Source: Botryllus schlosseri
Taxonomy: Eukaryota
Assembly: GCA_051294905.1 (NCBI GenBank)
Contig: CM119373.1
Span: 32,612,001-32,676,000 of the forward strand
Direction: 5' to 3'
DNA length: 64,000 nucleotides
Below are positions 1-64,000 of the stretch, in pieces (position 1 is the first letter of the stretch; the number at the start of each line of letters is the position of its first letter). The position numbers and the translations under genes are program-made. The notes under the pieces are model-generated. The model worked only from the letters and a program-made list of their open reading frames with translations. It was not told where the DNA came from and did not search any database.

Positions 1-1110
1 TCCCCGTTCGAAGCAGGGTGAAAAGACGCTGATATTATATGGCTTATTGTAACATTCGAAAAAAACGTATCGAATTCATTTGATGTGAATTGCGACCCTC
101 CATCCGAGCCGATTGTTACGGGCAAGCCTTCGATTGAAAAGACTTCCCTCGAAGATCCGACATTGACTTGAGCGAAAGGATATTTCGAATGCGCATCGAC
201 GATGACAAGAAACATTTTGTTTTTTATTAGACGTGCCAATCAATGTGAATCCGTTCAAAGCTTTCAGAAGTTTTGGGCCATTCGCGATACTGACGATCAG
301 GCGCCTTTATTACTTTACGGCAAGCGTCGCAACTCTTAACTAAATTTTCATTGTCGTGATTAATGGAAGGCCATGCGATGTAACGTCGAGCCATTTGCTA
401 CATTTTCGCGATACCCCAATGTCCTTCGTGAAACAATGATAAGGCTCGCGATCGAAGTGACTGCGGAATTACTACGCGCTGAAAAACATCAATATTGAGC
501 ATGGCTATGTCTTCGTGCAGAGAGAGCGAATGTTTGCGAGTCGAAAACCAAGAGAAATTAGCAACGTGCGTCTTTGGATTCCAGTTACCGTAAGTTACGG
601 ATAATTTCCCTAGTTCTATGGTTTTGTCTTTCCGAGTCGCGTCAACAAATTCATTGCGAATTAACGGCAAGCCATCAAATGCCATATTAATAACGTGAAC
701 GATGTCCGCGTTTTCACAAATTTCCAGTTCGTCAAATTCCGGGGCTAATTAGTCGGTGTATAGCGAATGTCATATTGGCAAGCCATACGCGTTAGTGCCC
801 ATCGATGTAAAGGTTGCGCTGTAATCACGGGAATTATCTTGTCCGGCAAAAGAAAATTGCTAAAAGCGGTTTGTGGTCCGTCACGAGCGTAAATTTTCTA
901 CCATACAAGAATTGACGACATTTAGTGACTCCGGAAATGATTGGCAGAGTATCCTTCTCTATTTTAGAGTAGGATATTTGCGAATCGGAAAGCTTTTTTG
1001 ATACGTGCGCGATCAGTCTCTCTTCGCCATTGTGCTCGATTGAGAGGACAGCGCCGATTCCGAATTGAGAAGCATCCGTTTACAAAATGAGATGATTGAT
1101 TACATCATAT
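1..1110 (-). mobile_element. Degenerate Ty3/Gypsy LTR-retrotransposon pol fragment (RNase H, integrase zinc-binding and core), intronic, cut by the window start
   Basis: Minus-strand translation gives LAQYDVINHLIL*TDASQFGIGAVL...ERLIAHVSKKL...YSKIEKDTLPIISGVTKCRQFLYGRKFTLVTDHKPLL (Gypsy RNase H with an in-frame stop). It also gives RVVIPQSLRSRALSLFHEGHWGIAKM (ORF 398-685), MFLVIVDAHSKYP, FSIEGLPVTIGSD and SASFHPASNG (integrase core). Frameshifts lie between these blocks. Confidence 0.9.
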
Positions 1111-1849
1111 TGAGCTAACTAACCTCGGATTATCCACCAATCAAGGATAATCCGAGAAATATCAACGAAAAACTCCAGTAAATCCACTTCTATTAGTTGG
1201 AATTGAGTCAAATTTGTTTTGCATCGTCTCTGAAGACAGCTCAACAATTTCATGGGGTTAACTGCGGAGCTCTATACTTGTTAGAATTGAACGAAATTTG
1301 GTGTGCAGCGTTTTTTAGGGTAACATGACAATTTGATAACTGAACGACTGGAATCCAGAAAAATAAGGTATTTTTGAACAGCCTACTGCTCATGCTCTTA
1401 AGGCGGACATGCCATGTGATCACGACATCTATTGTGCAGGTTTTGAAGTGATCGCACCACATGTGATACCTGCATTTCCCGCCTTTTCCCAACTCTGCTG
1501 TCGGTGGCCCACCCACTCTTCAACAACGACTTTCAAACGCATCCACACAAATCTTACCTGCTTTCCTGCGAGCTTCCCAGTCCCCTTATTGTTTTTTTTT
1601 AACAATGATCTACATAATACGCCATGGATACGTAGTATTCCAAACATTTTTGCAAATTTTGAACAACCCTAATATCCAGTTTAGTGAGACTTCTACGTCT
1701 ATGTGTTTGCAACAAGGTTGCAGAAATTCTCTTTCCGGTTTTTAGAAGCGGCGTTGGGCGGCTTAGACATGACCAATATCGGTTCACCTGTTTATCGACC
1801 TGTCTCACATGAATGCAGCATTCCAAACAATTTCGTTGTTTTACTTTAG

Positions 1850-1974
1850 GAATTGGGGCAGTGGTCAACCGGATAACTATGAAAACGAAGATTGCGTCGA
1901 GCTCTATGATGAGATCCATGGAGACTGGAACGATATTTCATGTGACAAAACTCTATTATACATTTGTGAAAAAG
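1850..1974 (+). CDS. Exon encoding the C-terminal half of a C-type lectin domain (QPD...WND)
   Basis: tttag acceptor at 1848-49 and gtaaac donor at 1975. Translation NWGSGQPDNYENEDCVELYDEIHGDWNDISCDKTLLYICEK has the W-x3-QPD, C, WND-x2-C and YICEK CTL pattern. The exon ends in phase 1, matching the downstream EGF exons. Confidence 0.9.
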
Positions 1975-2610
1975 GTAAACCCTTGGCTTAGTGAATTCAT
2001 TGAGGTATGGTATGCATATTGCATGGTGTTCGTGTTTTGTTTTGATGTTGTTTGGATGCGGAACCGTAACGTTGGTTCATCACTGAAAAACTGATGTAAT
2101 TACGTTCTTGATGACTAAACTCCAACGCAGAGCTGTTGAATTATTGCGACCTCAATGCAGTGACCAAATATCCACTACCGAAAATCAAGCCTTCTACGTT
2201 TATAGCTATTATTCTTTCGTTTTCCGAACGACACAATCCCGGAACAAATGTAATGATGTATAAATAAAGAGTAGAAAAAACGTGCAGATATTGCCAACTC
2301 GTATTATTAGCCTTCCGTTGTTCTTGCTTTCTGTTAAAGAATATGAGTGACCACAATAATTTTTATGCAACACACGTTTATGAGCATGAGCACTTCAATA
2401 TAGGAAGAGTTCCTTCTTGGTGATACAGAACCTCAGTATACAATTGAATGGTATATTCTAAATGATAGGAACCCGAACATTTTCGGCTGATACTCGTCTG
2501 GGGTAATCGTCAGCAACTAGTAGAGAATTGGAAAGGACATTGTATATCAACAATCGTATTACAATATAACATAACGGCCGAGGTATCGGTATGTTGTTAT
2601 GACAGTAGAC

Positions 2611-4126
2611 CAGAGGTCTCAAACTCAAATGTGCTCGCGGGCCAATTTCCTAGTTTTTAATGACGCCGCGGGGCGCAACATCAATAATAGGGATAGTCAA
2701 TGTATAATTCTAAAGTATAGGCCTTATTTGACGGGACCTCGCTGACAGGCATTCCACAAACATCGTTGAAATGTAATTTACTATTGTACTATTCACGCTT
2801 GACACTTAAAAAAATCGCATTTTCCAATATTTCAACAAAATTGTTTTGCTGCAGGGCATAAATTTTTGAATTATTGAGTTATGCCTCATGCGAGAGGATG
2901 CATCATGACTCCGTAAAACCGTCGGGATATATGCAGCTATTGGAACTTTGACATGCCACAATTTTATGTAAAATATTTTAAAATCCACTGAAGATTGATC
3001 TGATATCAGAGCATTTGAGCTGTGTAGCCTTATCCTGGTTTTGATATAGTCGTGATAAGTAAAGGCTATTGTTACTGTCATTGCCAAAGTCAAATTAAAT
3101 CAGCGTTTGATTTTGCCTTCGATTATTACTGGAACATATCAATAACAACTTAAATATAATCATTATTGAGCCATAGTAATAGCATTGCTTCTTGACTTTT
3201 TTAGCGATCGTACCCCTTGTGCTTCTAAAACCAATCGGATTTCTCGTAGCCCCTCCCATTTTCAACACAATTTCTGACGGTACCTATATTAAAATCAGAG
3301 AACCCATTCACATAAAATCGCGCGTGGCGTGAAGACTATTTTCCAGTTGAATAAATCGACCAAGAAAATATATTCCACAGCATATAGGCCTAATTACACA
3401 ATGCATCTCGTACACCCTGATGTGGAGCTTCGTATGCCGATGGGTTCTACGAACTCTCGTTAAGAACCCCTGGAATAGATATGTCCAATCGCCGAAGAAT
3501 TCATTGGTGTTACCGCTGTAGAGCGTAGTACTACCTTACTCGCCACCGATAAAAACGTGGATAAAGAGAACAAACAACATCCAGCATGTAACTAACTGTA
3601 CGTCACGGGGGTCACAGAATACCAATCGTTGCCATACTGACCTGATTAGATAACTATATAACCTACACAACGCAAGCTACGATGTTTGATGTTTTTCTAT
3701 TCCTCATGACAGTTCCATGGATTGTTGCGTCCGTAGGATTACCAAGTCACCGTTCCGAGTCACAAGTACTTCTCTGATTTCAACGTTTGACCCAACTCTA
3801 CTCGAGTCATTTTTATTTGATCACCCAGTCAATCCGAAATCGATTAATTTTACGAGAAGGTCGCACCAAACCAAATCACAAATTTCAGTCACGAATCATC
3901 AACGGGTCATACCTGATCTTGTACCGCATGGTAGCTTTTAAACGTGATGTGATAGTGAAGTTTGTTGAGATTTCGGTGATTTTTATAGTAGTTTTAGCGT
4001 GAACTTTAAGTTCTTGATCTAAAAAATATATATGGCACTTGAATATATTGTTGAATACTTGAAATTCCAAAATGCCGTCGCGGGCCGCACAAAATGCTCT
4101 CGCGGGCCGCGTGTTTGAGATCTCTG
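2611..4126. mobile_element. Non-autonomous hAT element (1.5 kb)
   Basis: TIRs cagaggtctcaaac / gtttgagatctctg (1 mismatch); 8 bp TSD cagtagac on both sides. Confidence 0.9.
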
Positions 4127-4475
4127 CAGTAGACACTATCGATGTTCCGGCTCTTACAGTCACAGAACAAATATATTCCAACACCAACGTTTCATATAAC
4201 ACGACATTCATAAACTGGCAAATATAACAAGATCAAGCAAAGTACTAAAACGATAGAGAGTGAGGATATTATAATTTACTATTCCCCACAGGATGAATTT
4301 ACCCAGCTTTGGAAAAAGATAATAGTATGAGTCTTGATATTTTCGACGAGGAGAACATGAATGAGATCTCGGGCTTAGTATACTATAAATCGATTGGTAT
4401 CTTACGCCTATAAATCGATTGGTATCTTACGCCAGTTACGAAAATACGTCATATACATATGCCTACCCTATACAA

Positions 4476-5248
4476 CAGGGACAGGCAACATACGGCCCGC
4501 GACGTGATTTTGCGTGGCCCGCAGACAGTTTTCAATCGTACATGTTATGTGGCCCGCGTCCACAATCTACCGCAATCCCCCACTTACTTGCTAACGCGTG
4601 CGTGTGTGTTCGTTAGCGTTCGTTAGCGTGCGGGAGTGGATTTCACGAGTAAGTTCGTCAACACGAGAAAGCTTGCATTACTGGCATGAACTCGCATCAA
4701 CCCTAATGAATTGATATCTTGGTAAATACGAAAAAAATCCAAACCCCTCTCGTTCATATGCAATACATTTTACCAGAGGCGCGCAGAATACCGTCAGCGA
4801 AGGGGTTTTGAGCCGTCTGCAGACAGTTTTCGGTTTTTCATGATAATATCGCCAGCGGTCACTGTTCGTCGCAATTTTCCACTACGTGCTTACTATAAGT
4901 CAACTTATTCTGACTGTAGGTTATTCTCTCTTTTTTCGGACAGAAAAAAGAGTGATTGTTAATTATTCCTTAGTTCTTTGTGTCCTACATGCAGGCAGAG
5001 TTCAAAGAATATGTTTACAACTTTGATCGACCACAGACGTCTCATTGACTACAACGGCTCGTTGATAAATTCATTGAATACGGTTTTCGTCTCTATGCTT
5101 CAAACCGAACGTTAATTTCAAATGCGATTGATCCTTTATCCATTAGGTGGATAAATACGCGTTTAACGTATCGATTTCACAATCCGGCCCTCCAAGTACT
5201 TTATTTTCCCATATCCGGCACGCCGACTGCAGAAGTTGCCCGCCCATG
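4476..5248. mobile_element. hAT MITE (older copy)
   Basis: Ends cagggacaggcaac / gttgcccgcccatg, ggcccgc subterminal motifs, TSD ctatacaa / ccatacaa (7/8). Confidence 0.75.
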
Positions 5249-5399
5249 CCATACAACAACCACATAGCCTCGGACTTAGAAAATGCTATTGTTATGTTCG
5301 TGCATTTTACGTTGGTATCGTTTGTTTCTCATTTGCGTAGGATTAGTAATTACCGCCAATCATTATTTCCTCGTGTGTCGTGCTTGTATTTATACCCTG

Positions 5400-6509
5400 T
5401 GTTCTGTTGTCTCGTGGCCTTTCGTTTACCTGTACTCTTGATCGTGTCGCTCCCTTAAAGTTATTCTGCTGTTAATATATACTGATTTCATATTGCAATC
5501 TCGTCGTATCAGTTATTGTAGTAACAAGCTCAAGAACATAACAATTGGTGTCAGAAGTCGGATTCATAGTTATTTCTGCGACGAATATATATCATGGAAT
5601 CGGGTATTTTGAAAATTCTTTAGAAGCAGCAAGAGATGATGGTGCGACAACAAGCGAAGCAGCAAGAGATTATGGCGCAACAACTATCGAAGCAGCAAGA
5701 GATGATGGTGCAACAACAAGCAAAGCATGACGAAGCAATGGCAAAAGTCATGACAGAGATGGCGCAATTGACGTAGAGGTTGAATCCCGGTGCGTCAACA
5801 TCTGAAGCAGCCGCTCCCAAGTTTGATTCGTTCGTAAAATCAAAAGAGAAATAACACCAATATCAGCAACGATTCAACCATCACCTAGCAATTTATGGCA
5901 TTTCCAACATGGAGAAAAAAGAGCGTGTCTCTTCTCACACGGGTCGGACCTGAAAGGTACTCGCTCCTACGTATTTTTTTTTGGTGCTTCTGATGTCAGT
6001 GCGCAAACCTTCGACGCATTGACTGAGAAGTTGTCTACACACTTCAAGGAATCAATTCATATGTACAAGCAGCCAGGTACAAATTTTACAATTGCAAAAT
6101 GCAGCCGGGACAGTTGTACACCGATTGGATCGCTACTCTACGCGGAATCTCCAAAGATTGCAACTTCACATGCTCAAGAGAAGGCTGTGATCAGAGCTAC
6201 GTTGATGAGCTAATGCGCGATCTCATCATTAAAGAAACGCCGCACGCGGATGTGAGATGGCATTGTCTAACACAAACCAATCCATCTCTTGACGACGTTC
6301 TTAACGTGGCCGCAACACATGTGAGAACGCTGGGAACTGATAGGGTTATCCAGGGGGAGAATAGCGGTAAAGACACTTCCATCGTCAACAAAATGACGAG
6401 AAGTTATCAGAAGGGGAGAAAACCTTCGAAATCCAACCAAGGCAACTTCCCGGAAAGACTGAAATCCTGCAGCCCCTGTTTCATCGATCACCAGAGAAAA
6501 GACATCTCC
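5400..6509 (+). mobile_element. Gypsy LTR end, primer-binding site and degenerate gag
   Basis: Putative LTR ends ...taaCA at 5543. PBS TGGTGTCAGAAGTCGGAT (5546-5563) matches the complement of the metazoan tRNA-Leu(CAA) 3' end at 17/18. Gag-like peptides include PKFDSF, EKLSTHFKES and QPGQLYTDWIATLRGISKDCNF...DELMRDLII...PSLDDVLNVA. The fragment is truncated at ~6510. The LTR 5' boundary is approximate. Confidence 0.8.
5623..5721 (+). repeat. Three 33 bp tandem repeats (EAARDDGATTS-like) in the gag 5' region
   Basis: gaagcagcaagagatgatggtgcgacaacaagc occurs three times with a few substitutions. Confidence 0.9.
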
Positions 6510-6732
6510 CTATCGCTCAACCGGTGCCTGGGCTAGTATAGGCATCTCTCGCACGGTAACCCTTTTCGGTATAGCGATCGCTCAACCGGTGCCGCGAAAC
6601 TCGTGGTGGTGATTCGTACTTTCAGACCCCCCTATCGCTCAACCGGTGCCGTTGTTTCTTATGGGCGCGCTCGTGACCTGTCTGTCATGTATTCTTGCGG
6701 GATCTCTGGTGATTCGCCATGTGTTCTTATGG

Positions 6733-7683
6733 CAGTGTTGGGATGACTCGAGTCACTTTTTTCGTATGACTTGACTTGACTCGAGTCACTTTGCTAAATT
6801 GACTTGAATTGACTTGACTCAGCGTATCAGAAATGCGGTTTGACTCGTGACTCGGAGCAAAATTCACGAGTCAATTTCAAGTCATCAAGTAATCGGAGCC
6901 GATAAAAATCACTATCTTGCATATGTTCGGATTGTTTACGAAACGCTTGTGTAACCCTTGAAAGCGACCAATCATTTAATGATCGAGCGTTTCACTGAGC
7001 CTTGATTGTTCTCTCATAAATAAATTGATCGCAAACGAAGTGATCGAAGCCTACAGTTACGTTGTCGTAGACTCTAGTAGTAAAGTAATAAAATAGAAAA
7101 ATGTATATTTCTGTTCTCTGTTCTTACCTTTACCGAACCTCTTGTTTTATTGAAATCGAATTCGAATATAGTGTATATTGTCCTCAACCATTATCGCCAG
7201 CTGGAGTTTAATCATATCCATGTATAATATGTATTGCATCTTATCAATTCGTTTCTCTATTCTCTATTTTGGCTGGTAACTATATAAACTATAAGGCTAT
7301 GCAATTACTTACGTAACTCAACAGTTCTACGTGTATGTGAGCGATACAGCGCCTTCTTGTCGGTATATTTCACTCTATATTCGTTCATTGGTTCGGAATC
7401 AATGATCAATTGATCACTCATAATCTGTATTTCAGACAGCTAGCAAATTGCAATGACGTAATCATGCCTCATACATCGAAAAGGCAACTTGACTTGAAAT
7501 GTGACTTGACTCGTGACTTGACTTGACTTGGCTCGACTTGACACGAGTCACCGCCAAAAATCGAGTGACTTGACTTGACTCGAGTCACCTTTGAAAATCG
7601 ATTGACTTGACTGACTCGAGTCAAAATGTGCAATGACTCGGAATGACTCGTGACTCGAAGGTAGTGACTTGATCTCAACACTG
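6733..7683. mobile_element. hAT MITE with tgactcgagtca / gacttgac subterminal arrays
   Basis: TIRs cagtgttggga / tctcaacactg; perfect 8 bp TSD tcttatgg. Confidence 0.92.
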
Positions 7684-7736
7684 TCTTATGGGTGCGTTGA
7701 CATATGTCGTACTTTCGGGTGTAGGCATCGCTCGAC

Positions 7737-10284
7737 CAGACATGGGGTGATTACTTCATGAATGTAATCGATTGCGATTACGATTACTTCTGAATGACGC
7801 GATTACGATTACGATTACGATTACAGCAAAATCAGGAAGTAGTCGATTACGATTACGATTACATTAGAAAAGTAATTAGGATTACTCCTGATTACATTTA
7901 TTTTGCATCTCAGAAGCTATGTTGGAATACAATATATGGATTGCGCTGAAAAGGCCTATGAGATAATAAACTTACTTTAAAAAAGATGCGTGATTTGTTT
8001 GTTACGTCATAATGTATCCATTGCCCATTTTCATAGAGGTCAATTTATCGCGCCCAACGATTTGCATTCTTGTCAGGGTCATAACTGCCGCACCCCAAAT
8101 TTCCCAATAGGGTGGAGATCGAGCTCGAAGGGGACTCAAAAAGTATTTCGTAAACCAACATAAGTTATAGAGTATTTTCGAGACATCTAATTAACTTGAA
8201 AATCCTCTCTAGATCAATGATTGCCAACCGCGGGTCCGAGAGCCGCATGTGGCTCTCAGCTAGCCAACTTGCGGCTTCCCTTGACGTTGGAAAATCCAAC
8301 AAAAATAATAAAAAATCAATCTATAACAAAAAAAAATGATATTCAAAAATTTAACTTGCTTTGCTTGGAATCTGGAGTATATAATTTAGGGTGAAGACCA
8401 ATTCCTTTGTTGTCGAGTAGCAATTCTCTACTCAGTAACGATTTCGTTATTCAACTCACGCCAAAAAGTATTCTCACACTCAAATGCGTCTGGATCGGCA
8501 CTCAAATTTAAGTCTGCTCATCACCAGACTTGATTAAGTGCAGGTGGTGTTACAACACGTTTTACAACGCTATCTGACCAGCAAACCAATGGATTATTTG
8601 ACTTGGTTGTTAAGTTCAACGTCCGCATTGAATGAATGCTTTTTTTTAACCATGATGAAAATGTTTTCAAGTCCTATTGTAGTTAATGTGGCCATTGACC
8701 CTATAGTAATTTACAGCTTGAGTTGCTAGACATGCAGTCAGATATAAAGACATGACAATTTGTTTATGCGTCTCACGAAAGTTTTTCTTTTAGTCTGCTA
8801 CGTTTGAGCCACTACAATATCTTTTGATTATATAACAAACCGGAGGTCACGAATTAAGAACAGACACTAAAGTAATTATAACAAGAAACCAGAGGTCATA
8901 ATTATGAATTACGTTGCCCCAGCTCTACAGCTATGTAATTGTGTGGCGAGATAGCGCATTGGTATAATCCACAACTGCAACACCAATGGGTTGCCGGTTC
9001 GAGTCTGAACGAAGTCGACTTCAGAATTCCTACCTAAGTGTTGGGGGTTTATCTAGGCTCCTCCTCGCCGCCTCATCCACGTAAGCGGTGTCTTACAAAA
9101 AGCTTAGAAGTGGGCCGTGCTACAAGTCGGCAGATACGGAATAGAAAATGCATAAAATCGGCCTGGTGTAAATGTCTGTGGTAGTCGACTCGACAAACAC
9201 CATGATTACCTCGAACAAATAAACTCTACATGTATATCTGACCATCGCGGGCTGAGAGAGGAATACAAATTAATAGTAATATATTGCAATTACTAAACTT
9301 CTTGACGAAATCAGTCTTCAACTTGAGATTACCACCCTACGGGGGCCTAAGACCAAAGATTGGACTGGGAGACGAATTGCTGTTTCGGTCCTGGTTCCAG
9401 CTACAACCCACGCTAACATGATATATAAGCCCATGGCCATGGCGGCAGGTCCCAATGTTGAATAAAGAATTATGAAATAACGATAGGCGCCCGTTTCAAG
9501 TAGAGTCATATGAGAATAAGACGAAGCGAACATAAAATTCTGCCTTCAACTTAATACAGATATTGTACTGCAAGCTGCCGTTACAAGGCATGGCAAAACG
9601 GCTCTCTTATGATATATATATCACCAGCTGTTGATTTTTACTGCTTCGTTGTGGAAATCGCAATGTTTTATTTGACTAGTACAAAATTTCAAATCTTTGT
9701 CCGGTGTACGTACGTACTGGATAGGCCTACTGCTCGCCGAGCAGCAACGGTCAAACTGCGCTTAACTAAGCATAAGCATTACCAAACATCAACAAAGTAA
9801 ATATTTTAAACTATAGGCAGATCGGAGATAAATTATACTGCTGCGAGGTAGTGGCGTGTGGAACGCGTTGATAACCTAATATACAACACGGCGGGTGTTC
9901 TTACAATCAGACTAATGGACGACGTAGGTGCATCGAATATCTATTTACCGTGGATACTTCTTACACAATGACGCGCAAAGCTAATAGGCTGATTCTGACG
10001 TAATAATGAGCAATGGCGTTTGAAAATCAGACGTTTGTGCTGTCACCAACCTGGTATAAAATCTTTTCCTTGTTCACGAATGTTCAGTTCATGTCATAGT
10101 CCTTGTACAAATAAAAAGTAATCGTTCTTTTACAGAGAAATCGTTTATATATGGGAAGTAGTCGATTACGATTACGATTACTTCGGATTTTTTTCGAATG
10201 TAACCGATTGTGATTACGATTACTTGAAAATGCTGTAATCGTCGTAATCGATTACGATTACTAATCACGATTACCCCATGTCTG
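7737..10284. mobile_element. Non-autonomous hAT element (2.5 kb) with gattac subterminal arrays and nested inserts
   Basis: TIRs cagacatgggg / ccccatgtctg; TSD cgctcgac / ctctcgac (7/8); (cgatta)n tracts near both ends. Confidence 0.88.
8941..9280 (+). mobile_element. tRNA-derived SINE
   Basis: A-box-like tggcgagatagcg at the 5' end and B-box ggttcgagtc at 8996-9005. About 270 nt of non-tRNA body and an AT-rich end follow. The 3' boundary is approximate. Confidence 0.65.
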
Positions 10285-12116
10285 CTCTCGACCGGTTTTT
10301 AATATGTATCAGGTATGGTAAATAGTCACGTGGCCGGTTCTTAGTGTGTATATTCAAAATTATTATATATGACCGATTCGAGTTAATCCCAACGTTTACG
10401 GTGAGTGCGACTTCAATATATCGTTATTTTTATTGGCGCGGCGATGATTCGTAATTTCGCGTATAGGCCGCGGCGGTATGTTAACGTAGCTGATATAGAC
10501 GCGGCGACATGATAACGTTACAGGTATAGGGTTCGCTCACACGGTTCTACATGAAGATGTCATAGTTCAGTCGTGACAAATGACCGATATGGCATTCTCT
10601 ATTCTAACTCCAAGTCTTTTCGCGCTGCCTATTGATTCCTACGTAACCTGAATAGTACGCCGAGATTCAGCCTGGATTATTCGCACTTTCCATACCGCTG
10701 TTTCGCACCTACAGAATAGTCTGCTGTTCACAGTCGCGACAAGATAATATTATTCAAAGTCTGTAGACATAGCGCTGTCTTATATCAATAATATTAAGAA
10801 TGCTGATCGCTTGGTTGTCGGACTATTCACTCGTTGATTTGAAACAAACGTTGAAACTTACAACTCTATCATTGGTCTATAATTATTTTAGTTTCAACTG
10901 AGTTTTCTGAAAATGCTATCATTATCGCACCCCGAAATTTAACCGTGTTAGAACACACAAGAGCGTCAAGCACAAAAACATTCAGAAGTGTTAAACCTAA
11001 TTTTCACTTACTTGATTGTATTACTACAACTTGTAAACTTTATTAATTCGTCCTGGTGAACCCGCGAATAGTGTTGCTCGCTTGTAATATTCACATATTG
11101 ATCTGAATAATAACAACTCGTGAGACCCTATAACTTTATTAACGAACTAGTTATTTTTACATAACTGGAAATGCAAACTCTATTCGTCTCGACATCTCGA
11201 CATCTTACAACACTCGAACGAGTCAATTATGAAAACACTGCCAAGTAAATCCGTTGTAACTCACATAGCACAAGAGTATGTATCCGAAAGTAGACAAACG
11301 ACACTTGAACAACCACCCCATCCAACAATCAATATCAGTTGTATTCTTCATATTTAATTATTCTACTGTAAAAGCGATTGATAGTTTTCACGACACAACA
11401 ACTACAAGCAGGCAGTAAAGGTGATAGCAGCACTCTACACCACGGTCAACAATGCTCAGTGAAGTGTACGCAGTCAGCCTTATCCGCGCACACGCTGATT
11501 TCGGTGGGAGTAGACCATATAGCGTTAGGGAGCGTGGAAGTTTCCAATCATTGTATATATATCATTGGTCAGACCATTGCCGGAACCTTTCAAGGAACTG
11601 CACTAAATAGCTAACAAGCGAGAATCATACAAAAAAACGATTTTGATTTAAAATATATCAATAATATTATATTCCAACTGATTATTTTGAATTTATGATA
11701 GGTGGTTGACGTAAGACTGATTGAAATAATGCCACGTTATTTGAGTATCTATGTCAATACTTATGTCCATGACTGGAGTTTATTTATGTCTATGATATCC
11801 GTGAAAATCTGTAACTATGATAAATCTATTACCCCTACATATAGTGCTGAATTCGATTTTAAAGAGTCTTCTGTGCGTAAAAATAACAAGTTGATTAAAT
11901 TTTCAAACTTTATAGTACGACTGAGCCGATTTTATATCTAGTCATTACCGCGAAAATGCGAGATGTTGGTCAAAATAGCCTCATGGGGTATCTCCACAAC
12001 AAGAGCCAATTTGAAAAAACTGAGGTCATATTCGGAATCAGTGCCCCTCAGAATCCCCAAAACCACTCTTACTTTGTCTGCCTAAAAATATGTGTTGACC
12101 AGTGGTATCTTTCCAG

Positions 12117-12445
12117 ATGTGGATGAATGTGCAGTAGATATAGATAATTGTGCCGAAAACACCGCAACATGTACCAATACCGTCGGGTCGTTCACATGCG
12201 GCTGTAATAATGTATATTCTGGGGATGGATCGACTTGTCAAGGTTTACTTGACTTATATGCGACGTTTTACTTTGTAGATGATGTTGTATACCATTTAAG
12301 TCTTAAATGATCTTGATAGATGTAGATGAGTGTGCAGTAGATACAGATAATTGTGCCGAAAACACCGCGACATGTACCAATACCGTCGGGTCGTTCACAT
12401 GCATCTGCAATGATGGATATTCTGGGGATGGAATGACTTGTCAAG
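12117..12445 (+). CDS. cbEGF array 1, exons 1-2 (12117-12242, 12320-12445)
   Basis: 126 nt phase 1-1 exons with a 77 nt GT-AG intron. D-V-D-E-C-x6-C-x6-C-x8-C-x-C-x10-C with the Ca-binding and Asn-hydroxylation consensus. Confidence 0.92.
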
Positions 12446-12522
12446 GTTTGATTGAATTACGTCCGATTTTTTTTCCTAATGAATGTTGATATTACTATTG
12501 AAGTTTTAAATGATGTTTATAG

Positions 12523-12631
12523 ATGTGGATGAGTGTGCATCAAGCACAGATAATTGTGCCGAAAACACCGCAACATGTACCAATACCGTCGGGTCGTTCA
12601 CATGCAGCTACAATGAAGGATATTATGGGGA
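12523..12631 (+). pseudogene. Broken cbEGF exon 3 (Cys5->Tyr, 3' end and donor lost)
   Basis: The acceptor is intact. The translation is ...SFTCSYNEGYYGD, then unrelated sequence from ~12632. Array-type intron sequence resumes only at ~14030. Confidence 0.85.
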
Positions 12632-13126
12632 TTTCTTGCTTTTAATACTGCAACCCCTTTGCGAAAATGAAAGAACGCCTAATGTATCAGATTGAGTCTA
12701 ACTCTATTCGCGATTACGATACAAAGTGTCGTTCAACATATGCTACCTTGCGTTTGCGCTCGCAGAAAAACCGTCGACTATGAAACTTAGCCACAAAATG
12801 ATTGACGCATGGTGGCCGAAGCTTTCGATATCGATATGCCCAGGCGCCGAATAGCCCATTCCTTGCAAGCTGAACCCAGCGATATATAGCAGGCCCGCAA
12901 TATAGTCATGCGACAATATTATTCACCTATGAACTTCAAAAAATTTTCGCGCCTCGTGCGGCTAGTCGCCCGCTCAATAGTTCGTCAATCAAATGTGGCC
13001 CTTTGGCTGAAAAGGTTGGCCACCCCTGGGCTAAAGTGTCAGATCGGCGCACATCTCCCATATACGACCTTGATAACGAAATTACTGTCCTAATAATTGA
13101 GTGTCAACCTTGAGACTTGGCACAGC

Positions 13127-13612
13127 GTTCGATACTAAAATAAAGACATACCGTACAAAAGCTCAATGACGGATCTAGGTAAGGAACATCGTTAAAGTAA
13201 ATACAGACCAATACCGGCTTTGCGTAAAATCTGTCAGCGATAAATGACCAGTCAGCTCTCACTCGACTTAGGAAACGAAATTACCACTAACAAAGTTCAG
13301 TGACAAACTTAAAACTTGTTAGAGCGTTCCATACTAACATTAGGACTAACCGTGCCCAATGCCTTGACCGATCTCGGTATGGAACATCGTCAAAATCAAT
13401 GGATACCAATACCGGCTTTTCAGTAAAATCTGTTTGCGATACATGACGGATCAGCACAGACTCAACTTCGGAAATGGAATTACTACCCTAATCTCCAAGT
13501 AGAAACCCTGAAACTTCGGGCACTGTTAAATACCACCATCACGACATAACATAGCAAGTTTCAAGAATTATCATGGTGTGAAACACCATCAAAATCGACC
13601 AATACCGGCAAA
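13127..13612. repeat. Diverged ~195 bp tandem repeat, about 2.5 copies
   Basis: ccaataccggc recurs at 13208, 13406 and 13599 with shared flanks (ggaacatcgt, gtaaaatctgt). Confidence 0.7.
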
Positions 13613-14089
13613 GGTCGACTAAACGCATCCTTGTTCAGATATAGATACGATTGTTACATCACACCTTAGGGGCGACAGGGTCATGTTGCCCCACTTGCTC
13701 GGTAATTTTATGAATAGGAGAGAGTAAATCTCCGTTTCTTTATTGTGCGCGGATTTGAGAGAATAGACATTGAAAGCTTGTTATGAGCGCTACCGGGCAT
13801 GCCCCGGCTATAGGCATTCGCAAAGCGAAAACGCAGAAGAGAATTCGATTTTCGCAGACGCTTCGCTATATTGTTGGTATTTACAAGCGAGAGGACAAGA
13901 AGAATGCGATTTTCACTGTGATTTCGGTATATATAGATTACTGGGCGTCTATGAATGGTAAAGAATTGTTATCGAACAGAATTTTAGGTGGGGCAATGCC
14001 GCAGTTGCCCTATAGGACGAGCTGCCGCTGCCGATTTTTTGCCTGTTGCATGTTGTTATTACTATTAAAGTGTTGAATGATGTTTATAG

Positions 14090-17000
14090 ATGTGGATGAG
14101 TGTGCATCAAGTACAGATAATTGTGCCGAAAACACTGCAACATGTACTAATACCGAAGGGTCATTCACATGCAGCTGCAATGATGGATATTATGGGGATG
14201 GAATGACTTGTCAAGGTTTGAATGAATTACATCCGACTTTTTTCTTTGCAGATGATGTTGCATGATATTGAATCCTCGAATAATCTTTTCAGATGTAGAT
14301 GAATGTACAGTAGATACAGATAATTGTGCCGAAAACACCGCAACATGTACCAATACCGTCGGGTCGTTCACATGCATCTGCAATGATGGATATTATGGGG
14401 ATGGAATGACTTGTCAAGGTTTGTTTGAGCTACGTCCGACTGTTTTCCTAATGGATGTTTTTATAAACTATTGAAGTGGTAAATGATGTTGATAGATGTG
14501 GATGAGTGTGCATCAAACACAGATAATTGTGCCGAAAACACCGCAACATGTACCAATACCGTCGGGTCGTTCACATGCATCTGCAATGATGGATATTATG
14601 GGGATGGAATGACTTGTCAAGGTTTGTTTGAACTACGTCCGACTGCTTTCTTAATGGATGTTTTTATATACTATTGAAGTGGTAAATGATGTTTATAGAT
14701 GTGGATGAGTGTGCATCAAACACAGATAATTGTGCCGAAAACACCGCAACATGTACCAATACCGAAGGGTCATTCACCTGCAGCTGCAATGATGGATATT
14801 ACGGGGATGGAACGACTTGTCAAGGTTTGAATGAATTACATCCGACTTTTTTCTTTGCAGATGATGTGGCATAATATTGAATCCTCGAATTATCTTTTCA
14901 GATGTAAATGAATGTACAGTAGATACAGATCATTGTGCCGAAAACACCGCAACATGTACCAATACCGTCGGGTCGTTCACATGCGGCTGTAATAATGGAT
15001 ATTCTGGGGATGGATCGACTTGTCAAGGTCTCCTTGACTTATATGCGACGTTTTACTTTGTAGATGATGTTGTATACCATTGAAGTCCTAATTTATCTTG
15101 ATAGATGTAGATGAGTGTGCAGCAGATACAGATAATTGTGTCGAAAGCACCGCAACCTGTACCAATACCGTCGGGTCATTCACATGCATCTGCAATGATG
15201 GATATTCTGGGGATGGAATGACTTGTCAAGGTCTGATTGAATTACGTCCGATTTTTGACCTAATGGATGTTGATATCACTATTGAAGTGTCAAATGATGT
15301 TTATAGATACGGATGAGTGTGCATCAAGTACAGATAATTGTGCAGAAAACACCGCAACATGTAATAACACCGTCGGGTCGTTCACATGCAGCTGCAATGA
15401 TGGATATTCTGGAGATGGAATGACTTGTCAAGGTTGATTGAATTGCATCCGACTTTATTCTTTCCTGATGATGTTGCATAATACTGAATCCATGAATTAT
15501 CTCTTCAGATGTAGATGAATGTGCAGTAGATACGGATAATTGTGCCGAAAAGACAGCAACCTGTACCAATACCATCGGCTCGTTCACATGCATCTGCAAT
15601 GATGGATATTCTGGGGATGGAATGACTTGTCAAGGTTTAATTGAATTACGTCTGATTTTTTTCCTAATGGATGTTGATATTACTATTGAAGTGTTAAATG
15701 ATGTTTATAGATGTGGATGAGTGTGCATCAAGTACAGATAATTGTGCTGAAAAAACCGCAACATGTACCAATAACGTCGGGTCGTTCACATGCATCTGCA
15801 ATGATGGATATTCTGGGGATGGAATGACTTGTCAAGGTTTGAATGAATTACATCCGACTTTTTTCTTTGCAGATGATGTTGCATGATATTGAATCCTCGA
15901 ATAATCTTTTCAGATGTAGATGAATGTACAGTAAATACAGATAATTGTGGCGAAAACACCGCAACATGTACCAATACCGTCGGGTCGTTCACATGCACCT
16001 GCAAAGATGGATATTCTGGGGATGGAATGACTTGTCAAGGTTTGATTGAAATACGTCCGATTTTTTTCTAATGCATGTTGATATTACTATTGAAGTGATA
16101 AATGATGTTTATAGATGCGGATGAGTGTGGATCAAGCAAGGATAATTGTGCGGAAAACACTGCAACATGTACTAATACCGAAGGGTCATTCACATGCATC
16201 TGCAATGATGGATATTCTGGGGATGGATTGACTTGTCAAGGTTTGATTGAATTACAACCGACTTTTTTCTTTGCAGATGATGTTGCATGATATTGAATCC
16301 TCGAATATTCTTTTCAGATGTAGATGAATGTACAGTAGATACAGATAATTGTGCCGAAAACACCGCAACATGTACCAATACCGTCGGGTCGTTCACATGC
16401 ATTTGCAATGATGGATATTATGGGGATGGAATGACTTGTAAAGGTTTGATTGAACTACGTCCGACTGTTTTCCTAATGGATGTTTTTATATACTATTGAA
16501 GTGGTAAATGATGTTTATAGATGTGGATGAGTGTGCATCAAACACAGATAATTGTGCCGAAAACACCGCAACATGTACCAATACCGTCGGGTCGTTCACA
16601 TGCATCTGCAATGATGGATATTATGGGGATGGAATGACTTGTCAAGGTTTGTATGAACTACGTCCGACTGCTTTCTTAATGGATGTTTTTATATACTATT
16701 GAAGTGGTAAATGATGTTCATAGATGTGGATGAGTGTGCATCAAACACAGATAATTGTGCCGAAAATACCGCAACATGTACCAACACCGTCGGGTCGTTC
16801 ACATGCATCTGCAATGATGGATATTCTGGGGATGGATTGACTTGTCTAGGTTTGATTGAATTACATCCGACTTTTTTCTTTGCAGATGATGTTGCATAAT
16901 ATTGAATCCTCGAATTATCTTTTCAGATGTAAATGAATGTACAGTAGATACAGATAATTGTGCCGAAAACACCGCAACATGTACCAATACCATCGGGTCG

Positions 17001-20000
17001 TTCACATGCGGCTGTAATAATGGATATTCTGGGGATGGATCGACTTGTCAAGGTCTCCTTGACTTATATGCGACGTTTTACTTTGTAGATGATGTTGTAT
17101 ACCATTGAAGTCCTAATTTATCTTGATAGATGTAGATGAGTGTGCAGCAGATACAGATAATTGTGCCGAAAACACCGCAACCTGTACCAATACCGCCGGG
17201 TCATTCACATGCATCTGCAATGATGGATATTCTGGGGATGGAATAACTTGTCAAGGTCGGATTGAATTACGTCCGATTTTTGACCTAATGGATGTTGATA
17301 TTACTATTGAAGTGTCAAATGATGTTTATAGATACGGATGAGTGTGCATCAAGTACAGATAATTGTGCTGCAAACACCGCAACATGTACTAACACCATCG
17401 GGTCGTTCACATGCAGCTGTAATGATGGATATTCTGGAGATGGAATGACTTGTCAAGGTTGATTGAATTGCATCCGACTTTATTTTTACCTGATGATGTT
17501 GCATAATACTGAATCCATGAATTATCTCTTCAGATGTAGATGAATGTGCAGTGAATACAGATAATTGTGCTAAAAAGACAGCAACCTGTACCAATACCGT
17601 CGGGTCGTTCACATGCATCTGCAATGATGGATATTCTGGGGATGCAATGACTTGTCAAGGTTTAATTGAATTACGTCTGATTTTTTTCCTAATGGATGTT
17701 GATGTTACTATTGAAGTGTTAAATGATGTTTATAGATGTGGATGAGTGTGCATCAAGTACAGATAATTGTGCTGAAAAAACCGCAACATGTACCAATAAC
17801 GTCGGGTCGTTCACATGCATCTGCAATGATGGATATTCTGGGGATGGAATGACTTGTCAAGGTTTGAGTGAATTGCATCTTACTTTTTTTTCTTTTTTAA
17901 TGATGTTGCATATTATTGAATCCTTGAATTATCTTTTCAGATGTAGATGAATGTGCAGTAGGTACAGATAATTGTGCCGAAAACACAGCAACATGTGCCA
18001 ATACCGTCGGGTCGTTCACATGTATCTGCAATGATGGATATTCTGGGGATGGATCGACTTGTCAAGGTTTACTTGACTTATATGCGACGTCTTACTTTGT
18101 AGATGATGTTGTATACCATTTAAGTCATAAATGATCTTGATAGATGTAGATGAGTGTGCAGTAGATACAGATAATTGTGCCGAAAACACCGCAACATGTA
18201 CCAATACCGTCGCGTCGTTCACGTGCATCTGCAATGGTGGATATTCTGGGGATGGAATGACTTGTCAAGGTTTGTTTAAACTACGTCCGACTGCTTTCTT
18301 AATGGATGTTTTCATATACTATTGAAGTGGTAAATGATGTTTATAGATGTGGATGAGTGTGCATCAAACACAGATAATTGTGCCGAAAATACCGCAACAT
18401 GTACCAACACCGTCGGGTCGTTCACATGCATCTGCAATGATGGATATTCTGGGGATGGATTGACTTGTGAAGGTTTGATTGAATTACATCCGACTTTTTT
18501 CTTTGCAGATGATGTTGCATGAAATTGAATCCTCGAATAATCTTTTCAGATACAGATGAATGTACAGTAGATACAGATTATTGTGCCAAAAACACTGCAA
18601 CATGTACTAATACCGAAGGATCATTCACCTGCAGCTGCAATGATGGATATTCTGGGGATGGAATGAATTGTCAAGGTCTGGTTGAATTACGTCCGATTTT
18701 TGACCTAATGGATGTTGATATTACTATTGAAGTGTCAAATGATGTTTATAGATACGGATGAGTGTGCATCAAGTACAGATAATTGTGCTGAAAACACCGC
18801 AACATGTAATAACACCGTCGGGTCGTTCACATGCAGCTGCAATGATGGATATTCTGGAGATGGAATGACTTGTGAAGGTTGATTGAATTGCATCCGACTT
18901 TATTCGTTCCTGATGATGTTGCATAATACTGAATCCATGAATTATCTCTTCAGATGTAGATGAATGTGCAGTAGATACGGATAATTGTGCCGAAAAGACA
19001 GCAACCTGTACCAATACCGTCGGGTCGTTCACATGCATCTGCAATGATGGATATTCTGGGGATGGAATGACTTGTCAAGGTTTAATTGAATTACGTCTGA
19101 TTTTTTTCCTAATGGATGTTGATGTTACTATTGAAGTGTTAAATGATGTTTATAGATGTGGATGAGTGTGCATCAAGTACAGATAATTGTGCTGAAAAAA
19201 CCGCAACATGTACCAATAACGCCGGGTCGTTCACATGCATCTGCAATGATGGATATTCTGGGGATGGAATGACTTGTCAAGGTTTAAATGAATTACATCC
19301 GACTTTTTTCTTTGCAGATGATGTAGCATGATATTGAATCCTCGAATAATCTTTTCAGATGTAGATGAATGTACAGTGGATACAGATAATTGTGGCGAAA
19401 ACACCGCAACATGTACCAATACCGTCGGGTCGTTCACATGCATCTGCAATGATGGATATTCTGGGGATGGAATGACTTGTCAAGGTTTGATTGAATTACG
19501 TCCGATTTTTTTCTAATGGATGTTGATATTACTGTTGAAGTGATTAATGATGTTTATAGATGCGGATGAGTGTGGATTAAGCAAGGATAATTGTGCGGAA
19601 AACACCGCAACATGTACTAATACCGAAGGGTCATTCACATGCATCTGCAATGATGGATATTCTGGGGATGGATTGACTTGTCAAGGTTTGATTGAATTAC
19701 ATCCAATTTTTTTCTTTGCAGATGATGTTGCATGATATTGAATCCTCGAATAATCTTTTCAGATGTAGATGAATGTACAGTAGATACAGATAATTGTGCC
19801 GAAAACACCGCAACATGTACCAATACCGTCGGGTCGTTCACATGCATCTGCAATGATGGATATTATGGGGATGGAATGACTTGTCAAGGTTTGTTTGAAC
19901 TACGTCCGACTGTTTTCCTAATGGATGTTTTTATATACTATTGAAGTGGTAAATGATCTTTATAGATGTGGATGAGTGTGCATCAAACACAGATAATTGT

Positions 20001-21316
20001 GCCGAAAACACCGCAACATGTACCAATACCGTCGGGTCGTTCACATGCATCTGCAATGATGGATATTATGGGGATGGAATGACTTGTCAAGGTTTAAATG
20101 AACTACGTCCGACTGCTTTCTTAATGGATGTTTTTATATACTATTGAAGTGGTAAATGATGTTTATAGATGTGGATGAGTGTGCATCAAACACAGATAAT
20201 TGTGCCGAAAATACCGCAACATGTACCGACACCGTCGGGTCGTTCACATGCATCTGCAATGATGGATATTCTGGGGATGGATTGACTTGTCAAGGTTTGA
20301 TTGAATTACATCCGACTTTTTTCTTTGCAGATGATGTTGCATGATATTGAATCCTCGAATAATATTTTCAGATGTAGATGAATGTACACATTGTACAGTT
20401 GATACAGATAATTGTTCCGAAAACACTGCAACATGTACTAATACCGAAGGGTCATTCACCTGCAGCTGCAATGATGGATATTACGGGGATGGAATGAATT
20501 GTCAAGGTTTGAATGAATAACATCCGACTTTTTTCTTTGCAGATGATGTTGCATAATATTGAATCCTCGAATTATCTTTTCAGATGTAAATGAATGTACA
20601 GTAGATACAGATAATTGTGCCGAAAACACCGCAACATGTACCAATACCGTCGGGTCATTCACATGCGGCTGTAATAATGGATATTCTGGGGATGGATCGA
20701 CTTGTCAAGGTCTCCTTGACTTATATGCGACGTTTTACTTTGTAGATGATGTTGTATACCATTGAAGTCCTAATTTATCTTGATAGATGTAGATGAGTGT
20801 GCAGCAGATACAGATAATTGTGTCGAGAACACCGCAACCTGTACCAATACCGTCGGGTCATTCACATGCATCTGCAATGATGGATATTCTGGGGATGGAA
20901 TGAATTGTCAAGGTCTGGTTGAATTACGTCCGATTTTTGACCTAATGGATGTTGATATTACTATTGAAGTGTCAAATGATGTTTATAGATACGGATGAGT
21001 GTGCATCAAGTACAGATAATTGTGCTGAAAACACCGCAACATGTAATAACACCGTCGGGTCGTTCACATGCAGCTGCAATGATGGATATTCTGGAGATGG
21101 AATGACTTGTGAAGGTTGATTGAATTGCATCCGACTTTATTCTTTCCTGATGATGTTGCATAATACTGATTCCATGAATTATCTCTTCAGATGTAGATGA
21201 ATGTGCAGTAGATACGGATAATTGTGCCGAAAAGACAGCAACCTGTACCAATACCGTCGGGTCGTTTAAATGCATCTGCAATGATGGATATTCTGGGGAT
21301 GGAATGACTTGTCAAG
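14090..21316 (+). CDS. cbEGF array 1, exons 4-39 (36 exons, 75-79 nt introns)
   Basis: Exon starts: 14090,14293,14496,14699,14902,15105,15307,15509,15711,15914,16115,16318,16521,16724,16927,17130,17332,17534,17736,17941,18144,18347,18550,18752,18954,19156,19359,19560,19763,19966,20169,20372,20584,20787,20989,21191. Each is 126 nt (20372 is 135 nt), AG/GT-bounded, open, with six conserved Cys. Confidence 0.93.
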
Positions 21317-21381
21317 GTTTAATTGAATTACGTCTGATTTTTTTCCTAATGGATGTTGATGTTACTATTGAAGTGTTAAAT

Positions 21382-22943
21382 CAGTGGTTCTTAACCTTTT
21401 TTCGTCCAGCGCCCCCTTTCAAAAATTATCGTGCTCCAGCGCCCCCCTCAACTTCATATTGTAAGGAATGTAATAAAGACAATGAGTAAGAGGGAGGGCC
21501 GTAACAGCACTTCGTCAACCCCCCTAAAAACGATTGCCTTGCACACCCATAGCGTGATAAATCGAATTTATAAGGGCTTCGCCCCCACGAACCCCATATC
21601 GTGATTTTGATGGTCAGCAAAGTTTGTGTGGCCTGGTCGCCCTAGGTACCAAAATTTGCTATAATGCATGGTAATTGCATATTTTCTATAATGTATGGTA
21701 ATTACATTTATAAGTCGCTATAAACTTTTTATCCTCTCAGCCCACGTAATCAGATTTACCAGTAGCACTGAGTGAGCTGTTGTATAGGAAAATAAGGGGC
21801 ACGTAATAATAATTAAACATATTCGGGCGTTCCCGCAGGTACAATTATTCGTTACCATGGCCGTAACAGCACTTCGTCAGCCCCCCTCCCCAAACATAAA
21901 ACGTTGGTCCTGGGCCCCCATCGGGTGATAAACCAAACTTCCGGGGACTTCTCTCCCAGACCCCCATTAGGATGTCCGCTATTTGCTGATAGCCTATTAG
22001 GTATCTACATTGGGTGTATATTTACTGAGGGAGCTATTCTCGCCTAGTCGCGCGAAGTGCGAAAAATTTCACTAATTAATGATTGAATTGGTCAATATCA
22101 TCGGGAATTGCATGTAAATTGAAATCAATTTTTATCCTCTCTCTGCTCACGTAAACACATTTACCGGTAGATCTGAGTTAGGTGCAATGTTCCCTCTAAG
22201 CTGCGCACGTGCGCAGTGCTGACACGGTCTCTGCGCACAGAAAATCTACGTTGCGCACAACAAATCCGGAGTTATTACCTTTTTTTAGTCGTTAGGCACT
22301 GTTGTCCAAGGGTGAGCGCAGTGAGTTCTTGAGTGTGCGCAGACTCATCAAAACTTAAAGCGAACATTGTGAGGTTTCTTGGAAGCTGTAGGGCCCGTTA
22401 CCAATAATTAAACATATTCGGGCAGGCGAACCCGTCGGTATGACCTCGTTGCATGATGTTATTTCGTGACCCCCTGTCTGCAATATCAAAAAATATAGAA
22501 TCGCTCAACGGGGATATCGCCTAACAGGAATGTCCCTGACGCCCAATCGTACTAAACTAAAAGACGCACACGATTTCAGATTGGTATTTCTTCACTGACA
22601 TATAATTTTTCCCTGCCAGATGGAATTCGTCTTCTGGGGTTCAGATTGCCAAGACAGGAACATTCGGTGTCAGTCATTTAGGCGGCCATGGCATGGACAA
22701 TTAAACCTATATGTATTTTGAAGGCTATATGTAACGAAGTTTTCGGTGTTAATTTGCTCTGAATACTCATTAAGGATATGTCCTATCACCACATCATCTA
22801 CTGCGAAGCCATTTTTCTCCAGCGCCCCCCATACCGCCCCCCTGAGCCCAGCGCCCCCCATATCGCCCCCTGAGCGTTTCCGCCCCCCTTCATAATCGCC
22901 AGCGCCCCCTGGGGGGCGCTGGGGGCAAGGTTAAGAACCACTG
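21382..22943. mobile_element. Non-autonomous hAT element (1562 bp) inside a 76 nt array intron, copy 1
   Basis: 17 bp TIR cagtggttcttaacctt; perfect TSD tgttaaat (21374-81, 22944-51). The empty site is seen in paralogous introns such as 27708-27783. Confidence 0.95.
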
Positions 22944-22962
22944 TGTTAAATGATGTTTATAG

Positions 22963-24516
22963 ATGTGGATGAGTGTGCATCAAGTACAGATAATTGTGCC
23001 GAAAACACCGCAACATGTACCAATACCGTCGGGTCGTTCACATGCATCTGCAATGATGGATATTATGGGGATGGAATGACTTGTCAAGGTTTGTTTGAAC
23101 TACGTCCGACTGTTTTCCTAATTGATGTTTTTATATACTATTGAAGTGGTAAATGATGTTTATAGATGTGGATGAGTGTGCATCAAACACAGATAATTGT
23201 GCCGAAAACACCGCAACATGTACCAATACCGTCGGGTCGTTCACATGCATCTGCAATGATGGATATTATGGGGATGGAATGACTTGTCAAGGTTTGTATG
23301 AACTACGTCCGACTGCTTTCTTAATGGATGTTTTTATATACTATTGTAGTGGTAAATGATGTTTATAGATGTGGATGAGTGTGCATCAAACACAGATAAT
23401 TGTGCCGAAAACACCGCAACATGTACCAATACCGTCGGGTCGTTCACATGCATCTGCAATGATGGATATTCTGGGGATGGATTGACTTGTCAAGGTTTGA
23501 TTGAATTACATCCGACTTTTTTCTTTGCAGATGATGTTGCATGATATTGAATCCTCGAATAATATTTTCAGATGTAGATGAATGTACACATTGTACAGTT
23601 GATACAGATAATTGTTCCGAAAACACTGCAACATGTACTAATACCGAAGGGTCATTCACCTGCAGCTGCAATGATGGATATTACGGGGATGGAATGAATT
23701 GTCAAGGTTTGAATGAATAACAGCCGACTTTTTTCTTTGCAGATGATGTTGCATAATATTGAATCCTCGAATTATCTTTTCAGATGTAAATGAATGTACA
23801 GTAGATACAGATAATTGTGCCGAAAACACCGCAACATGTACCAATACCGTCGGGTCATTCACATGCGGCTGTAATAATGGATATTCTGGGGATGGATCGA
23901 CTTGTCAAGGTCTCCTTGACTTATATGCGACGTTTTACTTTGTAGATGATGTTGTATACCATTGAAGTCCTAATTTATCTTGATAGATGTAGATGAGTGT
24001 GCAGCAGATACAGATAATTGTGTCGAGAACACCGCAACCTGTACCAATACCGTCGGGTCATTCACATGCATCTGCAATGATGGATATTCTGGGGATGGAA
24101 TGAATTGTCAAGGTCTGGTTGAATTACGTCCGATTTTTGACCTAATGGATGTTGATATTACTATTGAAGTGTCAAATGATGTTTATAGATACGGATGAGT
24201 GTGCATCAAGTACAGATAATTGTGCTGAAAACACCGCAACATGTAATAACACCGTCGGGTCGTTCACATGCAGCTGCAATGATGGATATTCTGGAGATGG
24301 AATGACTTGTGAAGGTTGATTGAATTGCATCCGACTTTATTCTTTCCTGATGATGTTGCATAATACTGATTCCATGAATTATCTCTTCAGATGTAGATGA
24401 ATGTGCAGTAGATACGGATAATTGTGCCGAAAAGACAGCAACCTGTACCAATACCGTCGGGTCGTTTAAATGCATCTGCAATGATGGATATTCTGGGGAT
24501 GGAATGACTTGTCAAG
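22963..24516 (+). CDS. cbEGF array 1, exons 40-47
   Basis: Starts 22963,23166,23369,23572 (135 nt),23784,23987,24189,24391; canonical splice sites, open frame. Confidence 0.9.
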
Positions 24517-24581
24517 GTTTAATTGAATTACGTCTGATTTTTTTCCTAATGGATGTTGATGTTACTATTGAAGTGTTAAAT

Positions 24582-26142
24582 CAGTGGTTCCTAACCTTTT
24601 TTCGTCCAGCGCCCCCTTTCAAAAATTATCGTGCTCCAGCGCCCCCCTCAACTTCATATTGTAAGGAATGTAATAAAGACAATGAGTAAGAGGGAGGGCC
24701 GTAACAGCACTTCGTCAACCCCCCTAAAAACGATTGCCTTGCACACCCATAGCGTGATAAATCGAATTTATAAGGGCTTCGCCCCCACGAACCCCATATC
24801 GTGATTTTGATGGTCAGCAAAGTTTGTGTGGCCTGGTCGCCCTAGGTACCAAAATTTGCTATAATGCATGGTAATTGCATATTTTCTATAATGTATGGTA
24901 ATTACATTTATAAGTCGCTATAAACTTTTTATCCTCTCAGCCCACGTAATCAGATTTACCAGTAGCACTGAGTGAGCTGTTGTATAGGAAAATAAGGGGC
25001 ACGTAATAATAATTAAACATATTCGGGCGTTCCCGCAGGTACAATTATTCGTTACCATGGCCGTAACAGCACTTCGTCAGCCCCCCTCCCCAAACATAAA
25101 ACGTTGGTCCTGGGCCCCATCGGGTGATAAACCAAACTTCCGGGGACTTCTCTCCCAGACCCCCATTAGGATGTCCGCTATTTGCTGATAGCCTATTAGG
25201 TATCTACATTGGGTGTATATTTACTGAGGGAGCTATTCTCGCCTAGTCGCGCGAAGTGCGAAAAATTTCACTAATTAATGATTGAATTGGTCAATATCAT
25301 CGGGAATTGCATGTAAATTGAAATCAATTTTTATCCTCTCTCTGCTCACGTAAACACATTTACCGGTAGATCTGAGTTAGGTGCAATGTTCCCTCTAAGC
25401 TGCGCACGTGCGCAGTGCTGACACGGTCTCTGCGCACAGAAAATCTACGTTGCGCACAACAAATCCGGAGTTATTACCTTTTTTTAGTCGTTAGGCACTG
25501 TTGTCCAAGGGTGAGCGCAGTGAGTTCTTGAGTGTGCGCAGACTCATCAAAACTTAAAGCGAACATTGTGAGGTTTCTTGGAAGCTGTAGGGCCCGTTAC
25601 CAATAATTAAACATATTCGGGCAGGCGAACCCGTCGGTATGACCTCGTTGCATGATGTTATTTCGTGACCCCCTGTCTGCAATATCAAAAAATATAGAAT
25701 CGCTCAACGGGGATATCGCCTAACAGGAATGTCCCTGACGCCCAATCGTACTAAACTAAAAGACGCACACGATTTCAGATTGGTATTTCTTCACTGACAT
25801 ATAATTTTTCCCTGCCAGATGGAATTCGTCTTCTGGGGTTCAGATTGCCAAGACAGGAACATTCGGTGTCAGTCATTTAGGCGCCCATGGCATGGACAAT
25901 TAAACCTATATGTATTTTGAAGGCTATATGTAACGAAGTTTTCGGTGTTAATTTGCTCTGAATACTCATTAAGGATATGTCCTATCACCACATCATCTAC
26001 TGCGAAGCCATTTTTCTCCAGCGCCCCCCATACCGCCCCCCTGAGCCCAGCGCCCCCCATATCGCCCCCTGAGCGTTTCCGCCCCCCTTCATAATCGCCA
26101 GCGCCCCCTGGGGGGCGCTGGGGGCAAGGTTAAGAACCACTG
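24582..26142. mobile_element. Same hAT element, copy 2 (1561 bp), produced by tandem duplication
   Basis: Near-identical to 21382-22943, with the same TSD and the same intron position. I saw only a handful of differences (a t>c in the left TIR, a 1 bp deletion, ggcggcc>ggcgccc). Confidence 0.93.
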
Positions 26143-26161
26143 TGTTAAATGATGTTTATAG

Positions 26162-27909
26162 ATGTGGATGAGTGTGCATCAAGTACAGATAATTGTGCCG
26201 AAAACACCGCAACATGTACCAATACCGTCGGGTCGTTCACATGCATCTGCAATGATGGATATTATGGGGATGGAATGACTTGTCAAGGTTTGTTTGAACT
26301 ACGTCCGACTGTTTTCCTAATTGATGTTTTTATATACTATTGAAGTGGTAAATGATGTTTATAGATGTGGATGAGTGTGCATCAAACACAGATAATTGTG
26401 CCGAAAACACCGCAACATGTACCAATACCGTCGGGTCGTTCACATGCATCTGCAATGATGGATATTATGGGGATGGAATGACTTGTCAAGGTTTGTATGA
26501 ACTACGTCCGACTGCTTTCTTAATGGATGTTTTTATATACTATTGAAGTGGTAAATGATGTTTATAGATGTGGATGAGTGTGCATCAAACACAGATAATT
26601 GTGCCGAAAATACCGCAACATGTACCGACACCGTCGGGTCGTTCACATGCATCTGCAATGATGGATATTCTGGGGATGGATTGACTTGTCAAGGTTTGAT
26701 TGAATTACATCCGACTTTTTTCTTTGCAGATGATGTTGCATGATATTGAATCCTCGAATAATATTTTCAGATGTAGATGAATGTACAGTAGATACAGATA
26801 ATTGTTCCGAAAACAATGCAACATGTACTAATACCGAAGGGTCATTCACCTGCAGCTGCAATGATGGATATTACGGGGATGGAATGAATTGTCAAGGTTT
26901 GAATGAATTACATCCGACTTTTTTCTTTGCAGATGATGTTGCATAATATTGAATCCTCGAATTATCTTTTCAGATGTAAATGAATGTACAGTAGATACAG
27001 ATAATTGTGCCGAAAACACCGCATCATGTACCAATACCATCGGGTCGTTCACATGCGGCTGTAATAATGGATATTCTGGGGATGGATCGACTTGTCAAGG
27101 TCTCCTTGACTTATATGTGACGTTTTACTTTGTAGATGATGTTGTATACCATTGAAGTCCTAATTTATCTTGATAGATGTAGATGAGTGTGCAGCAGATA
27201 CAGATAATTGTGCCGAAAACACCGCAACCTGTACCAATACCGCCGGGTCATTCACATGCATCTGCAATGATGGATATTCTGGGGATGGAATGACTTGTCA
27301 AGGTCGGATTGAATTACGTCCGATTTTTGACCTAATGGATGTTGATATTACTATTGACGTGTCAAATGATTTTTATAGATACGGATGAGTGTGCATCAAG
27401 TACAGATAATTGTGCTGCAAACACCGCAACATGTACTAACACCGTCGGGTCGTTCACATGCAGCTGCAATGATGGATATTCTGGAGATGGAATGACTTGT
27501 TCAGGTTGATTGAATTGCATCCGACTTTATTTTTTTTCTGATGATGTTGCATAATACTGAATCCATGAATTATCTCTTCAGATGTAGATGAATGTGCAGT
27601 AGATACAGATAATTGTGCCGAAAAGACAGCAACCTGTACCAATACCGTCGGGTCGTTCACATGCATTTGCAATGATGGATATTCTGGGGATGCAATGACT
27701 TGTCAAGGTTTAATTGAGTTACGTCTGATTTTTTTCCTAATGGATGATGATGTTACTATTGAAGTGTTAAATGATGTTTATAGATGTGGATGAGTGTGCA
27801 TCAAGTACAGATAATTGTGCTGAAAAAAACGCAACATGTACCAATAACGTCGGGTCGTTCACATGCATCTGCAATGATGGATATTCTGGGGATGGAATGA
27901 CTTGTCAAG
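26162..27909 (+). CDS. cbEGF array 1, exons 48-56
   Basis: Starts 26162,26365,26568,26771,26974,27177,27379,27582,27784; all 126 nt and open. Confidence 0.92.
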
Positions 27910-29244
27910 GTTTGAGTGAATTGCATCTTACTTTATTATAGTGCACAATTTCGCGCCCCTTATCATGATATTCACAAAATATTAAAAGTGCAACCAGAAT
28001 GCTAGCGATCCCAAAGGATAGTTTGATGGCATGGACGATTATGGCTGTTTATGAGAGAATTGTGAAATATCAAGTCGGACAATACACAGAGAAACAACTA
28101 TAAGCAGGGGCGACCCTTCTGATGATTTCACGTCACCCAGTTCGAGAACCACTGCACTGAAATGTATATGCAATAGTACAAAGATTATTTTATTGGTCGC
28201 TGCCTTCCAAGCAGTGTGCCGCAGCCTAAATAGCCTTTATGTTGAGCGAAGCTTTCAGCTTTTCTGAACTTCGCCCTCCCTTGACAAATATCAACGGGTC
28301 GGTAGTACGCATTACGTTCAGACCTCAAATAACTTGACAAGTATCGCACTGTTCACTGCCACCAATGCGACATTTTAGACCACGGAAAAGGTAACGTAAG
28401 CATTTAGGCGTGGGATCAACTCCAATTTTACAAGCCCACCGCAAACAAGCAATTAATCTCGCTGAACTGCTATCCGAAACACCATTTGACCACCAACACT
28501 GTAAAAAATATCCTCGGTAAATCCCGACATTAGGTTAGGTTCAAAATTATCCGACTTGTGACCCGGGAAACTACTTTCCGACCTCATTAAAGTAGGTAAA
28601 TCCCGAGTTTTCCATTACTCGGATTGGAAAAAACCGACCCTTATTGATAATTTTCATCGACCTTTCACCTATATTTTCATTGACCTTTCACCTCAGCCAA
28701 ATCCCAGCTGTGCTGACTGACTAGGATTGCAAGAAACCGAGCCTGACAAATAATTGTCATTGACCTTTCACCTTAAACACACAAAATCAGTAGTCAGTCT
28801 GCAGATTAAAAAGCAGTGTATATTAGCAGCAAATAAAGCATTGTTTCATAAAAGTATACAATCAGCAATATTGGAAACCTGCAGTGTCACAAATTAATAA
28901 TGATGCGTAATTATTTCAGGTAAACAAACAATATATGTTTGTTGTTCAAGTTGAAAATTTTATTATGTAATGAGCACGCTGTGATGGTGCCAACAATTGA
29001 ACATTGGTGCTTATAAGGTTTAGGCCAGTTGGTTGCCAATACGTTAAGCATTCCAAAAATATAATCAAAAGACCAAACTCTGGGCCACGCCCACGACCAT
29101 TACAAATATATTGCGAATTGATATCGACAAGGACTAGCATCGATTAATTAAAAAACCAATGCTAAGCGTCACAACACAAGATATTACTGCTGGCAGTCAT
29201 CAAAGAGGGCAAAAACAGGACCGCCACAAATCATAATATGACAA

Positions 29245-32200
29245 TTAATCGTTGAGTGTCATGTTTATCTTGTTGCGAACAGCATTAGTTGGTTTGACGT
29301 TTGGAAGCTTGGCGAGAAAAGTTGCGACAAAGTTCAAGGAGTTTGATGATGAAGGAGCAAACTTCACATTGAAAACCCAATAAATAGCCATCAGGCATGC
29401 TAGAGCATGGTGAAAACCAAATAAACCTTTCACAACTTCTCCATCGAAATGAATCGTCCACTTTTCCGTCTCAGAATTGAATGCGATGGTCGGATAGACA
29501 TTCTTCGGCTCCTACGAAATATAAATGTTACTATCCAGTATCCATGGAATAGTTTAAAAGAGTGTGAGGTTTATGGATCAGTGATTTATAATGTGGGCGG
29601 GTAGGCAGAAGCTGGAACATTATGTAAATTATATTTAATTAATTAATTATAACCCATTGGGAAATATCAAGCTTGATGCGGGGTTGTTCAGTGAAAATAA
29701 GTTGGAAAACAATAGGCGTAGATCAGGGGCGGGCCGCGGATCTGGCCCGCGAGGCGATTTTGTCCGGCCCGCGGACAGTTTCCCGTCTTAGTTGATAATG
29801 TGGCCCGCCCGCCGGTGTCGGGTCAATATCGAGAAAACCATTACCGGGAATGCGTGCCACAGGAGAGCTTACGCGTAAGTTCGTAGACGCGAGAAGACTT
29901 TCATTATCGGCATTTACGATGTACTCAACCAAAATGGATTGATATCTTGGTAAATTTGTGGTACCGGGGTTATCGAACGCCTTGAAATCTTAATTAAGGA
30001 TTGCAACATGTGTTGATCGATCAGACAGAAGCAGATATGGTGGCGCCTGTATGACAATGATGTTCTCAAATCCACATTGTCTTCCTCAACATCGGCGAGA
30101 AATGGCTTTGAAATGACATAGGTGTCGTTACAATACATTCATTACATGCGATTTATTCTTTGTATATGAGGATAAATGGGCTAATAATGTATTGATTCAG
30201 CTATCCGGCCCGCCAAGTACTTAATTTTCCTACATCCGGCCCGCTGACTGGAGAAGTTGCCCGCCCCTGGCGTAGATCAACACGAGCACATATCAATATT
30301 CTACAAGATACATCATGTGGTCATATCATATCGTCTCAAATTAAATTAAGTACGAACTGTGAAAACAATACTGACAGAGGCCATTTTAAATGTCCAAAAT
30401 TATGTAATGAATGGGTGGAAATGTTTAGCTGCATTTTGAGAGATACCGATGATCAACACACCTTGTCCACAATCAGGAAGTTGTCATACTTCTCTTTGAA
30501 GATCGTTGGGATGTACACCATCCAGTCCAGTTTTTGAGTACCTGAAAACGAAGTGCCAACTCAGATTAAGCACTTAAAGGACAGAAAATGATTCCCGAAA
30601 TAACAAATAACGTAGTCAGCGTAAGTTCGAACTTTTGCGGTTTATCAAGTAAAGGGGGTACGTTGACACATGCGTAGGGCACAATAATTCGAGTACTCGA
30701 ATAGGAATCCAGTATAAATTGTAATGAAAAACGATTGTTTCGAGTATTGTAATTATATGCTTACTATATAAGTTCGTGATTTCCAAAGGACTATCCGCCG
30801 CTACTATGTATCGTGATGCTGAGCTATAACTCTTCTCCAAAATCTTTGACGTCAGGTCGACAGAGTAAGTATCGTCGGAACAATCTTGTTTCTGACAAAT
30901 CATTTTCATTTCTTCCAAAATCTGAACAGTTGAAAATATTGACTTCATAGCATATGCCATGGATGGTCTTCAATTTGACTGAAAACAGGGGTGGCCAACA
31001 TTTTTGTAATTCACGGCCGCATCTCGCGTACTCATGTAGCCTGCGGCCGCATACCGGTGGTTAGTCGTGATAAACTAGCTGGGGCCAAATACCCACGTTA
31101 TCATGTCCATGTCCATTGCCGGTACACTCCGAACTAATCTATATGCACATATCGGCTTACTATGCGCACCAAATCGTTAGTAGTTATGTTGTAAAGAGCC
31201 ACAGAGAACCAATCTGTAGTCGCGCGAAGCGCGAAAAATTTTTCATGTTCACGAGTGAATTTCGTCAATAAATATTAGTATTCGTACCAGCAAATTCTGC
31301 ATCCATGGAATGATATTACCATGCCGAAGCCGTATCAACTAGTGAGTAATAGTGATAGTGGGCACATAGAATGGCTCACTTTGAAAAACAACAACATTCT
31401 GTTTCAACTGAAATCAATTTTAGCGTTTCAACATGATTTACTAAGCGTTTTTCTGAATTTTTTTCAAATCAGGTCGCGGGCCGCAAAATAGGACCTCGCG
31501 GGCCGCATGCGGCCCGCGGGCCGCGTGTTGGAGACCCCTGCTTTATACCTACCCAATGAGCATCTGCCAAAACTGGGTACGCACGCAACAGACTCGTTGT
31601 TGATGTCCCTTTGATAACTTCATGTCGACGATCTTTAAAGGTCCTTTTCATCCTATCCATGATTGTGTCTTTATCAGCATTTCGGCTTCTTTTCCACTCA
31701 GTCATAATTTCCTTTTGGTGCGCTTCGATGCTACGCTCATCTTCCGGCGGGTATACGGTTGGAATCTACAAGAAAAAATATATTTTCTAATCAGAGATGG
31801 TCAGAGGCATTTTTCATCGTCAAGTTTTGACGAGTTTATAATTGCGTAATTGCTATTACTGCGCAAATATAGTCGATAGACTCTCGCATAGGCCGAGAGT
31901 AGGTTTGGGCGAAGGTACAGACCAATTTCTTCAATATTCTGCGGAGGCGGGTCGCGGGGTATTTTCCAATAAAAGTTTGAGATTGAGAATATAAAAAGTT
32001 TGGGAACCCATGCGTTGAAAAATTCGCGTGACGCTGTTCGTTATAGACCAGTGATTCCCAACCGCGGCCCCCAGCTACCCGTGTTTCGGCCCCCACAAAA
32101 ATATTGAGGAATCGATTTATTAAAAAAAAATTATATTTATAAAATACTCTTGCTTGGCTTGGAGTCTGGAGTTTTCTATTAGGATTGTAGGCAAGTTTTG

Positions 32201-34228
32201 AGTAGACTGCTAAGATTGCCCCAACTTTCCAGATGAACGGGCTGTACCTATAGATATAGGTATAGATATAGGTATTGACAGGACCGTTTCAAAATATGCT
32301 ATTCTCTTGTGCTCAATATCAATATCCTCAATATTCCCCCTCTCACCCGTTATACAGGTAACCAACGTTAATGAACAATGAAGGATTTGAAAATTCTTAC
32401 AATGCATGATGACATTCGAGGTTTGGTGCACCTTTCACTCGATGTTTCCACAACAAGGTCGTCGGTATGTTTCCGTTTACCCTGACGGTGTTTTCCGTGT
32501 TTTTGCTTTTTTTCCGTAACGAGAGGATCTTTACGGCCCCTACGGTACTCCTGGAACTGGGTTATGAGCTGTTTTTTCCAAGAATGCTGCAACGTAAGAT
32601 ATTTGAAGAAATGTTTGGAATGTTCAAACACAAGCAGCTCACGAAATTTTCACATCCATCGAATTTCAAACGATCTTGCATCCAAGGATATTTCGTTATC
32701 AAAGCAGCTACTGGCGCATCGTATTGTTGTCTTGTGGGATATAGACTAGGAATAATGACTGTTTTAGGCCACTGCAATTATCGTCATATACAAGAAAGGT
32801 TTATTATTTATATTGTAGGTCACCTAGTGTATTGCAGCAGGTCCCAAAACAGGTGATGAACAATTTTCAGTCTCAATTTTTGTGGAAGTACTTTTGTCTT
32901 TTCATACTGCTTCACTTCCTTTTCTATGGCTTTTGGTAAAGAAATCCTATATTCGTTGGGCCATGGCAATGGTTTGTTGTTTTCGTCACAATCTGCTGAA
33001 CTGGTAGATGCCTTGGAGCTCGACAAGGTACTGTTTGATATACTTTCATCTGAAGAGAAGGATAAGGAATGAGGAAAATATTAATAATTCACCGTAAGTC
33101 AATACCTTCAGGTTCAAAATCTTCAACAGGCAGGTTAGGAAATGAAGAATCACAGCAGTATCCAACATTGTCAATGCTTGACGTTTCACTATGCATTACG
33201 TCTTCGTTAGATTGCCCTCCTGAAGCCATCGTGCTGGTGCAATCGGAGCCGAGTATATCCAAGTCACTTTGTTCAACAACAGAGTTGTTGGTTTTCGGAT
33301 AGGTTCCCTCTGCACCAATAAAAATAGACTCGATGAGGGGTGAATCTATTTCGCCAAGGCACATCTGATCAGACTTGGAGAACTACGGTAGATAATTATA
33401 GTTGCGTAATTTCAAAAAATTATTGCGAAATGACAGTATTCTAATTCTAATCTAATTTATTGCAAGAAAAATATGAGTATAGGTAAATACCGTAAACCGG
33501 GGTAACTTTGGACTTAAGGGTAACTTTGGACACTAAGCAGTAAAAGATTTAAATGGTTATTGATGAAAAAGGGTTGCCGCTGGATGTCCAATTCTTTTTC
33601 ATGAGGCAGCAGTACTGCAAGTAGTCTTTATAAAAGGTGGATTCATTTCACTACCAGATAAACTTGACCCAACATCGATAAATTAATGGAGGGGGTCAAT
33701 TTCGCCAAAATTGATGGCCAATAAACTTCTTACAGCCAAACATAGATAGCATGTGATTCATAGATTCAAAACTTTGGACACAGATAATTTACAAAAATAA
33801 GGTACTTATTTATGATCATGAAGGTTTTGGATTAGTTAATTCTAATCTTTGCTCCATGACTCCAAAAAAACACAAAACTTGCCTCCCCTACACCCTAGCA
33901 TTTCCAAGATACAAAGCGGAATTGTTGAAAATTGTCCAATGTTACCCCGGTTTACGGTATTCATCTCTCTCATGAATGAGCCTACTGATCCTACATTTCA
34001 CTTACTGCCACTGGTGCTCAAAATCAGCCGCAACATTAGTCCATCTACAATTTCCGACATGTCATGAAGATCGACGTACGAATCAAATGTCTTGTCGTAA
34101 TATTCCATTTTGAATTGATTGTCACCAATTTCATCATGAAATACATTTCTCACAACATCAGGAACCTCAGATTGGTGATCAACTCTGATCACTCTTTTAC
34201 TGTCACCATAACTAACCAGCAGTTTCAT
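29245..34228 (-). CDS. Nine-exon transposon partner gene, 552 aa, resembling proteins commonly annotated SAMD3-like, with a PB1/ubiquitin-like N-terminus
   Basis: Exons 34228-34006, 33309-33106, 33049-32824, 32745-32643, 32586-32401, 31765-31553, 30921-30765, 30541-30462, 29511-29245. All introns are GT-AG, phases are concordant, total 1659 nt with no internal stop. Motifs include LYPTRQQYDAPVAALITKYP, SWKKQLITQFQEYRR, MKRTFKDRR...YPVL, PTIFKEK and HALACLMAIYWVFNVKF. The family label is from recognition, not a search. Confidence 0.82.
29724..30269 (-). mobile_element. hAT MITE with a transposase C-terminal remnant, in intron 8 of the partner gene
   Basis: Ends caggggcgggc / gcccgcccctg; perfect TSD gcgtagat. 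The minus-strand peptide LIDQHMLQSLIKISRRSITP resembles the hAT dimerisation tail. Confidence 0.9.
30986..31540. mobile_element. hAT MITE in intron 6 of the partner gene
   Basis: Ends caggggtggccaac / gttggagacccctg with ggccgc subterminal motifs; no TSD recovered. Confidence 0.7.
33490..33957. mobile_element. Tc1/mariner (pogo-like) MITE in intron 1 of the partner gene
   Basis: Perfect TIR ccgtaaaccggggtaac / gttaccccggtttacgg, flanked by TA on both sides. Confidence 0.9.
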
Positions 34229-34372
34229 ATTCAACTGTACAACAATCACAGCGCTAGTGTTTTGTGTATCTGTAAAATACAATGGTCATAATCAAAATAA
34301 TGAAAATTGCAAAAAAGTTGTGAAAGCAATATTTTTCGATCAACATACTGCACTGTATAAGCTCAATTATCT

Positions 34373-36712
34373 TTAGGGTTCAAACTTGAAACATATTTGT
34401 TGATGCAGCCTAATGTACTGTGATTTGCCAATGAAGTATGCATCATGGGGCCTTTGGTAAAATAATTCCCCGGGCTGAAATACGTAAACAGTACCAGTTT
34501 CCTCCACAGCATAGCAGTGTAAATGTCGTACAAATCTCGACTTCAGCAATTCACCACACATGTGCCACTGTTCATTGAAATAAAGAATATATTGTACACG
34601 ACAAAATATTGGTCCATCATCATCCTCATTTACAACATAAATCCCCTGCCTACCATATGTTTCATATCCATTGTCATAGAATTTCGAAGAACATACTTGT
34701 CCTTCCATATCTTGTATTCCAAGAAATGCAACATAGTGGCTTGGTATATCTTTCCATGATATGTTTACGAGCTCGATATTCATTGGATCATCATGCAAAC
34801 AATTGAGTGAAGACATTTCCCAACATTTTCTGTACTGAAGTCGAGTGGCTACAGTATGAGTTATGTTTTTGAAGTTTCCAGAAATTCTACAAATTTTTTT
34901 TACGATCTGATGGTAAGATTCGAATCTAAGAGAGGACAAATGAGAGATCGGGCCGCAGATTTTCGTTGCGGTCGCATAGTGTAATAAGTAGTGGAATTTC
35001 GGCTTAATTATTTCTGGTGCCAGCTTCAACACCGCGCTATAAAAATCAACAACCAGCACATCTAGTGAATGAATCATCTGAACCGTAACACGTTTAGCAA
35101 ATACAATGTCACATATATCTGATAACAGCAAATACAATTCCCATACATCATTTTGTTCATCGATTTTTGTACCGACCATGAAACTCAGATGATTGAAGAA
35201 ACACCAGCTCTGCGTTGCAGTCAATGTCGAAACTTTACCTTTGTAGCGAGGCTTATTACGGCTTTCATACTTGCCATAGGGGAATTGTTGCACAAGTTCA
35301 ATAAAATCTGACTTTGTCATGTCACAATCTTGAATGATCAACTTGTTTATGACAAGTTCCAGGATTAAAACGAGACAGCCCTCCATGATATCATGCATAA
35401 CGTCGAAAACATTACAATGAATCACATCAAACGCTAAAAGATCAGAAAATGGATTACTCATTCTCACTCCATATGCTCTCTCGAGTGATGAGTGCCTTGC
35501 TACATCACGGACATGCAGCTCATGGTTGGATGGACACCTCAATTCAAACATTGTTTCAGAAAATTTCACAGTTAAATCTGAATAATGGCACATACAGAAT
35601 CTACAAATACGACCGCTACTGAATGAACGACGAAACCCAGATATGTCATGACTTGCTAAATTATCACCCGTGACTGTTGCTATGCTACCTTTGAAATGCC
35701 TTGTCATGCCATTCCAAAGAGTTACATCCATTCCAGATGTTTCCAGGGATTTTAAATCTTGAATTAACGGCTTGACTATCGCATGATATCCCATTTTTTT
35801 CACTGTGCAAGTTTTTACAATCAAGACCGGATGAATATTCCTCAAGTTCGACAAAAACTTCACTTCCACATTTCCAAGCGTAAAATAAAAGCAAGTAAGC
35901 TTGTGTATACTTCTCGAACTCCCCAATGGGTTACAAATTTCGACATCATCTAAATATAAATGGATGCGCAGCAAACTCTGATCACCTTTAAAAAAGTGAT
36001 TATTTTTAAACAAATCCCCATCGCAGAAGTTGCACAGAAACCCATGAGCAGAAGAACAAGACATATTCGCATCTACACTTTCAATTACATCCTTGTGTTC
36101 CAAGTATCTTTTCAGAGTACTTAATATGGGAATATATTGATATGATTGGTCCTCATCCCCTTCACAAAGCACTTTAACGGGCTCAACAAGACCTATGCTT
36201 GTTAAACATTTCTTAAATTGATAGTCACTCTGTGTTTGATCCATCATTTGCCTCAGATCTGGCAAATTATCAACATTGTTGGTAGCACAAGCATTTTTAA
36301 ATGCTTCTAAAAGCTCAACTACGCCGAATAAGATGTCACGGGATACCGAAATTGGCAACAGATGTTTTTCGCGACATTGCAAAGCAAACCGCAAAAATAC
36401 ATCATGAATGTTTGGTAAACTGTCATTAACTTTCCCAGTCTCTTGCTGTGACTGATCCGACTGTTCTAGGGTGGAAACGCGCAGATCTGCTTCAAAATCT
36501 GAGTTTAACACTGTTCGTTTCACATGCTCGCGGTTAAGATGCATCCTGAAGCTATGATAAGTCGAAAACGGTGGAATTTTACCATTGCACGGCTCCATCT
36601 TGCAGTTGAAAGTGTTGCAGAAACGATGAATTCTGCGCACATGTTTCAGCAAGGCTTTTCGCGATGAAAACTGATTAGAAATACAACCTGATGCCGGACA
36701 AACCCAATTCAT
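34373..36712 (-). CDS. EnSpm/CMC-type DDE transposase, 779 aa, single open exon with two N-terminal C2H2-like fingers
   Basis: First ATG (MNWVCPASG) at 36712. Motifs are LYLDD (D1), GDNLASH (D2), CRFC (C-x2-C), DVMHDIMEG, KFHYLLH (H-x3-H) and RFES (E). No stop or frameshift. Confidence 0.92.
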   Translation of the reverse strand: MNWVCPASGCISNQFSSRKALLKHVRRIHRFCNTFNCKMEPCNGKIPPFSTYHSFRMHLNREHVKRTVLNSDFEADLRVSTLEQSDQSQQETGKVNDSLPNIHDVFLRFALQCREKHLLPISVSRDILFGVVELLEAFKNACATNNVDNLPDLRQMMDQTQSDYQFKKCLTSIGLVEPVKVLCEGDEDQSYQYIPILSTLKRYLEHKDVIESVDANMSCSSAHGFLCNFCDGDLFKNNHFFKGDQSLLRIHLYLDDVEICNPLGSSRSIHKLTCFYFTLGNVEVKFLSNLRNIHPVLIVKTCTVKKMGYHAIVKPLIQDLKSLETSGMDVTLWNGMTRHFKGSIATVTGDNLASHDISGFRRSFSSGRICRFCMCHYSDLTVKFSETMFELRCPSNHELHVRDVARHSSLERAYGVRMSNPFSDLLAFDVIHCNVFDVMHDIMEGCLVLILELVINKLIIQDCDMTKSDFIELVQQFPYGKYESRNKPRYKGKVSTLTATQSWCFFNHLSFMVGTKIDEQNDVWELYLLLSDICDIVFAKRVTVQMIHSLDVLVVDFYSAVLKLAPEIIKPKFHYLLHYATATKICGPISHLSSLRFESYHQIVKKICRISGNFKNITHTVATRLQYRKCWEMSSLNCLHDDPMNIELVNISWKDIPSHYVAFLGIQDMEGQVCSSKFYDNGYETYGRQGIYVVNEDDDGPIFCRVQYILYFNEQWHMCGELLKSRFVRHLHCYAVEETGTVYVFQPGELFYQRPHDAYFIGKSQYIRLHQQICFKFEP

Positions 36713-36810
36713 GGCCGTCTGTCGGCGTGAAACTTCACCGCGTTCGTTAACTCTGCTGTGTTCTGGCGAAATGCGTGGTACGCACGCGCATCCACTCGCG
36801 CGGCAAATAA

Positions 36811-37710
36811 TTGACCTCAAAAGACCTCTCTCTAGCAAATAGTTGGGGAAACTTTGATGATGTAATCTCAACTCCCGATTTTACAATGGAATTTTCCACT
36901 GACAAAAATGTTTTGACAAAGACCATACTCACATGTAATCACTTTCAGTGCATGCTGGAGTGCTGTTTTGACAAAGACTATATACTCACATGCGTGTACA
37001 GTACGTCTTGTGAACATAACATGCCTGAAACGGTGGATTTTTGCACAGAAATATTGCAGCTTCGCAATGATTTCCACGTTATTTGGGAATCTCAAGAAAG
37101 GATATTACGCAGTAATCAAGAAGTAATGAAGTATTTGAAGACAGTTGCTGATGACGTGAAAAAGCAGACTAGACGGACGGAAACGATTTATAAAATTTTC
37201 AAGAAACAATACGGCATCTTGGAGGACATACCCAGTATTATCATGGCAGATGAAGACAGCTATAAAAAAATCCTTCGCCGACCAAATGAACAGAGATTTT
37301 TGATCTCGGATGAGCTATACCACTTATTGCACTCCACGTGTGGCCTACGCAAACGAATTCTCAAAGATATTGTGATCATAGTGTTAATTGCCACATATAT
37401 GGATGTTCGAAATATACGAGTCTGCGGGACGAATCTTCAACTAGACGGCGACGCCATGTCAGAAATTTTGGGTGTTAGTTCCTTCAAACCAACGATCCGG
37501 CAAATGTGGAAGCTCCTGTATTATCGACATTGCGTCCCAGTGAGCGAAGTACAAGCAACAGAATTTAAAAGATCCCATCAGATCACATGGTCACAGCAAT
37601 TCGAACTTCAGAAGTCGAAATCGGAAGCTGTCATCCCAGAAACCGACGCCCTCTGGCAGATTGTAGGGGGAGCTGACCTTGACGAAGCCAGCAGCGGACA
37701 ACAGGCTTGA
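36811..37710 (+). CDS. Divergent ORF of unknown function inside the CACTG element (likely start ATG 36884 or 37021)
   Basis: 299-codon open frame in AT-rich DNA, between the transposase 5' end and the right TIR. It has a heptad-like segment (ILQLRNDF...ILRSNQEVMKYLKTVADDVKK). I recognise no domain. Confidence 0.6.
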   Translation: MTSKDLSLANSWGNFDDVISTPDFTMEFSTDKNVLTKTILTCNHFQCMLECCFDKDYILTCVYSTSCEHNMPETVDFCTEILQLRNDFHVIWESQERILRSNQEVMKYLKTVADDVKKQTRRTETIYKIFKKQYGILEDIPSIIMADEDSYKKILRRPNEQRFLISDELYHLLHSTCGLRKRILKDIVIIVLIATYMDVRNIRVCGTNLQLDGDAMSEILGVSSFKPTIRQMWKLLYYRHCVPVSEVQATEFKRSHQITWSQQFELQKSKSEAVIPETDALWQIVGGADLDEASSGQQA

Positions 37711-38140
37711 TTTGATCAGTGACAAATGACGAAAAATTCGACGGTTGATAATTGCCTGATATGATAGGTTGGAGAAGTAATAAAATCACAAGATTCATTG
37801 GTTGTCTTATATATGTGTAATGCTTTTCTGTAAGCCAGTGTGAGTAATAGCCAGGCGCGTAGCCAGCCGAAAAACAAGGGGGGGTTGAAATAAAAGGGGG
37901 TGCTGGTTTCGATTTTTTCCGAATTTAGTAACGTAGCATTGACTCATTAGGGTTAAGTACATGCGATGCGTAAACAACGATTATACAACATCCCCGTATT
38001 GGCGATTATAGACGTATGATAAGCTTGTCGACGAGTCCGAAAGTGCTGTTAATTAGCGATCCCTGATCTGTCGTGAACAATGAAATACGCACGCGTCGAA
38101 CATTTGAATACGCGCGCTTATCAACGCGCTGAGCAATTAA

Positions 38141-38295
38141 ATTCTCGGTAATGACCATTCTCGGTAATGTATATTCTCGGTAGGGTCCATTCTCGGTAAT
38201 GGTATTCTCGGTAATGTCCATTCTCGGTTGTGTCTATTCTCGGTAATGACCATTCTCGGTAAGGTTCCAGCTTCGGTAATGGTATCCTCGGTAAT
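38141..38295. repeat. 15-16 bp minisatellite (attctcggtaat core), about 10 copies, near the right end of the CACTG element
   Basis: Repeated (c/t)tcggt cores at 15-16 bp spacing. Confidence 0.85.
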
Positions 38296-38828
38296 TTCCA
38301 ACCTCGCATGCGGTTGACATCTCGCGTGACTCGGAATGCACTGAAAACGAGTCGACGTTTTGGGGAAAAAACTAGGAAACGGGTTGAATCGAGTCATATC
38401 CGAGCCTAAGCTCGGGATTTACCAAGGATATTTTTTACAGTGAATACGCATCCATCGGAGCATTTAAAAAGAGAAGAACTTCATTCATATTCCCTACCAT
38501 CGCTGTAATCTCGGAAATATAATTCGGATTGCCAAATCTATACCATTCGGCACCAGCCATATAGTCGCCTATGGACAACTAAACCTGTATGTATATAAAT
38601 GAAAGTTTTCGATCAGCATAACTTTCACCTGCATCAATGACGATGGATTTTACGTTCATCGATGTGCCGGAAATAAGAAATTCTTTAATGGCAAATTTTT
38701 TTTAGGACGTCAAAGTTTTCTTTATAACAGATAAAAAAGTGTTGTTCAATGTTTTTTATTGTTGCTAGTGGAATAATTGGTAAGTGTAACTAGAGTATTC
38801 GTATTCTATTTTTTTCGACTTATTTTAG

Positions 38829-39829
38829 ATGTGAACGAATGTTCTGAAGGACTACATTCATGTCACTATGACGCAACCTGTGCCAACAACGACGGCTCTT
38901 TTATTTGCGAGTGTGATACTGGTTATACCGGAGATGGTGAATCGTGTACAGACATTGACGAATGCTTGGAAGATTTTCACGAATGCCATTTCAATGCGAC
39001 ATGTTCCAATGATGAAGGTTCTTACATTTGTGAATGCGACAGTGGATATTCGGGAGATGGGGAATCTTGCACAGGTTTCACTAATGACCAGTTAAGTAAA
39101 TAGAATATATATTTCATTGCATATCCTGATTTCTTCAGATATCAATGAATGTTCCCACAATATACATAATTGTCATTCGAATGCCACCTGCATCAATGCC
39201 GATGGATTTTTCGTATGTCTATGCGACCTCGGATTCACCGGAAATGGGGAATTGTGTGATGGTAAGTGGCTCATGACGTCGCCGTCATCGTTATAACAAA
39301 TCAAAAAAGTATATTTCAATGTTTTTAACGTATTTAATGGAATATTTGGTATGTGTATCTGTGAATATCCCAATTATATATCTCGACTTATTTTAGATGT
39401 AGACGAATGTTCTGAAGTACTTCACACGTGTCACTACAACGCAACTTGTGGTAACAACGACGGCTCTTTTATTTGCGAGTGTAATTCTGGTTATACCGGC
39501 GATGGTGAATCGTGTACCGACATTGACGAATGCGTGGAGGATTTTCACGAATGCCACTTCAATGCAACATGTTCCAATGATGAAGGCTCTTACATTTGTG
39601 AATGCGACAGTGGCTATTCGGGAAATGGGATGACATGTACAGGTGTCATGATTGACCATTTTCGTGTTTGTTATATATATTTCATTGCGTATCATGATTT
39701 CTTCAGATATCAATGAATGTTCCAATAATTTACACAATTGCCATTCAAACGCTACTTGTGTCAACGCCGATGGATTTTTCATTTGTCGATGTGACCTCGG
39801 ATTCACCGGAAATGGGGAATTGTGTTATG
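38829..39829 (+). CDS. cbEGF array 2a: double-EGF exons 38829-39074 and 39397-39642, single-EGF exons 39139-39261 and 39707-39829
   Basis: 246 nt and 123 nt phase 1-1 exons with introns of 64, 135 and 64 nt; C-x6-C-x5-C-x8-C-x-C-x10-C; open. Confidence 0.92.
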
Positions 39830-41483
39830 GTAATTTTTTCAAGACGTCGACGTTTTCTTTACACCAAATCAACAAATATTTCTCAATGTTTTTAACACTA
39901 GAAATACCAAGTGGTTTTTTTTACGCATTTTCATTTTTGAAGATCGGGCATTCAGTCAAATCTTGCGCTGTTTGGCTGAAACTTCTTGACGTTTGTTCAT
40001 TTTATGTAGGCCACCTTACCTATGATTTTCATCAATCGTCAAGTGCAAATAATAAAGTTATACACAGTGCAAATAATAAAGTTATACACAGAACTACCTA
40101 GAACAGGGGTGGGCAACCTGCGGCCGTAGAAGGGAATTTCTGCGGCCGTGACACGTAGTTTAAATTGTATGTGCTAACGGCCGTCAAGAGGCTAATTTAA
40201 TTTACAAATTGACTCCCGAATTTTTTAGAGACCTTATTTAGTCCTGAAATTTTCTTCGCGCTAGGCGCGATTCAATGCTATCCTTCATTTTTCGATTTCG
40301 ATTCAGTAGCACCCTTTGTAATCTGAGCCCACGGTACTGATGTGAACAGCAGAGGCAAACGATGCGCCCCATATAGAAATGCCAACTTCGAATCGTGTGC
40401 GTTTTGGCGATTCAAATTGGGATGTCAAGAAATAACAGCATGTAATAAAGTGACTAATAGCAATTGGTTCACTACCCGAAGAGGCCTCATGATGTGTAAC
40501 TAGGGCTGGGCAAAATCGAGTATACCTAAGCGATTCGATTCTGAATCTCGTATTACGCGTCGAGTCGAGTATTCCAGTATCATTCATTAGGACTTCACAC
40601 CAGAATTTGCTATGTGAATGTTCAAACTTGTATCTTTTTTGCCACCACAAAGAATATCCGTCACGTTAAAGATAGGCCTACTCCGGTATTTTTTGACCAT
40701 ACCGATTTCATTGCACTTCTTGACAATGTTGTATCATGACTTCGGAAATGTGTTATTTCCGGTAACGTTCGCAGCTTTGTACTAGGTATCGTATGCCGCG
40801 ACACGGCCAATCAAAGTGTCAAGGCTTCCTTAGTGGGAGTAGTATCAAAACTATATTTCTCGTTAGTAAATTCACTTGCATTTCCAATTTTTTATTTTAT
40901 TTTATTTCATTTTTTTTATTTAATTACCCCCCCCCCCACCAGTGGGGAATTCCACACCGGTTGAGAACCCATGCACCAGAGTGACTAGACCAGTGGTTCT
41001 TAACCTTGTCTCCAGGGCCCCCAGGGGGCGATTTCGATTTTGAAGGGGGTGGAAACGCTCACGGGGCGATAGGGGGCGCTGGCCTGAATGGAGCAGTATG
41101 GGGGTGCTGAAGAAAAATGGCCCCACAGTAGATGGTGTAGTAAGGATATATGATAATACAGTAGAATAATAGTTCTATCTATCCCTGAGCTCTCATTGCA
41201 AACTAACATTCGACAAAATTTGCCAGTTCACGACGTATTTCGTGGCACGCCGGGCGCAATACCCGCCGACGATGTTTTCATGAATGCAGTTGTTTATTTT
41301 AATTCATGTAACAGGAATTCTGCGTACTTTTGGATAGCCAATTCCCTGTTATAACACTCCCGTCAGACCAGCTCGGGTTATTTTCGACAGAATGTTTCGA
41401 ACTAGGTATTGTATCCTGCAGCGCACAGAGCGTCGGAATCGCAAAGGCACTGGACCACTTTCAAGAGTGATGCATTTGTACAT

Positions 41484-42051
41484 TAGGGTTGTTCAAATAT
41501 ATTTTTTTTCCAGATTCCGGGGATTGACTGATTAAATTGTTAGGTTGCCTATATAAACGCTGCACAACAAATTTGGCTCAGATCCAACCAGTAGAGCGGC
41601 TGCAATTCAATTGAAATTTTCGAATTTTTTTTTTTAAATTTTTTTCTTAACCCAATGAAATTGTTGGGTTATCGTCATCGACAAATACGACACAACACAA
41701 ATTTGACGCACTTCCGACCGCTACAAGCGAAGTTACTTCCCACCGTCCAGGCTATTTTTGCATATACGCAAGTTTCAACTGCAAAAACTTCGCTTGTAAT
41801 GGTTGAAAGCTAGCAGAAATTGTTATGCTTCGTTCGTTTAGGCAACTCAACAATTTCATGGGGTTGACTATAAATATTAAATTTATTTATTTATATTTTT
41901 GTAATAAATTGAAAAATCTAAATTAGCGCGGCGGACGCTTCTACTTGTTGGAATTGAGCCAAATTTGTTGTGCAGCGTTTTCTTAGGCAACCTAGCAATT
42001 TAATCAGTGAATCCCCGGAATCTGGAAAAAAGTTATTCCTAAACAGCCCTA
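41484..42051. mobile_element. Foldback-like MITE (imperfect palindrome over nearly its whole length)
   Basis: Ends tagggttg / cagcccta. The arms pair throughout, e.g. ttccggggattgactgattaaattg with caatttaatcagtgaatccccggaa, aacgctgcacaacaaatttggctca with tgagccaaatttgttgtgcagcgtt, and ctacaagcgaagtt with aacttcgcttgtaa. Flanks match 6/8. Confidence 0.82.
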
Positions 42052-43208
42052 GTTTACATTAAAGATACTTTGAAGCTTGTTGGCAGAAATGATTAACTAA
42101 AAACATCATGACTCGCATCATCATACTAATCGTCTGACATGGAATATCCTATTGTGCAAATTCATTTTAATTGCCAAATTAGCATCAACCTACTATTACA
42201 AACCTATTGCAGTTTAGAGACGACGTTTTGCAGGGGTTTATGGAAAAAATAAAAATAGGGAGATATGGATCAACTAGCGTGACTTCGTAATGTTTGCAAA
42301 AATGACTAGGCTGGACAAGACATTCATTAGAAATATGTTTCTTCATTTTGGTGCGATAAATGTTGCGATCACACCAAAAGTATCGTTGGAGGCGTTTAGC
42401 GTTAATTAGAGCGACCATATTTTGGAATAGGGAAAGGAGGATTCTTTAACCAATACAGAAAAGTTGATCGATGAAAACTGAAACCAGCCGATTTCGTTAT
42501 CATTGCTGGAAAATTTGAATGGTTATGACTAAAACAAAGGTGATTACTTTCTCAAAATAAGTGGTGTTGACTAAAATTAGAAGTCGTCGCTTGCTATCGG
42601 ACCAAGAATTCCCTATTTAGCGTCGTTTATGGCTATTTTCATTCGAATACATCCATAATCCTAGATATAAAAGCTGTAAAAGAGGACGAATTTCCAAAAT
42701 GGAGGACATTTAGGCGGTCTCGGATGACATTTTCAAAAACTTGAAAAAGGAGGACATATAGCGTCAATATTGGATTAGCTTCCATCTATATGTGTGGAAA
42801 TGCATTTTCGGCACTCATCGTTCATATCAAATCGAAGAAGCGGATTTCCAACACAAGACCACGTACTTCAAGAAATACAGCTGCAAAATAAGCTTTGTAA
42901 TAATAAAAGTCTAACCAATTTCTATATATTTAGTATGAGGTTATTTTCAAGAGAAGTCATTCTGTTGCTGTTTATAACAAGCCTACAGTTCATATTTGTA
43001 CAGGACAGATGACGGTTGCATCTTAATTGAGCTAAATTTGAACTAGAACTCAAGAGGGTCCGCGAAGCCCAAAAGGTTGAGAACCACTGGCCTAATATGA
43101 CATGATTACGCTGATATTACCTCGCATATGTAATCTAGATTCAACATAAAGACAATGCGGCAAAGTATGAGTAGTCGCAAGAAATCACGATAAACATATA
43201 GTTTAGTT

Positions 43209-44016
43209 CAGGGGTGGCCAACCTGCGGCCGTAGAAGGACATTTGTGCGGCCGTGGACATGTAATTCAATTAGTATGTGTTGGCGGCCGTCGAATGCAAT
43301 TTGAATTTACGAATTGACTCCCGATTTCTCGAGAGATTTTAACTGATCTTGAAATTTTCTTCGCGCTTCCCGCGATTCAATGTGACCTCATTTTTGAATT
43401 TTAATATATAGTAGCGCCCTTCCAATCAGCGCCCACCGCCCACAGTTCATATTCGAACAGCAGAGCAAAAGGATGCGCCACATATAGAAATACAAACTCG
43501 CAATCGTGTGCTCCTAACTATGCCAACAATCCAGATGGGAGGTCAAGAAATAACGGCATGCAACAAAGTGACTAATAACAATTGGCCCACCCGAAGACGC
43601 ATCATCATTTATAACTTATCTTAAATTTTAGAAAGCACCCTCTCCATCTATTTGACCAGTGAATCTGATCACATAGGCTAAGAAAGGATAACAGTTTGAT
43701 AGTAATATATGAAACTACTAATATTAATTACGAAATTCTTTAGTGAAACTGAAAAAAAAATTCGCGCTTCGCGGGACTATGAACAGTCCCGTAACATGGC
43801 CACGCAGTCACCCACCACTCGCAACTCTGCTGCGTATAGTAAGCCTATATGAATAAATAGCTTAGTCCAGAGTTCACCGGAAATGTCCATAGCAACTTTA
43901 ACTTGGGTATTTGGCGTCCAGCTATAGTTCATTACGACTATCTTCTGGAATGCGGTCGTAGGCTACAAAAGTAGTCGAAATGGTGCCGTGAATGGAAAAA
44001 CGGTTGGCCACTCCTT
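43209..44016. mobile_element. hAT MITE (gcggccgtagaagg family)
   Basis: Ends caggggtggccaacc / ggttggccactcctt; perfect TSD gtttagtt. Related copies start at 40104 and 44735, with one in reverse ending at 52296. Confidence 0.88.
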
Positions 44017-44080
44017 GTTTAGTTCAAAACCTTTTTGTTGCCATTGTCACATTACGCGCTATACCTATTATTCCCTAATT

Positions 44081-45396
44081 CAGGGGTTCTCAACCTGGGG
44101 GGCGCGGGAGGCTCTCAGGAGGGGCGCATGAAATTTTTGTCAATTTTGTCAATGTCTGTATAAATTGTGACTAAACATGTGTTTCACAACCATTCTGAAG
44201 AAACGATTATTGAAGATTAAACTTCTTAATTCGTATTCTAGAAAGCTTGCCAAACTCAAACTCCCGCAGTCGCGCTCAACGGAGTATAGGCTGACTTCAA
44301 CTTCATTTGAGCAAATTTTTGATATTCTTTGAAGATTTAGAGAAATTCCTAAGTGCAAGTCATTCATTACTTTATAGCTTTGGCAGTAGCATAAACCTCT
44401 GTGCGCTAGGTAGCTGTTGTTGATAGCTGGCGAACTGCACTGCCTAAGACAGACTTAGATGCAATATAGGTTGCCCGGTTTCGCCCTCAATTTGGCTATA
44501 AATCAACACAATTTAATTCATTTCCAAAACTGATCAAATTTAGCATGGCAGGACAGAACAACGCCGTGCTATCTGTAGTCACTACCAGCATCAGCATTAG
44601 TCTCAGTGCAACCTACCTTGAAATTTGTTATTTTCAAACAAGTTTGGGGAAGTTTGTCAGCAATGTAAACGACTAAACAACTGGAATGCAGATTCAAAAT
44701 TGGCGTAAGATATACCTTATGTATACTATCAGATCGGCGATGGGCAGCCCGTATGGGCGCATGCATGCGGCCGTAGAAGGGAATTTGTGCCGCGTCGACG
44801 CCTAATTCAATTAGTATGTGTTGGCAGCAGTTGACATGGAAATTGCAATTACGAATTCACTCCCGAATTTTCGAGAGATTTTATTTAATCTTGAAATTTT
44901 CTTCGCGCTCCGCGCAATTCAACAAGACTTAATTTTTCGATTTTGATGCAGTAGCGCCCTTCTTAATTGGAGCAGGAATGGGGATCCCCAAGAAATAACA
45001 ATTCATTCGCGGCTCTGAAAAATTTTCGCGCTCGGCGCGACATTATGCACTCCCAGCAACTATTCATAACATTACCACTCGCAATTTCGGTGCGTACAAT
45101 AGGCCGTTGTGAAAAGTAGGATAATTCGGAGTTCACCGGGAATTGATATGGACAATTTACCATAGGTATGCTATTATGCGTCCAGATCGTTCATTGCGGC
45201 TATGCCCTGGAATGCGGCCTTAGGCTACATATAAGTATTCGAAATGCGGCCATGATTAGCATGCAGGTTGCCCACCTCTGTATTAGATGATGTGCTCTTT
45301 TTGACATGACGATAAATGTAAGTGTGGTCAGGGGGGGCGCGATTTTTTTGACCATCGCCAAGGGGGGCGCTTGTTATAAAAGGTTGAGAACCGATG
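44081..45396. mobile_element. hAT MITE containing a nested MITE (44735-45280)
   Basis: Outer ends caggggttctcaacct / aggttgagaaccgatg with perfect TSD ccctaatt; inner TSD tatcagat / tattagat. Confidence 0.85.
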
Positions 45397-45445
45397 CCCT
45401 AATTCCTAAAACAAATCAGCTCGCGATTACTATATGACTCATCAT

Positions 45446-46243
45446 TAGGGCGATTTTTTTCACCTAAAAACGGATGATTTTGACCTAAAAAATCTAAATT
45501 TTGACTTTCTTTGACCTATAAAAAAATGAATTTTGACCAGATTTTGACCTCATGTATGCAAATTAGGTGTTTTCGCACATAATGTGAAACTTATACTACT
45601 TATCTTCATTTCTGGTTGGAACTGTCTGTCCTCACGGAGGAGTTTGGCTCGACAAAACGTTTTTGACTAAAAAACTGACACATTTTCACATGAAAAAATA
45701 AGTATTTTAACGAAATCTGGCCCTATGAAGAATTCCAGTAGTTACATCGCGTATTATGGTAGAAATAATGGAAATATATCGTAGTACAACGTATGATGCT
45801 TTACTACATTATCGTGTAGAAAGTGTCCGTCCCTACTAAGTAGCTTGCCAAGAATGGGGAAAGAACGTTCAACAGCAGCAGTTGTTGGCTGACAACACTG
45901 AAGTTATACATACACCGCTGATGACACACCGTGTTGCTACATTCTGACAATGTTGTCTACATCACAATTTTTCAGCTTGCGCTTCTTGATATAAGAACCA
46001 TGCAAGATGCAATGCCCGAGCGCGAGCAGCCTTGCTTCAGTTCGAATATTGCGGTACGTTGACCAAAACACCATGTCTACCTATTTGCTTTATTTGACCG
46101 TTTATGATTCACAATGAGCCGACGATGGGCCGTTTACAACGGTAGACCTATGAAGTAGACTACAAGCTGTAAATTTTTTTGACTTAGTAAACAATTTTGA
46201 CAAAATTTTGGTATATTTTGACATGTCAAAAAAAATCGCCCCA
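45446..46243. mobile_element. hAT (Ac-type) MITE with ttttgac subterminal repeats
   Basis: TIR tagggcgattttttt / aaaaaaatcgcccca; perfect TSD ctcatcat. Confidence 0.88.
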
Positions 46244-47272
46244 CTCATCATATATATCACCCATAAAAGGATATCCGGGCATGCCAAAAAATAATGCCGT
46301 AAACTGAAATTCAAAGAAGGTTTAGGTTCAGAATTTAAAGCACTAAATATTTATATATTGCAGTCAGTTTTTGACGAGCATGTCGCCGAGATTAGGGATT
46401 TCAAGTAATGTCGGTCTTATGACAAAAACACGAAGCACTCGGTTAAGGGTGGGCGAAGTTCAGCCAAACTATAAGTTTCGTTCAACGTGAAGGCTATTTA
46501 AGCTGCACACTTCTCGGAAGGCAGCGACCAAGAGAATAAGCTTTGTACTACTGCATATACATTTCAGTGGACCATTACGTGGTTCTCGAACTGGGGGGCA
46601 TGAAAGCATCAGAAGGGTGTCACGAAGCCAAATGTATTGGAACTTTTTTCGCGCTCTGCTCGATGTACCCCCAGCTCATAGTTATTGCTCCGTGCATTGT
46701 CCTAGTTTGATATTTCAGAATTCTCTCATCAACAGCCCATGTTCCATGCCACCAAACTATCCGTTGGGATTGCTAGCATTCTGGATGCACTTTTTATTAT
46801 TTTTTGATATCTTGATGAGGGGGGCGCGAAAGTATTCACTATCATAAAGGGAGGCGTGCCTAAAAAGTTTCACAACCACTGTGAGTGTTAGTTAAGAGTG
46901 TTAATAGAAGAATGTGGCTAGATGTTTGAAGAGAGGTAAAATGTATCATGTTAACATTGTTTCGAATCATGACGGCAAATAGATATTTTTTAATTAACCG
47001 TCACTTTCTCATTACTCAATATAAACCCATTAACTTCAATTAACTGCAAGTTGGAAATTAAATTAAATTACGCTAGAGCATATAGCTAAAAATTTTCGCT
47101 CGGCCGCCAACGTATTTTCCACTTCAAAGTTAGGCCCGCGGAGGAAAATTATTGCCCAACCCTGTTCCTGGTATAGTTCGAAGTTCCGGTAGTTCTAGTG
47201 TTGAGGAATTTGGTTAAATAACTGGTATTTGAATGTGTTAATATTGATATTATATTTCTCGACTTGATTTAG

Positions 47273-47518
47273 ATGTGGACGAATGTACTGAAGAACTGCA
47301 TACCTGTCACGACAACGCGACTTGTGGCAACAACGACGGCTCTTTTATTTGCGAGTGTGACACCGGTTATACCGGAGATGGTGAATCATGTACCGACATT
47401 GACGAATGCGTGGAAGATTTTCATGAATGCCACTTCAATGCAACATGTTCCAATGATGAAGGTTCTTACATTTGTGAATGCGACAGTGGCTATTCGGGAA
47501 ATGGGATGTCATGTACAG
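47273..47518 (+). CDS. cbEGF array 2b: double-EGF exon
   Basis: tttag acceptor, 246 nt, gt donor; open, 12 Cys. Confidence 0.9.
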
Positions 47519-47582
47519 GTGTTATAACTTACCATTGTCGTATTTGTTATATATATTTCATTGCGTATCATGATTTCATCAC

Positions 47583-47705
47583 ATGTCAATGAATGTTCCA
47601 ATAATTTACACAATTGCCATTCGAATGCCACCTGCATCAATGACGATGGATTTTTCGTTTGTCGATGTGACCTCGGATTCACAGAAAATGGGGAATTATG
47701 TGATG
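47583..47705 (+). pseudogene. Single-EGF exon with its acceptor mutated from AG to AC (probably skipped)
   Basis: gatttcatcAC|atgtcaat here vs gatttcatcAG|atgtcaat in paralogs (55426, 57156, 58321). The frame is open and the donor is intact. Confidence 0.75.
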
Positions 47706-48044
47706 GTAAATTTTTCATGCCGTCGACGTTTTCTTCATAACAAATCAACAAATATTGTTCGATGTTTTTAATGTATCTGGTTAGAAAATAGGCTATTTGC
47801 AGGACTTGGATCACGTGACCCGTAGCGTATAGCAACCAGGAATTGGCTAGCACCAGACTTGTACAAACTACTGGATTTTCACAAAGCGCAACCAGAACTA
47901 GAACTGCCCGATTTTAAAACTTACCAACTAGAACTAGAACTATTCAATTATTTTCAAGATCAGCAACTAGACATAGTCAATTTTCAAAATCAGCAACTAA
48001 AACTAGAACTAGAACTACTGAATTTTCAAAATCAGCTACTAGAA

Positions 48045-49524
48045 CAGTGGTTCTCAACCTTTTTGGCTTCGCGGACCCCTTTTGACTTTCACGGACTCTC
48101 GCGGACCCCCTCAAGTTTTAGTTCAATTTTAGCTCTATTATGGTGCAACCTTCATATCTGTCTTGTGCAAATATGAACTGTAGGCTTGTGATAAACAGAC
48201 AAATAATGACTTTTCTTGAAAATATCATCATACTATTTATGTAGAAATTGGTAGACTTCTATTATTTCAAAGCTAATTTTGCTGCTGTATTTCTTGAAGT
48301 ACGTGGTCGTGTCTTGAAAATCCGCCTCTTCGTTTTGATATGAACGAGGAGTGCCGAAAACCATTTCCGGAAAGATAGATGGATGCTAACCCATAACGCT
48401 TCCGACGATACTTTCGGTGTGATCGCAACATTTATGGCACCAAAATGAAGAAACATCTATTTTATGAACATACCACGTCCAGCATCTAGCGCAGGGACGG
48501 GCAACTTACAGACCGCGGGCCGGATTCGGCCCGCGACGGCATTTTGATCGGCCCGCAGAAAGTTTCTACCGTCAAAGTTAAGTCCTAATCTAAAAGTATA
48601 GACAAGTTTTAAGTGCCAAAGAATGGATCCAAGTTTTCCCACCTGAGAAAGACTTTCATGGAACTACTTTTTCTGTTCTGGTTTACATATATATTAACGA
48701 GAAAACATTTTCGACCATGAAAAATTGAACATTAACAAGACAAGGGTGCTTACCAATATAACTGGTGATATGAATTTCAGGGTTGAAGCGTAATGCTTTG
48801 ATAGCAACGAAACACTTCTTGTTCTTCAAAAAACCCGCCTTGTCGATAGGGCATCCGCAATAAGAATGCGCCAAATCTGATAGCCGAGCTTTAAGAGCAG
48901 GTATATCATTGTCCGATTTATGACGGATGTCAGCCGAAAATATTCGGGTTCATTTCAATATGAATATACTATTCAATTGTATATTGAAGTTCTGTACCTC
49001 CAAAAAGCTGTTCAAATAGTGGTTATGTATATCACAGGATAAAATGGATTTCGTGGCGAGGTTTCAATACCTGCATTGGGACAAATTAAGGATATACTTC
49101 GGAAATTTTTATTTCAAACGACTGTACACTAATTTGATGAGACTGACAACTTCAAATCGAGAAGGTTTTGCAGACATTACGAAGTCACCCTGATTGACGT
49201 TACAATCTCCATATTTTTATTTTTTCCACAAACCGCTACAAAACGTCTCCAAACAGCAATATGTTTGTATCAGCAGGTTAATGGAAAATGGGCAATGAAA
49301 ATGAATTTCCGCACTACGATAGTTCATGTCAGACGATTATTATGATGATATGAGTCATGAGGTTTTAGCAGTTGTGGTACGAAACTGCCTCATGCTTTCT
49401 CAAATTAAAAAATAAAATAAAAATTAGAATATCAACAATACTAAAAATTTAGAGGTCTCGCGGACCCCCTGAAATTGCTTCGCGGACCCCTAGGGGTCCG
49501 CGGACCCCCGGTTGAGAAGCGCTG
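48045..49524. mobile_element. Non-autonomous hAT element nested in an actagaact repeat tract
   Basis: Ends cagtggttctcaacc / ggttgagaagcgctg; perfect TSD tactagaa; gcggacccc subterminal repeats. Confidence 0.9.
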
Positions 49525-51476
49525 TACTAGAACTTGAACTAGAACTACTCAAAAAACCGTTTATTTGTTCACCGCCAACAAACTAAATGGGTAGTTTGGA
49601 CAAGTTACCTGGAGTAGCTTTACTGGTAGTCCTACTACAGATTACAACATATATGGAATGAACATTGCACATATGTGGTGGACTTTTTTTGACTCACTGA
49701 AATTTAGGGTTCCTCGAAGGCTTGTAGATTAAGACCTGGGCCTTGTACGCCCGCGGGCAAAATACGGACTATATACGTGGGAAGAACGGATAAAATTTTT
49801 GAAGAAAAATAAAATCTGTCCCAAAAGACCCTGCTCCATGTTGATTTACGAAATAATTTGGATTCACCTTCGAGCTTTTTTCATTTTAAAACTTTTGTTT
49901 CACTTTTTTCATGTAACATGATTATAAAAATGCACATCAAATCATTTAGCGGGCCATGAAAACCCATGTTGCGTGCCACTTTTGCCAGCGTGGCAGGGGT
50001 AGCCGATCCCCGGCGTAATCTATATTCATGATAGAGTCGGTGTAACATGGGTTAATTTATGACGGGATTATGACATAAGAACACATTCATTTGACTGAGG
50101 CTACGAAAAGACGAATTTGGAAAACCTGCCTGCGAAATTACCAAAACAACAGAACGATTTTACCAGGCTACTCACCGCTCGGGATAGTAACCGAGCTGTA
50201 ACATCCCACATGTATTGGTCTCTTAATAGAAGGATGTGTCTATGCGTTGTTGCGATTAAAAAGACTTAACAATGCTTCTTGTTTACCATGGTTTCGAATA
50301 ATTACGTGGGATAGAACCTATATTACATCCTGTCATGCTGCCAAGTGCCATTACACGAAGAAAAATAAGCATCAGCTTCCAGTGATGGTGGAACAAACTG
50401 TCCCGTGGCCTGGACTACTTGATTGATTATCTGAATTGGATTACGTTACTGTTTGGTACATTGCAAATATCTTGGATTTCAAGACATGGCTTGACCACGA
50501 ATTAATGATCTGATGGAATATCCCAAAAGAGCCGAGCATAGGCAACTACGACATTGATGATGCCCTCGTCAAGAATTCAGCCTGAAACCAATTGTGATCA
50601 TGACCACCTCATAAAATTTGGTCATGCGGTGAAAGGCAGTATGGTTTATTGCCAACAGAAAATGTCAGTAGATGATCCTACCATTGACTTTAACTGTCCT
50701 GAACTTCTTTCCCGGTGATGATGTTTGCTTCGAAAAGGATATTTCAGTTTGCGTACAGAATGATAAGCGTACTAGCGTAGAAGCTATGAATCTGTCTAGA
50801 CAAGTGGCTATGGAGGTAGAGGAAAAGACATGGGCATGACAGGCGTTTGTCTTCAACTATTACTTATGGTCTCGGTATTGAATGCAAAACAAAATTTATT
50901 AAATTGCACTTCTTTCGATATTTATTTGTAAATCCAATGAATCAAGGAACATTACGAAGTAATGGAAAAGAAAGAAACAATGCTCGTCGTCTTAACAGCG
51001 GATGTTTCTGAGTTGGTTGAACCAATATACAGAGGGGTTCAGAAACGAAGTACTATTTTACCTCAGTACTCGCGTCATCATGTGTTTAGGCTACCACCAC
51101 TTCTACTTGACACTTTTAGGCAGCACTTTTTTTAGCAGACTTCGAATATTGTAAACTGAAAAGTAGCTTTGGCGCATGATTGCATCCCCTTGAAGCGTGA
51201 GATTGCCCAAGTTGATTTTCGAAAATTGCACCTATTAGCAGTGCAATTACTCTTTTGCGATGATCAAGAAGATGTACCGTGCAATGCTAACAGTTTTCAC
51301 CGGGCATTAATTCCTCAAAGCGACGCTCGACCTAATCTACTTTATGTAACAAATTTCGTGACTACTTTTCAGAAATTCATTTCTACATCCACTTGAAGTA
51401 CTTTTGACATGTCTTGGAAGTAATTAGTTCTACTTGTACTGGAGTGGACATTACGGCGTTACTTCTACTTCTAGAC

Positions 51477-52296
51477 CAGACGTGGGCAACCTCTTTGCTA
51501 TTCAAGGCCACATTTCGTTTACTGATGTAGTCTACGGCCGCATTCCAGGACATGGCCGTAATGAACTAACTGGACGCCGAACACCCATGTTAAACTGTCC
51601 ATGTCCATTTCCGGGAACTCCGGACTAATCGATTCTTTTTATATCGACTTATTCTATGCACCGAATATGCACCGAAATATCGATTGGTCACGTTATGAAT
51701 AGTTAATGGAATCGTTATGTCAAATTTGACGAATCAATTTCGTCATTATTAATAGTACTTTCACATATTACTATCAGAAATTTATCCTTTCTCAGCCCAT
51801 GTGATCAGATTCACCGGTAAAGTGGATGGAGGAGGTGCTTTCAAAAATTTAGGGTAAGGTATAAATGATGATTGATCTTCGGGTGACCCAATTGGTATCG
51901 TAACGGTCCAAAAGGGGTCCGCGAAGACAAAAAGGTTGAGAACCACTGGTATAGTGGAAAGACATTGGAATCGCTCAAACGTACCAAAAGCAAATTTCCT
52001 ACGTGAGGAGCACACGAATCCAAGTTGATATTTGTATATGGGCGCATTATTTTCCTCTGCTGATCGCGTCTACTGCGGGGCTCAGATTGCCAAGGGCGCT
52101 ACTATATTAAAATGAAAAAAAATGAAGTCACATTTAATATCGCGCAGTGCGAAGAAAATTTAAAGATTAATTATAATGTCTCGAAAATTCGACAGTCAAT
52201 TGCATGTCGACGGCCGCCAACACATACTGATTGAATTAGCCTACGTGCCGACGGCCGCAGTAATTCCCTTCTACGTCCGCAGGTTGCCCACCCCTG
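51477..52296. mobile_element. hAT MITE
   Basis: Ends cagacgtgggcaacc / ggttgcccacccctg; perfect TSD ttctagac. Confidence 0.88.
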
Positions 52297-52769
52297 TTCT
52301 AGACGGTAACCAACAATGACTACGTTGACCACCTCTGGGGATAGTAGCCTATTAACGATCTTGTTACTGCGGTTGAGCTGCTCCTGCTCCACTGTTTTGT
52401 TTCGTCAGGAGGGCAGGTTCTCCCATAAGATGCTTCCGATGTGTTCAGTGATGTTGTATTATGGCAGCACGTCAGCATCCAACAATTAGGCTCTACAACA
52501 GACAAATAGTACTACTTGACCTAACAAATACTTTACTACAACATAAATTCCTGCATATGAAGTAGAGGGATTGGTTTAAGTACATATGACCAGAGTTTAA
52601 TAACGTAATACGACTACGTTACCAACGGATTTCTGCGTAATTCTGACAATATCATTCTAAATCCTTTGTGCAGGATTGACATCTAGTATTGGTAAATCTG
52701 TGATAAGTTCTACAACAAATTTCCGAAACGTGTACAAGTACAACCAGAAATCCACAGTACACTATACAT

Positions 52770-53805
52770 CAGGGTCACCAACCCGGTGCCCGCGAGGACT
52801 AGATGAGTAGCCCGCGAGCCCGTTCTAAAAAAGGTGGAATAGCTGCATTTACTATTCGTCAGATTAGTGATCTTTTAAATATATAGATTGATTGATTCAG
52901 CTATTCTTGTTTCAAATACACTAACATGTAACTTACATACATAAACACTTAAAAATATCCTCAATTACAATTAGTAATATATAGATGTGTGTGATAGAAT
53001 CACCGGCAGAAATTGAAGATACGCCGCATTGCCTATACAGGCGACATGACGGAATGTCATTCACGATCTTCTTGAAATGGCGGGGGGTTCCGTTATGATA
53101 GCTCGACGTCCAGGACAATGCCAAAGTAGTGAACAATATTACTATTCGGAGTTAGATGGCCGTCAAGTACTAGCAGATTTTGAATATCTGTATACCCATT
53201 AGGTATTGCATCTTTTGACACAGCTTGTTTCTGTTACACTCAACGCAGTTTAGTATACCAGGTTTCTAACTTTATGTAATCGTTGCCGCTGTCCGATATA
53301 ATGAAATCTTGTCATTTCTGGATGCTGAACAGTTAGAGATTGAAATTGCAACACTGCAAAATGACCCCCACCTCAGTCTGCAGCAAACGTTTGGTGCCTT
53401 GTTGACACGGTAAAGTACAGTGGTGTATGCGCAGCAGCTATGAAGGTTGCAAGCGTCTATGGTTCAACTTATCGTTGTGAATCAGCCTTTTCGGACATGA
53501 ACTTCATCAAAAACAAACACAAAACACGCTTAATCAATGCACATCTGGAACACTCACTCAGAATTGCAGTGTCAAGTTACATACCAGAGTACAGCGCACT
53601 AGTTGATATCATACAATGTCAGGCTTCCCACTGACTGCTATAGAAACAGATAACATGATGTCCACTGTCCAGTCCTGCCCAGTGTTATGAATATCAAAGC
53701 GGAAATACAGTAAGGTACGGGTAAACGGCGGGAGTAAATAGTAGCCCGCCGCTTCAATCGTTACGCAAAAGTAGCCCTTGGTTGCAAAAAGGTTGGTGAC
53801 CCCTG
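52770..53805 (+). mobile_element. Internally deleted hAT (Buster/Charlie/SPIN-type) with a transposase dimerisation-domain remnant
   Basis: Ends cagggtcaccaacc / ggttggtgacccctg; perfect TSD ctatacat. Residues 53440-53634 encode YGSTYRCESAFSDMNFIKNKHKTRLINAHLEHSLRIAVS...CQASH*. Confidence 0.92.
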
Positions 53806-53964
53806 CTATACATTATTTAGCACTGAAGCAGGTACACGAGAAAGTAGCGTGCTAACCAATTTCTGTTTGCTATGCGCTATGGGACACGTGATCAAAGTCC
53901 TGCAAATACCCTGTTGGGATGTGTATGTGTAAATATTCATAATATATTTCACGATTTGCTTTAG

Positions 53965-56900
53965 ATGTGGATGAATGTTCTAAAGGACTTCGTGCATGTC
54001 CCTACAACGCAACTTGTCGTAACAACGACGGCTCTTTTATTTGCGAGTGTGATATTGGTTATACCGGAGATGGCATAACGTGTACCGACATTGACGAATG
54101 CGGGGAAGAGTTTCACGAATGCCATTTCAATGCAACATGTTCAAATGATCAAGGTTCTTACATCTGTGAATGCGACAGTGGCTATTCTGGAAATGGGAAA
54201 TCTTGTACAGGTCTCATAAATGACCATTAAATTTTACATGTAATATATTTTCATTGCGTATCCGTATTTGTTAGATATCAATGAATGTTTCAACAATATA
54301 CATAATTGTCATTCGAATGCCTCCTGCATCAACGAAGATGGATTTTTCGTTTGTCGATGTAACCTCGGATTCACCGGAACTGGAGAATTGTGTGATGGTA
54401 AATTTTTCAAGACGTCGACGTTTTTTCATAACAAACCAACAAAATATTGGTCAATGTTTTGTTTTAATGTATTTAATGGAATCTGTGGTATTTGAATGTC
54501 TGAATATTTAGCATATATTTCTCGACTTCTTTTAGATGTAGACGAATGTTCTGAAGGACTTCATCCATGTCACTACAACGCAGCTTGTCGGAACAACGGC
54601 GGCTCTTTTATTTGCGAGTGTGATATTGGTTATACCGGAGATGGCATATCGTGTACCGACATTGACGAATGCGTGGAAGAGTTTCACGAATGCCATTTCA
54701 ATGCAACATGTTCCAATGATGAAGGTTCTTACATCTGTGAATGCGACAGTGGATATTCTGGAAATGGGAAATCTTGTACAGGTCTCATAAATGACCATTA
54801 AATTTTACATGGAATATATTTTCATTTCGTATCCGTATTTGTTAAGATATCAATGAATGTTCCAACAATATACATAATTGTCATTCGAATGCCTCATGCA
54901 TAAATGAAGATGGATTTTTCGTTTGTCGATGTAACCGCGGATTCACCGGAAATGGGGATTCGTGTGACGGTAAATTGTTCAAGACATCGACGGTTTTTTC
55001 GAACCAAACCAACAAAATCTTAATATTTTTTATATGTATTTAATGGAATACTTGGAATTTCAATGTCTGAAATTCAGACTCTCAATATCCACCATATACT
55101 TCTCGACTTCTTTTAGATGTAGACGAATGTTCTGAAGTACTTCATACATGCCACTACAACGCAACTTGTAGCAACTACGACGGCTCTTTCAGTTGCGAGT
55201 GCGATACTGGTTATGCCGGGGATGGTAAATCGTGTACCGACATTGACGAATGCGTGGAAGAATTTCACGATTGCCATTTCAATGCAACATGTTCCAATGA
55301 TGAAGGTTCTTACATCTGTGAATGCGACGATGGCTATTCTGGAAATGGGAAATCTTGTACAGGTCTCCTGAACCACCATTGTCGTATTTGTTCTATATAT
55401 TTCATTGCGTATCCTGATTTCATCAGATGTCAATGAATGTTCCAATAATTTTCACAATTGCCATTCGAATGCCACATGCATCAACGAAGATGGATTTTTC
55501 GTTTGTCGATGTAACCTCGGATTCACCGGAACTGGAGAATTGTGTGATGGTAAATTACCCAAAACGTCAACGGTTTCTTCGAACCAAACCAACAAAATAT
55601 TATTATGATTTAAATGTATTTAATGGAATACTTGGTGTTTCAATGTCTGAAATTCAGACTCTTAATGTTCACCATATACCTCTCGACTTCTTTTAGATGT
55701 AGACGAATGTTCTGAAGGACTTCATACATGCCACTACAACGCAACTTGTAGCAACAACGACGGCTCTTTCAGTTGCGAGTGCGATACTGGTTATGCCGGG
55801 GATGGTGAATCGTGTACCGACATTGACGAATGCGTGGAAGAGTTTCACGATTGTCATTTCAATGCAACATGTTCCAATGATGAAGGATCTTACGTCTGTG
55901 AATGCGACAGTGGCTATTCTGGAAATGGGAAATCTTGTACAGGTATCATAAATGACCATTAAATTACATGGAATATATATTCATTCCGTATCCGTATTTG
56001 TTCAGATATCAATGAATGTTCCAACAATATACATAATTGTCATTCGAATGCCTCCTGCATCAACGAAGATGGATTTTTCGTTTGTCGATGTGACCTCGGA
56101 TTCACCGGAACGGGAGAATTGTGTGATGGTAAATTTTTCAAGACATCGACGTTTTTTCATAACAAACCAACAGAATATTGTTGAATGTTTAGTTTTAAAA
56201 TATTTAATGGAATCTGTGGTATTTGAATGTCTGAATATTTAGTATATATCTCTCGACTTCTTCTAGATGTAGACGAATGTTCTGAAGGACTTCATACATG
56301 CCACTACAACGCAACTTGCAGCAACAACGACAGCTCTTTCAGTTGCGAGTGCGATACTGGTTATGCCGGGGATGGTAAATCGTGTACCGACATTGACGAA
56401 TGCGTAGAAAAGTTTCACGATTGCCATTTCAATGCAACATGTTCCAATGATGAAGGTTCTTACATCTGTGAATGCGACGATGGCTATTCTGGAAATGGGC
56501 AATCTTGTACAGGTCTCACAAATCACCATTGTCGTATTTGTTCTATATATTTCATTGCGTATCCCGATTTCATTAGATGTCAATGAATGTTCCAATAAAT
56601 TACACAATTGCCATTCGAATGCCACCTGCATCAATGACGATGGAGTTTTCGTTTGTCGATGTAACCTCGGATTTACCGGAAATGGAGAATTGTGTGATGG
56701 TAAATTATCCAAGAAGTAGACTGATTTTTCGAACCGAACCAACAAAATATTAATATTATTTAAATATATTTAATGGAATACTTGGTATTTCAATGTCTGA
56801 AATTCAGACTCCTAATATTCATCATATGCTTCTCGACTTCTTTTAGATGTAGACGAATGTTCTGAAGGACTTCATACATGCCACTACAGCGCAACTTGTA

Positions 56901-59407
56901 GCAACAACGACGGCTCTTTCAGTTGCGAGTGCGATACTGGTTATGCCGGGGATGGTAAATCGTGTACCGACATTGACGAATGCGTGGAAGAATTTCACGA
57001 TTGCCATTTCAATGCATCATGTTCCAATGATGAAGGTTCTTACATCTGTGAATGCGACGGTGGCTATTCTGGAAATGGGAAATCTTGTACAGGTCTCCTA
57101 AACCACCATTGTCGTATTTGTTCTATATATTTCATTGCGTATCCTGATTTCATCAGATGTCAATGAATGTTCCAATAATTTACACAATTGCCATTCGAAT
57201 GCCACTTGCATCAATGACAATGGATTTTTCGTTTGTCGATGTAACCTCGGATTCACCGGAAATGGAGAATTGTGTGATGGTAAATTAACCAAGACGTTAA
57301 CGGTTACTTCGAACCAAACCAACAAAATATTAATATTATATAAATGTATTTATTGGAATACTTGGTATTTCAATGTCTGAAATTCAGATTCTTAATATTC
57401 ACCATATACTCTTCGACTTCTTTTAGATGTACACGAATGTTCTGAAGGACTTCATACATGCCACTACAACGCAACTTGTAGCAACAACGACGGCTCTTTC
57501 AGTTGCGAGTGCGATACTGGTTATGCCGGGGATGGTAAATCGTGTACCGATATTGACGAATGCGTGGAAGAGTTTCGCGATTGCCATTTCAATGCAACAT
57601 GTTCCAATAATGAAGGCTCTTACATCTGTGAATGCGACGGTGGCTATTCTGGAAATGGGAAATCTTGTACAGGTCACATAAATCACCATTAAATTACATG
57701 GAATATATTTTCATTGCATATCCGTATTTGTTCAGATATCGATGAATGTTCCAACAATATGCATAATTGTCATTCGAATGCCTCCTGCATCAACGAAGAT
57801 GGATTTTTCGTTTGTCGATGTAACTTCGGATTCACCGGAAATGGAGAATTGTGTGATGGTAAATTATCCAAGACGTTAACGGTTACTTCGAACCAAACCA
57901 ACAAAATATTAATAATATTTAAATGTATTTAATGGAATAGGCCTACTTGGTATTTCAATGTCTGAAATTCAGACTCTTAATATTCACCATATACTTCTCG
58001 ACTTCTTTTAGATGTAGACGAATGTTCTGAAGGACTTCATACATGCCACTACAACGCAACTTGTAGCAACAACGACGGCTCTTTCAGTTGCGAGTGTGAT
58101 ACTGGTTATGCCGGGGATGGTAAATCGTGTACCGACATTGACGAATGCGTGGAAGAGTTTCAGGATTGCCATTTCAATGCAACATGTTCCAATGATGAAG
58201 GTTCTTACATCTGTGAATGCGACGGTGGATATTCTGGAAATGGGAAATCGTGTACAGGTCTCATAAATCACCATTGTCGTATTTGTTCTATGTATTTCAT
58301 TGCGTATCCTGATTTCATCAGATGTCAATGAATGTTCCAATAATTTACACAACTGCCATTCGAATGCCACCTGCATCAATGACGATGGATTTTTCGTTTG
58401 TCGATGTAACCTCGGATTCACCGGAAATGGAGAATTGTGTGATGGTAAATTATCCAAGACGTAGACTGTTTTTTCGAACCGAACCAACAAAATAATAATA
58501 TTATTTAAATATATTTAAATGGAATACTTGGTATTTCAATGTCTGAAATTCAGACTCTTAATATTCACCATATACTTCTCGACGTCTTTTAGATGTGGAC
58601 GAATGTTCTGAAGGACTTCAAACATGCCACTACAACGCAACTTGTAGCAACAACGACGGCTCTTTCAGTTGCGAGTGTGATACTGGTTATGCCGGGGATG
58701 GTATATCGTGTACCGATATTGACGAATGCGTGGAAGAGTTTCACGATTGCCATTTCAATGCAACATGTTCCAATGATGAAGGTTCTTACATATGTGAATG
58801 CGACGTAGGCTATTCTGGAAATGGGAAATCTTGTACAGGTCTCATAAATCACCATTAAATTACATGGAATATATTTTCATCGCGTATCCGATTTGTTCAG
58901 ATATCAATGAATGTTCCAACAATATACATAATTGTCATTCGAATGCCTCCTGCATCAACGAAGATGGATTTTTCGTTTGTCGATGTAACCTCGGATTCAC
59001 CGGAAATGGAGATTTGTGTGATGGTAAATTTTTCAATACATCGACTTTTTTTCATAACAAACCAACAAAATATTGTTCAATGTTTTGTTTTAATGTGTTT
59101 AATGGAATCTGTGGTATTCGAATGTCTGAATATTTAGTATGTATTTCACGACTTCCTTTAGATGTAGACGAATGTTCTGAAGGATTTCATACATGCCACT
59201 ACAACGCAACTTGCAGCAACAACGATGGCTCTTTCAGTTGCGAGTGCGATACTGGTTATGCCGGGGACGGTAAATCGTGTACTGACATTGACGAATGCGT
59301 GGATGATTTTCACGATTGCCACTTCAATGCAACATGTTCTAATGAGGATGGGTCTTACATTTGCGAATGCGACAGTGGCTTTTCGGGAAATGGGAAATCT
59401 TGTGCAG
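53965..59407 (+). CDS. cbEGF array 3: 10 double-EGF and 9 single-EGF exons (29 modules)
   Basis: Double (246 nt) starts 53965,54536,55117,55697,56267,56847,57427,58012,58593,59162. Single (123 nt) starts 54275,54847,55427,56006,56577,57157,57736,58322,58901. Introns are 62-65 and 138-153 nt, all GT-AG; frames are open. Confidence 0.93.
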
Positions 59408-59438
59408 GTATCATTGATGTCCTTTTAAGTATATAGGA

Positions 59439-59969
59439 CAGTGGTCCCCAACCTGAGCGGAATTCTGCTGGGGAATAGACCCATTTGGTGAACCTTATAT
59501 AGTCTACATATTTACGGAGACAAACGAGCGGTTACCACTTCCAGTTATCTGGTCTGGAGAGGATGTATCGAAAATATATTGCGGGTTGTTAACAATAACT
59601 CATTTCAACTTCAACATGGATAACACATGATGTCGTCACATACGCATTCACCACGTCCAGTTTGACGTGATATAACGCTTTCGCCAATTTTTTAGGGTAA
59701 CCGGTATCGGTTCACAATACCTTCAATGTTGCAGTTATAGGCATTTGTCTTTCGTCATATGTCTTTCGTTCTTCTGTGGTTGAGTGTCTTGTGTACCAGG
59801 GCTTTCTTATGTAGTTGAGTGTCCTGTGTACTAGGACAAGCAAATAGCAGCTCTGTAATGACAGAAGTTAAAAGGAAATACCGTACGGCGTTAGTTTTGG
59901 GTAGTGGCGAATAAAGACTCGGAATAAAACTGAAGTGGGGATTGAACACCAAAGGGTTTGGAACCACTG
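59439..59969. mobile_element. hAT MITE inside the last ~64 nt-type array intron
   Basis: Ends cagtggtccccaacc / ggtttggaaccactg; TSD atatagga / atatagaa (7/8). Confidence 0.82.
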
Positions 59970-60009
59970 ATATAGAATATATACTTATTTCCGTACCATG
60001 ATTTATCAG

Positions 60010-60103
60010 ATATCACTGAATGTTTCAACAATATTAATATAATGGCCATTTCAACGCCACTTGCATCAATAACGATGGATTCTTTGTTTGTGTATGTTGT
60101 TGA
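60010..60103 (+). pseudogene. Degenerate single-EGF pseudo-exon at the array end
   Basis: gatttatcag|ATATCACTGAATGTTTCAACAAT... reads DITECFNN, then a frameshift, then GHFNATCINNDGFFVCVCC*. Cys2 is lost and no donor is recognisable. Confidence 0.8.
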
Positions 60104-60399
60104 AAATGATGGTGTTATAATGCTTGAGACATTGTTAGACTGTTTTAAATAATGTTGTCTGTTATGTCTGCTTCTGTACCCTTCGGTAGCACTCAATACG
60201 ACTGGTTGCTAGGCTTTGATTAACATAAAAGTAAGCTAGTGTATCCGAATACCATAGCAATAAACAGAGTTAACGTTGGTACAGCGAAAAGAAGCGACAC
60301 CACACCCAACTAGTACGAATGAAATGAATAGTCCCGCTGTGAAGGCCATCAGAAGCAATCAGTATAAACACCCACTAATGGTTAAAAGGAACTGAATCA

Positions 60400-62620
60400 C
60401 CTCACCACACCATGGTTTGAAGAGTTAATCCTTTGAAACCGGCTGTCTATAGTTGTACTGATCTTGGTACTTAAGAAAACCCGATCGAGGTTTTTCAAAA
60501 CCAAGCCTAGCGAGGTATGCTGCGGACTGACGTGAAAATTAAGCAATCTCTCGCCAATCAACATGTTAGCTATGTGCGGAGACTCAGCTATCGCTCGAAT
60601 GCTGGAATCAAGATGAGTACATCAATACTGCTTTTCTTAGCTTCTACTGTCTTACCAGCTTCCACTGTCTTACCGACAGTACTTGGAATCGGATTTGTGC
60701 AGTTTAGAACAAGGATCTATAATCCACCGCCGACACGCTGCTTGGAATGTAATATTTCGGACATAAAGCAAAATATTCCCGCGGAAGGAAGAGGTGCACG
60801 AAATGTGACAAAGACCACGCTTACGAAAACTGCAATAATCAGACCCAATTTTGTGTCAACTGCAAACTACCGCACTCTGCGGGTTACGAAGGATGTCCTA
60901 GATATAAAGAGGAGAGTACGATCCAGTCCATTATGGCAAATCCAAATTCGATTATTGGACAGCTCGACAAATGCGTCATAGAGTAAGGGATACAGTGGCG
61001 TGCAGCAACAAGTCACGACACAAGAAGGTCAAGCACGATATCCTACCACTGATACGGCATGGAGGCGAACAACAAAACTACCACGGAAATTCCGACAAAT
61101 ACACACGCTACACGCTTCAACTGATGGAAGTCATATTACAATCCCGACCAAAGCATTTTTCACTTTCACTGCCAAATTCATAAAAAATATATTATTCGCC
61201 CTCGAGGCTGGAAAGGAGTTATGCATTGAATTCATTGTTGAGGGATCCGCGGGAAACAATCTCGGTGCAATTATTCCTATACCAAGAGAAACCGAACAAG
61301 CTACTGTATTAGACTCATCTGTTGATACATCTGTTGATACCAGATACAAGTTTGTCAACCAGCGATAAAAAAAAAACTACGCAATCGTGAAAAGGGCAGA
61401 AAATGGGCTCCAAAGGATCATTCAGGTGAAAATAGTCAACATATGGAGACTGGTAATAAGTAATCAAGATGCCTTTATATTTCATCCAGTGGAATTGTAG
61501 AGGTATTTACAGAAAGTTGAACGAATTGAAATTTTTTTCAAGGGATTAGGTAACGAAACCAGACGTGATAGCCATTCAGGAAACTCATCTTGTTCCTAGA
61601 TACAACCCTACGATTCATGGCTATGTGCTGATCAGAAAGACCGAGACATTCATGTAGGCGGAGTTTGTTTATTTATAAAACGTCAACTACCATATATGGT
61701 GATACCCTTGGACGATGTGTCGCCGATTGAATCTCAAATTGTAGAGATCGGAGGAATCAGAAATATGAATTTATACATTCCTCCGAATAGACGCATATCA
61801 CGCTCTAACATGGAACGCTGCTTTATGCACCTTGATTCTAGCAGTATTGTTATTGGTGATACGAACGCTCACCAACCGCTGTGGGGAGAGCGAGGCGCAT
61901 CACACCGATTACATCTGGTTGGTTCGAAAAACCTGGTAGTCATAAATACGAGCGTGCCCACGCGTGTAACAATTTCTCATCCAACAATGGGTCAAGCATC
62001 ACTTTTGGACTTGTCATCTCGTGCAATCTGATGTAACGGACCACTTGTTCGGGAGCGACCACTATTTAGTACTCACGAAGCTAGCACATTATGAACACTC
62101 GACCGTAAGTCACTATAGCTCATGGTCGCTGAGAAAAGCATATTGGAAACAGTTTCAACATCATTGTTCAAGGAATCTGGAAAACATTGATCAAACCCAC
62201 CACTATTTGGCGGCGGAAAAGACGACCGAAGCTATCTTAAAGGCTTCTTGTTCTAATATCACTACCAGTAAACCGATTAATAGAAAACTGTCGGTTCCCT
62301 GGCGGAACAAAACGTGTGCCAGATACATGCGTGTCAAGCGAGCAGCATTGCAGAAAATGAAAAGAACGTTTCGAGAGAACGATGACGTAATTTTAAAAAA
62401 AAGAAACAGCAGAGAGAAAAGCAATCTTGGAAGCTAAACGGTCTTATTGGCAAGATTTTTGTGATTCAATAGCAATTCTAACATATCAAAAGTGTGGCGC
62501 GTAGTGAAATCCATGTCCGGATCACGTTCTTCGAACCAAATACATCATTTAAAAGCAGACGACAGGGTGATAACCGATGAAATTGACAGAGCAAACGAAT
62601 TGGCCAAGTAATTCTACAAT
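60400..62620 (+). mobile_element. Degenerate LINE (I-clade-like): ORF1 with zinc knuckles and the ORF2 APE endonuclease; RT absent
   Basis: ORF1 reads RIYNPPPTRCLEC / FGHKAKY..RCTKCDKDHAYENC...CVNCKLPHSAGYEGCP. ORF2 motifs are IQWNCRG, DVIAIQETHL, NLYIPP, IGDTNAHQPLWG, GSDH, WSLRKAYW and KVWRVVKSM. Multiple frameshifts; the 5' boundary is approximate. Confidence 0.88.
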
Positions 62621-63140
62621 GCTAGTAGTGATGGAAGTGGTATATATGATCGCTCGTGACCTGCAATTGGTTCTTATGGGCGGGGTGATGAACCCACCAT
62701 TGTTTCTTATGGGCGCGGTGATGATGCCACCCTTTCAGGTATAGGCTGTGGTGATGATATACCGTGAAAACTCGAGTTGGTGACCCCACCCTCTCAGTAT
62801 AGGCTGCGGTGATGACCTGCCATCGATTGTTTGGTAGTGAACTAACGTTGTGGGTATAGGCTGCGGTGATGATGTGCCTGTCATGTATTCTAACGGAGTC
62901 TTTGGTGATTCGCCATGTGTTCTTATGGATGCGGTCGTGAATCGTACTTTCTGGTATAGGCAACTCTCGCACGGTGTTGAAGAGGTATCAGGTATAGCAA
63001 ATAGTCACGTGATTGATTCATAGTTAATGTGTATATTACAAATTATTATATATGACCGATTCGAGTTAATCCTAACGTTTACGGTGAATGCGACTTCAAT
63101 ATATCGTTATTCTTATGGCCGCGGCGGTGATTCGTACTTT
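62621..63140. repeat. Second copy of the dispersed repeat found split at 6510-10540
   Basis: Shared blocks as listed for 6510-10540; tataggctgcggtgatga sub-repeats. Confidence 0.75.
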
Positions 63141-63179
63141 CGGGTATTGAATGAGGGTGGCATGTCGTACTTTCAGCAA

Positions 63180-63850
63180 TAAGGGTGTGAAATAGTTTGC
63201 TAAATCTAGCAATCACTTGCAAGGTAATATTTTGGTAATTAGTTTACCACAGAGCCGGCGTAGACGGCGATTCGAATACCAACAATAGCCGCGTTCACAT
63301 ACTATCACTTCAAAAAGGTGTGAAATATTTGTATAATCCTACGAGCGCTGACATGATAACACATCAGACATAGCCGTCTCTCGTGGTTCGGTGTTACAGA
63401 GGTAGGAATCACGCACAAGTAATATTTTTGTAATTAGTTCGTCTCAGAACTGGCGTAGACGGTGATTCCAATACCAACAATATAGCCGCGTTCACAAACT
63501 AACACTTCAAAAAGGTGTGAAATAGGTTGCAAATCCCGCGATCGCTGACAAGATCACACCTCAGACATAGCAATCACTCGCGATTTTCTGTTACATACAT
63601 ACCGATCGCCAACAATGTAATATTTTGGTAATCAGTATGTCACAGAACTGGATTTTGCCGGTAAGATTTAATAAGTAACGCATAACATACCGTCGCAGAC
63701 GGTGATTCGAATACCGACAAATTATCACTTATTTCTGATCCAACCCTAATCCTTTGCGAAGTTAACGCTTATTCGAAAAGGTGTGAAATAATTGTAAAAC
63801 CCTACGGTCGCTGACAGGATAATGCATCAGACATAACGAGCCAGTTATTT
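63180..63850. repeat. Diverged ~200-265 bp tandem repeat, 3-4 copies
   Basis: aaggtgtgaaat recurs at ~63181, 63311, 63508 and 63774; gtaatatttt...gtagacgg.gattc.aatacc and cagacata also recur. Confidence 0.8.
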
Positions 63851-64000
63851 TTGGGCGTCGGAATCCATTCGCGAGATGTACTATGGATAAATTGAGATAA
63901 ATCGAAATGAATTATTTTGACTTTGGCATAGTATGAATTGAAATAGGTTTGACAAACATGACTACCAACTTTGACCCAGTCACATTTCAAGATTACACTT

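Follow-up and report, generated by a model that had tools for sequence, protein, structure and literature searches.

A stretch of 64,000 nucleotides of the Botryllus schlosseri contig CM119373.1 (positions 32,612,001 to 32,676,000, forward strand; here called the window) appears to be the stalk-coding middle of one adhesion G-protein-coupled receptor gene of approximately 175 kb and more than 100 exons, a reading to which we give a probability of roughly 0.6. The encoded protein would begin with a candidate signal peptide and a galactose-type (QPD) C-type lectin domain split over three exons, continue with a stalk of 55 type-1 and 37 type-2 cbEGF modules in the window and 11 more downstream, and end with Ser/Thr-rich mucin-like segments, a GAIN/GPS region with HL|T cleavage and seven transmembrane helices.

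The repeated modules dominate the window, which has no undetermined bases or gaps and carries 92 D-x-D/N-E-C motifs on the + strand and none on the - strand. Exons were called by a splice-aware scan for six Cys, an AG acceptor, a GT donor and phase 1-1 (Table 1), which returned 53 strictly intact type-1 exons of 126 bp (42 aa). Two in-frame variants of 135 bp (20372 and 23572), each lengthened by the three residues THC, bring the 42-aa class to 55, and a broken unit brings the type-1 units to 56. Type-2 modules are encoded in 13 double exons (246 bp, 82 aa) and 11 single exons (123 bp, 41 aa), all in phase 1-1 with AG/GT sites, and in an extra single exon (47583-47705) with AC in place of the acceptor AG. 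The total, lectin exon included, is 92 cbEGFs and ~3,870 aa, so that the census of the earlier note (a lectin exon ending in phase 1, then 55, 13 double and 11 single exons; 92 cbEGFs, ~3,900 aa) was recovered, and the splice sites and phases bore out its claim that every cbEGF exon is symmetric.

The modules matched Pfam EGF_CA (5.7e-12 for type 1, 2.5e-19 for the double exon) and EGF_3, and their consensus holds all EGF_CA hallmarks, namely six Cys, the N-terminal D-x-D/N-E-C and C-x-D/N-x4-F/Y-x-C between C3 and C4. Type-1 units repeat with a period of 203 bp (126-bp exon plus 77-bp intron; Tandem Repeats Finder), the unit-type string of the main array shows a recurring higher-order motif, and type-1 modules differ most from one another in the C1-C2 loop. 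No non-EGF domain was detected between cbEGF modules in the window, as the earlier note had also stated, and the gaps between the arrays are filled by transposons.

Table 1 Features of the window and its flanks (window coordinates; negative values lie upstream).
Feature	Position	Strand	Evidence or remarks
Lectin exons A and B, outside the window	-29672..-29530 and -5756..-5647		Phases match exon 1850-1974
LTR-retrotransposon fragment (RNase H, integrase-like), intron ahead of lectin exon	3..1079	-	Pfam RT_RNaseH 2.6e-22; ORFs
Third (last) exon of C-type lectin domain	1850..1974	+	Pfam Lectin_C 1.2e-7; QPD, E-N-E-D-C, WND; ends ...YICEK
Strictly intact type-1 exons	12117, 12320, 14090-21316, 22963-24516, 26162-27909	+	Splice-aware scan
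First two type-1 cbEGF exons, 126 bp each	12117..12445	+	Splice-aware scan
Broken type-1 unit	12523..12640	+	Fifth Cys and 3' part missing
Main type-1 array, 36 units x 203 bp	14090..21316	+	35 exons of 126 bp, one of 135 bp (20372-20506, THC insertion)
3.2-kb tandem segmental duplication	19749..27772	+	8 exons + 1.56-kb transposon; two full copies, one partial
1.56-kb repeat element in intron	21381..22943; second copy 24581-26142		Duplicated with the 3.2-kb block
Type-1 block, 8 units	22963..24516	+	Includes 135-bp variant at 23572
Type-1 block, 9 units	26162..27909	+
Large transposon, intron between type-1 and type-2 arrays	28497..38442		835-aa ORF on minus strand; weak Plavaka-transposase match only
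Type-2 first block	38829..39829	+	Double, single, double, single exons
Lone type-2 double exon and AC-acceptor single exon	47273..47705	+	47273-47518 and 47583-47705
Type-2 main block	53965..59407	+	10 double + 9 single exons, ~580-bp units
LINE-type element (endonuclease/reverse-transcriptase ORFs), 32-kb intron after last in-window exon	60511..62434	+	Pfam Exo_endo_phos_2 2e-8
Downstream cbEGF exons	91351-96007	+	Splice-aware scan
GPS exon	127464-127604 (L025:3464-3604)	+	Pfam GPS 54.1 bits, E 2.3e-14; ends ...CECDHL|TNFAILV
Seven TM-bearing exons	129088-138697	+	Conserved with paralog; align to 7TM of P0047, P0079, P0110, P0125

The lectin exon in the window (phase 2 in, phase 1 out, donor AAG|GTAAAC) encodes just the final third of a C-type lectin domain, which is completed by two exons lying 31.5 and 7.6 kb upstream. 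Joined in phases 1 to 0, 0 to 2 and 2 to 1, the three exons give a 125-aa product without a stop, in which elements of the CTLD fold are present (CPQGW...CYYFS, IIGFND, WIDGS, WND, YICEK). The Pfam Lectin_C score was taken on the third exon only; the whole domain was compared by phmmer and matched the CTLDs of P0003 (8e-22) and P0047. The best PDB relatives of the third exon are sugar-binding CTLDs of Ca-dependent lectins and, judging from its QPD, E-N-E-D-C and WND motifs, the head is predicted to bind sugar of the galactose type. The Pfam match and the complete three-exon domain uphold the earlier proposal of a C-type lectin head. Overall, the exons of the window look genuinely coding and seem to belong to a single large modular gene that opens with such a domain.

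The same strand carries, between 27 and 75 kb past the window, 11 further cbEGFs, ORFs rich in Ser/Thr, a GPS motif (HL|T) and exons for a seven-transmembrane region. The Ser/Thr-rich mucin-like segments hold one cbEGF and one EGF, and the first of these stretches (99.0-99.96 kb) shows a frame change and gave no clear exon structure. Juxtamembrane exons at 108148, 109208 and 109970-110209 follow each other in compatible phases on the + strand. The GPS exon has both the Cys/Trp pattern of adhesion GPCRs (class B2) and the HL|T cleavage site, and Pfam 7tm_2 (E 4e-6), scored on single exons and not on the assembled protein, gave 26.7 bits for the TM3 exon (cut-off 20.6) and 15.6 bits for the TM6-7 exon. 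The exons through GAIN, GPS and TM1-7 are conserved with an upstream paralog, among them six exons of the putative GAIN region at 112-127.4 kb, none of which gave a Pfam GAIN match on its own. The earlier note had left the C-terminus open; most probably it is the GAIN/GPS and 7TM module 63-75 kb past the window, which would make the product a membrane receptor, and a giant adhesion GPCR is its best reading. Accordingly, of the recognition, adhesion or matrix rod first proposed, the exon map retains the lectin head on a cbEGF stalk, whereas the downstream exons speak against a free, fibrillin-like matrix or secreted rod.

The layout of lectin exon, type-1 array, type-2 array and GPS occurs four times in tandem on C3, always on the + strand, with GPS identities from 69% to 100%. 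Only ~640 bp separate the two arrays in paralogs 1 and 3, and paralog 2 (C3:32.21-32.30 Mb) matches the window gene exactly in its GPS exon and at 95-98% identity in its type-2 exons. We infer that the window gene is one of at least four tandem paralogs of common layout which form a lineage-specific family, and the locus is not singular.

The introns of the proposed gene are long (10.1, 10.9, 7.4, 6.4 and 31.9 kb, and ~12 kb ahead of the juxtamembrane exons), five of them contain large transposons, and it is collinearity and phase alone that suggest continuity across them. The same exons could instead belong to two adjacent genes, a secreted or otherwise anchored lectin-cbEGF rod ending after 96 kb and a separate adhesion GPCR starting at ~97-108 kb, the pair having been duplicated en bloc four times, which would give the repeated order equally well. 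In the RNA-seq runs no transcript joins the EGF arrays to the receptor part, 12 kb of transposon-rich DNA and the Ser/Thr-rich ORFs separate the last array exon from the next cbEGF exon, and many of the database matches are giant secreted proteins with EGF modules only. Nevertheless, no terminal exon or second signal-peptide exon was seen, the first juxtamembrane exon (108148) begins in phase 1, exactly as expected of an internal module, P0047 combines lectin, cbEGFs and 7TM in a single chain, and the order has been retained in four paralogs which, judging from their GPS identities, are of very different age. We consider two genes unlikely.

The cbEGF exons evolve under constraint. Their pN/pS is 0.42, divergence between units is 0.10 in exons versus 0.25 in introns, which thus change 2.5 times faster, and of the 56 type-1 units only one is broken. 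Every Cys, the reading frame and the two splice sites are intact in 54 of 56 type-1 and 24 of 25 type-2 exons, despite a type-1 divergence of ~10%. Transcription of the arrays, on which the gene model of the earlier note depends, is so far unsupported, as four bulk RNA-seq runs, of which 6-13% each was read (tissue of origin unknown), gave no clean reads or splice joints on the 19 type-1 exons of 11501-17500, the reads that did map being from repeats at 12.5-14.1 kb. Array 2 likewise had no match in any indexed RNA run.

These RNA data would also fit a gene with the layout described whose copy in the window is silent or decaying, that is, a young, transposon-riddled copy with arrays kept open mainly through recent duplication and gene conversion, while a sister copy such as the closely similar paralog 2 is functional. 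The broken type-1 unit, the type-2 exon without an acceptor, two exons with a seventh Cys, the transposon-laden introns and the frame change in the Ser/Thr-rich stretch point the same way. However, the intact exons, the pN/pS and the faster divergence of introns argue against decay, defective symmetric exons can be skipped, and only a small part of each RNA run was read; we therefore regard a silent copy as rather improbable. If it were silent, the gene would be a clear case of arrays ballooning in a redundant paralog.

Signs of recent unequal crossover, an idea already put forward in the earlier note, are clear in the type-1 array. Copies 1 and 2 of the 3.2-kb duplication are 99.28% identical over 3,200 bp, with 22 scattered differences and one gap, identity between copies 2 and 3 is 97.4% over 1.63 kb, and the remaining units of the array are 80-93% alike. 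Together with a count of 56 type-1 units, where the paralogs yielded at least 10-14, these near-identical blocks indicate that the array was probably enlarged several-fold by recent unequal crossover. That part of it is an assembly over-expansion, with alleles or collapsed and re-expanded repeats at the duplication and a lower true exon number, is very unlikely: tandem arrays are prone to assembly error and the 0.7% difference between copies 1 and 2 is within the allelic divergence range of marine invertebrates, but the sequence is free of gaps and N, the differences are scattered, the third copy diverges by 2.6-3.2% and lacks the transposon, and the rest of the array cannot be so explained.

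No near-identical database protein was found for the cbEGF modules, the best matches being 40-56% identical. The closest architecture is that of P0047 (XP_078673398.1, Branchiostoma hybrid, RefSeq), which has Lectin_C, 14 EGF_CA, GAIN and 7tm_2 in a single chain, and to which the GPS and TM exons of the window gene align; C-type lectin N-termini have been reported on amphioxus adhesion GPCRs (Nordstrom et al. 2008, PMC2246102). P0047 differs in having only 14 cbEGFs and a WxxW-type N-terminal region, whereas the window gene combines mucin-like segments with ~103 cbEGFs from two types of exon array and, at a module identity of only 56%, is not its ortholog. Vertebrate EGF-TM7 receptors (ADGRE: CD97, EMR1-4) likewise carry cbEGF repeats on a mucin-like stalk that precedes GAIN-7TM, the PDB relatives of the modules include ADGRE5, and EGF-TM7 isoforms vary in EGF domain number by splicing EGF exons in or out (PMC4419612). 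However, ADGRE proteins lack a lectin domain and contain just 2-7 EGF domains, and orthology is unlikely.

Fibrillins and LTBPs share the long cbEGF runs, the one-residue C6-x-D-x-D-E-C1 linker and the stiff calcium-loaded rods, and some database matches are named 'LTBP4-like'. Membership was rejected, since no TB (8-Cys) domains were found in the window by tblastn with 150 EGF-array proteins (including the LTBP4-named P0032 and P0068), a weak test without an all-frame TB profile which gave EGF matches only, and the array gaps are transposons; the window gene also differs in its lectin head, its most likely 7TM tail and about twice fibrillin's cbEGF count. Group XIV C-type lectins (thrombomodulin, CD93, CD248, CLEC14A) resemble the proposed product in having an N-terminal CTLD, then EGF/cbEGF repeats, a mucin-like stalk rich in Ser/Thr and an anchor in the membrane. 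Their EGFs number 1-6, they span the membrane once and their genes contain few or no introns, and this group was also rejected because putative GAIN, GPS and 7TM exons, and not a single-pass anchor, follow the Ser/Thr-rich ORFs. In the ascidian vitelline-coat proteins HrVC70 and HaVC80, duplication of a repeat has made the EGF-repeat number differ between close species, 12 against 13 (PMC9265791). In the type-1 modules, too, the C1-C2 loop is the most variable part. The vitelline-coat proteins belong to the egg coat, contain a ZP domain and roughly a dozen non-identical repeats, and lack both a lectin and a 7TM.

Adhesion GPCRs are widely seen as sensing force with their long ectodomains as levers, and to our knowledge those described carry at most a handful of EGF modules. 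In the proposed receptor, calcium-loaded cbEGF pairs would, from known cbEGF behaviour, form a stiff rod of perhaps 0.3 micrometre that keeps the lectin far out from the cell surface. Binding of a glycan on matrix, cell or particle could then let force pull on the extracellular fragment, exposing the tethered agonist behind the GPS cut and switching on the 7TM, and the symmetric exons would allow length variants via skipping or copy-number change. A much more speculative extension, which we think improbable, is a family of lectin-tipped 'fishing-rod' adhesion GPCRs, glycan-triggered and force-gated, in which exon copy number (differing between paralogs and possibly between alleles) and skipping set the length of the ~100-cbEGF rod, so that individuals or cell types differ in reach and module order, as in a recognition or allorecognition-type system. 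If the receptor reading is true, an adhesion GPCR with a sugar-binding head on ~100 stiff modules would stand at a natural extreme, and in it one could ask how stalk length shapes force transmission to the GAIN domain. Furthermore, the unequal array sizes of the tandem paralogs and the near-identical blocks would show, in a receptor gene, how the number of domains is still evolving through exon-cassette crossover. As a minor observation, the same locus contains, ~100 kb in, a further copy of the 1.56-kb element, which is inverted and 94-95% identical.

The window is free of gaps and contains 92 D-x-D/N-E-C motifs on its plus strand and none on the minus strand. We scanned it for stop-free exons that are flanked by an acceptor AG and a donor GT, begin and end in phase 1 and have a cysteine count divisible by six, and found 53 strict 126-bp exons of 42 aa (type 1), together with 13 exons of 246 bp, which carry two cbEGFs each (82 aa), and 11 of 123 bp (41 aa), these two kinds forming the type-2 array; deviant units are listed in the table. 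Judging from this splice-aware scan and the motif number, the counts of the earlier note (55, 13 and 11 exons, about 92 cbEGFs) are correct. A 203-bp period was detected by Tandem Repeats Finder at 12115-12632, 14076-21372, 22943-24581 and 26142-27934. Pfam assigns the modules to EGF_CA/EGF_3 and exon 1850-1974 to Lectin_C, and the closest relatives of the modules among solved structures are the EGFs of NELL2, uromodulin, ADGRE5, Notch1 and fibrillin.

Exon 1850-1974 (exon C) enters in phase 2 and leaves, as previously described, in phase 1 at AAG|GTAAAC, and encodes only the final third of a C-type lectin domain (CTLD). Two further lectin exons, A and B, lie upstream of the window; the core of exon B reads IIGF, and a simple WIGL pattern search therefore missed it. 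The splice phases of A, B and C agree (1>0, 0>2, 2>1), and the joined exons encode 125 stop-free amino acids matched by the CTLDs of P0003 and P0047, two database proteins from the homology search. The predicted sugar-binding motifs QPD, E-N-E-D-C and WND are present, and among solved structures exon C comes closest to CTLDs that bind sugar in a calcium-dependent manner. The whole lectin domain is a phase 1-1 module, as is every EGF exon, and sequence logic backs the proposal that a lectin head sits on an extended modular stalk encoded by symmetric cbEGF exons. At -35288..-35231 there is a candidate signal-peptide exon (MMGKVSTQWIFFTLFCITL) with a phase-1 donor, GTAAGC, one of 24 heuristic candidates. 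A WND-like match at -23459 was discarded as a chance occurrence. The repeat of about 600 bp at 2603-3200 has more than 40 copies across chromosomes, at 84-88% identity.

Features of the window locus and its tandem paralogs (window coordinates, negative upstream and above 64000 downstream of the window; paralogs in coordinates of the chromosome, C3)
Feature	Position	Strand	Remark
Lectin exon A	-29672..-29530	+	CPQGW...CYYFS...; tblastn with database CTLDs
Lectin exon B	-5756..-5647	+	...IIGFND...WIDGSPVEY; tblastn with database CTLDs
Broken type-1 unit	12523	+	1 of 56 type-1 units
In-frame 135-bp exons	20372, 23572	+	3-aa insertion with seventh Cys
Type-2 single exon, faulty acceptor	47583-47705	+	AC where AG expected
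Downstream cbEGF exons, 4 double and 3 single	91351-96007	+	
Ser/Thr-rich ORF	99.0-99.96 kb	+	exon boundaries only tentative
cbEGF exon, phase 1>2	from 108148	+	sixth Cys supplied by next exon
EGF exon, phase 2>1	109208-109338	+	
Ser/Thr-rich exon, phase 1-1	109.97-110.21 kb	+	follows EGF exon 109208-109338
Paralog 1	lectin 32,034,328; type-1 32,042,602-32,046,847; type-2 32,047,490-32,085,676; GPS 32,114,239	+	
Paralog 2	lectin 32,214,263; type-1 32,223,567-32,226,315; type-2 32,237,757-32,270,571; GPS 32,297,866	+	at least 14 type-1 exons
Paralog 3	lectin 32,450,435; type-1 32,455,239-32,457,743; type-2 32,458,381-32,503,705; GPS 32,522,803	+	
Paralog 4 (window locus)	lectin 32,613,850; GPS 32,739,464	+	type-1, 56 units; type-2, window blocks and downstream exons

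We covered flanks of 100 kb on each side of the window (C3:32612001-32676000). Beyond the downstream cbEGF and Ser/Thr-rich exons, a further 3' exon series is kept in the paralog 200 kb upstream, with introns that are not alignable; blastn between the paralog regions returned transposons only, and the conserved exons emerged with tblastx. One of them contains a GPS motif (Pfam 2.3e-14, ...CECDHL|TNFAILV), and the transmembrane-helix exons match 7tm_2 (TM3: 4e-6) and can be aligned with the 7TM regions of four database adhesion GPCRs. The earlier note had pictured a rod with its C-terminus outside the window; the GPS and 7TM exons found downstream on the plus strand disfavour a free rod, and the most likely product is a membrane-anchored receptor belonging to the adhesion GPCRs. 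We favour one giant receptor gene comprising lectin, cbEGF stalk, a putative GAIN domain, GPS and 7TM, with a probability of roughly 0.6. A pair of adjacent genes, encoding a lectin-cbEGF rod and a separate adhesion GPCR, is unlikely. All definable junctions that lie between the lectin domain and a point at least as far as 110.2 kb are phase-compatible. Exon 59407 is followed by a 32-kb intron holding a long LTR-retrotransposon on the minus strand (74000-85600), with gag, protease, RT and integrase-like ORFs.

A precedent for such a single-chain receptor was found among database proteins. A double-exon query gave 21,471 matches among 1.84 billion representatives, at 40-56% identity and none above 56%, and that set yielded neither a model of the gene itself nor an ortholog. 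The best 150 of these matches include six adhesion GPCRs and three CTLD-bearing proteins. P0047 (XP_078673398.1; RefSeq model, Branchiostoma hybrid) has Lectin_C, 14 EGF_CA, GAIN and 7tm_2 in one chain, and is like the proposed window gene in its order of lectin, cbEGF run and 7TM, but is not its ortholog. Amphioxus adhesion GPCRs with Lectin C-type N-termini were reported in 2008 (PMC2246102), and vertebrate EGF-TM7 receptors have a mucin stalk bearing cbEGFs, with splice isoforms that differ in the number of EGF domains (PMC4419612). The window gene would belong with the lectin-EGF adhesion GPCRs known from invertebrate chordates, at an extreme module number. Thrombomodulin/CD93-type membership was dropped, as a 7TM rather than a single-pass anchor follows, and so was Fibrillin/LTBP membership, since tblastn with 150 EGF-array proteins, a weak test, found no TB domains within the window.

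Whole-genome searches returned four plus-strand occurrences on C3 of the order lectin exon, type-1, type-2 and GPS. Paralogs 1-3 were read from match coordinates, and their exon counts are lower bounds since the searches score best candidates only. Judging from these matches, the window gene belongs to a family arranged in tandem. In paralogs 1 and 3 some 640 bp separate the type-1 from the type-2 array, as against 10.9 kb in the window locus, which argues that the latter gap is a mere transposon-filled intron. The large transposon in this intron (28497-38442) carries an intact minus-strand ORF of 835 aa, which gives only a weak Plavaka-transposase match, and a plus-strand ORF of 299 aa without a Pfam match. 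Paralog 2 has a GPS exon identical to that of the window locus, type-2 exons at 95-98% identity and a lectin exon at only 63% (C3:32214263 versus 1850-1974), which suggests a chimeric history, either by segmental duplication or by gene conversion confined to the 3' two thirds. The 3' part of the upstream paralog (putative GAIN, GPS and TM exons) occurs twice, at -89215..-79260 on the plus and -65648..-57451 on the minus strand, with identical or nearly identical peptide segments; the minus-strand copy appears to be a partial duplication in inverted orientation, facing the 5' end of the window gene head-to-head.

The 53 strict type-1 exons have a pN/pS of 0.42 and encode 40 different peptides, the C1-C2 loop being the most variable. 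Mean divergence is 0.10 for these exons versus 0.25 for the 77-nt introns; that a single unit in 56 is broken despite such divergence points to selection on the reading frame, and recent duplication and gene conversion may also contribute to the intact frames. A silent or decaying copy is improbable. Expression was not detected: four bulk RNA-seq runs mapped to 11501-17500 (1.0-1.9 billion letters each, 6-13% of the run) gave neither exon coverage nor splice joints on the 19 type-1 exons of this region, array 2 was found in none of the indexed RNA runs searched, and a search for PacBio RNA runs came back empty. Given shallow sampling and a tissue source that is not stated, this null result does not establish silence. 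The reads placed on 11501-17500 were partial, two-stranded repeat matches at 12.5-14.1 kb. The spacer at 12500-14100, which separates the main array from the three type-1 exons before it, draws reads of 95-99% identity from both strands. These reads have numerous loose ends, in part consisting of template-switch-oligo-like adapter sequence, and the spacer most probably represents a transcribed family of repeats with copies elsewhere in the genome. Four reads of one RNA run (X18) on exon 17130 combine 17140 G>A with 17147 G>A, which occur together in no window copy, and were discounted as evidence of expression, since they probably derive from a paralog or allele.

Within the type-1 array a higher-order pattern of unit types recurs, and a 3.2-kb block of eight exons and a 1.56-kb transposon is present in two and a half copies, of which copies 1 and 2 are 99.28% and copies 2 and 3 97.4% identical, copy 3 being without the transposon. 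These near-identical blocks, and the 56 type-1 units of the window locus versus at least 10-14 in the paralogs, indicate that unequal crossover alters module number over short time scales. Partial over-expansion of the type-1 array by the assembly could also produce near-identical blocks and is highly improbable, the copies differing as described. A stretch of about 80 kb on C15 (6213245-6294104) contains type-1-like 42-aa cbEGF exons, 57-67% identical to those of the window and with periods of about 2.4-3.7 kb, and 54 kb past it lies a GPS exon (C15:6348625) 82% identical to that of the window gene; this may be an even larger relative. More GPS exons lie on C15. Near the end of the window, at 63220-63651, there is a non-coding 197-bp tandem repeat of 2.2 copies with 80% matches.
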